A stretch of 54,110 nucleotides of DNA from Penicillus capitatus. Taxonomy: Eukaryota; Plantae; Chlorophyta. The first letter of the stretch is position 1, and the number at the start of each line of letters is the position of its first letter. Positions 1 through 54,110 of this stretch are shown here, one piece after another. The translations under genes were made by a program, and so were the position numbers. The stretch spans positions 185,866 to 239,975 of the forward strand of contig OZ287715.1 in assembly GCA_965649825.1 (NCBI GenBank), in the 5' to 3' direction. The notes below the pieces were generated by a model. It was given only the letters and a program-made list of their open reading frames with translations, did no database searches and had not been told where the DNA came from.

Positions 1-296
1 CTCCCGTGGTCCGGCGGGGGGCCTCCCGTGGTCCGGCGGGGGGCCTCCCGTGGTCCGGCGGGGGGCCTCCCGTGGTCCGGCGGGGGGCCTCCCGTGGTCC
101 AGGCGGGGGGCCTCCCGTGGTCCAGGCGGGGGGCCTCCCGTGGTCCAGGCGGGGGGCCTCCCGTGGTCCAGGCGGGGGGCCTCCCGTGGTCCAGGCGGGG
201 GGCCTCCCGTGGTCCAGGCGGGGGGCCTCCCGTGGTCCAGGCGGGGGGCCTCCCGTGGTCCAGGCGGGGGGCCTCCCGTGGTCCAGGCGGGGGGGC
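1..296. repeat. Tandem array of 13 GC-rich units: 4 x 22 bp (CTCCCGTGGTCCGGCGGGGGGC) then 9 x 23 bp (CTCCCGTGGTCCAGGCGGGGGGC); possibly a terminal (telomere-like) array
   Basis: Read directly: units start at 1, 23, 45, 67 (22 bp) and 89, 112, 135, 158, 181, 204, 227, 250, 273 (23 bp). The overlapping ORFs in the track are translation artefacts of the repeat. Confidence 0.97.
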
Positions 297-466
297 AGTC
301 TTAAATGGCAACGTGAGAGCTTTCTCTGTTCTGCGAATGACACAACACCGATATTCTATCAAACGGCGGAAAACAATGTCGAAGACAGAGATATTCTCTC
401 AGACGGCGGAAAACAATGGCGAAGACCGAGTTCGCATTCCGACACATGGCATCTGAGTCATTGCAC
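294..466 (+). mobile_element. Isolated 5'-terminal 173-bp fragment of the LINE at 7501
   Basis: 172/173 identical to 7501-7673. Both begin GGCAGTCTTAAATGGCAACG and diverge after GTCATTGCAC. Confidence 0.95.
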
Positions 467-3400
467 TCAACTAATGCAAACAATCCCAACACGATCGCCA
501 TTTCATGGCCAACGGTCGATACATCGCAGATCCATCCATCCGTTACAGTGAGCACCTCAATGTCGTCTCAAGGCTGCTGAGAATTCGTGAAGACTTCGCA
601 GTAGATCATTGAGGTCGATGTTCGCACCTGCCCGAACCTGAATTCTGGATGATGATAATGACTGAACTGATTCGTCATGATAGAAGCATGAATTCCAGTT
701 CCGTTTCAGCAGGTATCCTGATGTCCAGAAAACCGTTGCTGTAGTCCACAGTTCTTCCCTGTAGCATTGCGTGCAGCTTTAGGACAAACCTCTGTTAAAC
801 CGGTTGTCCGAACAGAAAATTGACCTTAGCCACAATTCTACCCATCATCTCAAATTGTCAGAGTTCTGTTGCGAGGTCAGTAGTTTTCGACTGAGAAGAC
901 TTCGAACAACTGGCAGAATGACGAGACAGGCAAAGAGTGTTCCCTCGCACAAGATCTCTGATCTTGTTCCCGAAGAAAAAACGTCGGTGCTACTACAGGA
1001 CTTCAGGCAGTTCGTAAGGTATCCTTGCAAGATCTGCATACTCTTCTCCAAGAGCATTCAGGAGATAATTCCATACCGAACCATCCGAGTTTGTTAATCG
1101 TACATCACCTAGATGGAACACAACAAACCAACCCTCAGACGCGGTAACACTTAAACAGACCACCTAGTTTGCAGCCAATAAGAACGCACCATTAAGTAAA
1201 TCCAGTTCCTGGTTCGTAGCTTTGCACATAATCCAACACCCCTGCCTCACTTCGTCTGCCAACTGCCCATCTGACCATGTACACTCTCCAAGAAAGAGTC
1301 GTATTCTTTCTTTCTCGGAGAGTAGGTTTCCTGGCTGATGTCTCCATATTTGCAGATTCCTTTCTTCGCTAAACTTGACTCCTGCAAGAGCTGTTACACC
1401 CGATAGCGATGAAATATTGTGCAAAGCCCCTATTGCTTGAACAGGACCTCCATTAGAAATTCGCGTATCCAAGAGGGAACCAGACTGAAAGGATGTCTTG
1501 TCAGTACTCCCCTAACAAGCGTTTTATTCCAGAATAAGTTCTAGCAGGTAGAAGATGCAAGTAATCACGTTTTCCGCTGATTGTGTGCGTGTGGAAGAAC
1601 TCGGACAATTCATACTCACGTCTTCTTTAATCTTGTCTTCTGAAGATCTCCCGCAGACATCACTTTCTTCGCTTTCCGCCTTTGTACGTTGGTACTCGAC
1701 CTAGAGTTGGGTTCGTGTGGCAACAAAAATCAAAGAGCCTGGCCTGACCTTTGTGTCACTAATGGTCAGCGGATGCTGCAAAAAACTTCTCTGCGTTAGT
1801 CAGGGACTCATTTTCTTCGTCCTCCAATGCTACCCCAGTCAACCTCTTTTTCAATAACAATCATTAAGTGATCTGGCTTCGTCTTGTGCGTCCTTCATTG
1901 CTTGTCTGTAGCTGGCCGTTGCCTCCAAATATACGAGCCGTTTGCTTGGAATGAACAAGTCGTCTCCCGAAGTAGCCACCTGATACACTGTTCTCAAGCA
2001 CAATGTATAAAGCGCTACAATACACTTCTACCGAGAATCTCACATCTCCATAGTTGTCTGTGTGCAAACTGACTGTTTTCTCCCCTTTCTTCGCGTTCGA
2101 CAATGCACTGTACAACAAAACAATTGGCATTTCAAAGGAAAGGTGTACATCTGGACCTCTTGGCCATCAACTGTATGTCTCTCAGCGTGACGCTTAATGG
2201 CTTATTGATGCAAAGACCGACTGAGGCTTCTTCTGTATGTGACAATTAAAATACAGACCGTCGCGTTTCTTCCTTTTTCATTGTCCAGGGCATTACCATA
2301 AAGACAACAGATCGTTTAAACCAGCAGGTCAGCATCGAATGAGCAATTAAGACGACACCTCGTGAGGGCTCTGTCACCAGCTTTACATTTCCCTAAGAGC
2401 GATTCAGAGCAATCCGCGAAGTAGCAGATGTGACGGATCGATTACATTCGATGCTCCACTTGATCTTCTGCTTCCTACAAACTTTCCACAAAGGAAGAAA
2501 GACGGCATTGGAGTCATACCCAGAAGTTGATATCTTCTTCCCTTTTCTTAGAGCTTCATTGATAAATCGCAGCAGGTGCAGACTCTCTCCAATGGACGTG
2601 CTGTCACGCTCATGCACACATCAAGTTTCTAAGAGATAGAGACGTGTGGGATCGATTTCTTACCAGCAGATTTGCTCCTTGCTTTACTCTGTCGACCAAG
2701 TCATATTTCTTGTCTGACGTGGGAATGTAGAAATCCTTCATTCCGAAGTAAACATTGAGTATTCTCCTGAACGTGTACGGAAGGACTTCGGCATCGTTTC
2801 GAAGAATCGCCTGTCACGAAGAACAGAGAACTGTTGATCTAGCATCAATAACTCGCTTTACCTTCAAGACTGGACTCTCCGACTCTCCTCCAGAGTCTTC
2901 GACCTAACATGACATTGCCGACCATACCGAACGTAAACGTGTACTGCGCGTGTAACTGGTTCCGGATCTTACCCCTTCAGAATACCACGGTACACAGCTT
3001 TGGTGAGGGGGCTGTTCGCGTATGCCATGTGTTTCAATTCGACTTCCGCAAATGTGTCCGTCACTCAAAGGACAAAAGGAACACGTCAGACCACACGTTC
3101 TATGTTCGAGGTCTAAGCGTCGTGGAAGCCGTTATCGATGATCCAACCTTAATGTACATGTTCCGTGATGCACTAAAACGAATTCGAAGGTTGACGCCAG
3201 AGAAAGTCGTGTGTTGAAGAAAAACCTATTTTCGCCACATCTTCGGAACTCCTTGCGCGTTTCTCAAGCCGTCTGATGACCGATTCGTCGTTCCTCACGA
3301 ATCACTATTCTTTGAGTAGACTATGCACGCCGCACCCCAGAGCAAACCTTCATAGTTCCGGTGGTTTTGATGCTGCCGCATTGGTTGTGTGCTTACCTTG

Positions 3401-3900
3401 GCGCATTGGCAAGGTTGACTTGGTCACCACCATGAGTTCTGTTGTCTAAAAATGTCAGGAACAGGTTTGCTGACGCGGGCTCACCTCTCGAACTGGATCT
3501 GATTTTGGTCATTCGCTGTTTCTTAACAAATACCAACCCTACTGCACTTAACATCCGCACAGACTTCAGGATAATGATGGACCACTTCGGGATAACTGTC
3601 GACTTCTGGACAAATAAACCAAACAACGTGTAGGTCAATGTTGTCGTCTATGCTGAATGTGGGCAACATGGCCAGCCAAAGGACTTAACATGCTGACGTC
3701 AAACGAGGCAGCTTGTACTATACTTCACAGGTCTCGCTTTCCGAAAAGAAAGAAGCATTCTACCTTACCCTTTGGGAAGTGGTCCATTCTTCACAATAAA
3801 AAGGAAGCTCGATACGATTTCGCTACAAAGAGAGAAAAGAACTGCCCTACCTGCAGAAGTTTCCAATGTTCTGAGTGGAACGAAAGCAGCGATAGCGCTG
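467..3900 (-). pseudogene. Decayed intron-containing gene-like sequence of unknown family
   Basis: Protein-like minus-strand segments (e.g. AILRNDAEVLPYTFRRILNVYFGMKDFY, HERDSTSIGESLHLLRFINEAL, PGSLIFVATRTQL) separated by GT-AG intron-like stretches and many in-frame stops. No family recognised. Confidence 0.35.
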
Positions 3901-3931
3901 CATATGAGACAAAACAGTAAATACAAATGAA

Positions 3932-4231
3932 TATCTACCTTGGCAGCAGGATTGACGGCACACGTCCATGTTTCCGCCACCCAGAGGCAGCCCTCCGCGC
4001 CGGAAGATGTCAGTCCTCGACGCGGAAGTCGCTAGACAGATGTCTAGAGTCAGAAAGAGAATCGGTGGCCGACTGGAGACACTATACGTTAAGACCCGCG
4101 TTCCTGAAAGTAGTTTCGATCGGCTCGACAAAGGGAAACGCATCCAGTAAAGGACGGGCCGAAAGACGACCCGGCTTGGCACAAGTTGCTGGTACAAGGA
4201 CAAAAAAGATGACGAGATAGAGAGGATGCAT
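3932..4231 (-). pseudogene. 5' fragment (signal peptide and exon 2) of Cys-rich secreted protein paralogue
   Basis: Close nucleotide match to about 14480-14777 (MHPLYLVIFFVLVPATCAK...AEGCLWVAETWTC); similarity stops near 3932. Confidence 0.8.
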
Positions 4232-4288
4232 CGCTCAAACGCCGCCAAGCCAAAGAGGGCAAGAAGGACAAAATTTCAGGTGACATCT

Positions 4289-5143
4289 TCAACCTTTGGC
4301 ACATGTCTTTGCATTTTTGAACGAAGAGCACTTCTCCTGGGCTTCATGGAAAGGCTTTTCGAGGGCGGGATCCTGGCGAAAGATTTCATCTCTAATCTTG
4401 ACATTCGAAATTTTGCAAGCTATGACAGAGAGGTAGGTATAGGGGATTTGATTCAATTGAGAAGACTTGCTTTCATCTGAGCGATCCCAGCCGCAGTCGG
4501 GCATCTTGTCACACATCGCCATATTCTTGCTGCTCCTGCAGTTGGCATTGACGCGCATGTGGTAATACCGACACATAGGATCGGTCAAATTCTGTCCGGC
4601 GTTTTTCAGAAGCTCTGTGTCCATAAAGGCGTTGCCCAGAACGCAAGCACTCCGATCCAAGCGGCAAGGATCTGCAGCCATCTATAAAAACGCTACGAAC
4701 ACCATTGAGGGAAGGAAACCTGTGCGTTCCGTTGCGTTTCTAATGTGCGAACATCGCAAAGCCTGTCGTATGATGACCTTGTCTGTTGAGTTGGTAACGC
4801 GATCCAGCAACAGCTGGACGCACGTGAAAGCAAACCATGCAAATTCCTGTTCGAAACCCAAGAGAGATTGGCATTACCTCGTCTGCAATTGCGAAAGACT
4901 CGGCTAAGACGGCAGCACCGTGAATGCAGCCTTGGTTTTCCGAGTAGGTACACATGGGATCGGTATTGCACGTGTCGATGGAAGCATTGTGATATCTGTC
5001 CTTGCAGTAAACATAGTATGGGAACAAGTACTCCAGGTACGCGTCGACGTAATCACAAATCCCAGGTACGCGTCGACGTAATCAATCACAAATCTGCGGC
5101 GACACGAGTTAGACAGCGAAGAACCCATTTTATTCACGAACCA
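4289..5143 (-). pseudogene. 3' half of Cys-rich secreted protein paralogue
   Basis: Close match to 12954-13773 with the same introns; disrupted by a 29-bp tandem duplication plus a 4-bp duplication at about 5033-5094. Confidence 0.85.
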
Positions 5144-5309
5144 TGTCGCCCGGCGATGGGACTACTGTCTTGTTTTCGTAGAGGCCGCGGGTCTGTTTTT
5201 GGATGGGAAGGTGTAGCGAACCTATGACCTGTCGCTTGGAGATCGACACAAGTGTAAGTAGATGAGTTCATTGTTAGGGGCGTGTTGGCTTAACACAACA
5301 TGGGCACAC

Positions 5310-6070
5310 CTATCTTCTGTCTAATCTCCGAAGGAAGTCACGATGGACATTGTGCAGTGTCGAACCATTGGGCATGCGGATATCCCAACGGTGGTCACTA
5401 TGTTTCTTCACCACCACACAAGGATAGACCCATTTGGAGTAGAGTTTGGAGTCGAGGCGGTCGGCCAGCTGCGTGTTGTACCATGAAACCTATGCTCCTT
5501 CTTCAATGGGACGGATCTTGACTGTCTTGTGGTGTCTTGCTTTGGTTGTCTGGTGTGCCTTAATTATTCGTTGATAAGCTAGTCCTCGGTCGGTGTCTAG
5601 TTGTTGTGGACTAGTTATCGTGCCATCCCGTTGTGTGTCAGTTAGAAGGTATTGTGGACTGAACAGAGTCGTACTATTGTCAATATCAAGAAGCTGAAGG
5701 AGGAGAAAGAACTGAAGGGGAAGATGATACCGTGACATGAAGCATGACGCAATCATAACGTCATGCTGGAAAATCATATAAAAAGGGGGTTTTCAAACAC
5801 TCGATGCCTTTTTGTGAAAAACGTCCTGTTTACTTTTAAGAAACACATTCGCACGTAACACCAGTCACACTTTTGATAGTTGATCGTTAGGCCATATTCG
5901 TCAAAACGTTCAAATAAAAGCTTAGTCTTGTGTAGGAGTTCTTTCTCCGATTCACCTCCGACTAGTATGTCGTCAAAGTATCGTACCACATCCAGGCCCT
6001 GTAGGATGTGGGTCATGCGGTTATTGAACAGTTCGGGACTGACGTTGACTCCCTGTGGCAGTCTCCGCAA
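5310..6070 (-). mobile_element. Internally deleted Ty3/Gypsy LTR-retrotransposon remnant: RT fragment and integrase C-terminus
   Basis: RLPQGVNVSPELF...RYFDDILV...GLTINYQKC (RT, about 5860-6066). TTLFSPQYLL...AYQRIIKAHQTTKARHHKTVKIRPIEEGA*VSWYN...KLYSKWVYPCVVVKKHSD...IRMPNG...NVHRDFLRR resembles the GPY/F-type integrase tail (about 5310-5680). RNase H and integrase core are absent; no LTR pair was identified. Confidence 0.72.
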
Positions 6071-6639
6071 TCGCGAACGTCAACAATGAGTGAGATCTGA
6101 GCATGGGCCTGAGGAGCCTGAGGAACCTGCGTCTGAGTGGTTGCCAACGGAGTAGCAGACATTGATGAAGTACTGGCCGTGTCTTTCGCCGATTCTGTTT
6201 ACTCGCCACGCCGACTTTTTCTCGCGGCTGATCTTCAGAACTGCGTTTAAGGCTTCTAACTTCTTCGATTCGCTCTCCACAGATAGAATGTTTTCGGCGT
6301 TCAACGCCAATATCCAGAAATCCGCAAAGGCGGTCCAGGATGCCATCACTTCTCTCTCTCTTGAACGATTCTTCTTACCACACAGTGGACCTTGTCCTTT
6401 AGTCTGTCTGAGCCGGAAATCGGAAAGGCGTGTGGTCCATAATCAGCACTGTCTCCTTCGGTATCCATGAGAGCATCGCGAATCCGTTTTTTTAAGATCT
6501 GGAACACCTGCGCATCGAACTCCTGCGCTGCAATCCGGTTGAGCACTGTCTCCAGCATGCCTTCCATTGGCGTCGATGGCCGCAACTGTGACGGTGCGCC
6601 CGCCATCGCCTCGGGTCTTCTGGTAAAGGGACGCTGCCG

Positions 6640-6875
6640 TTGTCGTCTCGTTGGCGTGGACGCGTATCGCGAACGAGTCCTCGAGCTCTTCAGTGTCCGG
6701 GTTTCTTCGCTTGAGGCGCGTGATTTCACGTATGGTCTTCTGTGCTTCGGATGGAGGGAGTTCATGTATCTCTGTGTTCTTGATCAGCTCCTCCCTGATT
6801 TCTTCCCACCGTGATCGATTTGTCGACACCGTTGATGATGAAGGACGGTCCAGGGGGGGCCTCCCGTGGTCCAGG
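6640..6875 (-). mobile_element. Fragment of ORF1 (gag-like) from a second, diverged LINE family
   Basis: After removing one extra G, GPSFIINGVDKSITWEEIREELIKN...QKTIREITRLKRRNPD...AIRVHA aligns with GPSVVIENVPEISTDELIEDLVWKN...QKMIKGATRLKRRLPD...GIRLFA of ORF1 at 7623-9218. Confidence 0.72.
6847..6875. repeat. Single interstitial copy of the terminal array unit
   Basis: GGTCCAGGGGGGGCCTCCCGTGGTCCAGG; 22 bp (6854-6875) match the array exactly, but the period here is 21 bp. Confidence 0.95.
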
Positions 6876-7622
6876 ACAAAAAGTCGTGTGTTTGTTGACA
6901 GATTCGTCGTCCGACTCGGTGGACTTTCTCCCTAAACTGATCATTCCCAGAGACTGGGAAGGTATGCGGACCATAGTTCAAGCTGTCTCCCTCGGTGGTC
7001 GTCAAGGCTTCATGAACCTGTCTTCGGAAGGTTCGGAAAATCTTCCGATCAATGTGTTGCGCTCCAATCTGGTTCAGCGCTCTTTGAATGTCGTCTTCCA
7101 TACGGCGTCGGCGTCGATTTCAATGCTGATGGCCGAACGAGGTTGTTCAAGTAGTCTTCACTGAACTTGCCAGAAGAGAGCAGTGCTTGAGACAAGACAC
7201 TGGCAAAATTAACGCGGCGCTGCTGTTTTTGGAAAAGAACTGTCAAGAGTTCAAGTTTTCGTCGCTGAGAAGGCGCTCGGGTGAATGCCCTTCGGTGAAG
7301 TCAAGATCCTCAACCAATACGTCGAGCAAAGCAACCACACCACGTCGCCAAACTTGGCAGCCAACTAACACGGACACAGCATCATCATCCGTTAACAGTT
7401 AACCATCGCTCAGTCTCCGCTATCGCTGAGGCGTTTGGCGCGACGACGAGTGAACGGGGAATTGCGCTTGGCGTTCCATGCGTTTTGTGCTTTACCGTGA
7501 GGCAGTCTTAAATGGCAACGTGAGAGCTTTCTCTGTTCTGCGAATGACACAACACCGATATTCTATCAAACGGCGGAAAACAATGTCGAAGACAGAGATA
7601 TTCTCTCAGACGGCGGAAAACA

Positions 7623-9218
7623 ATGACGAAGACCGAGTTCGCATTCCGACACATGGCATCTGAGTCATTGCACCTTTTCTGTCACGTCATGATTCGTTCT
7701 CCTCGAGTGGCGTCGGACATGCTTGACCCAGGGTCGGGGAAGGTTCGGAAGACTTCAGATCTACGTTCTGATATGCCTCCCCTCCCTTCTAGGGAGGGCA
7801 TAGCGCGTGCTCCTTCAAAAGAACTCAAACGGTTGCTCAAACAGCGAGGTTGCTCATTTCGCAGCCAGGCACCTGTCTTCGAACTTCGCAGCATGATATC
7901 GTCTCTTATCGACGAATCCGAGGTTCAACTTCGCCACCCTGCCGAAGCTCAGCAGGCCTCCTCGGCCACTCAGCCTCCGCCCGTAACGGAAGCTACGAAT
8001 GTTCCATCAGTCGCGTCCTCTGTCACCAATCCAGTCATAGAGACCTGCGAGAAGCTTGCCGCTATCCTTGAGAAAATGAGAATGGCTGACCAGCAGTTGG
8101 ACCGCGATTTCTTTGCCCAAGTCGCCGGTGCCTATGTTGATGGAATTCGAGCGGGCTTTCTTCTTGGAGCGAAGACTCTGCCCAAAGAACCTGCCAGCAC
8201 GTTAGAGACTTTCCGCGCACCTCCAAAGGCTGCGCTGTCCTATGCAGCTGTGGCCCGACGGGAAGGGCAAAACTGGAGTCAGATTCCGAAAGCTTCCGTC
8301 GCGAACCTCAGAGATCGACAGCGCTCTGACAAGAAATCTGCCCTTGCCAACCTCGCTAAGATAGGAGCCGGTGGTCGAGATCCTGAAAGGACGCGCATTT
8401 GGGAACCGGAGTTTCGCTCCTACAACCAGGTGCCCGTTGATAGACTGAAATTCAAGACCGAGCTCGAACAAGCCCTTCACAGGATCTGTGGCAGCAGTCG
8501 TTGTATAGAGCGCTGCTCGAATCGCCTCGACAGAGGCGGATTTCTCATCCAAATCTCAGAGCCAGCGTGGTCGAAGCTCAGCGACCTGAACCAAGACGCA
8601 GTGGCACTAGAAACCCTCGGTACTTGGAAGAGATTACCACCTCCCAGTGGACCATCTGGCCCATCTGTCGTCATCGAAAACGTTCCGGAGATCTCTACAG
8701 ACGAACTTATCGAAGACCTCGTATGGAAAAACTGTTCCGTGATTGGACTGCGACCAGAAGAAATCCAAAAGATGATAAAAGGCGCCACACGCCTCAAACG
8801 TCGTCTTCCAGACGGATCATGGGGCGAAGGACGTGGAATCCGCCTTTTTGCGGAACACGATCTACTGGAGATCCTGATCAACCAAGGGGGCTGCTTCGTC
8901 AATTTGAGCGCGCGTTACTGTCGCAGATTCGAGCCAGTTTCCTATCTATGCATGAAATGCGGGTGCGTGGGGCATCACAAAGCAGTAGACTGTCCCAACC
9001 CTCCCCTCTGCTCTTATTGCAAGCAGTCACACTTGTCCTCCGAATGCCCATCCCGCAAGGCTTCGGAGCAGCCGTCGGCACAATCAGCTCCTCTTGAGCG
9101 AAACCGAGTAAGCAGCTGGGGTTCAGACGTCGAAGAGGAAGACGCTGCCATGGCAGTAGATGCAGCTCCCCACCCTGTCCAGCAAACGTCACCGTTAATG
9201 CAACATGGAGAACAGTAA
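7623..9218 (+). CDS. LINE ORF1 (gag-like nucleic-acid-binding protein)
   Basis: 531-aa ORF with CMKCGCVGHHKAVDC and CSYCKQSHLSSEC knuckles near the C-terminus. The true start codon may be downstream. Confidence 0.9.
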   Translation: MTKTEFAFRHMASESLHLFCHVMIRSPRVASDMLDPGSGKVRKTSDLRSDMPPLPSREGIARAPSKELKRLLKQRGCSFRSQAPVFELRSMISSLIDESEVQLRHPAEAQQASSATQPPPVTEATNVPSVASSVTNPVIETCEKLAAILEKMRMADQQLDRDFFAQVAGAYVDGIRAGFLLGAKTLPKEPASTLETFRAPPKAALSYAAVARREGQNWSQIPKASVANLRDRQRSDKKSALANLAKIGAGGRDPERTRIWEPEFRSYNQVPVDRLKFKTELEQALHRICGSSRCIERCSNRLDRGGFLIQISEPAWSKLSDLNQDAVALETLGTWKRLPPPSGPSGPSVVIENVPEISTDELIEDLVWKNCSVIGLRPEEIQKMIKGATRLKRRLPDGSWGEGRGIRLFAEHDLLEILINQGGCFVNLSARYCRRFEPVSYLCMKCGCVGHHKAVDCPNPPLCSYCKQSHLSSECPSRKASEQPSAQSAPLERNRVSSWGSDVEEEDAAMAVDAAPHPVQQTSPLMQHGEQ

Positions 9219-12200
9219 ATACTCGTTTTCTTCCAGTGATCCATCCTCAAGTTTTTTCTCAAGAAGCGATTCAGTTTCGACGATACAGCTCAATCCTACC
9301 CCCCGTCACATAGATCAGTCAACAAGTTTTCTTACGTTTGAGCAAATAAATCTTGCCTCCCGCAGCTTGAGTCTACCCGCTTTGGAACTCTGGATGAACG
9401 ACTCGGCGCCTTGTCTGGTGGCAGTCAGCGAAGCTCCGTGGCACCTAAGGAACAATGAATTTCGCTCAAATCGTCACATCTGGCTGAGATCATCTCCACA
9501 AGGTGAATCGCTGTGTGGACTATTCATCAGGGAAGATATCAACTTCTCTATGGTGTCCTTGTCCAGTCCTTCCCCGAGGGTCATAGCAATCACTGTCTAT
9601 ACCCCTGCCGGATTGATCGGGGTGATCTCATTCTACGTGCAACACACCTCCGGAAACGGTCTTGAAGCGGTCGACGAAGCATTCAACCTACTGAAGAGAA
9701 AAACCGACCGCATATTTCTGTTAGGAGACGGAAATGGTCACTCCTATCTGTGGGGTCCGGAGCACCCAACGAGATTGGCCGTTTATGGGAAGACTTTATA
9801 AGTGCAAACCAGCTGGTCGTCGCTAACGACCCCTCAGGCCCTCCTACTTTCTTCGATCAAGATCACAGACCACATTGGCTTGATATTACTCTGGCCACAG
9901 CGCCGCTATCAAAGTCGATAGTAGAATGGAGAGTAGTGCACTCAGCCATTCCAGTTTCCGATCATTCGCTCGTTAAAACAACGCTCAACCTCGGGTACCA
10001 AAAGATCACTCCCCGAAGATTCACTAACTGGAGGGACGTGGACTGGCCTGCCTTCAATGAGCACCTCGAAAAGACACTCAGCCGGCCTGAGTTCTTATTG
10101 CCCATGGAGACCCAAGATCAAATCGATGAACGCATCGATATGCTGACAAGTGCTCTACAGAATACGGCCTCTCAATTTACAAGGACAAAGACAATCCAGA
10201 ACCATTCGAAGCCTTGGTTCACACAGTCTGTCAAGTTTAAATGGAAGGATATGAAGCGTGCTCGGAATAGGTACATACGAGCGGTCCAAAAGGCCAAGAG
10301 TCACCCTATGTCTGCCCAACTCGAAGTCGAATTGGCCACGCGCTGGAAGGAAGCACGCGAAGCCAGAGCCTCATTCAAGAAAGAAGTTCGGCTACAGAAG
10401 AAAAACTCCTTTGTCAAATTCTGCAGTGACATGAAATCGGACATGTGGAATGGCTTTGCAAAAATCGACAGATCTCGGAAACGTAGCCAACCCGCCCAGC
10501 CACCAGAAGATCACAAATCATTGGAAGCCCGTTTCTTTCCAAATGAAGGAAAGTCTGTTTTGGGGAAGTTCGCGGAAGACTTCAGAATAGCCAGAAGACG
10601 CCTAGACTTCTCCCCGGGAGAAGAGATCACATGGAAGGAGCTCGTAGAAGCAATCATCCGGTCAAAGGATGGAGCGCCTGGGCCCGGACTCGATACCATC
10701 TTTGTGTCTTCGCAACACCCTAGGTGTGACCGGCCAAGTCCTCCTTCCAATTCTGAACGCAGCGCTTTCCTTGGCATACTTCCCGAAGGCCTGGAAGAAA
10801 GCTTCCGTCATCCCACTGCCCAAACCTGACAAAGATCTCTCCCTCGTGTCCAGCTGGAGGCCAATCTGCCTTTTGAACACTCTAGGAAAGGTCCTAGAAA
10901 GAGTTCTACAGCGTCGCCTGTACAGCTTTCTCGAAGAGCATGGATGCCTGGTCGATCAACAGTTCGGTTTCAGAAGAGCTCGCAGTACAGAATCGGCGTT
11001 GACCTGGTTTGCGGAAGACATCATTCATGCTTTCAACTCTCGCAGTCAGATCGGCGCCGTGAGCCTAGATCTCACTGCAGCCTTTGATACCGTCCCCCAT
11101 CCGATCCTAATGTACAGATTGGGGCAGCTCAAGATTCCAGCCTACCTGTGGAGCATGGTAGACAGTTTCCTAGTGGAAAGGGAAGCTACCATCTCCCTCC
11201 CGACGTCCTCGATCCACTGCCGTCCGGTGGCTGGTGTGCCCCAGGGGTCATGTCTGTCGCCTACGCTCTTTCTGTGCTCTGTCAACAGCCTCGCAAACTC
11301 AGTTCCCCCTGAGGTGAAATGCTGTCTATTCGCTGATGACTGTCTGCTATACTGCCAGATTGGCCCACGGGGCGAAGGCCAAGCACATCTCGAGTCCTCC
11401 TTGAAGAAGGCCGTCCAGTGGGCAACACTCAACGGAATGCAGTTTAATGCCAGCAAAAGCCATCTGGTACGCTTCTCAAGACTCCGAAAGGCCACATCGA
11501 TCCAAGTGAATCTGGACCGCTCCCTATTGCAAGAAGAACCACAGTTCACTTACCTCGGGCTGACAATGGACAGCAAGCTAAACTTCAGCGCTCACGTCTC
11601 GGGAGTCTGCATGAAAGCACAGCGTCGACTGGAGTCCATCAAACGGATCAGCAACAGTTTATGGGGTGCCACTCCTGGCGTCCTGCGTACACTGTTCCAG
11701 GCATGCGTTGCACCAGTCCTCTACTACGGAGCCCAGATCTGGTCATCCGGTAGTAGAGCCCTAACGCAGAAGAGGAAGTCCTTGATGTCGGTCAATCGGT
11801 CTGGTGCCCTCCTCATCACTGGGGCTCTTCGCATCACATCAACAGCAGCAGTATTAGCCCTAGCGGGCCTAAGGATCCCCGATGATGAAATCACTCGACG
11901 CTCTCTTCTTGCTAAGGTCAAACTGGAAGATTTGTCCTTCTACGATCTTCGTCCTGCATTGGCTGGAACTTATGACTCACCGCTGTTCCTCATCAGGAAC
12001 CGTTACGAAGAGTTCCTGTCGCAAGAAAAACTGGATAGATGGGAAAAGATCACTCTAGAATCCATGAATGGCGGCGATCAAGCTGGCTTCGAGTTACTGC
12101 GTTTTGAAGCCTCATTATTTGCAGATTCGAAGGGGAAGATCGCTTGGGAATCGACGGATCGTGCAAGCTCTCTGAAAGCCACGTGCTTTGACAAGGTTAA

Positions 12201-12525
12201 GATGACTCGGTTGAAATGGTGGAAAGCACACAGCAGAAGACAGTTCACAGCCCTCTGCAGATTCCTAACAGGCCACCTGGCAACCCGTGTTTATCTCAAC
12301 AGGTTTAATCTGCTCAATACCGCCGATGGAGACTCAATTCTTTGCCGCTTTTGCGGCCGCGTGCCAGAGACAAGAGATCATCTCCTGAAATGCTCAGCAT
12401 GCCGACACATCCTGCCTACAGGCTGGAAGTTCTCAGTTCCCGATTGGCCGTCTGTTTGGTCGTCGAAGAAATTACGAGTTCAAATGGCAGAATTCGCGAT
12501 TTCTCTGCAATCTCGTCTAGCATAA
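9205..12525 (+). CDS. LINE ORF2 (AP endonuclease, reverse transcriptase, CCHC finger), split by two 1-nt frameshifts
   Basis: APE: QINL, VSEAPW, LLGDGNGHSYLWG, WLDITL, SDHSLV. RT: APGPDSI, SWRPICLL, QFGFRRARST, LDLTAAFDTV, GVPQGSCLSP, FADD, YLGL. C-terminus: FLTGH...CRFCGRVPETRDHLLKC. Frameshifts at the G-run 9752-9755 and C-run 10683-10685. Confidence 0.92.
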
Positions 12526-12953
12526 GCAATTCGCTCAAACGTGCGCCTATCATTTTGTGAATCTCTCAATGAACGCTTCTTTGTTTCGTTTTTGTATGTT
12601 TTTTCTGTCTGCTCATGGCACATGTGAAAGCAAACGCCATGTAAATAAGGAATTATATACCTGTACACAGTATTTGCTAGACACGACCATACCCCCATTG
12701 AGAACGACAGACCATTCCACATAGGAGGACACTTGTTCATGGTGCAGGAGATTACGAGCGCTGTTGACACGAGGAGTGGTAAACTGTGTAGTACTTTACG
12801 CCATGCTACTCAATCTCTATCAGGTTTAAATGGTGACTGGTTATCAATGCGGTGGATGTGTGGGACATGTTCGTGGTGAATATAATGAACTGGCAATGAA
12901 GATAAGGAATACAAGAACAACAAATAGAAAAAGAAAAATCTCAGGTGACATCT

Positions 12954-14777
12954 TCAACCTTCGGCACATGTCGTCGCATTTTTGAACGAAGAGCACTTAT
13001 TCTCGGCTTCAAGGAAAGAGTTCTCGAGGACGGGATCCTGGCGAAAGATTTCTTCTCTAATCTTGGCACTCGAAAGCTTGTAAGCTGCGACAGACAGGTT
13101 TAAAGGACCTGAATCGTTTGAAAAAAAACTTGCTTTCATCTGAGCGATCCCAGCCGCAGTCGGGCATCTCGTCACACATCGCTATATTCTTGCTGCTCCT
13201 GCAGTTGGCATTGACGCGCATGTGATAATACCGACACATAGGATCGGTCAAATTCTGTCTGGCGTTTTTCAGAAGCTCTTTGTCCATAAAGGCGTTGCCC
13301 AGAACGCAAGCACTCCGATCCAAGCGGCAAGGATCTGCAGCCATTCATAAAAACGCTACGACCACCATTGAGGGAAGGAAACCTGTGCGTTCCGTTGCGT
13401 TTCTAATGTGCGAACATCGCAAAGCCTGTCGTATGATGACCTTGTCTGTTGAGTTGGTAACGCGATCCAGCAACAGCTGGACGCACGTGAAAGCAAACCA
13501 TGCAAATTCCTGTTCGAAACCCAAGAGAGATTGGCATTACCTCGTCTGCAATTGCGAGAGACTCGGCTAAGACGGCAGCACCGTGAATGCAGCCTTGGTT
13601 TTCCGAGTAGGTACACATGGGATCGGTATTGCACGTGTCGATGGAAGCATTGTGATATCTGTCCTTGCAGTAAACATAGTATGGGAACAAGTACTCCAGG
13701 TACGCGTCGACATAGTCGCAAATCTGCGGCGACACGAGTTAGAGAGTCAAGAACCCAATTTATTCACGAACCAGTTGATCGTATCCTGTCGGGCAGTCGG
13801 TCGTCGGCGGTTTGACAGTAAACGTCAAATACCAGTCAGGTATTGTCTCCGATACAACGTTCACTAAGGGTGCGACTTGATCCAACATGGTTGACAACTT
13901 GAATTGATCGACCTAAAAACAGGAAACGGCGCGCGTGCGACGCAGCTTTACTCATGCTCGAACCGCAGTGGTGTTTGCCCTGAAAGCCTCCTCAGATTCC
14001 AACCCAAACTCGATGTGGTACATATCCGCATAGCAGACCTTGTTCTCTTCGTTCCTATAGATATAATGACGAAACAATATCCGAAGGGAAAACGGTACCA
14101 GGTGCAGCCCTTCAGTTTTCTACACGTGGTCGATTTGGTGCGCGAAGGGCATTGGTCAAAAAGACGGGAGTAAGTGAAAACCAGCGGCGCGTTTGCAATA
14201 CAGGGGGAGTCCGAATACTGGCCCAACATATCGACAAACGTACATATCTTGAGCTGCCTGTGTGTATGCTCCGCGTCGACAACGAGGAAGAAACGTGCTT
14301 GCCCCGGACCTATTCCATCCGCATTTTTCGAGGGCGATGCACTGCTCTTGGTCAGTTCCGATGACTTGACATTCCTAAAAAAGATTGGACAGTGGCATCA
14401 TTGTGTAACGCCGTTGCCATGTCGTGCCAGTTCATGAAAGAACAGTCCGGCAATGCCACTTTGACTGGAACGGAGCATATCGACTTTGGCAGCTTGACTG
14501 ATGTTACACGTCCATGTTTCCGCCACCCAGACGCAGCCTTCCGCGCCGGAAGATGTCAGTCCTCGACGCGGAAGTCTCTAGACAGACGTCTAGAGTGTGA
14601 AAGAGAATCGGAGGCCGACTGGAGACACTATACGTTAAGACCCGTGTTCGTGAGAGTTGTTTCGATCGGCCCAACAAAGGGAAACGCGTCCAGTAAAGGA
14701 CGGGCCGAAAGACGACTCGGCTTGGCACAAGTTGCTGGCACAAGGACAATAAAGATGACGAGACAGAGAGGATGCAT
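12954..14777 (-). CDS. Secreted Cys-rich repeat protein, paralogue B (multi-exon; possibly pseudogenised)
   Basis: Signal peptide MHPLCLVIFIVLVPATCAK; repeated C-x8-C-x5-C-x-W modules (CPSRTKSTTCRKLKGCTW, CRSSKNIAMCDEMPDCGW); intron positions shared with paralogue A; in-frame TAG at 14578-14580 unless a shifted acceptor is used. Confidence 0.7.
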
Positions 14778-15131
14778 CTCGCAAACGCCACCGAGACAAA
14801 AGCCAACAAGGACACATGCGGCGAACCAAACCGCAGTACCGTCAAAAGCGCGTAGACGGTTAACATTGTACGACGACAGGTCGACGACGATACAGAGCTG
14901 TGAAGTCAATCGCGAAAATGTCGGACGCGTCGTGATGTGACTGACCTATGTCTCGCTATGTCGCCAGTTTTAGAAAAGTATCAGACCCTGGTGGTCCTCT
15001 TACATGGACAGCCAATTTCCATGTACTCGCATCACCCACACCTTAAAGAAAGAATGAGAGAAATGTAACACAAGCACAGCGAAAAAAGAAAAGAATGAGC
15101 GCCCGATCAAAATGACCCGGCGAACAGATGC

Positions 15132-16947
15132 TCACGCCTTGCTGCACGCTTTGGCGTTATTTTGCGGCTGGCACGTCTCGGCCGCTTCAGTGAGTGGTTT
15201 CTTGAGCTTCGGATCTTCCTCAATCAATGCTTCTCGAATCGTATCGCTTGAAACGTCGCACTCTAAACACGAGAGGACTTAGCGATGGCAGATATCTCTA
15301 TAGACCTGCCTTGGTGGGCTGTCTTCCACTCACAGCCCTTTGTGCTCGAGCACTTTTTCTCGGTGTCAATATCGAGGCAGCCCGAATCAAGCTGCATACG
15401 AAAGTACTGGCAGACAGGATCCTTTGAATCTTTCTTGGCATCCTGTAGGAATTCTTCGTCCATGTAGGCCCTCCGAATGGCACAAGTATTCCGCGTCCAC
15501 TGGCAATTCCCTGGATCGGCTTGTCAGATTCCTCGCTCCCTCCACGACGGAAGCGCACCTTTGCAATCGGCTGCTTTGGCGATACGGTCGCAACGCAGGA
15601 ACTCTCGTGCGAGGTGGTTGTCCGTTTCGTCTTCGATGAGATCCAACAGAACCTAAGTCACACAAAAGAAAGTGAGATATCTGACGGCAGGCGGCGTGCG
15701 TTACTTCGTCTGCCTTTTCCAGGCTTTCGATCATGATTTCGTGTCTGTGTGTACAGCCCTGGAATGCATTGTGGCGGCATAGCTTGTCCGCATTGCACGT
15801 CTTCTCTTCTTCCTCACTGTATCTGAAAAAGCAGTATGCGTGCTCTGGAAACATGTGCGGAAGATGCGCATCCACATAATCACAAATCTAAACGCATGCG
15901 AGTAACGACTTGCCGGATATCAAACACATCTGTTGCACGTACCAGTTGTTCAGTGCCGTCTGGGCAATCGCTTATAGGAACCTTGACCTTGAGAAGCGAT
16001 TTCCAGTCTGTTTTCTTGTTCGATTTCTCGACCGTTGGGGCCACCTCCGCCAACCCTGTCGCCAGTTTGCGCTGATCGACCTGCAATGCACATCGCTGAG
16101 GCGACTGACCATTGTCTTCCGAAAACAGACTTTGAGAAACTCAGTTGTAAAGGCATCGCGGGATTCCACTCCAAAGTAGATATGGTAGAGATCCGCATAA
16201 CACAGATCGTGCACTCGGTCCCTGCACGAGAGTAAAAAGAGGCAGGTCATGATGATGATCGGTCTGACCAACTGCAGCCTTCGAATTCTCGACATGCCCT
16301 GATTGTCGCCTGCGACGGGCATTGCAGAAAGAGTTGGGTATAGGAGAAGGTCAACGGTGAATTCTCGACGCACGGCGAATCGGGATACTGACCCAAGAAA
16401 TCGACAAATTCGCATGTCTTTGATCGCCTTAGTCCAATCAATGCTCCCATGACGCAGCAGCAGTGGTGGAGATCGCATACCTGTTCCATCCGCATTCCTC
16501 GAGGGCAGCGCATTTCTCCTCGGTCGTCCCTGATGCCGAACATTCCTGAAGAGCAGCACATCATCTCGCTCGTCCATCTTCTAACCGTCGTTGTGATCAA
16601 GTGCACCTTTATGTGCATCCAGAGCTTGGCAAATTCGTTTTTGCTCTTGCGAAGAATGCCAGCTTCGACGGAGGGACTCGAAGCGCACGTCGACGCATCA
16701 TCGTTCCATGTACACGTCTTCTTCGCCAACAGCCCACGACGAGGCAGACTCTCTAGCTTCGCCTGCAGCCGAGCGTCCTTCGATGCCTCTCAACAAGGCG
16801 CCTTACCTCATAGCCTGTGTTCGCCGATGCGGTATCCGAGAGCGTAACGGGAAGGAACGTGTCTGGCAATGGACGTTTTGGATCTTTCGCCGTGCACAGG
16901 GAGGTTTGCAATAAGGGAATCAGGATGAGAAGGATGCGTTTATGCAT
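15132..16947 (-). CDS. Secreted Cys-rich repeat protein, paralogue A (multi-exon)
   Basis: Signal peptide MHKRILLILIPLLQTSLCTAK; modules CSASGTTEEKCAALEECGW, CPSQATIRACREFEGCSW, CLDIDTEKKCSSTKGCEW; exons colinear with paralogue B; ends ...AKACSKA*. Confidence 0.8.
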
Positions 16948-17003
16948 GATACAAAGAATCGCTCAAGCAATGGACGACGCAGGTGTTGGAGGAATGCGTT
17001 CGT

Positions 17004-18440
17004 TTATACCACCCTCGTATCATAAACGCGGACGGTTGAGTCATCTGAACCGGCAAGCACGAGGGGTCGATCTCGATGGACGGCGAGACATTGAATGGCT
17101 TCGCGATTTCCCCAGAGCTCACGCACCGCCGTGGCCACGCGTGTGTCCCACAGTCGAATGCACCCATCCATGCACCCCGTTGCAAAGAGAGATGCATTCG
17201 GAATCGGCTCCATACATGATACGCCTTTGGGATGATCGCAGTTCTGTCTCCGTGTTAGGGAGGTTCGATCCCAGACCACCGCCTTCCCATCCAATCCCGC
17301 CGTCAGAATCGCCGGCAGCAGGCCGTCCGTAAAGCAGACGCTTTCGACAGAGTCTTCATGCCCTAGAAACAATAACGCCGTTGGAATTCACGGGGCGTGG
17401 CGGAAGCGGGAGGGAACCTGCTAATATCGCTGTCGATTGTGCGCTTGCGAGATGGCAGACACGCGTTGTGCCGTCGGCAGATCCGGTCAACGATAGAAAT
17501 CCATCCGGCGTTAGGTCCAAACAGGTAATGCCGGCTTCGTGAAAATTGTATCCGCCAATCGATGCGGTGCAATCGCCTGTTCTGGGATTCCAGATCTTGA
17601 GACTGGGATCTTGATCGTCCCCTGTCGTCACCACTGTCCTTCCATCCGTCGTAAACGCACCGCATGAGACGCCGCCGCCATGTCCGGAGAAGACCTATGC
17701 ATGATGGGACGTACGAGAGTGGCGCCGTTGATCGTGATCAGACCTGCATGCAAGCTCCTGTCTGAGCATTCCACATCCAGACGGAGTAATCATCCGAACC
17801 GGCAACGATCACATTCCCTCTCGGATGCCAACAGATCCAATTGACGGTATCTTCCGGTCCATCCAGTGTCTGTAGCAAAGTACCGTCCGTGGTAGACCAC
17901 ACTTTCACCGTGCCTATGTGTCACATCATATGTCCTTGCGGCGAAACGGGCACCTGGGTTACCCTCCATTCCTGCTGTGGCCAACATCGAGCCATCGTGA
18001 TTGAACGCAACGGCAATGACCGAATCCGCATGACCGTCCAGTCGGCAGACGGGCATATCTTCAGAGGGCGTATCGGGACTGCACGTCTACAGAGATGATG
18101 CCCCTCGTTGCTATCAACATGTCCATACGGCGCGCAATGACCTTCCAGACAAAAGCGGTGTCGTCTTGTCCACCGGAGGCAACGGTGAACGGGTCGACTG
18201 GACTCCAGGCCACACAGAAAACGGACTCGATGTGTCCGGCAAAGCAATGGAAGGCATCATCCCCAAACTCATGCTCGGCTTCCGGTACCTCGACGACCGC
18301 CTCGTCGGACGCAGGTCCTTAACCGAAAACCGTTTTCTCTCCGCGTCTGCAATAGAGCGAGCGTTACCGTCTTCTTCATGCCCCTCCAGATCCGCAATCA
18401 CCTGGTCGTCATCGAATAGCTCGTGGTTATCGGCGCACAT
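17004..18440 (-). CDS. SQT1: WD40-repeat protein, AAMP/SQT1-like ribosome assembly factor
   Basis: Acidic N-terminus followed by WD repeats (GHIESVFCVAW, ASGGQDDTAFVW, LDGHADSVIAVAFNHDGSMLATAG, GHEDSVESVCF, GCIRLWD). Start is approximate. Confidence 0.75.
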
Positions 18441-18652
18441 TGAAATGACGTTTACGGCACCATCTGACGATCCATGCGTCTGTCGATGAAGTGCATAGCA
18501 ATTACACGGTGGCTCAGTTCTTCATCATGAGAACCGACAAGCACGTGTCTCACAAATCCAACGACCTTATGTTGCATCCGTCAAAGATGCGTGGCGGATC
18601 GATCGCGTATCTCACACGCTTTGCGAATCCAACAAAGCATGGGTCCGTCTTA

Positions 18653-19457
18653 TCATGATAAGAGGATCAAAATGGCGCAAATCACACCGACGACGACACC
18701 CGCAACGACAGCCAAACACATTTTCTTGCTCGTTGCTGCCCGCTGACTCTTCTCTGCCGTTTCCAGTTCCTCTCGACCCGCCTGAACACGATCGGCGGTC
18801 AAAATAGCGTTGGTCTCCACATTGTCCACCATCGTTCCTTGATCATGCACCATAACGGCCACATCTTGAAACATCTCGTTCAATTCCCCGATGTCTTTCA
18901 CCAATCCCTGAATCTCGGTATCACGCTCTTCGATAATGGCCTCGTTGTATGAAATCATATTATCCAGACGTTGGACCTCTTGCTGCTGATGCTGTCTCAA
19001 CAGATGCTCGTTTTCTCCCTCTTCATCGACCGCACGCGATCCTGCCGGTGTGCTCATGTTGGGAGGCGACGACACCTCACGATCGGCCGTCAATTTTAGC
19101 GCCTACGGGGCAGCATCCGATGCACAAGGGTTGACAGCAAGAGGGCAGAACCTTTTGAAAAGTGTCCAGGTGCTGTGCAAAACGTTCGACGCTCTTCTTG
19201 AGTCTGTCCTGCTGTTTTGTGTCCATTTCCTGCTTGGTTGTGTTCAGTTTGGAAATATTGTCCTTCAGCTCCTTGGCTCGGCGTTGGATCTCGTCTTTCT
19301 GTATGGAGATGCTTGCACGAAGGGTCACGGTGTCTTTTGGCGTGGCTAATTGATCTCCAAGACGCATGTACTTCTCAATATCCGTATTCAGACGGAAGAC
19401 CTGTTTCTCCAGAGCTGACAGGGCCTGTTGCATGTATTCGTCAGAGAGGGATGGCAA
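18653..19457 (-). CDS. Qa-SNARE syntaxin (SYP2/Pep12/STX7-like)
   Basis: Habc helices, SNARE motif (EERDTEIQGLVKDIGELNEMFQDVAVMVHDQGTMVDNVE) and C-terminal TM anchor. The 5' end is unresolved. Confidence 0.9.
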
Positions 19458-19739
19458 GAACGAATGGAGGACATTGTCTGTTGGATTGCCCTTCGTGGAA
19501 ACCGTTTTTTGACGGCCACCCGTTGCGGCTGCCTTGTCCTGAAAAGAAGACAGTTCCTACCATTTCAGTGAGTCCCCCGAGGGGGGCCAAAGAAAAAAGA
19601 ACGCCTGTCATAGGCGGGAGACCACGCACCATGAACGTACGATTCATCGTGGAAGGGGCTTATAGAAATATCGGCAAGATGATGTGACATCAATCAAGAC
19701 AACGATGACGACGACGTGATACCTGCCTTCCACGATTTC

Positions 19740-20439
19740 ATGTCTTCTAAGCGCAGTCTCCTCGATTTGTTGCCTCAGCCAAAACAGCGCCAGGATAAAG
19801 TAAAGACGACGCTTTGATGTGACAGGTCGTGAAGAACAACGCGCTTTAGATTCCGACGAAACGGCCGAGGAAGGGTGAGACGGAAGACGAGGAGAAGAAG
19901 AGTGCGGCGAGCCTTGGAGACAACGAGCTGTATCGAGTAAACCTGAGTGCTGAAGAGACGACACGGGTCACGTCATCTTCCCTACCCGAGATTCCCGAAA
20001 CGACGCCATCGGCCGAAGCGGCACCACCAGAAGACAATGCAGATGCGTTGATCATGAAAGCACTAGAAGAAGAGCAGCTGCGCTCGAGCAAAGGAAAGCG
20101 CCGAACAGGCGATATCGAATTCAAAGAGGTCTTGGGACGCTCCCTTTGACGCTTTTGCATATGCCAATGGGGTGGCAGATTTCGCAAGACGCGCTGAAGA
20201 GTGGCGTCTCCAGTGTACAGCGCGAGGTCGATGCGATTGGACTGGCATTGAAAGCAGATGAAGACGAAGACGATCGCGTAGTGATGCCGGACTATACGTT
20301 GAGCAAAGAGGCGCACCGTAAGCATCAGATCACGACACTCTATCAGACCATGAAAAAGAACGAGACGAAGCTGATGACGAAAGAGGCTCAGAATGCCAAA
20401 ACCAAACGGGAGACAGAGAGGAAGTATGGATGGCGTTAG
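19740..20439 (+). CDS. PRCC: PRCC-domain protein
   Basis: N-terminal SLLDLLPQPK and C-terminal HRKHQITTLY...AKTKRETERKYGW match the PRCC C-terminal motif as recalled. Confidence 0.7.
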
Positions 20440-20679
20440 CGCATGATGTCTGTCGGATTTTGATCAGTGCAGAATGAACGCCCTTTGGCTTTAATGCTGC
20501 CGAGGAACATCTAGGCGAAGTGCGACGTCATACCGCTGTCTGTCTGTCGATTGTCAACTCCTGTCCCCGAGCGCCGTTTCTCGCAGCAGTAGAGGATCCA
20601 GGTGCTTCTGTGCCAAATCCGAAGCGTGTTGCGCTTTTGACGTCGAAACTCGCATTTCGTTAACGGCATCGGGAGAGAG

Positions 20680-21207
20680 ATGTGTTGTCCTTTCAGCGAC
20701 CTTTCTCAGATGAGCGCTCAGTGGACGGAGCCGTCAGAGTTTGAGGAAAGTAAATCGTTTCTTCGGCCGTGGTTCAGCCTCGAGGTTGTGCCTTCAGTAT
20801 GGCCGACGCCTGAACCCGATTCAACGTTATGGACATCACCACCCTATGTCCGGAAGGCAGACGGCATCTTCGACGATGACAAAGACGACTTCGCCAATCG
20901 GTCAGAGTCATGGCTCGTCCGTCGTCGTCATCCGATGGCGCAAAGGAGACCAAGGAGCTTCGGAAAGGAAGACTGGCATCTGTGCTCCTGTGGCGAAATG
21001 CACTGCCGAGGCGTACGTTTCTTCGCCGAGGACGATTGTAGACGTGAGATTCGTTGCCTCGTGCCGCGCAGCTATGACGTATCTATGCCTGTGCTGATAC
21101 AGATGGACAGAGACGTTATGTGTGGACACCAGGCATCAACCGCGTTTTCTACGAGGCACTCGCATATCTGGGCGAAGAGACGTCGCCAAAGCCGATTCTC
21201 CACGTAA
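20680..21207 (+). CDS. Hypothetical protein with a post-SET-like CxCG-x3-CRG motif
   Basis: 175-aa ORF containing HLCSCGEMHCRG; otherwise unrecognised. Confidence 0.3.
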   Translation: MCCPFSDLSQMSAQWTEPSEFEESKSFLRPWFSLEVVPSVWPTPEPDSTLWTSPPYVRKADGIFDDDKDDFANRSESWLVRRRHPMAQRRPRSFGKEDWHLCSCGEMHCRGVRFFAEDDCRREIRCLVPRSYDVSMPVLIQMDRDVMCGHQASTAFSTRHSHIWAKRRRQSRFST

Positions 21208-22019
21208 CGGCTCAAGACTGCCGAGCGCCCATGATGCCTGTTCTTAGTACCTGATATCGCGAGGCATACGGCATCTGACGCGTGTCCAAGTGTCAAGTCG
21301 ACTGCAGAAGTACCGAGAGAAGAGTAGACTGAAGAAAAAAGGAGTGAGAAAACCTCAAGGTATACGATCATCATCACATCCGACGATCGAATCGTTGTGA
21401 TATTCATGCAGCTCGCAGAGAATGCGTGCGTTCGTTGTGTATTAAATTTTTCCCACGTATTCGGCGAAGGTCTTTCATTTTACACCTTTGTCGCGTTGCT
21501 GACCAATTTTTCCCCGTGCCTTGGACGGATGTGCGTTCTAGAAATATTCGACACACACAGTGATGGCAGTGCTTCCACTGCGATGTGTGATATTACCCCG
21601 TTCGGAGAATTCCGTGCGTGTACTGTTTAGACGGACAAGCTGCGAATGTAAGATTCGCTGAAAGGTTCTTCGTTGCGAAAAAATTCGTTGTATCGTGTGG
21701 GTGGGGGTGATGCTAATGCTTTAAGAGGTTAGAATGGAAACTCGATCGAATCCAATTGTTTTGCCCTTCGCCTCTCGCTGCGCCTCGGCCGCCTCATCTC
21801 AAAAAACTAAACCTTCTAGAGCCGCCAAAGATCGGAAAAGCATGTCGATCTCGATATCCGTTGAAAAAGGAGTGATGTGCAATGATGTGACCCAGACGTC
21901 CTGATGCTCGTTGTCGGCCAAGGCGATATCGACGGAGCTGCGTGTAGCAATACGGTTCCGGAAACAGGCATTACAGTTCATTGCTGTCCCCAAGTGTTCT
22001 ATTGTTTGCCCCTCTGCCG

Positions 22020-22693
22020 CTACAGTATCTCAGAGACGCTGAACTCTTTCGTCGATGGCGCCTCCAATGCAGAAAACCAGTCGGATGCATGGGTGGGCAA
22101 CAGTCCGATGGAATTCAGTTTGTAGATTCCGAAGATCACCGCTGCAAAGTGTATCAAACAATACATCAACCGAGGTGTTCTCACATCCAAGAGTCCCTCT
22201 GCATCCGGCTTGAACGCTGCATGCATCTCACTCTTTATCACACATTGATACAATCCAGTTTACCATCTCTTGAAGTTAGGATGGCCTGAAGCGACGTGGC
22301 AATGCCACTGAACGTCGTCACCAGACTGAAGATCTGAATCGTGTTGGCGCTCATAAACATCATGAAACACAGCACGCCGACTTGCTTCCATGGAGCCAGA
22401 GCTCTGCTATTGAGTGCCTAATGCAGAACACGCCAATCATCTCACTCTTTTGAATCCATGCTCACACCTGCTGGCGTTTCTGAATGTCTAATTCTTTGCG
22501 TTTGCTCGTGGTGATGCTACTCGAGGCCTAGACAATAGGACTGTCAAGGGGAAGACAGCAGACAGGTGTATTGTTAAGTGACCGCTTCTTTGAGCGTTTG
22601 AGCTGTGAAACCAGGTGGATTGGGTACTTGTCTCAGAGCGGCACTTCCAGCTGCATCGTCAAACGCCACGCGCCAGCGATCGAAACTGGACAT
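22020..22693 (-). CDS. EMC4: ER membrane protein complex subunit 4
   Basis: Spliced: MSSFDRWRV...NPPGF...ALAPWKQVGVLCFMMFMSANTIQIFS...YKLNSIGLLPTHASDW. Confidence 0.9.
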
Positions 22694-22731
22694 CGTCCCG
22701 TGCACAATGGCATCGATTTTGCGACGCGTTA

Positions 22732-25700
22732 ATGAAGTCTGTGGCGTCGGTTCGAAGGATCGGCCTGACGCGGCCCTGCGTCGCCACGGTGGCTCGAGGC
22801 TACCGTGGACCACACTCTCGACGACTCGAGCGCCGCTCGATCCACGTCTCCCAGCCAAAACAGATGTCGCCTTGTCAAGGACAGACGGAATCGCCGTTCA
22901 GGACACACGCCTTCTTTGAAGGGATCTCCAAACTTATGGGAGGAGATGCTGGCGAAAAAACGAGCAAACAATATCAGGCACCGTCACATAAGATCACCGA
23001 AAATGGGATCTGATTTGGAATGATTCTTCCCTCTAGCCAAGGGTCGATGCCATCAACGCCTTGGAGCCAGAGATGCAGAAATGTACGGACCTGGAGCTCC
23101 AGCAGAAGACCGATCAATTCAGGAAACGACTGCAGGGAGGCGAAACGCTGAACGATATCTTGATCGAAGCCTTTGCCGTGAAAAAGCATCCTTAGTGTCA
23201 AAAAGAGTGAGAAGTGTGATCTGGACATAGGTTGTTCGAGAAGCGTCGCTGAGAGTTATTGGTCTGCGTCCCTTCGATGTTCAGCTCATCGGCGGAATGA
23301 TTCTGCACGAAGGCATGCTGTCGTACAATGTTACTCATCTCACTCTTTCTGTTTTCAGGAATGATTGCAGAGATGAGCACAGGTGAAGGGAAGACATTGG
23401 TTTCGGTCTTGCCTGCTTATCTCAACGCCCTCACTGGCAAAGTGCTCTTCATGACTCGCTGTTCTCCGGCAGTCTGAGGCAACGACCATCTAGGGTGTGC
23501 ACATTGTGACGGTGAATGATTATTTGGCGCGACGTGACAGCGAATGGGTGGGACAAGTCCATCGTTTCTTGGGATTGGAGGTCGGTCTGATTCAGCAATC
23601 GATGGAACCGCTCGACAGAGTAGCCGCCTATGGAAAAGACATTACCTACGTTACCAATAGCGAACTGGGTTTTGATTATTTGCGTGACAATCTGGTGCAA
23701 CAAGAAACGGAACTGGTGCTGAGAAATTTCAACTTCTGTATCATCGACGAAGTGGATTCCATTCTCATCGACGAGGCCAGAACGCCGCTCATTATCTCGG
23801 GACCAGCCGATGAGCCCACAGACAAATATAACAAGGCATGGATCTTAGCACCATGCTCACACATGTCACTCTTTTTTAGGCAGCGCGTTTGGCCAAAGCA
23901 CTTGTCCGAGATGAGCATTACACCGTGGACGAAAAGCAAAAGAACATCCTGTTGACGGAAGAGGGGTACGAAGCTTCGGAGGAGGTCCTACAGGTGACAG
24001 ATCTTTATGATCCCCGTGAGCAATGGGCGTCCTATCTCATCAATGCCGTCAAGGCAAAGGAACTGCAGATTCGAGATGTGAACTATATCGTCCGCAAGGG
24101 AGAGGTCATCATTGTGGATGAGTTTACGGGAAGAACGATGCCGGGACGTCGATGGAGTGATGGCCTGCATCAGGCCGTCGAGGCAAAGGAAGGTATCAAG
24201 ATCCAGGAAGAAACGGTGACCATTGCCTCCATCTCTTACCAGAACTTTTTCAGGATCTTTCCCAAACTCGCCGGGATGACAGGGACAGCCGCAACGGAGG
24301 CAGGAGAGTTTAAGAATATCTATCAACTGGAAGTGATGGTGGTGCCAACGAATGAGCCGTGTGAGAGAGTAGACCATTCAGACGTGGTGTTCAGTGTCGA
24401 GGAGGGAAAGTGGAAGGCAACTGTTGCCGAGATCAAAAGAATGACCAAGGCAGGACGACCCGTATTGGTCGGCACGACATCTGTCGAAAAGAGTGAGAGT
24501 CTCTCTGAGATGTTGACGGATGCTGGCGTCGCGCATCAAGTGCTGAATGCCAAACCGGAGAACGTTGAACGAGAGTCCGAGATCGTGGCGCAGTGTGGCC
24601 GGATTGGATCGGTAACGATTGCGACGAATATGGCAGGCAGAGGGACAGATATCTTGCTCGGAGGCAATGCCGAGTTTATGGCCAGACTGAAGCTGAGAGA
24701 ATTCTTGATGCCACGTATCGTGAGTCTTGTCGACGAAGAGGGATCCGATGCACGGCTTCGGCAGAAGCCGACATGGAAAGCATCTCCTGAGCTCTTTCCT
24801 GTGGAACTGCCGGAGGATATTCAGAAGAAAGTGATAAAGGCGGTGGACTATGCGTGTGAGAAATGGGGAGAACGATCGTTGACAGCTCTGGAGGCCGAAG
24901 ATCGTTTGGCAGTTGCTGGGGAGAAAGCGCCAACAGATGACCCCGTGGTTCAGGAACTGCGAAACGCATTTCAGGCAGAGGAGTCGTCAGTTAAGTGATA
25001 TCCCGTGTCAAGACAAGTGCTTTAGGCCATTGAATCGCTGTACAAGACATATACAGAAGAGGAGAAAAAGACAGTGATCAAGCTTGGCGGTTTGCATGTC
25101 ATTGGGACGGAACGGCACGAGTCCAGGCGCATCGACAATCAGTTGAGGGGACGCGGCGGTCGTCAGGTGAAGGGTCCATCCAATTGGTAATGGCCTTGTG
25201 CAGATTACGAATGTCGCTTAGGGAGATCCCGGAAGCACGCGCTTTTTCCTAAGCCTCGAGGATCCTCTGTTTCGCATCTTTGGCGGCGATCGGCTGAAAT
25301 CATTGATGACGGCCTTTCGTGTGGATGATCTTCCCATCGAGTCAAAGGTCTTGACGAGATCGCTCAACGAAGCCCAGCGAAAAGTCGAAGCTTATTTCTT
25401 CGATATGAGAAAGCACGATCAAACATGACATCCATCACCCATGATGTGACACTCGTTTCGTAGGAATCTCTTTGAGTACGATCAGGTGCTAAACACGCAA
25501 AGGGACAGTATCTATGCAGAAAGGAGACGGGCATTGTTGGCCAAAGACATGATGCCAATCTACGAAGACTATTCCAAGAAAACGATGGATGACATCTTGG
25601 AGGTCCTGTCACATCTCTTCTGCTACGGTCTTGATGATGCTCATGCGTCCTTAGGCAAATCTGGACCCCACGTTGCCTCCTGAAGAGTGGACGCCGTATC

Positions 25701-26254
25701 TGTCTTCCCTTGCTGACAAAATCCAGCAATACTGTCATTTCCTGTCGGATGTGGACGGACAGAAATTGGCCGATGAGGCACGAGGAAGCTACGAAAACCT
25801 CAGATCCTACATCCGGTTCCGCGGCGTACAAGCCTATTACGAAAAAGTCGATTCCCCTGCATTCTGGTCACTCTCTCACTCTTGTCTCACTCTTTAGCGA
25901 CGCATCGTCGACCACAAGTGTCCTGGATTGATGGCAGATCTCGAACGGTACTTCTTTCTGTCGCAGACCGATAATCTGTGGAAGGAACATCTACAAGCCA
26001 TCCGTTTTCTCCAGCAGGCCGTCGGATTGCGTGGCTACGCCCAGAGAGATCCACTAACAGAGTTCAAACTGGAAGCCTACAATCTCTTCCTCGACATGCA
26101 ATGCCGCAAACGGCGAAACACGATCTACACCGTCTACGTCTTTGAGCCTGTCGATCAAAAGACCGTCGAGAAGAACATCGAGGAGTTTAAGGAACGCAAG
26201 AGACGCGTGAAAGGCAACGGAAAGCGTATCAAACAGATCTCCAATCAAGCATAA
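22732..26254 (+). CDS. SECA1: Plastid preprotein translocase SecA with transit peptide, 10 introns
   Basis: [93 protein letters not shown]. Confidence 0.97.
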
Positions 26255-26457
26255 GATGTTGTGTGGCATTAAACATTCTTTTACCGAAAGATCCATGCTT
26301 GCCTCAGAGACTAGTAGAAATCATCATCGTCTTTCAGGAAGAAATTCTGCATGCATGGCACGTCTCTGTTCCTTTCCGCTCCCACTCGATTCTCCCTGAG
26401 GTAGATTGGATGGGCGACGTGGGAAAGAGTGATTGATGTACCGTGATCAGTGACACT

Positions 26458-27495
26458 CTACAGATCGGCATCGTCCTCTTCCATGTCAGGAAGGGGCGCA
26501 TTCGCAGCGGCGGTTAAGTCTTGTTCGTTCTTCAGCATCAGCTCCTGATCAACGATGAGCTCAGGTGGTGCCAAGGCAACTTCCTCCACAAAGATAAGAC
26601 CGCCATTCCTTCATGCACAGCAGCATGACTCAGAATACGGCTTTGCGTCCAAAGGTCGTCTCTTTCATCAGCAATCGAATATTATCCTCATTGCACGGCA
26701 TCGGATAACCGCATCGTTTATCATCATGGAAGAGTGAGAATGTGTGAGAGGGATCTTACCCTGTGAGTTTTCGAGCCAAGTAGAGGAAAGGCTTCTCGAA
26801 ATTGTAGTTGCTCTTGGCAGAGAGTTCAATGTACTGCAGGTTCTTTTTCCTGTGGAACGTGATCTGTTTCGGCTTCACTTGACGATTCTTAACATCCACT
26901 TTGTTTCCGACCAGCACCATCGGGATATTGGGACACACTCTATGACCATCCCACAACATCACACTTTCTCATTGTCTGGCAAATGGGTGGATGGTGCCTG
27001 CAGAGATCTCGGTGCCACACAGGGACATTCTTGTAGGTCACACGTGAGGTGACGTCAAACATAATAATGCCACAATGCGCATAGATGTAGTAGCCATCAC
27101 GCAATCCACCGAACTTCTCTTGACCCGCGGTGTCCCAAATATTGAAGACGAGCGTGCCGCAGTTTGTCGAGACTTTGAGAGGACGCACTTCGACGCCGAT
27201 CGTCGCTGCATACACATGACGTCGTGTCAACGCTGTTTAGGTTCCGAGGACACGTGTGCGTACGTTCGTATTTCTTCTCGAATTCGCCGCTTAGGTGACG
27301 CTTGACGAATGTGGTCTTGCCTAGACGCATCAACACCGCGAACGTCATCTCAGAGAGCAAGGCGTGTGGACACACCCGTTCCGCCGTCGCCGACGAGGAC
27401 GAGCTTAAACGAAGGCGGTTCGCCAGCTGCGACTGGTGCTTGAGCCTAAACGGCCTCAGAAATGTTTCTGGCGTGGGCAGGACGACGCACACCAT
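26458..27495 (-). CDS. RAN: Ran GTPase
   Basis: Spliced: [33 protein letters not shown]...[17 protein letters not shown]...GNKVD...[19 protein letters not shown]...acidic tail MEEDDADL*. Confidence 0.98.
26628..26730 (-). ncRNA. Probable intronic box C/D snoRNA in the last Ran intron
   Basis: Intron is about three times the usual length. C box ATGATGA (26721-26727), 11-nt guide GATGCGGTTAT directly before D' CCGA, C'-like ATGAGGA, CTGA boxes at 26668-26671 and 26630-26633. The guide is complementary to AUAACCGCAUC, recalled as conserved in plant/green-algal LSU rRNA. Confidence 0.55.
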
Positions 27496-28209
27496 GTCTC
27501 AATCGAAACGAAACGCGCAGAGGGCGATGGAGAAGGTGGCCGCCGCGAGATGCCAGACAGCGTCGGAAAGCGCAGACGAAGAAACGTGACAGCTGCAAGT
27601 GGACTCTTCAAATACGGTCAAGATGCGGCCGTAGATGCGAAGCGTAGATGATCGAATCGTATCTTCCCAGGAGATCGATAGAAGATCGATCGATGCGTCC
27701 ACGAAATTCATCGAATCTCAATCGACGTACTTCCTCTACCCGTCTCGTAAACCACCATCTCACAGCCGTGCCCCTCATCCATCCGCATCCTCCCATTACA
27801 CCTTCCTCCAATGGAGGGCCACGATTTCTGGCACGCTTCAAATGGAGGAGGCCCTTCCGAGGAGCCCGCCGACGATCTCTCCGATCTGTCTCATCGAATG
27901 GACAACGCTCTCTATCGACAATTGACATCGACGCTATCGCACGAAGAGCTCCTATGGCTTCAAGGTACTGATGTGACGTTGCTCCAGACATGACGCACGA
28001 CGCGTTGGCCGTCGTTATTTGTTGTTGTTGCTGTTGTCGCTGCTTGTTTTCCACAGTTCATCAAACTTCTTGCAAACAACCGACTTTCAACGCCGCGCAC
28101 GGGATTTTCTCATTTTTGCTCGTCCTCTTGTTCCGTATCGTTGTCGCTGTCTTTTATCAAAACGTGTTTACCCCTTCGGCGAAACCGTTCTTCAGGTTAC
28201 GTTGTTCCT

Positions 28210-31200
28210 ATGGAGCCACTTCAACTTGAGGCTCTGGACGGTTCCGAGCCCATCGCTCTGCCGCCAGCCATCAAAGTCTGTACCTTAGCGCAAGACGCGG
28301 TACGTGACCCATGCAACGAAGAAGACGCGTCTGAGGGTATCTCGTGGATGACGTGACGTGTGTGTAGGATTTGGAATCGGACTACGCTGTCTCGCCACAC
28401 ACGCCACTGCTCTCGACCGCAATGGAAGAAAACTGCTTCGCCAGTGGTGCGTGATATCTGCCTGCTGAATGAAGAGGACGACCAAAGTGGGAGATGCATT
28501 CAGGGCGAAACAATGTTGGTCAGTTAGGAGTCGGTGCACAAGGCGACGTCATGGAGCCACAACCCGTACAGGTAATGCATAGATGTGACGAGGGCCCTTG
28601 GCAGCTGTATGTGCTGTTGGACAGGGGGTTCGCCCGTGGGCATTGGTAAGTTTTGGGGCGTATCATGCGTGTGGTATCAGCTGCGAAGGCGAACTGTCTT
28701 CATGGGGTATATCTAATAAAGGTCAGTTAGGGCATCAAGATACGGAGTCTCGAGAATTGCCGGAGATCGTGGATCTGTTGCGTGACCAGCCAGTGAAGAA
28801 TGTTGCATGTGGATGTGAACACACCGTTGCTGTGACAGAACATGATGTTTATGCATGGGGGTCCAATGAACATGGCCAACTAGGACAAGATGATGGAAAT
28901 AAAGCACAGATGCTGACCATTCCTCGCCCAATTCGCATTCTACACGAAAAGATGGTGACGCAGGTGATCTGTGGCAAGTATCATACATTGGCTGTCACGG
29001 CACAGTCCCATGTACGTCTCGATGCATGGAGTGTGGATAGGGAATGTGTGCGATATGTGTGATGTCAGGTTTATGCTTGGGGAGCTAATAATCATGGTCA
29101 GCTAGGACTTGGCGATCGAGTGGATCGACGGATGCCGACGATCATCGAATCTTTATGGGCCCTTCCTGTCAAGCAGCTTGCAGCAGGAGATCACCACAGC
29201 TGCGCTCTGACGAGATCCGGTTTTCTCTTCACGTGGGGACTTAATCAGCAGGGACAGTTGGGACAGCCACCCGATGCAGAGCATGCCGCTGTGCAGGCAG
29301 CCAGTCGTGGCGGATCTTCTCGGAAACGCATGTCCAGACATGTCAATCAGAAATATTTGTCGGTAATGTTGGAAATGGGTATCGCCAAAGAAAAAGCAGA
29401 ATTGGCATTGATCGAGACGAAGAACGGGGGTGTGGAGTTGGCTACGGAATGGCTCTTTTCTGGTCAGGAGGCTGTCATTGAGAGAAAAACACCTGTGGAC
29501 ACTGGTCCACCTCCTCAAGACGACAAGCAAAGTGATCGTCTGGACGACAAGAGCGTCCTTGTCCCCAGGAGAGTTCCAATCAAAGTGACCACCCATTCTT
29601 TTCTCTGTACTTAAGGATCTTGGCCAATGGGCGGCGTTTGGACACAGGGCGTGCGGTTTGTGGCTGCTGGAAGTCATCATTGTGTGGCTGCGACGCAATA
29701 TGCCGTATACAGCTGGGGTGCCGGCGAGCACGGACAGCTTGGACTGGATGATTTTACGAGTCGAGACCTCCCCAAGAAAATAACATCATTGGAAAAGACC
29801 GATTTAATTCAAGTCGCCTGCGGTGCCAGTCATTCTATCTTCCTGACAAAAGAAGGCCTCATCTACGGAACCGGTGCGAATGACTGCGGTCAGTTGGGTC
29901 AAGTGGAGGATACAGAGAACGAAACCTCTTGTTATGCCACGCCCAAGTTACTGAAACTTCCATTCATTCCCCTAAAACATCCCAGAAGTCAGAGAAAACA
30001 GCCGATCGTTGTCAAAATCAGTGCTGGAGAAAACGCCAGCAGTTTTTTGACCTCATCTCCAGACGAGATACCAGACTCGACGCCAACTGGACTATGGGAG
30101 AAGCTACAGGCCAGTATACAAGGAGTGAAAGAGAGCGAGAAACGCCCAACGACAGAATACAGTTCGCTCATGCGACTACTCACGGCAGCCATTGAGCTCG
30201 TCTTTGGCTCCGCTGCTGCCCTCAGCGCTACGTTTGGGTACGAAGACCACGTCGGTATGAATGTGCAAAAGCTCAACCAAGTTCAAAAAGAAATCCTGAG
30301 TCTCTGTACGGACAAGTAAGCCGAACTGCGCCATCTATGGCAGTCCATGAGTGGCTGTTGTGTGTTCTAGATATCTGAGTGATCCCTGTTCAAAGCTCAT
30401 GAAGTCCATGGACGATGTGTGCTCTATCAGTATTTACAATGCAATGACCAAAGCTGCTTCGTATTTGGTAGAGGATCTCTACAGTCATTTGAAACTGCTC
30501 AATAATCCAGAGCGCGCTCAAGTGCTGTTGGCTGCTGTTCAGCATCCTCTCCTGAACGAATCAACATTTGCAAAGTCGATCCTTCCGCGTCTGTGCCAGA
30601 CAGTGCTGAATGCGCCGTCCGGTACGCGACATCTCCTGATCAAATGGTGGGCCGATTATCCGAGGACGCTTCTGGAGGACAGTGTGATCAAACCGCTGCA
30701 GAATTACGTCACGAAGGAGCTCATGGCGACAAAGAAGTTAACCGTAAATGTGATGAATGCAATCAAAGTTCTGGCGAAGGTGGAAGAAGCGAACGATATA
30801 GGTAGAAAACTGCCGCCGGAATCTTTCTATAATCAGCTCATCAGTGAGAAGATGGACGTGTTAGATCATTACATTGCCTGGAGGCAAAGCCACGATCATC
30901 CACAAAAACGCTCCGGACAGGACGGGCCCTTCTCTTTCTGCAGCTATCCCTTTTTGCTGGATGCCAGAGCCAAGAGCAAACTCTTGCACATGGAAGCCAA
31001 GCTGCAGATGGAGCAAACCGTCGCGCAGTCACGTTTAGAGAATGTCTACGGTCCATTCAAGAAATCCAGAAGAGAAAACGACGATGCGCGCGTTCTGCCG
31101 GATCGCAAGGTAAATCTCAAGAAGGAAGAACAGGAGCACAAGAAAAAAAGACCAAACAGCGAATCTGGTCGTACACGATTTCGAAGAGAAAGTGGAACAG

Positions 31201-32496
31201 GAATCCGCAATCTTTTCTACAACATCTTACGTTCCGGTCATGGTGACAGAGGCGGCGATGAAGAGGCAGATGGCGGCGGACCGAGCGATCGCTCAGATTC
31301 CAGTCTAGCACGAGCAGGTTCTCTGCAGCTTCCGAAACCGGACGATAGTGGTATCCCTGCGACACACATGGATATGTGTATCATCCGTGTACGACGCAAT
31401 CATCTCGTGGAGGATGCCCTTAACGAAATCGCACGGCAGTTCCGTAAAGATCTCTTCAAACCGTTGCGTGTTCAGTTCATCGGCGAAGAGGGTATCGACG
31501 TCGGCGGTGTCAAGAAAGAATTCTTTCAACTCCTGATCCATGAACTGCTGTCCCCCGACTACGGAATGCTCGCCTATCAAGCCGAATCCAAAACTTATTG
31601 GTAATGCCGTTGATGCATGGATTGTGTGAGAAAGAGTGAGAAATGATGATCTTAGGTTCAATCCATCATTGATGCTGCAAGGGGAGAAATGCGAAGATGA
31701 TTTCTTCCTGATCGGCCTTGTCTTGGGATTGGCCGTATACAATGGTGTCCTCTTGGATTTCCCCCTCCCCCTGGTCCTCTACAAGAAACTGCTCAATCAA
31801 GAAGTGACCTTAAGAGACTTAGAAGAGATGCAGCCGACGGTTGGCCGTTCGCTACACCAACTGCTGCAGTACGATGGCCCCGGATCCGTTGAGGACGTCT
31901 TCTGCCAAAACATGAGTATCAATGTGGACGTCTTCGGAGATGTGAAGTCCATTCCGCTCAAACCGAACGGAGAAGAGGTTCCAGTGACGGAAGAAAACAG
32001 ACGAGAATACGTCGACCTTTATGTCTCCCATGCACTGGAGCGCTCCATTCAGGGACCCTTTGAAGCGTTTTCGAAGGGACTCAGGACCATTTGCGGAGGA
32101 CCAGCGATTCAGCTGTTCAATGCACAGGAATTGGAACGTCTGGTTTGCGGAAATCCTCGGTTAGATTTTGCAGCATTGGAAAACAATGCACGTTACGATG
32201 GTGGCTTTACAAAAGATTCCCAAACGGTGAAATGGCTGTGGGAGATTGTCTCGGAGTTTACCATGGAGCACAAGAAGCTCCTGCTCAAATTCTTCACTGG
32301 AAGCGACCGGGCACCGATCGGAGGACTGGGCAATCTCAAATGTGTCATCCAGAGAAACGGCTCAGATAACAAAAAACTCCCGACATCTCACACCTGCTTC
32401 AACACGCTTCTCTTGCCAGAGTGCACGAGCAAAGAGGATCTCTTACAACGTCTCCAACTAGCCATTATGAATGCAGAAGGCTTTGGTTTGGAGTAG
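28210..32496 (+). CDS. HERC-like E3 ubiquitin ligase: RCC1 repeats with inserted UBA domain plus HECT
   Basis: RCC1 repeats (WGISNKGQLG, ACGCEHT, WGSNEHGQLG, AAGDHHS, ACGASHS); UBA (LSVMLEMGIAKEKAELALIETKNGGVELATEWL); HECT (FIGEEGIDVGGVKKEFF, LLKFFTGSDRAP, LPTSHTCFNTLLLP). Confidence 0.93.
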
Positions 32497-33113
32497 GAGG
32501 CATTCTCTCTGTTCATTCATTGCTCATTGCTGTGTATCTTGCTGAATGTGATCTGGCATTTCATTGGGTGTGCACGCACACGATTTACTTGACAATGCTT
32601 GTTTTCTCGATTTGTTTTTAGCGTTGCATTTCGATCCTCAATGGGAACTCAACTTCATGGGTCAGATGTCCTGCTCCTCCTTCTCCTCCTCTACCTTATG
32701 TGACCCTACTTACTTCCTTACTCATAAGGATGACAGAGATATGTGTCATTCTCTGCGACATGCCATCCCGAATGGTGTCGATTTATCCGGACGTATCTAT
32801 ATACCTTCGATCATCTCCCACCAGGCAAAACACAGCAATTACAATAAGTGTGGAGCCACTCCTTGTGCAATTTAGACAACGCATTTCACCAGACATGACA
32901 GATCTTGTCGATCACAGCAGTGGATTTCTCTCGACCGTGCATGTGATGCATGTAAGCTTTATGAGACAGATAATCTCTGTGTAAGTCTTGTTGAGGAAGC
33001 ATACTCCATAAAGACATGAAACAAGGGATTCTTCGCGATATCGAGGGAATACTGTGAAATGCTAATAAAAAGTGTGAACAAGGTGTGTGTTGTGTGATAA
33101 GGATATTGTCTCC

Positions 33114-36100
33114 TTAGTCAATGCAACCTTCTCTTATGGATTTCACTGTGCATAAGCCTGTCGAGCTTTGCAATGGAGAGGATTTGTAACAAGCAATGCA
33201 TTCTGTATTTGTCTTCAAATCTGCTCGAACAGCCTCAAAGATCTTCTTCTTTGGATTGAGGACAGCATCTGGATCACCTAACAGACACACTCTCCCACGA
33301 CGCCTTTCGAGAAGCTGGGTGCGTGCGTGACCTTCGTATCCAGAGACAAAGACTCGTTCGCCAGCAACGGCCCCTTCTGCCGGCTGCAGTAACTCGACTG
33401 CCTTCTGATCTGAACTTGAGGCTGCTAGGATCATGGCTTGAGATTTGATCCCTTGTATCTTGACAGGTTTCATGTTACAGACCAGGACAACTTGGCGCTG
33501 TTGCAGCTCGTTTTCGGGTATGAATTTTGCCACACCGCTTACAACGGTTCGACTAGAGGCATCCCCAACATCGACTTCCATGATGTACAGGGTATCTGCA
33601 TCTGGATGCTTCTTGGTCTTCTGGACGCGGCCGACACGCAGATCGAGTCGGTGAATACCCACATCTGCAGGTTTTTTGGCAGGAGGATTGCCAGCAGATG
33701 CTGGCTTTGTTCCCTGATTCTTGTCTTCCTTCTCACCTCCTGCACCTCTCTTCAATCCTTGCTTCTTGGGAGCACTCTTCTCCACCGATTCCTCCTTTCC
33801 TTTGAACTGTTCTCTGAAACGCTGCAGCTCTGCTTCTGGGATCTTGCTAAACAGTGGCACAGGTTCACGGATCCGATGGCCGCTCGGCAGAACATCGCAT
33901 GGACTGGCAATAGATTCGATCTCGGCAGTTGTTAGTCGAATGCCTGTATCCCAATCGATGTCGAGCTGCTGGAGGATCTTCTTTGAAATGGAAGGCATAA
34001 AAGGCTGCAGTAAGGCAGCAAGGAGTTTCACCAATCCTGCTGCAGCACGCACGACATTCTGGCATTTCTCAGGATTTTGCTTGATCATTTCCCACGGCTT
34101 ATGATCCTAAAACCAGGACGCATTACCCATGTGCGGATCATCAGCGGCTTGGCGCACTTGGAGGAACTTGTTTCCTGTAGCGGCAATGTCCATGACCAAG
34201 GCGAGAGCGGCTCTCATCTGTATGGCCTCCATTTTTTCAACATAGTCCTGAACCTTCGTTAGCAGCTGAGCACCGAATTTATGGCATTCTTGCATGACGG
34301 ATGGCGCCGGATCTGGCACCCGACTGCCATAGAACTTCTCCACAAACTTTAAGGCTCGATTGATAAAGTTCCCCTGTTGTGCATACCACATCGAAAACAA
34401 CTTCAGCTTTGCGAGAGATGCACCAGATTGTTTAGCAATTCGCTACTCTGTGCGCCAAGATTATCCCAAGCGAAGGTCGTGTCTTGCGTTTCCGGTCGAT
34501 TGGCCAAGAGATAGTATCGCCAGATCTCCACAGGGACGCCTGAATCTCTGGCATTGTCTCCAAAGACACCTACAGATCTCACATGCATCATCCAATGTCA
34601 TTCCTCACAGCGTTTTTTCGAGAAGACCTGTGCCACGGCTTTTGGAGAATTTCCCCGTCTCGTAGTTCAGGTACTCGGTCACCGATATCTTTTTCATCAT
34701 CGTCCATTTTTCGCCCGTTCCGATGAGCACTGCCGGAAAGATGACGGTATGGAACGGCACGTTATCTTTTCCCATGAACTGCACCAGTTCCACCTCGTCT
34801 GGATTCTTCCACCACTTTTCCCACTCGGATGTGTAGTTCGCCGTGATGGAGATGTAACCGATAGGGGCATCGAACCATACATAGAACACTTTGTTCTCGA
34901 ATCCTGGCATGGGCACAGGAACGCCCCACTTTAAATCTCGTGTAATGCATCTCTGTTTTAGTCCATCCCGAATCCAGGCGTTCGTAATCTGCAAACAGTT
35001 TGACGACCAACCACCCTGTTTCGATGTCTCCTCTATATACGACTGCAGGGACTCCGAGAGCTTGGGCAGATCGAGAAAGACATGTTTGGTCGATTTCATG
35101 ACGGGTGTTGTTCCGCTAAACTTGCATTTGGGATTGATGAGTTCTGTCGGATTGAGCAATGCCCCACAATTATCGCATTGATCTCCTCTGGCATCTTCGT
35201 AGCCGCACTTGGGACAGGTGCCCGTGATGAATCGATCGGCTAAGAATTTTCCCAGTGCTTCTGAGAAAAGCTGCTGCATTTCGTTTTGGACAACGTTGCC
35301 TCGGGCGACAAGGGATTGGAAAATCTCTTGGCAGAGCTTTGTCTGATGCCTCGTTGGCGTTCTGCCAAATTTATCGCAGCTAATCTCAAACCAGTCATAG
35401 ATCGCTTTGTGAACGGTATGGTATTTGTCGCAAATCTCCTCACAGCTTAAGCCCTCTTCATACGCCTGCGCGACCAGAACCTCTCTAGCAATAGATCCAG
35501 ACGACGGTGAGGTTGTACTTTGGTCTCCGTGGCTGTTCCATACTCGTCCGTTCCGCAGATGAAGATGGTGTTGTACCCCCGGGCTCTGCAGAAACGCGCA
35601 TAGCAATCGGCACTGAGCACACAGCCAATGATATTCCCCAGATGCGGTACGTTATTCACGTAGGGCAAAGCGCTCGTAATCTGTCACAGGTGACATGACT
35701 GAGGGGGGAGTGCATCGATGATGCTGGATCCCACCAGAATGTTGCGTTCTCCAGGGACAGGCAATTTTGGCTGAGTCGTCGCGTGATGCTGGATATCACT
35801 CTGCAAGATGCGCTGCACGATATCCGGTTTGAATCCACCCAACATCTGAGAGACATACATGGGTGATCAGCTTTATCGAGGTGCCTCCAAACTTTCTGAG
35901 TGCCTGTTTGAAAGGATTCCTGTTCCGTTAGCCTCTGCAGATACGCAACAATACCGGCGGGCATAGAAGTGTCCTTGAGAGGGTAGAGGGTGCTGTAGAT
36001 AGCGATGTCGGCCAAAGAAGGCACATCAGAGAAGAGGAATGTGGCCCCGCTGCCTTTCACTGCCTCTTCGAGTGTTTTGAGGGCGGCTGGTCGGTGCCGA

Positions 36101-36427
36101 TGTCCGTTATTGGTGTAGACGGTCGGTCTCAATACGCTTCTCTCCCATTCGAGCCACTGGTGTACTTTGCTGTATAGCTGAGGAGCAGCCAGTGGCAACT
36201 CCACTGAACAACCATACCGTATACTCTATTGAATAAAGATATGTCGTACTGAGTGCCGTGGCAATGGCGTTGGGTTCAGTGATCTCGACACCGCTGGGCA
36301 GTCGGAGCAGTAAGGCTGGCTGGTCATCTCCCGTTTCTTCTCGAGGTTCGAGATACAATGGACTGGTGGCACAAATGAGAGCCTTGAGCGACTGGGCATC
36401 GCCATTACGGAAACGCAACGACGCCAT
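33114..36427 (-). CDS. MARS1: Cytosolic methionyl-tRNA synthetase with N-terminal GST-like and C-terminal EMAPII/tRNA-binding domains
   Basis: [19 protein letters not shown] (HIGH-type), zinc knuckle [32 protein letters not shown]-terminal LDLRVGRV...HPDADTLY...CNMKP...SQAMIL. Confidence 0.97.
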
Positions 36428-38140
36428 ATGCGCAGCTCGGAATGATGATCATTTCGGCGATCGATGTCTCTGTAGCACACCATCGTCATTTCTTACACAG
36501 ATATGCTGAAGCAGACAATGTTCCGTCGATTCTTGATCGACCTGAGATGTGTTCGCCAAGGACAAAGAACCATCAGATGTGGAAGAATCGCCTCGGATTA
36601 TTACAGTGGATTCTTCTAGTGTAGAAGATGTGTGCGATCTATTGCATAATCGAATCCTTAGATTTGAGCATACTCTGTAAATGCCTTCTTCGTTGTACGA
36701 GATTCGTTCTCGACGTCATGCATCGTGATGCTTTTTGTTGACAAATTAGTGTTTGGGAGACTTCTGGTAACAAACTGTGCAATAGGTGTGTCAGGCCGAT
36801 TCGTGGCACTGGGAGTTTTTTCCACTGTATGAGCTGGGGGAAAACAATGAGATTCGTGGCAAACTGGGCAGATCTCTATGCGGCACGAGCGATCGTTCTC
36901 AGCGGACGTCTCAAGGCCGTCTTGCGGGAGTGGAGATTCTATAGCTGGCGTGGTAAGTAGCCCCCGAAGCATGACACATAAAGAACCAAGCAAGGTTCAC
37001 GAGTAAGCTTGCTGCGAGGACAGGATGCGAGAGATGGACGCAACTCGGAGTTACGCACTTTCCCAATCCACCTACCCGGCGGTTCTGTGTGCTCGTGATG
37101 TTCATTTCCTACACTATCGTTGAAGAAATATATATAGCCAGCGATGAACAGCTGTCAACCAAGTCCAAGAGATGCAGACGCTCTCTTTCTCTTCGACGTG
37201 CTGAGGAGCTAAGACGAGAATACAGCTCTGCCCATCCTGTCTCGCAGCACAACAAAGTTTCCCATTTCTTAGTGTTCTTGGCATCCGACGTGTTGGCAGT
37301 CTGATGGATTCACGAGTTGCTGCGCAGCAACTGGCTGTGAGGAGCGTCTCAACTCCGTTTTGCAGACAGCACGCATTTTTCAGCAGAATTCTGTGAAATG
37401 ACTCTCTGAGTGTTTGAGGATCTCATGCGAGGTATTATCCGTGCTGTGCCGCGTTGATCTAAATAATCCACTTACCGGATTGGAATCGTCGTGCGAACCT
37501 ACGTTTAAACTCTCGTATTCTTGGTTAGGAGTCCGTCTTCTGCTGCCTCAAAATCGTTAAAGTGATAGCGACAGCCACGTCGGCTCCGCGGGTACAGAAC
37601 CGATCGATTTCGTCGCTAGGTTGTGGCGACCATATGCGGCGTTCGATATACGATCTCCACCGCATAGCTCACGAAAATGAAACATGTATGCCCTGTCAAT
37701 CGCTACCTGTTCTACACCTGTTCAGCTTCCTACAACCGTCACGTGTCGCAGAGGAGTTGAATAGCAAACAAGCATGAGCATAGACTAAATAACTGAGCCT
37801 TGTAAAGTATCATACGAACACATGGTGACATTTGGTCATCGATGGATTTGTCAAGCGGCTTGAGTCGTATGTCAGAAACCGTATGTCAAACGTGACATAT
37901 AGCTGCCACAGCACGAGCGCTGATGGGTGTATCGGATAGGCGAAGCGCATACACGTGCGCGACCAAGCGCATCAGATTTGTCTGTCTGAGGCTATAGCTG
38001 CGAAATCCGGTTCGCCCTATGCACTATTCCAGGGAGTAGAGCGACTGGCTGCACTGACGCAGCAAGATCGAAATAGAATACGGCTTCAAAAGACCTCGCA
38101 TCAGGTCCTCACAATCGAGTGCATTGTTTATCGAGGCAGC

Positions 38141-40046
38141 ATGTTTGAAACGCATCGCACGGCCGGGATACCTCTGCGTCTGGCGAAAGCGAGTTCAGCT
38201 TTCGTGGCGTTGCTGCTGTGCCTGTCGGCTGCGCCGAGCCCAGCATTCGCCCGTTTAGGTGATGCCTTCGGCGATAGGATCTCCAACCCTAGGTCTGCCA
38301 ATTTCTAGACTTTGGAGAACGGGATGCGTCTACTTCGCTTGTCTACCTTCACGCCAAGGAGGCTTTGTCGTTGAAGGACGCCGCCAACACGAACGAAGAT
38401 GAAAATTCGATGTGCCACAAAGAGGAGGGATATCCAGGCAGATTCCCTTACTTGTGCAGTCTCCGGATGCCTGGAAGCCGAAAGCACTCGTGCGTTGCCA
38501 CACTCGTCAACAGTCGCTGGGTCGTGACGGCAGCCCACTGCGTCGACCCAATGATCAAAAACTCCGTCGGTTGCTATCCGGTCATCTACTGCGGCATTGA
38601 CGAGGTCAACACGACCACCAGAGCTAAAGTAAAGCGCCACGCGCAAAATACGGCCCTCAATTTTCCGACGACATGCGTGCTGTGTAGACATACCATGTCG
38701 TCGACGCATTCATCCACCACGGTTGGTCGCATAACCCTGAATTGGGATCGGACATCGCGATGCTTAAGCTCGATAAGAAGGCACGCCTGGAACAACCGAG
38801 ACTGTTTCGAGAGGGAATGGTCTACGGCGACGAGACGAAGATGGTGACGCCAGGATGGGGCGTCGAGAATAGTGATCAATTATGTGGCGGCCAAGGCTTC
38901 ATACATGTCCAACCGGGAACACGCGGCCAATGCCCACAACCCGCCAAGAGCGTCTCGAAGGACAGCTGGCTTTGCTTCTGCGAAAAGAACAAAAGCATAA
39001 GACAAGGTGCAGCCAGCGACACAGGTCATTCGTACCGCTCCGTCCTAACGGTTTGCGATCAGGTCTGGAGGGCAGCCCTTTGACCGTGGCAGATTGGCCC
39101 TGCGATTTGGATAAGGGCTATCCATCCGAAGATCTGATGGTCGGCGTCATGTCGATTGATCCTGTTAACAAGGAAAAAGAGCCAACCTGCTCCACTTACA
39201 CCAGCATCTCTTACTTCAGGGACTGGATGATGAATGTGATGAACGGCAATGTTCCACCGAGCGAATGCACGGCGCCTCCAGAAACGTCGCCGGCACTTCC
39301 GCCTGAAGGCAGTAAGGAGTGGTGCGAGAAGTGCGAGGTATCCTTGACCCACACAATACGATTCGTTCGTTGGACTGGATACATTTCTCTGCCGTGACGA
39401 TACGCTGCGTCCAATAGCACGATACGATGCACGACCTCATATGCGTGTTATGCTTGTAGATATGCAAGGATAAGGAGAAACCGCCGCTGGAGGAAGGGGT
39501 AAAACCAGGGAGTTCGTTCGTGATGTCTTATGAGCGGAGTGTGCTATGAAGGATAAGATATCGTGTGAAAAATGCAAGGGCATTGGTGAAGCACCGGTCT
39601 GTGGGCTTGATGGAGAGACCTACAAAAACGCATGCTTGGCTAAGTGTGCAGGCGTCGAACTGGCATGCCAAGGACACTGTCCCTGTCCATCTCCGGGTAA
39701 GGCAGAACCTTCATGCGCGACAAACAGCGATGGACAAAACCACGTGTTCCAGGCAAAGAGCCCCAATCTCTACTGAGCCTACTTGCGAAGCGCAATCAGA
39801 ATGACGGCAAGTGCCAGTTAAGAAGCGAAGATTGCCTTGTCACCTGCGGTAAGCCGCATCCGTGTCTGATGATGATTGCCGATGGCTATGGAACCGACAG
39901 GATATGGTGGAATCGGCGAAGCACAGTGTTATCAACGCGGCTGTTGCTGGAATCGTTGGGATGATGGATCAAACAGACCAGATTGTTACCTGCCTATCAT
40001 TCCGACGGCCATCGACGACGACCGTAGCGGACTAGGTAAAATATGA
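38141..40046 (+). CDS. Secreted trypsin-like protease homologue (catalytic Ser lost) fused to Kazal and trefoil (P-type) domains
   Basis: Signal peptide; VVTAAHC and SDIAMLKL present; GDSGGP replaced by GLEGSP; Kazal PVCGLDGETYKNACLAKC; trefoil CQLRSEDCLVTCGYGGIGEAQCYQRGCCWNRWDDGSNRPDCY after splicing. Confidence 0.85.
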
Positions 40047-40386
40047 TGCCTTTCTGAAGACAACGCTGATTGCTGCCTGCAGCAACTGTTTTTTAAGAGA
40101 GATCTCCAACGCCTGCCACAAAGTCAAGAGTCCTTCTGATACGCATTGAACAGACAAAGCCTCTGAGCCCTTTGAGAAAACAGAGCCCTTTTTTCATTTT
40201 TCCTGATTTTTTGCCGTCACAATAGATGCCGCTCACGAGGAAACGTCCAAACTATCGTTTCCTGTGGAGCATCTTCCTACTAGCCGTTGAAATTACTCAA
40301 TTTCTCGGGAGCTTGAACCCTTGAACGCAAGTGTTTAACATCTAAATTTTCATGCCGTGATGCGAACTCACTTCGCGCGCTGCGAA

Positions 40387-41290
40387 TCAGCAACGCATAT
40401 TAACTGGTGACGCTTTGCAAAGTGATCGTCTCAAGCACAGCGTCGAGATAGACGTCATCTCATCATTGTCTGATTCCGTTGTGTCTGGGTCCTTCCAACA
40501 CATCAGCCACCAACATAGTGAAGGCCAAAGAGCCTTTATTCGATCTATAGGATCATCATCGCGCTCGTCCGGGCGTCTTTGTGTTGTCCGATCACTCAAT
40601 CTGTGCTTGCTAAGAGGAAGGACGTCGATTGATACATCTCTATGTCATCTCTGACAATGGCCTCCCATAAACGACAGAAACTGAGAATGGTATGGAAAAA
40701 GTCAAAAGGCGGACATAGAAAGCCATCCATGGCTGTTTCCTAAAAATCCTGGTCACTGAGATCGTTCAGGCCTCGATCACTTCAAGCCATCTCCTTTGCT
40801 GCAGATGCTGTTGTACCGTATATCTCGTCTCCCATTGAAGAAGACGCCTTTCGCGGAAGAGCGCGTCGACTTCGAAGTCTTCGTTGATGAGTAACTCCTG
40901 CCGATGTGACAACTGTCCGTCTCACCTCACGTCAGAAATGAGATAGACGCTATTGCACCTGCGTTTGGCATTCTGACGAAAGACAGGTGGTTTCTATGTC
41001 CAGTTGCGAATGGTTTCTTTTGTTCCTCTCAGCTCTATGTTGCCTCTTCTGTCGCGTAACGTGCGACCAAAACGAATCCTGAAGCCACGAATACGACAGC
41101 ACATGAGCCCACGGCGTGAACGTTTGCCCAATGGGGAGAGGCGATGATACGAGAAGAGGTCGTGCGATACGAAGATGACAAGTGGCATGAAGAAGAATGC
41201 ATATCGGCCAAGAATGGAAGACGTTTGAAAGAAGCTCTTATCTTCACTCGCAGACATGGCATCTTGTTACACTCTTCTGCATGCGTCTCA
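40387..41290 (-). CDS. Hypothetical multi-exon protein with hydrophobic segments
   Basis: Coding-like minus-strand pieces (ILGRYAFFFMPLVIFVSHDLF; ELLINEDFEVDALFRERRLLQWETRY; KQPWMAFYVRLLTF). Exon structure unresolved. Confidence 0.3.
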
Positions 41291-41422
41291 CTTGGTCTTT
41301 GTCCGGAAAAACAAACTGAACGCCACAAAGGAATTCGAATAACAAACAATTAATAAAGAAGAAATCATTGTTGTCAGTATCTCACACATTCCCATCCATG
41401 CCTCCATGCCCGATCTGTCACG

Positions 41423-42521
41423 TCATCCAAAGAGATGGTGTGTATGAGCATGGAAGAGGTCAAGGTAGGGGTGGTGATGGAAAGAAGGAAGGTGATGGTG
41501 TGCACTCTGCATCCATGGAGGCAACACTGGCTGCGACAGATGTGTATGTACGTTCCTGACGAGGTGTCCTTCTCTTGCAGCCAAATTGGACAGATATGAT
41601 ATCCACAAGATCTTGACCGACAGAGAGTGATCGACAGGAGAATGGACAGAAAGAGAGACCTGTACAAAGTTGATGTAGAGGATGCGTTGATTGGAAGGAA
41701 CGAATTTGAAGTTGATGAGATGGGCCAGTGGCCAGAGAGCATAGTTAGCTGTCAACGTCGGCACCAGTGTGTTCTGTATCGTCTGCAAGCTCAATTCCGG
41801 GTGCCCCTACACAGCAGGTCACTCAAGGGTCACACTTTTCCGCCTCCTCTCATAACAGGCGACACGCCTGAAGGGTTTGATTAAACGTGAAGAAAACACA
41901 ACTGAAGAATGGAGCCCAAAGGAGTTGGTCCAGTGCCGTCTTGGCCACAATCGCTTTCGGTTCTTTAGGCGCCTCGGGGAAGATATTCTTGTCGAGAAAG
42001 AAATACCAGCAATGTCCGACGGGGCCATCCATCAGAATGCCAAAGAGGGTCATTCGTAACGTGCGGCGCAGATCGTAGTCGGCTCCTGTGATGAGTTGTG
42101 CACAGATGTCTCCAATGAGGAAGCCGAAGAGCGACGTGAGACTCTTGACGAGTACAGGCTTCTCGTCGAGTAATGTCAAATAATTCTGCCAGATCCTCGA
42201 GACGAAACTCGACGGTAGATCTGGACGAGCGATCGTCCATGCCGTCGCTTCGCTTGTGTCGATTGCCTGGACGAGAGGAGAAACGGCCGGTTCCTCAGGG
42301 AAAGCATCTGTCACGTCGCTACGTGCGCGAGACGCGACGCTAAAGGCGCGTTGACGGCATGTCGTCCTTGGCAGCGTTCCTACCCAACGGCCGTTGTTTG
42401 TCAGAGGACCGAAGACCGTCTTGGGAACAGCGGACAGCGTCATGACGTTGGTGGCAGTGGATTTGCGGCGAGAGGCGAAAGGCAATGAGATAACAGCGTC
42501 ACATCGAGCCGTATACAGCAT
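41423..42521 (-). CDS. Mpv17/PMP22 family membrane protein with organellar targeting peptide and His-rich tail
   Basis: YLTLLDEKPVLVKSLTSLFGFLIGDICAQ, GPVGHCWY, KTALDQLLWAP, WPLAHLINFKFVP..QRILYINFVQ. Start may be 42443. Confidence 0.9.
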
Positions 42522-42555
42522 AGGGAATCATTCATCTATCTACGGCATTAGATAA

Positions 42556-44170
42556 TCAACCGTATTTCTTCAAGATGTCTGGAATCTTGGGCAGTTTTTG
42601 CGTGAACAGTCCTGTCAGATCTTCTCCCGCTCCACGAAGGGCACTTTGTTCTCCGACGGCGAGTTTGTCCCATGGCTTCTTCTCTCGCAGATCAAAGGCG
42701 CCGAGGTCCCAGTTCATTAGGGATCCAAAGATGTCGCCAATCGTGTCGTTTGCCGACAAGCCGTCGAGGCTCCCGCGAAGAATGTTCGTTCTCCTGGGGA
42801 AAGTGTTTGAGAAGAGGACGTTGTTGATGATGCTCGGATTCAGGAGGGAGGAACCGTCGAAGGTGTGCAGCACGGCATGCACTTCGTCGACATCGAATTT
42901 CTTTTCCTTGCATTCCTAAACACATACCGACCGTCTTCAACCGATGGCGAACGCACAAACACGCACTCTCGTTTTGAACATGGCAGGAGTCGTGTGTTCC
43001 GACACGAACATTGACGGCGTTTTGGTGTATGTCAGTGATGGTTTGTTGCAGAAGAGTTTGAAATCCCAGTCCAGAAACGCATTGCGGTAATCCAGAGCGC
43101 ATTCGCCCGTTTTGAATGTGAGCTTGAAGCCGGGTCCTAGACCCAACGCCCGTCACGACGAAACGCTACGTTCCGTCAATACCACCTCGATACTCAGCAG
43201 CTTTGCGCGTCGGCGGCGTGAACTCTGCCGAATCGCACAACGTATCTTCCAGCAGGGTTGCTTCTTTCGAAAGCACGCCGAGTCCCTTCATAGAGCAAGA
43301 GTTCCATCTTTCCCACTCTGCGCTCGTCAAAATCGTTTGCCTGTTTGACGAGGAGGATATTGCGCAGGATGGTTTTGTACGTTTCGGCTTCGGATTGCTC
43401 GAAGGCGTCTTTTAAGTTGAGCTTTCCCGAAAGAATTCGGTCGAGATTTGAGGTGACCACTTGACGCAAGTCCGACGCAAAGGCAGTCGTTCCTGCAGTA
43501 GCCGCGATTCCCGCATTCAACACGTCTTGCAGTGGATTGTCGCCGACAGGAATGTCCAAAAGATTGAGCAGCTTCGAAATCAAACGCTTCGACTTGTCGA
43601 ACTTCGACCCCGTCCGTTCATGCTTGGCTGAACAACGGCGATATCTGTTTGCCCAAAACGCACAACGCTGTCGGTCTTACCGTCTTCGACGTCGTCGACG
43701 ATGCCTGCCACAAAGAGACCGCGTTATGGCGGATGTCTACGGAATGGTCTCGCACTTGTTGTGTCGGTTTTCTTGGTGGTATCGTATCCAGAAGCGACGG
43801 CGTCCGCCTTAGCGTCGAGGATGTCATGCTTGCCTTTCTTGAGCGAACTCAATAGAACGCCGTCTTCGGAAGCTGCGCTTTTCGGTCAGGAATAATGCGA
43901 AAAAGATGGAAAGGCACTCTTTAGATCTCTCCGGGCCGCTTGGAAGTTCTTCACAGATGTCTGACCGGAGAAGCCTGTGAGAGTAAGGTGAGCGTTTGTG
44001 GATGGAGCACAGCATTCGAGTGCTGCAACACGTGCCTGACATGATATGTTCGACGCCGTCTTGCCCAGAGACGCCATGCGCCGCCAGGCAGGCAATCCAT
44101 GAGCACAGTAACAGAAATCGCCGTGACACGCCCGTCGCCCTCGTTCCTTTTCCCATCCATACTCTGTCAA
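42556..44170 (-). CDS. Hypothetical, possibly secreted, multi-exon protein
   Basis: Consecutive coding-like ORFs (43194-43583, 42937-43146, 42556-42882) and an upstream signal-peptide-like stretch FLLLCSWIACLAAHGVSG. Linkage of the pieces is inferred. Confidence 0.45.
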
Positions 44171-44380
44171 TCATTGTCGTCAACAAACGACGCGACGCGA
44201 CGCGGCGTAAGCAAACGAATCGTTGCAGTGGGACAACCGAGAGCACCGATACGTTCGTTCTCTTGGACGCGCCGAGCAGAACACACAAAAGACGTCCATG
44301 TCGTCGAATTCCTTACATCTTATTCCATCGCGTCTCGCTGTCTGCGTCGGGTTCGTCGTCGCAAGGTTCTCGACGTTTTT

Positions 44381-45052
44381 TTAACTTCGCTTACGAGCGT
44401 CTTCCAGAGTATCGTCGCTTCCAGCCATGAGTGTCGGCTCCGTTATGTCATCGTCCAGTGTCGACGCTCCTTCCGTTGGCGTCTTATCTTCTGGCGATGT
44501 CGTCGTTGTCGATGCCATTGCCTACATCACACCGACCGCCGCCTCACATAACATCACTCACGCCACACGTCACATCACATCAAATCCCAGATCTGCGAAG
44601 TCGCCAGACGACAGGCTCGTTTGCTTCACCGTCGATCCTTCCTCTTCGGCAACGGCATCGCGCACAGCATCCTCAATCGTATCTATGTGCTCGGCAGCTT
44701 CCTTTCCGCTTCCTTCGGCCAACGAAACTGCATCCGCTTTATCAACCTGCCGTGTCCATCTCGCATTCATTTTGCCTCATGCGTCAAGCAAGGCTACCGG
44801 GACGAGTTGTGGATAAAGTGGCCCTTTGCATGGCTCTGCCCTTTCCTCTGCACACCGTCGCAGTTTCGAACCTTCGCGCATTACCGGTGTGTCCGTCGTA
44901 CCTGTCCGCACCCATTTCAGCACCTTCATGCGTTTCTTCGTCGACGGGGCGTTCTCTTCGCCGACGTACACCCACGCGCGTTTCCATTTATGCACATGTC
45001 CGTGAAAACTTTGCACGCCGTTATGACGCTGAACACTACTGCGCGTCGTCAT
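44381..45052 (-). CDS. BCL7-like (plant BDH-type) SWI/SNF subunit
   Basis: N-terminal GHVHKWKRAWVYVGE...MKVLKWVR matches BCL7 KVRKWEKKWVTVGD...LRIYKWVP, followed by an acidic disordered tail. Confidence 0.65.
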
Positions 45053-45115
45053 CAGATGCACACAAACAGACCATTCAACGCATTCTATCCCTTAAATCGC
45101 TCAATGCTGCGTCTC

Positions 45116-45709
45116 TCAGAACAGCAGCTTAGCAAAGAACCACTTATTCGTCCCGCTCTTAAACTTCTCCAGCAGCTTCGTATTCGCCAACTACATACAC
45201 TCAGTCAGCATCGCATTCGCCAGGATCACTCTTAGGAGCGAACGATCTGTCACATCACCTGAATGCTTTCTTTCTTCTGCGTTTTGTTCGCAAGGCAATC
45301 GATACCGATGGCATTCTTGAGGTCGAGATCCAGACTGTAACGCGTTGGCATCAGCTGATTGAGATTGCACACTTTGATGAAGCACTGAAGTTTACACTTC
45401 TTCTCTTTCTTCTTCTCCGAATCTTTCTTCTTGATCTGCAGAGACACCACACGACCGTCTCAATATGGAGAGACCGCTTCTTGCCAGGGGATCCACATAC
45501 TCGGCCGGGTTCACGGCGCAGTCCGACGACAAGACAGTGTGGAAAGGCCCGAGTAGAGTGCCCGTCTTCAAAGACTTTTAGCACCACTGCCTTCTTCCCT
45601 GCGTATTTTCCGGTCGTCAAGATCACGACCTTGTTGGCCTGACAGACATGGCGAGGTGTGGCCTTCTTCGACCCTTTGCCTATTGCATTACTTTGAAAAT
45701 CTTGCCCAT
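45116..45709 (-). CDS. RPL27: 60S ribosomal protein eL27
   Basis: MGKIFK|ANKVVILTTGKYAGKKAVVLK...FIKVCNLNQLMPTRYSLD...KFKSGTNKWFFAKLLF*. Confidence 0.95.
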
Positions 45710-45860
45710 ATCGACTGGCGTTTCTCAGTGCCGTTGATGAAGGGCGCCGCAATGTGCGTCAGTCCGTTCGTCGCGGTAATGCCGTCAGGTGTTAGTACGT
45801 TCGGTGATCGGTCGATCGATCCGTCGTGCAGATTTCTCCGGGCGGCAGCCTCGTTCGAAC

Positions 45861-46370
45861 ATGCATGCTCTCACCTCGGCGATCTCTTTGCCGCGTTTGG
45901 TGGCCCAAGGTCGACGACCTGTCGCACACCTCCGCAAACGGCCAGCATCACGGCGTTCGCATATCGCCTTCCCGATAAGGCAGCGCTCTTTGCGCGTGCA
46001 GGCGGACTCAGGAACGCCCAGCAGTGATCCCGAAAAGGTATATGTCTCCTTTGCCTCCTCGACCGACACCCTCCTGAAGGACTCGGAATACGTTCCACCG
46101 GATGACGAGCCCACATTGGCCGGGAAGATCTTTGGCTCTTACCTTCAATTAGGCGTCTGGATCGTCGTGCTGAGCTTTGCTGGATACAAAGGTATTCAAC
46201 AGGTACTTCTCACTCCATCACAAAGTGTGAGATCTCATGAGATGATGTGACAGGCGCAAACCGATCCCTCATCTGTCGGTCTTCTCCTAGCCCCACCTGC
46301 CGGCGCTCTCTTTCTCATCATCTCTTTTCTGTTCTATCGATTCTGGGGCAAAGATAAGGACGACGCCTAG
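45861..46370 (+). CDS. Small plastid-targeted two-TM hypothetical protein
   Basis: Ser/Arg/Ala-rich transit-peptide-like N-terminus ending LRVQA; two hydrophobic segments; one GT-AG intron. Confidence 0.55.
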
Positions 46371-47334
46371 ACTGCACGCACGTTTCCGATAACTTTTACA
46401 TAAGATTTACTCTTCAGTCATCCGTTGTCCCTAACAAATCGGGTCTACTTGAGGATTGTTCGTTCTAACGAGAGGATCAAAGGCTGCCGCCACATATCCC
46501 ATCCACTGTCTGCAAATAGAGATCCACAGACAGCTTTCTTACATACAGGCCGATTCCCACCCGCACCGTCCGCAAATTGTCACGTATATTAGGCGAATGC
46601 TTAGAGATAGATGTAGGTAGGTACGTACAATCATCATCATCTATGGGCAGATGGATTTCTTCTCGGCTTATAGCACATCAGGACAGCGCTCATGGATATG
46701 GTATACAAACAAACAAACAAACAACAAAGTGAAAAAGACATTCCTCTTCAGCAGAAAAACAATTCGTTCATAGAATGTACAGTCCTACGCCGCACAGTAT
46801 TGGCGTTGAATGAGGACTTCTACGACTCAGTTGAATGTATGACGCGGCGTAGAATGGCAATATGACCACATGTCGCGACAAGGAATACAAGGAACAAACG
46901 ACGTCGTTGTCGAGCCACATGCACTACGAAACTTTGCATCGCGACACATGGGATTGCTCGCACGACTCGGTGGTGTACCACACAAAACACTCGAGGCTCC
47001 TTCACACCACAGCGATGCTAACTCTTCTTGGGCCTCCCATGACAACGACGTCGTCACAGAGACGCTACAGAAGAGGCCGTGAAGGCGGGTGAGGATAAGA
47101 GGGTGTACGTGTTGACGGAGGGAGGCGAGGGAGTCGTTGCATCCCCAAAAGACGACGGCCATGTGTTATCGTTGCCGTCGTCGCAGTGTTTCAGCGATTC
47201 TGAGAGTTGACTTCGAGGCTTCGACATGGCGACGGAGATACACTGACGTCGCAGGCTGTGAAGAACAAGGCAACGTCACGTCACATCATGCTCTCTTGCA
47301 CCGTCTGTTTCGCAGCGAACGAACATACTCTTCG

Positions 47335-48412
47335 ATGCGTACGATTTTGAAGTGTCAGCTCTTTCTGGCATTGACCCAGACGGCTTTCGTTCTGGGAAGT
47401 GTCTATTTCAAATACTCTGTCAATCATGTCGATCGACGGCACCACATCAACCCCGTCGTCTTTGCCTTTATCCGCGAGAGCATTGCTGGGAGTATGATGG
47501 GACTTCTGGCTTACTTAAGTACGAACAGCGTGCCTCGAAGGGGCGACGCCCCAAAGCTTTTCTTTCTTGGACTGGCACTCTACTGCAATCAGCTGTTCTA
47601 TATCATGGGCGTGGATATGTCGGGGGTCGTCGTCGCCACATGTATGCAGCCAGCGATTCCGGTATTTACTGCCGCTATGGCTCTGACCCTCGGTATGGAA
47701 CAGCCATCGCTGTACAAGACCTTCGGTATCCTGATGGCCTCGGCTGGATCCATCTGCATGGTTCACGCTTCTCTCCTGATTGACAGGGAAATGTCACATC
47801 ACGAGTACTTAGGTCGCTGGCGGCGGATTCGATCAAAGCAAGGTGGTCAAAACGGAATCAGATGTCTTGCTCGGCAATATCCTGCTCTTTCTCAACACTA
47901 TCGCCATGGCACTCTATTATATCTATGCTAAGCCCGTGTTGGCAATCTATCCACCCATGGCTGTCGCTGCCTGGGCATATATCATTGCGGCGCTGCTCAT
48001 GGGCTGCACAGCTGTATGGTATAATCGATTCTATCAGCATACTTGGTATCTGCCAGAGGCAGCTTACGGCCCTCTCCTCTACTGGATCGTCGTCTGTTCC
48101 ATCTGTGGCTACTACATCATCGCATGGGCTATGAAACACTTGCCCTCCACTCAGGCGAGACCTGCCTTCCAGTTTCCTACCTCTGTATGTCATGTGATGT
48201 GACAGGTGGCTGCTTTTCAATGCCTGCAACCACTGATAGGAACAACACTTGGTTTCATGATCCTCGGGGAATCGCTAACCGTCTGGGATCTTGGGGCTAT
48301 CGGTGTTATCCTTGGCCTGTTCTTTGTCAACAGAACCATCAAAGAAAAGCCCAAACCCAAAGTATTGCCCAAGATCCACATACATCGACCTGTCTTTCAA
48401 AACGTTAGCTGA
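47335..48412 (+). CDS. EamA/WAT1-like drug-metabolite transporter
   Basis: Multiple TM helices in two EamA repeats (NPVVFAFIRE, CMQPAIPVFTA, FQCLQPLIGTTLGFMILGE). Confidence 0.9.
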
Positions 48413-48590
48413 ATATGAAACAGCTCGTGGGTAAACCCCGAGGGTCTCGTGCATTTGACGTCTCTTACACACACAATCATGTTTCGAGTTTGCCATACAG
48501 GGAGAGGTCTGGCCACAATTATTTCAAAAACACAGCTCGGAGTATCATGCACTGTAATCGTCGTCATTTCTCTTTGCGAATACGAATCGT

Positions 48591-50118
48591 TCAGATGCGA
48601 ATTCCACGGATCGCTGTCATCAGAGGCGATTCCAGCTGCTCGTCGTCATCCTCGTCCGATGACTTGTTTGGATTTGAACGCATCAACATTCGGAACTCCT
48701 CGTAGTCGATCGTCCCGTCCTTGTCAATGTCGGCCGAGTTCAGCAAAGTACTGGCGCTGTCTGACAGGTGAAACTTATCTAGCACCGTTTTGAGCTCGGC
48801 CTCTGTGATGCGACCGTCGCCGTTGAGATCGAAAGCGGCAAAGGCTTTTCTCAACAGTGCCTCCTTCTGCAGCTTAGACAGATGCATCGTCGCCGCCACA
48901 AACTCGTTGTAATCGATCGAGCCGTTGCCGTCCACATCGGCAATGTGCATCACCGCCTCCAGTTCCTCCGGTTTAATACAATGACCCCAATCGGACAGCG
49001 CATCGCGAAGTTCTGTCACTGTGATGTATCCACTCGAATCGGCATCGATACTCTTGAACAGGCGACTCATGCCCACAATCTCTGAGGGGTCTAGGTTCTG
49101 TCCAATCACCAACATAGCGGTCTTCTTCATCCGATTCATCGCAGCGAAGCCTTTGATGCGTTCGATGACAAAACTGTCGATCGGGTCATCCGATGCAGCC
49201 TCTTTCTGCAACCATGGATGTGTGAGAATCTCGGCTGCGGTGGAGCGCCTTGCTGGATCCATCACACAGAGTTTTCGAATACAGTCCTTGGCACCTTCGG
49301 AGAGCGTTGGCCATGGGGCACTGCTGAAATCCAGTTCCCCTTTCAGCACCATTCGGAAGATCTGATCTTCGGTGTCGCCCCAGAAAGGCGGCAGACCAGA
49401 CAACATGATGTAGAGAATCACACCGAGACTCCACATGTCGGCCTCGTGACTGTAGTTCTTTTTCAGCACTTCAGGAGCGACGTAGTAGGGACTGCCCACC
49501 AAATCTCTGAATCGATCACCGTGCGTAAAGAACATGCCCAATCCAAAATCCGTCAGTTTCAGTTGCTGCGTTTCAGGATCTTTGGTCGTGAGGAGAAAAT
49601 TCTCCGGCTTCAAATCGCGATGCATCACACCGAATTCATGACAATGACGAATGACATCGACCATCGTTCGAAAATAGACAGCCGCCTTTTTCTCAGTGAA
49701 ATTCCCCGCCTGGACAATACTGTCAAAAAGCTCGCCGCCGCCACACAGTGTCATCGCAATGTGGACACTGTGTTTGTCTTCGTGTGTCGACTAAGCACGC
49801 ACGAACGAACGCACCAACATCAGTATCCACTCACGTCGAGAGCTGTGCCTTGCTGAGCACCTTAATTGTGACGATGTTGGGATGACCGGCGACGTGGTTC
49901 AGCATAGCGACTTCGCGTTTCACATCTTCGACATCTTCTTTACAGACGAGACGGGACTTGCTTATCGTTTTGCACGCGATCGCATGACCCGTCTCTTTAT
50001 TCACACCGCGTCGCACGACGCCGAAGGCACCCTTTCCGACAACCTCGTTCAACTCGTACAAATCAGTCAGACTGGGCTCGGACGGATCCTTGTCCAGTAT
50101 GCTGTTCAAATAGGACAT
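48591..50118 (-). CDS. Calcium-dependent protein kinase (CDPK/CPK)
   Basis: GKGAFG, HRDLKPENFLL, DFGLG, GSPYYVAPE, autoinhibitory junction FAAMNRMKK, four EF hands (DADSSGYIT, DVDGNGSID, DLNGDGRIT, DIDKDGTID). Confidence 0.97.
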
Positions 50119-50232
50119 TGCGTAACGTCGACCCGAAAATCAGAAATCGAGACGGCAGTAGGTCGGATGACACGTACAACGTCCGTACGCTTTGTTGATA
50201 CCTCTGGAAAACGGTTCCAACAAAAATGCCGT

Positions 50233-51256
50233 TTAATGGCGTGTCTTGAAACGTCCTTTCGTCCGGATGACTCCCCTCCTGACGATACCATGTCCACGGG
50301 GCATCTCTGCGGCTGGATAAAAAGAGTGAGATGCTGCAGAAAAGAGTGAGAGGAGATGTGTACCTTGACGTCGATGTGCGAGTGGTTCGATTTTGAGTGG
50401 CTGACTGCCGAAGGTGTAGCCGTCCAATGTGAGTGCTGCTTTGGCCGCAGCCGGGCGTTTGAAGGCGACGAATGCATATCCTTTGCTGTCGCCCGTTTTG
50501 TGATCTCGAACGATGCGCCAGTTGCGCACCATGTCTTTACACAGTGGCACCAATGCTCCGTCATTGAAGATCTCGAGCAGGGCTTCATCTGAAACGGCGG
50601 CATCCAGGTGTTTGACGCAGATGGAATCGCGCGGGGAGAAGTTTCCTGGATCGATCGTCGCCTTCGTCCTCCGTTCGCGAAAACGACGTTCCCCTGCCAT
50701 GTCGACGCGCAGCGCTCGGCCACGAAACTGCAACGTCTCTGGTCATGCCCATCGACGCAAAAGAGGGCGGTACCTGCGTCATATTGAGCTCCAGAGCGGC
50801 TTGGGCCCCTCGTGGGTGTCGAAAGACGATATAGGCATTGCAGATACCGTCATGCCGGAAGCGCTTGTTATGCATGAGGATGCGTTTCGGTGCATGATCG
50901 CCAGCAACGGCTGGAACTGAGCGCAGCCGAACGGACTCAATATCGCCACATCTGGCAGAAGCAGTCACTCAGACACAAAGATCCCCAAGGCAAACGCACG
51001 AAGCGAAGTGACGTTTCAGTTTCTTCGGGAGCTGTTTGATCTCGAGCGAGAGATTCCCAACGAAAATGGTACGCTCGTGTACCATCTCTGGTTTTTCCTT
51101 CACCGAAGGAGAGCCTTTGGCGAGAGGCGGGGAGGACTGGGAAGGACGTATTGGTGTCAAGTCCGTCTCTTTGATATAAGCGCCTTTGTCGTCGAAGAGT
51201 AAAGCCGTCGCTGCATCGCGTCCTTCTTTGGGAAAGATGTCGTCGAACAGAGACAT
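50233..51256 (-). CDS. NOP12: Two-RRM nucleolar protein, RBM34/Nop12-like
   Basis: RTIFVGNL...LKRHFASCGDIESVRLRSV...CNAYIVF...FRGRALRVD...KGYAFVAF. Confidence 0.78.
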
Positions 51257-51297
51257 GGCACGTCACATCAGGCATCTGCGCGGAGCTGAAACGTTGC

Positions 51298-51760
51298 ATG
51301 GTACTACTGAGCGCTTTGCCGAGGACAATGAGTCGATTTTTGACATCTGCAGGCCACTGCTGTCCTTGTGGGTCTGGGCGTCGCAGCTGCGGCACTCTTG
51401 AGTCGCTCTGCCGTCCAAGCTTTCCAGTCTCTGCGCTATGGACCTCAAAAATTCTATAAGGCAAGGATAGTGCAGTCACATCTGTCCCATCATATCTGTG
51501 CAGGGAGGATTTCTGCCAGAGATGACCCGTCGGGAAGCAGCTCTGATTCTGGGATTACGTGAGAGTGCCGTCGAGGATAAAATCAAAGAAGCACATCGGC
51601 GCATCATTATTGCGAATCATCCCGATGGAGGTCACACTTTTCACAATATCTCACTCTTTCTCAGCCGCCTCTAGGTGGAAGCAGCTACATCGCCGCCAAA
51701 GTGAACGAAGCCAAAGATATGTTATTGGGCAAACGGCAAGGAAAGAACTCGGCCTTTTAA
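51298..51760 (+). CDS. PAM18: Mitochondrial import motor J-protein Pam18/Tim14
   Basis: FYK|GGFLPEMTRREAALILG...HRRIIIANHPDG|GSSYIAAKVNEAKDML. Confidence 0.93.
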
Positions 51761-51854
51761 CTTTCGTTGCAAGATGACACAATACAATAATTCACACTGA
51801 TTTCAAAGAATTCCCGTCTCATACATTCTATCTCACACATATCACCACTGGCAA

Positions 51855-52625
51855 TCACTTCCTCTCACTCTCTTTGTCGGCCTCGCCCCACGAGATATCA
51901 CAGGACTCTTCATCCGCGCACGATTTTGGAGATGCGCTCCAGTAATGCATGTCTTCGATGCCATCGGTGGATCGGCCGGTGAGAGGAAGTCGGTATCTCG
52001 CCCATACATTGTATACAGCATTGGCTAAGCGCTCGGCCGGTTTCCACGAAGTAAAGGCGTAGACCCATCCCAAGCCAACGGCATCATAACATCGCCTGAA
52101 CACTTCGACCCCTTCGATGACATCTCCGTCTGGCAAGATACCGTGAATACGTCCCATGGCCTGCCAAACACCACCTCACCATCTACCGTATGTCTCGCAT
52201 GCGATGGACTTTGCCATAGGAGATGCCGCTGTTCATCTCCGGATCGTATTCTGGAGTGGCAATGTTGACGAAGGAGATCTTGCCGCGACCAGCATCGCGT
52301 TCCTTGAGCATATCGATCTCTTTGAGACATAGCGGGCACTCTCCATCATACAGCAACCGAATATCCCACAGCCTTTCACTATCTGCGTGACCAACACCCT
52401 CGATGGGTCACGCCTCGCCACCACAGACGCATGTCAAACCTCGCACCACCGAGGCGTCTGAGGTGGCCGTACGGAGAGAGAAAAGCACACGGCTGTTGAG
52501 AAACGGCCTGGTGTGTCTCAGCGTTCGAGCACCGAGCTGCTGCCGTGCCTGTCGTGCAAGAGCTGCCTGTCAACATTCCACCATTCTTCACACCACCTTT
52601 TAACCGGTTGTTCCCTTGCCTGCAT
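51855..52625 (-). CDS. DCC1-like thiol-disulfide oxidoreductase (DUF393) with organellar targeting peptide
   Basis: IRLLYDGECPLCLKEI...AMGRIHGILPDG...GVEVFRRCYDAVGLGW. Confidence 0.85.
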
Positions 52626-52793
52626 GATAACGGCGACGACTGACGATGATCGCAAATGTAGAGTTCGTCTTTACGGGACGCGGCGAGATAAGGAGCTCAG
52701 ATGAACGCACGTAGGTAACAGCTATGGCGCAGAAACATGTTTTTAGTCAAGGGTTTATTATGAAATGCGTCATGTCTTATCATCATCTCTGGT

Positions 52794-54110
52794 TCAGAAT
52801 TCGCCGTCTTCTTCTCTCTCGGTCACTCTTTCGAGAAAAGTGCGCGATTTTAAAGAGTGACTCGAGACAGATGCATGACTTCCTTGGTAGTCCTCCAGAA
52901 CCTCCAATTCGCCAGAGAGAAACTCCAGGCGTCGCAGAATCTTCCGTTCCATTTCGTGGATCGTCTGCTTCATCTCTTTGGTCGTGCTCACCAATCGCGT
53001 CTCCGTCAGATCCAGACGATCCCAAAGACTGTCCAAATTCACTGCTTTCTTTGGACTCAGCTTCAGAATATGCACATAGGTAGGATTCCATCGACTGATA
53101 AGCCACGATGGCATCGTCGTCTCTAGCTCATCAATAATCTGCGCCTTACTGCAGAGATTCCACAGATGCTCGTCTTCCATCACCTATACAGCACTTGTTT
53201 GCGTTCTTGGCCGTGGAGATCCGTCTGACCTTAGAGTAGGAATCGGTCATGATGGCAATGAGGAGATTGAGAAGCATGATGGCCATCACTGCTTCGTACA
53301 GCACGAAGAAGGCCACCGAGATAATGGGATCCGGATCCTTGGTATCGTAGAAGATATCGGTGTCGAATCCACCCAACATAAAACTGAACATCGTCACCAC
53401 GGCATGCCACACTTCGCTGAATTCCTATGACCCATGCACACATGTGATCTCACACTAATCACACTTTTGTGCGACGGACATCGACTTCCTTGTTCTTGCG
53501 GAACAGGATGTGGAAAGCCAAGGCAAAGGAGAAGAGTGTCAGCAAGATGAACAGCAGAAACCACTTGACATCCGAAATGACGACCTTTAGCGTATCCACC
53601 AAAGAACTCTTCGCTGAGGCAAATACTCTACACGCAATCACACTCTCACTCTTTTGACGTTGTGTGAGAGGCAACGAGATACGAACCTTGAGAAGTATTG
53701 AACCTTTGCAAAGAGGAAGATGCATTGCACGGCCATCAGCACCGAAAACCACTCTGCCTCGACGCCCTGGCGGGAGATGTAGACGATGCAGGTGATAAGC
53801 TGAACACTGTAGGTCACGATGTCCAACAGATTCCACATAGAGAACCAATTGAAGCCATAGTCCAGCATGGTGTTCGCCTCGATCAGCACAAAGGGACACA
53901 TAAACAGTACGGAGAGAAGATTCAGAATGATCTTGGCTTTGCCAGACGTGGATTTCTCCCAGACATCTCCATAGTCTAAGCCCAAGTCCTCATTCTATCA
54001 ACAACAGCAATTTCCTTGCACGGAGACGTGGGCGACGACAGGGGGACTTGGAAGAGGATGATGAAGACGGTGTAGGACACCAGCCAGCAGAGGTAGAGGA
54101 TGAACTCGTA
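52794..54110 (-). CDS. TRP-like cation channel, 3' part (5' end lies beyond the window)
   Basis: TM helices (WFSMWNLLD, KWFLLFILLTLFSFALAFHILF), pore loop (TMFSFMLGGFD), S6 IMLLNLLIAIMTDSY and TRP-box-like LWNLCSKAQIIDE. Confidence 0.85.

Follow-up and report, generated by a model that had tools for sequence, protein, structure and literature searches.

A contracted minisatellite remnant joins two old mobile-element pieces through a shared 8–9-nt sequence

The window, meaning here the whole stretch of 54,110 nt that was analysed, contains a gene for a calcium-dependent protein kinase, genes for SecA and for a methionyl-tRNA synthetase with a tRNA-binding domain, and HECT and RCC1 genes, together with a cluster of repeated and retroelement-derived sequences, the parts of which are listed below. 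A second contig from the assembly of the window, sequenced at low coverage (ctg339849_6x, 191 kb; L007), starts exactly at window position 15288, where the repeats end, and matches the window over ∼730 bases (15288–16020, compared by eye); a duplicate contig carries, just past the right end of the window, an ORF of more than 1685 aa with Cadherin/Big_9 repeats (L006, 1–2132).

1–293: terminal array of four 22-nt units (CTCCCGTGGTCCGGCGGGGGGC) and then nine 23-nt units (CTCCCGTGGTCCAGGCGGGGGGC), adjoining the leader at 294
294–466, plus strand: leader copy 1, 173 nt, 99% identical to 7501–7673, opening block N and unit T
294–3930, plus strand: block N, the leader and a further 3.46 kb, with a right end that is alike in the window and in sister locus L003
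1164–1472, minus strand: AlgH/DUF179-like gene fragment (Pfam E 7e-9), embedded in block N and unit T
3931–5143: copies of local ancestral sequence, 3931–4270 resembling 14477–14814 (89%) and 4270–5143 resembling 12935–13773 (90%)
5144–6846, minus strand: block Wr, a repeated block whose RRM end carries the array in every locus
6064–5777, minus strand: RT fragment of Wr (Pfam RVT_1, YFDD)
6576–6349, minus strand: Module B of Wr, followed by TCCTGGACC at 6340–6332
6854–6560, minus strand: ORF1-like RRM fragment of Wr, similar to LINE ORF1
6847–6875, minus strand: the site, comprising 1.4 array-repeat units whose C-run has 7 bases and sharing the register of both flanks
6868–7135, minus strand: Module A, a paralogue of Module B (47% at the amino acid level), ending exactly after its native TCCTGGACC (Ser-Trp-Thr)
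6876–7500: segment A, which separates the site from leader copy 2
7501–7673, plus strand: leader copy 2, preceding the LINE body
7623–9218, plus strand: LINE ORF1, with an RRM and CCHC knuckles
7677–12659, plus strand: body of an APE/RT LINE, with a 3′ end (..CATGTAAATAAGGAATTATATA) free of the array
9205–9801, 9750–10829 and 10669–12525, plus strand: LINE ORF2 (APE and RT), frameshifted and split across three overlapping frames
12660–13773: W″, ancestral single-copy sequence that is found in a related genome, adjoining the LINE 3′ end; in sister loci Wr lies on its other side

Positions 294–6846 make up a 6.55-kb unit, T, a four-part mosaic of block N, the 14477–14814 copy, the 12935–13773 copy and Wr, which is repeated head-to-tail in sister locus L002 with an array between the copies. 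The leader contains a 2 × 40-nt tandem repeat (window 350–430 and 7557–7637) and corresponds to no known RNA, since the whole window gave no Rfam match at gathering thresholds. The annotated start of LINE ORF1 (7623) falls within the leader, and another copy of the LINE (L001) starts ORF1 at the equivalent of residue 51; the sequence upstream of that copy is unrelated, with no significant leader match, and the end of the leader (466/7673) lies 4 nt from the point at which homology to the L001 LINE begins (7677). Segment A is probably natively contiguous with the leader, as the 6 nt that close it (CGTGAG) stand ahead of the leader in L003 as well. A comparison of the right end of block N with the LINE 3′ UTR gave an unconvincing alignment. 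An intact LINE ORF2 of 1071 aa is present in a related assembly (L079).

On the minus strand, Module A (7101–6892) and Module B (6567–6358) are 47% identical over 70 aa (E 6e-22), and their DNA alignment extends through TCCTGGACC and ends directly after it. As the paralogue carries TCCTGGACC at the homologous position, this stretch is native to Module A, which bears out the claim of the preliminary description that the first of two CCTGGACC copies at the site belongs to the upstream module. At 6332–6360 on the minus strand, Module B is out of frame with its own downstream part (SWTAFADF..), with 2 nt more than Module A, a frame shift that marks both module copies as pseudogenes. An exhaustive HMMER search with Module B and its downstream part returned one more copy in the same assembly and one weak match (E 9e-4), and Pfam gave no match for the modules or for the RRM fragment; by these sequence comparisons the module has no known relatives. 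A second RRM was suspected upstream of Module A and set aside, as shuffle tests gave it no support.

The ORF1-like fragment, which is itself frameshifted, shares 50% identity across 38 aa with the RRM region in ORF1 of the plus-strand LINE (Smith–Waterman score of 97 compared with 24 ± 4 for shuffled sequences, with 0 of 500 shuffles reaching 97). Ahead of the RRM strand VVIENV the LINE ORF1 reads ..PPPSGPSGPS, and ahead of FIINGV the fragment reads ..APPGPS (CCT GGA CCG TCC). The second CCTGGACC, previously taken to be the Gly-Pro codons of the fragment, does overlap the Pro-Gly-Pro-Ser that opens it, where the LINE ORF1 has ..SGPSGPS-VVIENV; because the paralogous ORF1 has SGPS at that place, the Gly-Pro-Ser codons are plausibly native to the fragment.

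Between these two pieces lies the site. Direct reading of the minus strand from 6875 to 6847 confirmed the composition first proposed for it, CCTGGACC-ACGGGAGGCCCCC-CCTGGACC, and its identification as a copy of the array unit was likewise upheld, by an exact 21-mer match, of which none is expected by chance, and by a blastn alignment. The 21-mer CCTGGACCACGGGAGGCCCCC occurs exactly 10 times in the window, nine times in the array at 1–293 and once at 6855–6875, with three more array copies when 2 mismatches are allowed and a chance expectation of 0.00 (100 shuffles), making the site the sole copy of the array unit outside 1–293, in the same orientation as the array. Positions 6847–6875 align with 31 nt of the array at 93.5% identity, the sole difference being 2 nt in the C-run (CCCCCCGCC in the array, CCCCCCC at the site). 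The 8-mer CCTGGACC, for which ∼0.9 occurrences per strand of the window are expected by chance, is confined to the array, the site (twice) and 6332–6339.

Read on the minus strand, the repeat unit is CCTGGACC-ACGGGAGG-C(6–11), and the C-run is hypervariable both between units and between copies of one junction: 7 bases at the window site, 10 in the corresponding site of locus L075, 6 + G + CC in the window's terminal array, 7, 7, 6, 8 and 8 in the L002 array, and 8, 8, 8, 7, 7, 7, 11, 10, 10, 9, 10, 10, 9, 10, 10 and 7 in the L003 array. The unit period consequently ranges from 20 to 25 nt, being 21 nt at the window site and in two of the five L002 units, so that the concern voiced earlier over a period of 21 rather than 23 is moot. 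In the terminal array, the first four units, counted from the contig end, have no T in their CCTGGACC (CCGGACC, 22 nt) and the next nine possess it (23 nt), and a G interrupts the C-run in 13 of 13 units, which is seen in no other array. Unit variants are homogeneous in blocks (8, 8, 8, 7, 7, 7, 11, 10, 10.. in L003; nine of 23 nt and then four of 22 nt in the window), which points to array dynamics at the DNA level. A scan of a metagenome collection (241 million records) for GGACCACGGGAGGCCCC yielded 67 contigs with a single match each and no arrays, and these single matches are due to chance.

Sister contigs of ENA assembly ERZ25074695 were reached via proteins P0042 and P0043, and a search with protein P0044 reached the opposite end of ctg340228, a contig of 309 kb; this end holds a copy of window 5049–13773 with 98.9% identity. 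A six-frame search with peptides of the array recovered P0043 alone among the best 8000 candidates, the others being Pro/Gly-rich, and is silent on how widely the array is spread; exact-protein look-ups gave no additional contigs with block N or Wr, so that four arrays were available for study. In all four (window, L002, L003 and L075) the junction between the array and the RRM fragment, ..CCTGGACC|GTCCTTCATC, is identical and the register constant; the RRM-fragment copies are 95–98% identical and descend from one ancestor, and this constancy counts as one observation. On the far side the array meets GACTGC, the 5′ terminus of the leader, at window 294 and in L002, and GACTGCCTCACG, the leader plus 6 more nt, in L003, whereas the unit at the window site and in L075 meets Module A (..TTGTCCTGGACC). 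Two of the far-side junctions are thus 6 nt apart at the leader 5′ terminus, and the independence of the L003 junction depends on those 6 nt. No two junctions have the same number of units (1.4, 5.7, 16 and at least 13). Beyond its 16-unit array, on the distal side, L003 carries ∼9 kb of complex satellites (11600–20807; units of 23, 28, 46, 158 and ∼400 nt) that reach the left end of the 309-kb contig, and of these the 23-nt unit CAACCGTAGCAAATGTGTCATCC is unrelated to the array.

That the site arose as a chance match or a misassembly is a notion for which the low-complexity C-run alone speaks, and it can be dismissed with near certainty: zero matches are expected in shuffles, and ctg340228 (L075, 8507–8540) carries the identical arrangement within a paralogous copy that is 98.9% identical over 8.8 kb, reading TCCTGGACC-ACGGGAGG-C10-TGGACCGTCC with a C-run of 10 in place of 7. 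Since the junction is present in this independently assembled second copy, misassembly, which the preliminary description had named as a way in which its account might fail, is excluded; nor is the unit a common dispersed minisatellite, the other such possibility, as all four arrays seen adjoin one sequence. The site is therefore a real, contracted remnant (1.4 units) of a hypervariable minisatellite, joining two old mobile-element pieces via a shared 8–9 nt.

Where the unit itself came from is a question compatible with either of the joining mechanisms weighed below. It may have begun as native coding sequence, a Pro/Gly-rich linker (PGPREAP)n preceding the ORF1 RRM of a second LINE family, which then expanded as a minisatellite. 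The base period of 21 nt equals 7 codons in frame with PGPS-FIINGV and reads PGPREAP, the paralogous LINE ORF1 has a short tandem duplication (PPPSGPSGPS) at the same place, and the junction between array and RRM is constant, as native continuity predicts. Set against this, the constant junction counts only once given the single ancestor of the fragment copies, most units now have periods of 22–25 nt, the RRM fragment is frameshifted, and protein and HMMER searches gave no intact relative and no protein bearing this repeat, leaving a coding origin a rather unlikely one that still merits consideration.

Far less probable is that the array is the 3′ tail of an autonomous LINE, as in CR1, UnaL2 or I-type elements. 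The copy number does vary from junction to junction, and the array sits at what would be the plus-strand 3′ end of Wr, but the LINE in the window ends at 12659 without a unit (the junction with W″, ..GGAATTATATA|CCTGTACACAG at 12659/12660, carries none), the A-rich 3′ UTR that closes the intact related LINE (L079) has a motif similar to that of the window's LINE and no array, and the end of Wr shows no similarity to the LINE 3′ UTR. The unit-free ends of both LINEs largely refute this origin.

A terminal role for the array had also been proposed, with telomere healing as a possible source of the junction. According to this proposal the array would be a telomere-like terminal repeat of the organism, a broken end in Module A would have been healed by repeat addition seeded at CCTGGACC, and retroelements would then have stacked upon it. 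The array does sit at the contig end in the window, every junction is in register, with ..TTGTCCTGGACC|ACGGGAGG.. continuing from the native 8–9-nt match, homopolymer variation within the unit resembles the irregular repeats of some telomerases, and the plus-strand elements of the window have their 5′ ends towards position 1. A related genome (ERZ26696514) speaks for an internal position, however: its locus L078, ∼355 kb from the end of a 4.08-Mb contig, is colinear both with window 29070→12829 and with the unique flank that follows W″ in L002, so that the window genes and the L002 flank are neighbours in this relative, with only W″ between them. In the window's organism the repeat cluster accordingly appears, from this synteny, to lie between the window genes and the L002 flank. 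Both L002 and the right end of ctg340228 break inside the cluster, in the opposite orientation and facing the first base of the window; with the flanks adjacent and internal in the relative, the array at 1–293 most likely marks a contig break in an internal cluster rather than a terminus.

Other observations weaken the healing account further. The strand ending 3′ at window position 1 (minus) bears the C-run and the plus strand the G-run, the reverse of the usual telomere polarity; an array is found at a contig end in one case only, that of the window, and the orientation of the elements is mixed, with the plus sense directed inwards in the window and L003 and towards the contig end in L002 and L075. 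All arrays are tied to a single block, Wr, and the scan of 241 million metagenome records gave none. The closest solved structures to the window's kinase include entries that we take to be apicomplexan CDPKs (Plasmodium, Cryptosporidium and Toxoplasma), and apicomplexans use TTTAGGG-type telomeres. Telomere healing is on balance improbable. Related to it is the suggestion that a reverse transcriptase produced the repeat by reiterative copying of one specific RNA with a redundant 3′ end (GGUCCAGG..GGUCCAGG), or that the repeat is a true non-canonical telomere of the source organism, an uncultured and probably alveolate protist, with the window at a chromosome end, which we likewise consider distinctly unlikely; the 8-nt terminal redundancy once read as the geometry of a reiterative template is shown by any 1.4 copies of a tandem repeat and provides no independent evidence. 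Were the reiterative reading true, it would describe a retroelement-borne, telomerase-like template capping or bridging DNA 3′ ends.

The mechanism of joining is constrained by the register of the join, which coincides with the 8–9 nt owned by Module A; the probability of this by chance is ∼4e-6, implying that homology guided the event. The site also forms the boundary between Wr and the 5′ end of a plus-strand composite made up of segment A, the leader and the LINE; at its opposite end the composite finishes with the LINE 3′ end at 12659, set on ancestral single-copy DNA. In plus-strand order the array closes Wr, and next come segment A, leader and LINE in some cases and just the leader in others. 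We tentatively favour, with less than even confidence, a switch of template by the LINE reverse transcriptase, which would have used the microhomology to move to an RNA with the repeat at its end; that a reverse transcriptase and not a DNA repair pathway made the join is what we infer.

During insertion of the LINE, first-strand cDNA would have been primed at 12660 and extended leftwards through the LINE and the leader, halting within segment A at ..TCCTGGACC-3′. The cDNA 3′ end could then pair with GGUCCAGG in another RNA, a putative Wr transcript that carries the repeat at its 3′ end, whereupon the enzyme would switch template and copy one more unit and then Wr. Similar switches at the leader 5′ terminus, or close to it, might account for the arrays with more units (5.7, 16 and at least 13), and minisatellite slippage would subsequently have altered both unit number and C-run length.

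Consistent with a template switch, the array–RRM side is constant and the far side variable among the window, L002, L003 and L075, and the far-side junctions fall within 6 nt at the leader 5′ terminus, as would be expected of RNA 5′ ends; the unit number differing at every junction points the same way. The LINE 3′ end stands on W″ exactly where, in L002 and in the related genome, the start of W″ runs on into ancestral flank, and it looks like a target-primed junction. In ctg340228 two W″ copies that are 99.73% identical, compared with 90–96% for other W″ pairs, flank the succession of Wr, unit, segment A, leader and LINE, an arrangement resembling a long target duplication around a single insertion; the second copy is followed by Wr again, and a long target duplication and a plain tandem duplication both fit. 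The ancestral flank in ctg340228 joins W″ 3–4 nt inside it (L080 10035, compared with L002 7038–7380), ∼340 nt of flank being absent relative to L002, which makes this another breakpoint of the cluster.

The same region offers a second way of making the join, in which DNA-level repair or recombination, whether at a break, through slippage or by a template switch during replication, fused the native CCTGGACC of Module A by microhomology to a CCTGGACC of an array already in place, with MMEJ, MMBIR or an SSA-like deletion leaving 1.4 units and segmental or tandem duplication spreading the block. A direct 8–9-nt microhomology of which one copy is kept fits this as well as it fits the reverse transcriptase model, an 8–9-nt direct repeat being also a classic MMEJ substrate. 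The region is a mosaic with many array-free breakpoints (466, 3930, 4270, 5143, 7673 and 13773), the site itself has been duplicated along with its 8.8 kb of surroundings, and the block-wise unit variants, which count against a template switch, are typical of unequal exchange. The junction between Wr and W″ (5144|13773) is common to arrangements otherwise counted as independent insertions, so that some copies must have arisen by DNA duplication; this also tells against a template switch, as does the frameshifted ORF2 of the window's LINE. An ordering of the duplications was attempted, but no unique scenario accommodates both the 13773|5144 junction, shared as it is, and the existence of two kinds of unit. 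DNA repair gives no account, however, of the position of the remaining array junctions, no more than 6 nt from the leader 5′ terminus, or of the clean LINE 3′ end with which the composite meets ancestral DNA, and it is a possible but doubtful source of the join, over which the template switch is preferred.

If the template switch is true, the locus clearly preserves, in nature, a jump of a LINE reverse transcriptase to an RNA that ends in a repeat, made at a 9-nt match, with three related junctions displaying event-to-event variation in unit number. It would then bear on the origin of junction minisatellites and chimeric retrocopies and on how the priming of LINEs and telomerase are linked in evolution. 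On present evidence the junction is of an ordinary microhomology type and lies in a region of segmental duplication, with no evidence for a new type of telomere.

Chimeric LINE retrocopies produced by reverse transcriptase template switching include the U6–L1 type chimeras, and the R2 reverse transcriptase performs end-to-end template jumping. The site resembles these in having a 5′-incomplete copy of a LINE family fused in the same sense to the 3′ end of another sequence, a LINE 3′ end on target DNA, and microhomology at the switch point; it differs in that the acceptor is a 1.7-kb block ending in a 20–25-nt repeat and no known small RNA, that several units could be captured, and that the locus is known from DNA sequence alone. 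Microhomology is also known at the 5′ junctions of truncated L1 insertions and at MMEJ and MMBIR breakpoints, with which the site shares 8–9 nt of common sequence, of which one copy is kept, and a heavily rearranged surrounding region, although here the microhomology lies within the repeat unit, so that the join fixes the register of the array. Chromosome healing and short interstitial telomeric sequences likewise involve a repeat that extends in register from a short non-repeat match, whereas the present repeat is internal by synteny, has the wrong strand polarity at the contig end and is found on one block only. Telomere-associated retroelement arrays (HeT-A/TART/TAHRE, SART/TRAS, Zepp and Athena-type Penelope-like elements) have in common with the cluster a head-to-tail stacking with short repeat tracts between elements, but the orientation to contig ends is mixed here (two loci against two) and the LINE 3′ end is without the repeat. 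The tail repeats of LINEs (UnaL2, CR1 and the I factor) have units of 2–8 nt; slippage at such tails provides a parallel for the variable unit number at an element end, and terminal redundancy would allow realignment, yet the unit here measures 20–25 nt and is not on the 3′ end of an autonomous LINE. Beside these systems the junction is an event of an ordinary kind that is unusually legible, distinguished by the length of its unit and by the series of related junctions to which it belongs.

Follow-up and report, generated by a model that had tools for sequence, protein, structure and literature searches.

The 11-base word TCTCACTCTTT occurs 11 times, on both strands taken together, in the single 54-kb stretch of DNA that was analysed (the window), and 10 of these exact copies lie within nine short introns of six genes (the NOP12 intron being putative), five in the direction of the transcript and five against it. 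The window derives from a chlorophycean-like green alga present in a metagenome. The explanation tentatively preferred here, to which somewhat less than an even chance is given, is that the word is a lineage-specific branch-site/pyrimidine word, the antisense copies of which arose by orientation-blind DNA copying and were tolerated only in introns. Both the branch-site function and the copying mechanism are proposed from the sequence itself, and are set out below against the alternatives.

Intron models and composition

The introns of SecA were set by spliced alignment to homologues. For EMC4, the spliced protein gave one unbroken Pfam EMC4 match, and for PAM18 the DnaJ match ran across the exon junction. 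The spliced form of the TRP channel gene aligned through the junction to TRPV3 with 48.8 bits (44.6 for the alternative). The open reading frames flanking the HECT intron differ in frame, and its GT...AG is kept in relatives. The NOP12 intron was treated as putative, being a 51-nt, in-frame, stop-free GT...AG segment. A window-wide catalogue of introns came from a gene finder based on dynamic programming, which applied a prior on intron length and favoured YAG, and was validated by homology: of 16 introns checked in this way, 14 were exact and all 16 overlapped a true intron. The splice dinucleotides of the catalogued introns were nearly all conserved in the close relative L006.

The catalogue comprises 85 introns of 51.4 +/- 6.2 nt with the form G[T/C]...YAG, and there is almost no consensus past G[T/C] at their 5' splice sites. 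GC-AG introns make up 16%, and donors switch between GT and GC among relatives. The introns show no CT richness (G 27, T 28, C 23, and A 22 percent). Branch-like tetramers were enriched 2.2- to 2.3-fold over shuffled intron interiors (TCAC, 35 versus 15.6, z 5.2; TGAC, z 5.0; TGAT, z 5.1), and no enrichment over the same shuffles was seen for TAAC or TCAT. The pentamer GTGAG was found 14 times within introns and never at an intron start. A search of Rfam gave no RNA family in the window or in four related loci.

Distribution, orientation and turnover of the word

Dinucleotide shuffles of the window gave a mean of 0.06 exact copies of TCTCACTCTTT and a maximum of 1, against the 11 observed. Nine independent word sites fall within 4.4 kb of intron sequence, compared with 23.9 kb of remaining sequence not assigned to confident exons (p ~5e-8); p is ~9e-5 if only 8 kb of the non-exon sequence is truly non-coding. 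No copy was found in the promoters or intergenic DNA of the window. The initial annotation had counted 10 exact copies, all in short introns; its ten intronic copies, six genes and 5:5 split between orientations were reproduced, and the total was raised by a further copy in an exon of SecA (Table 1). The near-matches already noted at 25874, 26729, and ~15667 were confirmed. Eight one-mismatch copies were present in the window, and ~2 would be expected by chance according to our own estimate, scaled from the expectation of 0.06 for exact copies. The presence of 11 exact copies and only eight one-mismatch copies fits recent copying. Seven of the nine motif introns hold one isolated copy with no CT repeat alongside, and tandem word units occur in SecA intron 10 (25847-25897) and in the NOP12 intron.

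Table 1. Copies of the word in the window and the introns that hold them
Feature	Position	Strand	Location
Exact copy, antisense to EMC4 (- strand gene)	22226..22236	+	Intron 22217-22263 (47 nt); 27 nt from 5' splice site, 9 nt from 3' end
Exact copy, antisense to EMC4	22440..22450	+	Intron 22418-22467 (50 nt); offset 17; 22 nt from 3' end; TGAT immediately after
Exact copy, antisense to SecA (+ strand gene)	23202..23212	-	Intron 23178-23230 (53 nt); offset 24; 18 nt from 3' end
Exact copy, sense	23338..23348	+	SecA GC-AG intron 23313-23358 (46 nt); 10 nt before 3' splice site
One-mismatch copy TGTCACTCTTT, sense	23864..23874	+	SecA GC-AG intron 23836-23879; 5 nt before 3' splice site
Exact copy, SecA exon	24488..24498	-	Encodes VEKSES; absent from the initial annotation
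One-mismatch copy, then exact copy (25885-25895), sense	25874..25895	+	3' end of SecA intron 25847-25897; exact copy ends 2 nt, one-mismatch copy 13 nt, before 3' splice site; third, degenerate unit upstream of the pair
One-mismatch copy TCTCACTCTTC, sense to Ran (- strand)	26729..26739	-	Intron directly after Ras-domain exon
Exact copy, antisense to RCC1-HECT gene (+ strand)	31631..31641	-	Intron 31601-31655 (55 nt); offset 30; 14 nt from 3' end
Putative in-frame GT...AG intron, RRM (NOP12-like) gene	50313..50363 (51 nt)	-	Two exact sense copies, 50341-50351 and 50321-50331, the second ending 8 nt before AG
Exact copy, sense	51649..51659	+	PAM18 intron 51631-51674 (44 nt); 15 nt before 3' splice site
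Exact copy, antisense to TRP channel gene (- strand)	53644..53654	+	Intron 53628-53686 (59 nt); offset 32; 16 nt from 3' end

The two orientations differ in position, in near-matches and in conservation. Sense copies present a branch-like CUCAC followed by the pyrimidine run UCUUU, and from the end of the 3'-most sense copy in an intron the distance to YAG is 2, 8, 10, or 15 nt. This CUCAC matches yUnAy, with a C where WCTRAY (PMC2483917) needs a purine. All three one-mismatch copies inside confirmed introns are likewise sense, those at 23864 and 25874 lying near the intron 3' end, and no antisense one-mismatch copy was found in the catalogued introns. The branch-point-like character that the initial annotation saw in the pyrimidine form is thus supported for the sense copies by their distance to the 3' splice site and by the sense near-matches. 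The antisense copies are situated mid-intron, between 0.45 and 0.69 of intron length, with 9-22 nt left to the 3' end; TGAT or TGTGAT adjoins all five and TCA lies upstream in three. This narrow zone may reflect a positional constraint of their own.

Comparison with relatives showed that for six of the nine motif introns (EMC4 introns 1 and 2, SecA introns 2, 3, and 10, and the HECT intron) an orthologous intron occupies the same position in L002, L005, or L006 and does not contain the word. Among the introns with an antisense copy, both EMC4 introns and SecA intron 2 are present in L002 and L005, in each case without the word. The L006 contig begins inside SecA, and the comparison of antisense copies with this close relative covers one copy, that of HECT, where 6 of 11 positions match against a mean intron identity of 0.80. 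The HECT intron aligns base for base with that of L006, with substitutions and one 2-nt gap and no inserted element. Similar sense words were found in relatives: CCCACTCTTTT at the 3' end of SecA intron 3 in L002; two copies of CACTCTTTT on the - strand adjoining the Ran gene of L002, sense to Ran by position; and TCGCACTCTTTAG at the 3' end of SecA intron 10 in L006, where a 10/11 match is not unusual at 0.80 identity (p ~0.3). Copies of the word appear to turn over fast between close relatives.

Explanations for the two orientations

A plain, sense-only branch point was rejected, as five of the 10 intronic copies are antisense. The initial annotation had taken strand symmetry as an argument for a DNA-level role. 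This symmetry is real. Some DNA-level component behind the word is likely on the sequence evidence, since a purely RNA-level branch point cannot account for five exact reverse-complement copies.

In the preferred explanation, TCTCACTCTTT would be the sharpest form of a 3'-end signal in ~51-nt spliceosomal introns, combining the branch-site-like CUCAC with a short pyrimidine run. The sense word would probably act in the RNA, where U2 and 3'-site factors would use it to locate the 3' splice site in consensus-poor introns. The five antisense copies would be young, lineage-specific flips of the same 11-17 nt DNA word, written into pre-existing introns by a process blind to transcription direction, such as short-patch templated repair, template switching, or conversion. 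Their persistence in introns only may have two reasons, namely that exons and small intergenic regions cannot take such copies, and that the RNA form GAGUGAGA beside UGAU falls in, and would suit, the branch-site zone. The branch-like tetramers UGAC, UGAU, and UCAC are partly mutual reverse complements. The motif introns showed no significant clustering, whether grouped by gene (p 0.20) or ranked along the window (p 0.52), a result that speaks against template switching on a purely local scale.

An unlikely alternative is that the antisense form AAAGAGUGAGA has an RNA role of its own, as a purine-rich intronic enhancer or as an internal 5'-splice-site-like GUGAGA drawing U1/SR-type factors, with the sense form providing branch/pyrimidine signals. 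The internal GTGAG occurrences, the weakness of the real 5' sites, and the narrow zone and class-specific flanks of the antisense copies are consistent with it. Two unrelated RNA functions, however, need no exact reverse-complement 11-mers; antisense near-match variants are absent from the catalogued introns, and the word is kept neither in the HECT intron of L006 nor in the L002/L005 orthologues.

Slightly less probable is that the word is a site for a sequence-specific double-stranded-DNA factor, bound in introns in either orientation and acting in chromatin, elongation, or co-transcriptional splicing. The exact 11-bp identity among copies, their equal split between orientations, the scarcity of degenerate variants, and the lack of RNA structure all suit such a factor. 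It would leave unexplained the sense copies hugging the 3' splice site, the sense-only near-matches, and the absence of the word from promoters and intergenic DNA; the quick turnover of copies between close relatives and the copy in a conserved coding exon of SecA, placed there by chance of codon choice, also count against it. The symmetric DNA-binding or nucleosome signal of the initial annotation does not predict the asymmetry of the two orientations in position, near-matches, and conservation. A similarly low probability is given to the word marking introns regardless of orientation, either as an aid to the definition of consensus-poor ~51-nt introns (through double-stranded DNA/chromatin or a dedicated factor pair) or as the trace of intron-specific DNA patch-writing.

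Pairing of sense and antisense copies as RNA, within or between pre-mRNAs, as a means of regulating splicing was judged very improbable. SecA introns 2 (antisense) and 3 (sense) do provide a perfect inverted pair of 11 bp, separated by 125 nt, and in the TRP intron CUCUCAC can pair with GUGAGAG. Folding of the nine motif introns, however, was in no case better than that of their shuffles (z -0.94 to +1.5), and the EMC4, HECT, PAM18, and NOP12 transcripts hold one orientation each. Contrary to the hairpin prediction, GTGA and TCAC showed no excess co-occurrence within single introns (6 introns, Fisher p 0.15).

The proposal that the word is a relic of an intron-generating mobile element (introner) inserting either way has barely any probability left. 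Similar sequence is present in many introns in both orientations, introner families that insert in either orientation are known (PMC9860276), and some relatives have SecA intron 23442-23493 while others lack it, though it holds no copy of the word. The proposal is contradicted by the existence, for six of the nine motif introns, of identically placed orthologues without the word in L002, L005, and L006, by the alignment of the HECT intron with that of L006, which shows no inserted element, and by a similarity of only ~11-17 nt in introns of ~51 nt. The best local alignment scores among the 85 introns were 16-17.5, or ~16-20 nt of ~51, and inspection by eye revealed no terminal inverted repeats or target-site duplications in the intron sequences. 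Pairs of motif copies were also considered as terminal inverted repeats and rejected, as the spans between them take in exons and promoters. A promoter element was rejected as well: each of the copies in EMC4 and SecA is upstream of a divergent neighbour, in the sense of that neighbour, but this reading does not hold for the copies in HECT and TRP.

Just as improbable is a chance or low-complexity product of CT-rich introns, a possibility against which the initial annotation had cautioned: a single step separates the word from a plain CT tract, tandem units are present in SecA intron 10 and the NOP12 intron, and a metagenome scan for pairs of copies no more than 30 nt apart gave >120 CT-rich simple repeats, unrelated and spread over many organisms (and no further loci of this organism), but the shuffled windows, the base composition of the introns, and the isolated copies in seven motif introns speak against it.

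Comparison with known systems

The closest parallel to the sense word is the branch point with its polypyrimidine tract (yUnAy / WCTRAY; U2 snRNP and 3'-site factors), which it resembles in having CUCAC and then UCUUU 2-15 nt before YAG, in introns that are enriched for the branch-like tetramers TGAC, TGAT, and TCAC. In Chlamydomonas, the most frequent branch motif is of the CTGAC type (PMC2483917). The window differs in presenting an exact 11-mer rather than a loose consensus, in having half of the copies on the wrong strand, and in the C that replaces the usual purine of CTRAY. If the sense word is a branch/3' signal, it offers a handle on intron definition in this lineage.

Polymerase-theta end joining and replication template switching copy patches of ~5-30 nt, direct or reverse-complement, usually from nearby. 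The window word is like such templated insertions in patch size and orientation-blindness and unlike them in that the motif introns are not significantly clustered. If the flipped copies do represent short-patch copying, a DNA process can rewrite intron sequence without intron gain, which would bear on the interpretation of introner-like similarity. Introners, described from Micromonas, Aureococcus, dinoflagellates, and fungi (PMC9860276), share with the window related sequence in introns of unrelated genes, in either orientation, with a lineage-specific word; here, however, only 11-17 nt are shared, and the introns are ~51 nt long and older than the word, as indicated by the orthologous introns without it in three relatives.

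The recognition of very short, consensus-poor introns is a question that was raised for the outlier chromosomes of Mamiellales, where BOC1 carries many small introns and no conserved motif was reported (PMC3491373); the small introns of the Ostreococcus outlier region are also discussed in PMC2483917. The window is similar in its many 40-65 nt introns, in having essentially no splice-site or branch consensus, and in being a compact green-algal region with transposons. It differs in that its best protein matches are chlorophycean, the best named ones being to Polytomella parva (MetRS, 76%) and Chlorophyceae CDPKs (66-68%), with no Mamiellales proteins among the top matches. The window represents a second green-algal lineage with such introns, and in it one sharp, intron-restricted word stands out.

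Copies of the word and their placement

An exact search found 11 copies of the 11-base word TCTCACTCTTT in the window, six on the + strand and five on the - strand, against a mean of 0.06 copies and a maximum of 1 in dinucleotide-preserving shuffles. Leaving aside the 23-nt tandem array at the window start, it was the most repeated 11-mer. The initial annotation had listed ten copies as intronic, and all ten were placed in introns here too, the two of the NOP12-like gene only probably; its total was too low, since an eleventh, exonic copy had been overlooked. Its division of the intronic copies into five sense and five antisense, relative to the transcript of the host gene, was reproduced. Over the whole window, 11 copies had no mismatch, 8 had one and 25 had two; by chance, about 2 copies with one mismatch and 30 with two would be expected (our own scaling from 0.06 exact copies). 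The scarcity of one-mismatch relative to exact copies indicates a sharp word family, as expected if the copies are recent or recognition is very strict.

The ten copies occupied nine introns of six genes, counting a putative intron of the NOP12-like gene. Removal of both introns of EMC4 (- strand) gave a contiguous Pfam EMC4 match, and the PAM18 junction was spanned by a DnaJ match. The ORFs on either side of the HECT intron were in different frames, and its GT...AG was conserved in two related loci, L002 and L006. In the TRP channel gene, removal of 53628-53686 gave ...VQYFSRVFAS..., which aligned across the junction to the S4 region of TRPV3 at 48.8 bits; the alternative model with the word exonic scored 44.6 bits and aligned only after the junction. 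Both NOP12-like copies lay within one 51-nt GT...AG stretch, in frame and stop-free, which is a probable intron. On the same strand, the CDPK start codon (50118) follows after only about 195-245 nt (50118-50363), and the stretch could alternatively be part of the CDPK upstream region. Nine independent sites lay in 4.4 kb of intron; set against the remaining 23.9 kb not covered by confident exons, this had p about 5e-8, or about 9e-5 when a conservative 8 kb was taken as truly non-coding.

Motif introns were clustered neither in particular genes nor by their order along the window, and GTGA and TCAC did not co-occur in one intron beyond expectation. All-against-all intron alignment gave a surplus of similar pairs in both orientations, nearly all from motif introns, between which similarity extended only about 16-20 nt. 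No family was found in Rfam.

Features of the window and of the adjoining contig
Feature	Position	Strand	Remarks
23-nt tandem repeat	1-294		13 copies, at window start
40-nt repeat	350-430, again 7557-7637
LINE-type retrotransposon	7548-12525 (about 7.5-12.5 kb)		endonuclease and reverse transcriptase domains
Exact TCTCACTCTTT copy	24488	-	conserved SecA exon, encodes VEKSES
One-mismatch TCTCACTCTTT copies	23864, 25874, 26729		three, sense, in confirmed introns
GTCACATCA/TGATGTGAC, examples	44522-44578, 45191-45258	-
GTCACATCA/TGATGTGAC, examples	48189-48239, 25413-25463, 25603-25654	+
Small gene downstream of TRP	51855-52576	-	presumably a DCC-like thiol-disulfide oxidoreductase (CPLC motif by eye)
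Genes on L004, an ENA contig	L004 1-9875, just past window 3' end		intron-less FtsH, 1685-aa cadherin/Big_9 ORF, FtsK

Introns and their short words

Spliced alignment of homologues to SecA (22978-26307), which is nuclear and of the green-plastid type, gave ten introns, each 44-59 nt long, of which five were GC-AG. Nine of the ten were reproduced exactly by a dynamic programming gene finder that used a prior on intron length and favoured YAG. It also recovered the five MetRS introns for which homologues gave coverage, as well as the CDPK intron's acceptor. The gene finder was run on confident genes and its output was corrected by hand, yielding a catalogue of 85 introns (51.4 +/- 6.2 nt) with 71 GT and 14 GC donors, 48 TAG and 33 CAG acceptors, and a nearly flat base composition. 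Across these 85 introns no 5' consensus was found past G[T/C]; in L006, the splice dinucleotides of nearly all of them were conserved in place. GC-AG introns were unusually frequent in both the catalogue and the homology-verified SecA set, and single donors switched between GT and GC among relatives (e.g. 23313, 23836, 24975, 25413, and 26997, the last belonging to the - strand intron 26940-26997). GTGAG began none of the 85 introns, yet occurred 14 times within introns, for the most part at a distance of 10-25 nt from the 3' end.

Compared with introns whose interiors had been shuffled, TCAC (35 vs 15.6), TGAC (33 vs 14.9) and TGAT (40 vs 17.5) were each enriched at z about 5, and TGAG mildly so (z 2.6); TAAC and TCAT showed no enrichment against this null, and TTAN was depleted. 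TCAC, TGAC and TGAT are branch-site-like tetramers of T-N-A-Y form, and the commonest branch motif of Chlamydomonas is of the CTGAC type (PMC2483917). GTGA was also enriched (49 vs 19.8 expected), in two orientations along with TCAC. As TCA is the reverse complement of TGA, GTGAC/GTCAC and GTGAT/ATCAC are branch-like on both strands, which at the RNA level explains the general enrichment of GTGA and TCAC. Another dispersed word, GTCACATCA/TGATGTGAC, had 14 copies (6 and 8 by strand), was intronic in both orientations and sometimes formed the intron 5' end, as GTGATGTGAC; its behaviour resembles that of TCTCACTCTTT.

Relatives, strains and neighbouring sequence

The best named protein matches (Polytomella parva MetRS, 76%; chlorophycean CDPKs, 66-68%) indicate a chlorophycean-like green alga and not a member of the Mamiellales. 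For loci L002 (Logan SRR33785045) and L005 (Logan ERR14224705), identity to the window was about 62-66% at the DNA level and about 80-83% for the SecA protein; for the closest locus, L006 (ENA ERZ26696514), it was 0.886 over exons and 0.795 over introns. The relatives share the order of the genes and the positions of the introns with the exception of SecA intron 23442-23493. The window and L005 have this intron and L002 precisely lacks it, so that it was gained or lost within the clade.

Orthologous introns without the word were present in L002, L005 or L006 for both introns of EMC4, for introns 2, 3 and 10 of SecA and for that of HECT. In L006 the HECT intron aligned base for base with a single 2-nt gap, and 6 of 11 bases were identical at the motif site; the word therefore arose or decayed there through base changes and not because an element was inserted. 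In L006 the counterpart of the sense copy that closes SecA intron 10 reads TCGCACTCTTTAG (10 of 11 positions), and L002 carries CCCACTCTTTT close to where SecA intron 3 ends and two copies of CACTCTTTT on the - strand beside the Ran gene, sense to Ran by position. No exact copy was found in L005 across the 5.1 kb matching the part of the window with five intronic copies. These sequence comparisons suggest that the sense class is the older and the antisense class the younger, only one antisense copy being comparable with the close relative.

From 15287 onward the window was 99.7-99.85% identical to the metaMDBG metagenome contig ctg339849 (ENA ERZ25074695). Long identical blocks were found together with regions of about 0.3-0.5% difference (28729-34932 and 43760-47064), a mosaic suggesting recombining strains; differences per base were highest in introns (0.39%), with 0.16% in exons. 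The three genes of L004 look bacterial and are joined to eukaryotic sequence, which may reflect an assembly chimera or gene transfer.

Interpretation and known systems

The flanks of sense copies ran into the 3' splice site, the 3'-most copy ending 2, 8, 10 or 15 nt before YAG, and tandem units were present (three degenerate units in SecA intron 10, two in the NOP12 intron). Antisense copies started 17-32 nt into the intron and ended 9-22 nt before its end; TGAT or TGTGAT was adjacent in all five and TCA preceded three of the five, and they showed no tandem units and no one-mismatch copies in the 85 catalogued introns.

We tentatively favour, at somewhat below an even chance, a reading whose function and mechanism we infer from these patterns: the sense word would be a lineage-specific signal, combining a branch site and pyrimidines, for the 3' end of very short introns that are poor in other signals. 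The antisense copies would have arisen recently as inverted copies of this short DNA patch within pre-existing introns, made by a DNA process blind to orientation and tolerated solely in introns, with their complement landing in the branch-site zone beside UGAU. Branch-likeness at the RNA level does not explain the five exact reverse-complement 11-mers. The main rival readings are an independent RNA role of the purine word, which is unlikely, and a double-stranded-DNA binding site, as the initial annotation had proposed, which is quite unlikely. RNA-RNA pairing of the words is very improbable, as no motif intron folded better than its shuffles. An origin in composition or low complexity is hardly credible. 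A paired-copy scan of metagenomes matched solely unrelated CT-rich simple repeats, so that the word is common in CT microsatellites elsewhere, whereas the window copies are mostly single and isolated.

The relic of an introner, also proposed initially, has a negligible probability, and this origin is rejected on the word-free orthologous introns of EMC4, SecA and HECT and the base-for-base alignment of the HECT intron, which shows no inserted element. Two defining features of introners (PMC9860276) were looked for and were absent, which places the word outside that class. The Mamiellales BOC1 introns (PMC3491373), small and consensus-poor, are alike in architecture but belong to a different lineage. 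Ordinary branch and polypyrimidine signals stand, with introners and BOC1 introns, among the closest known systems.
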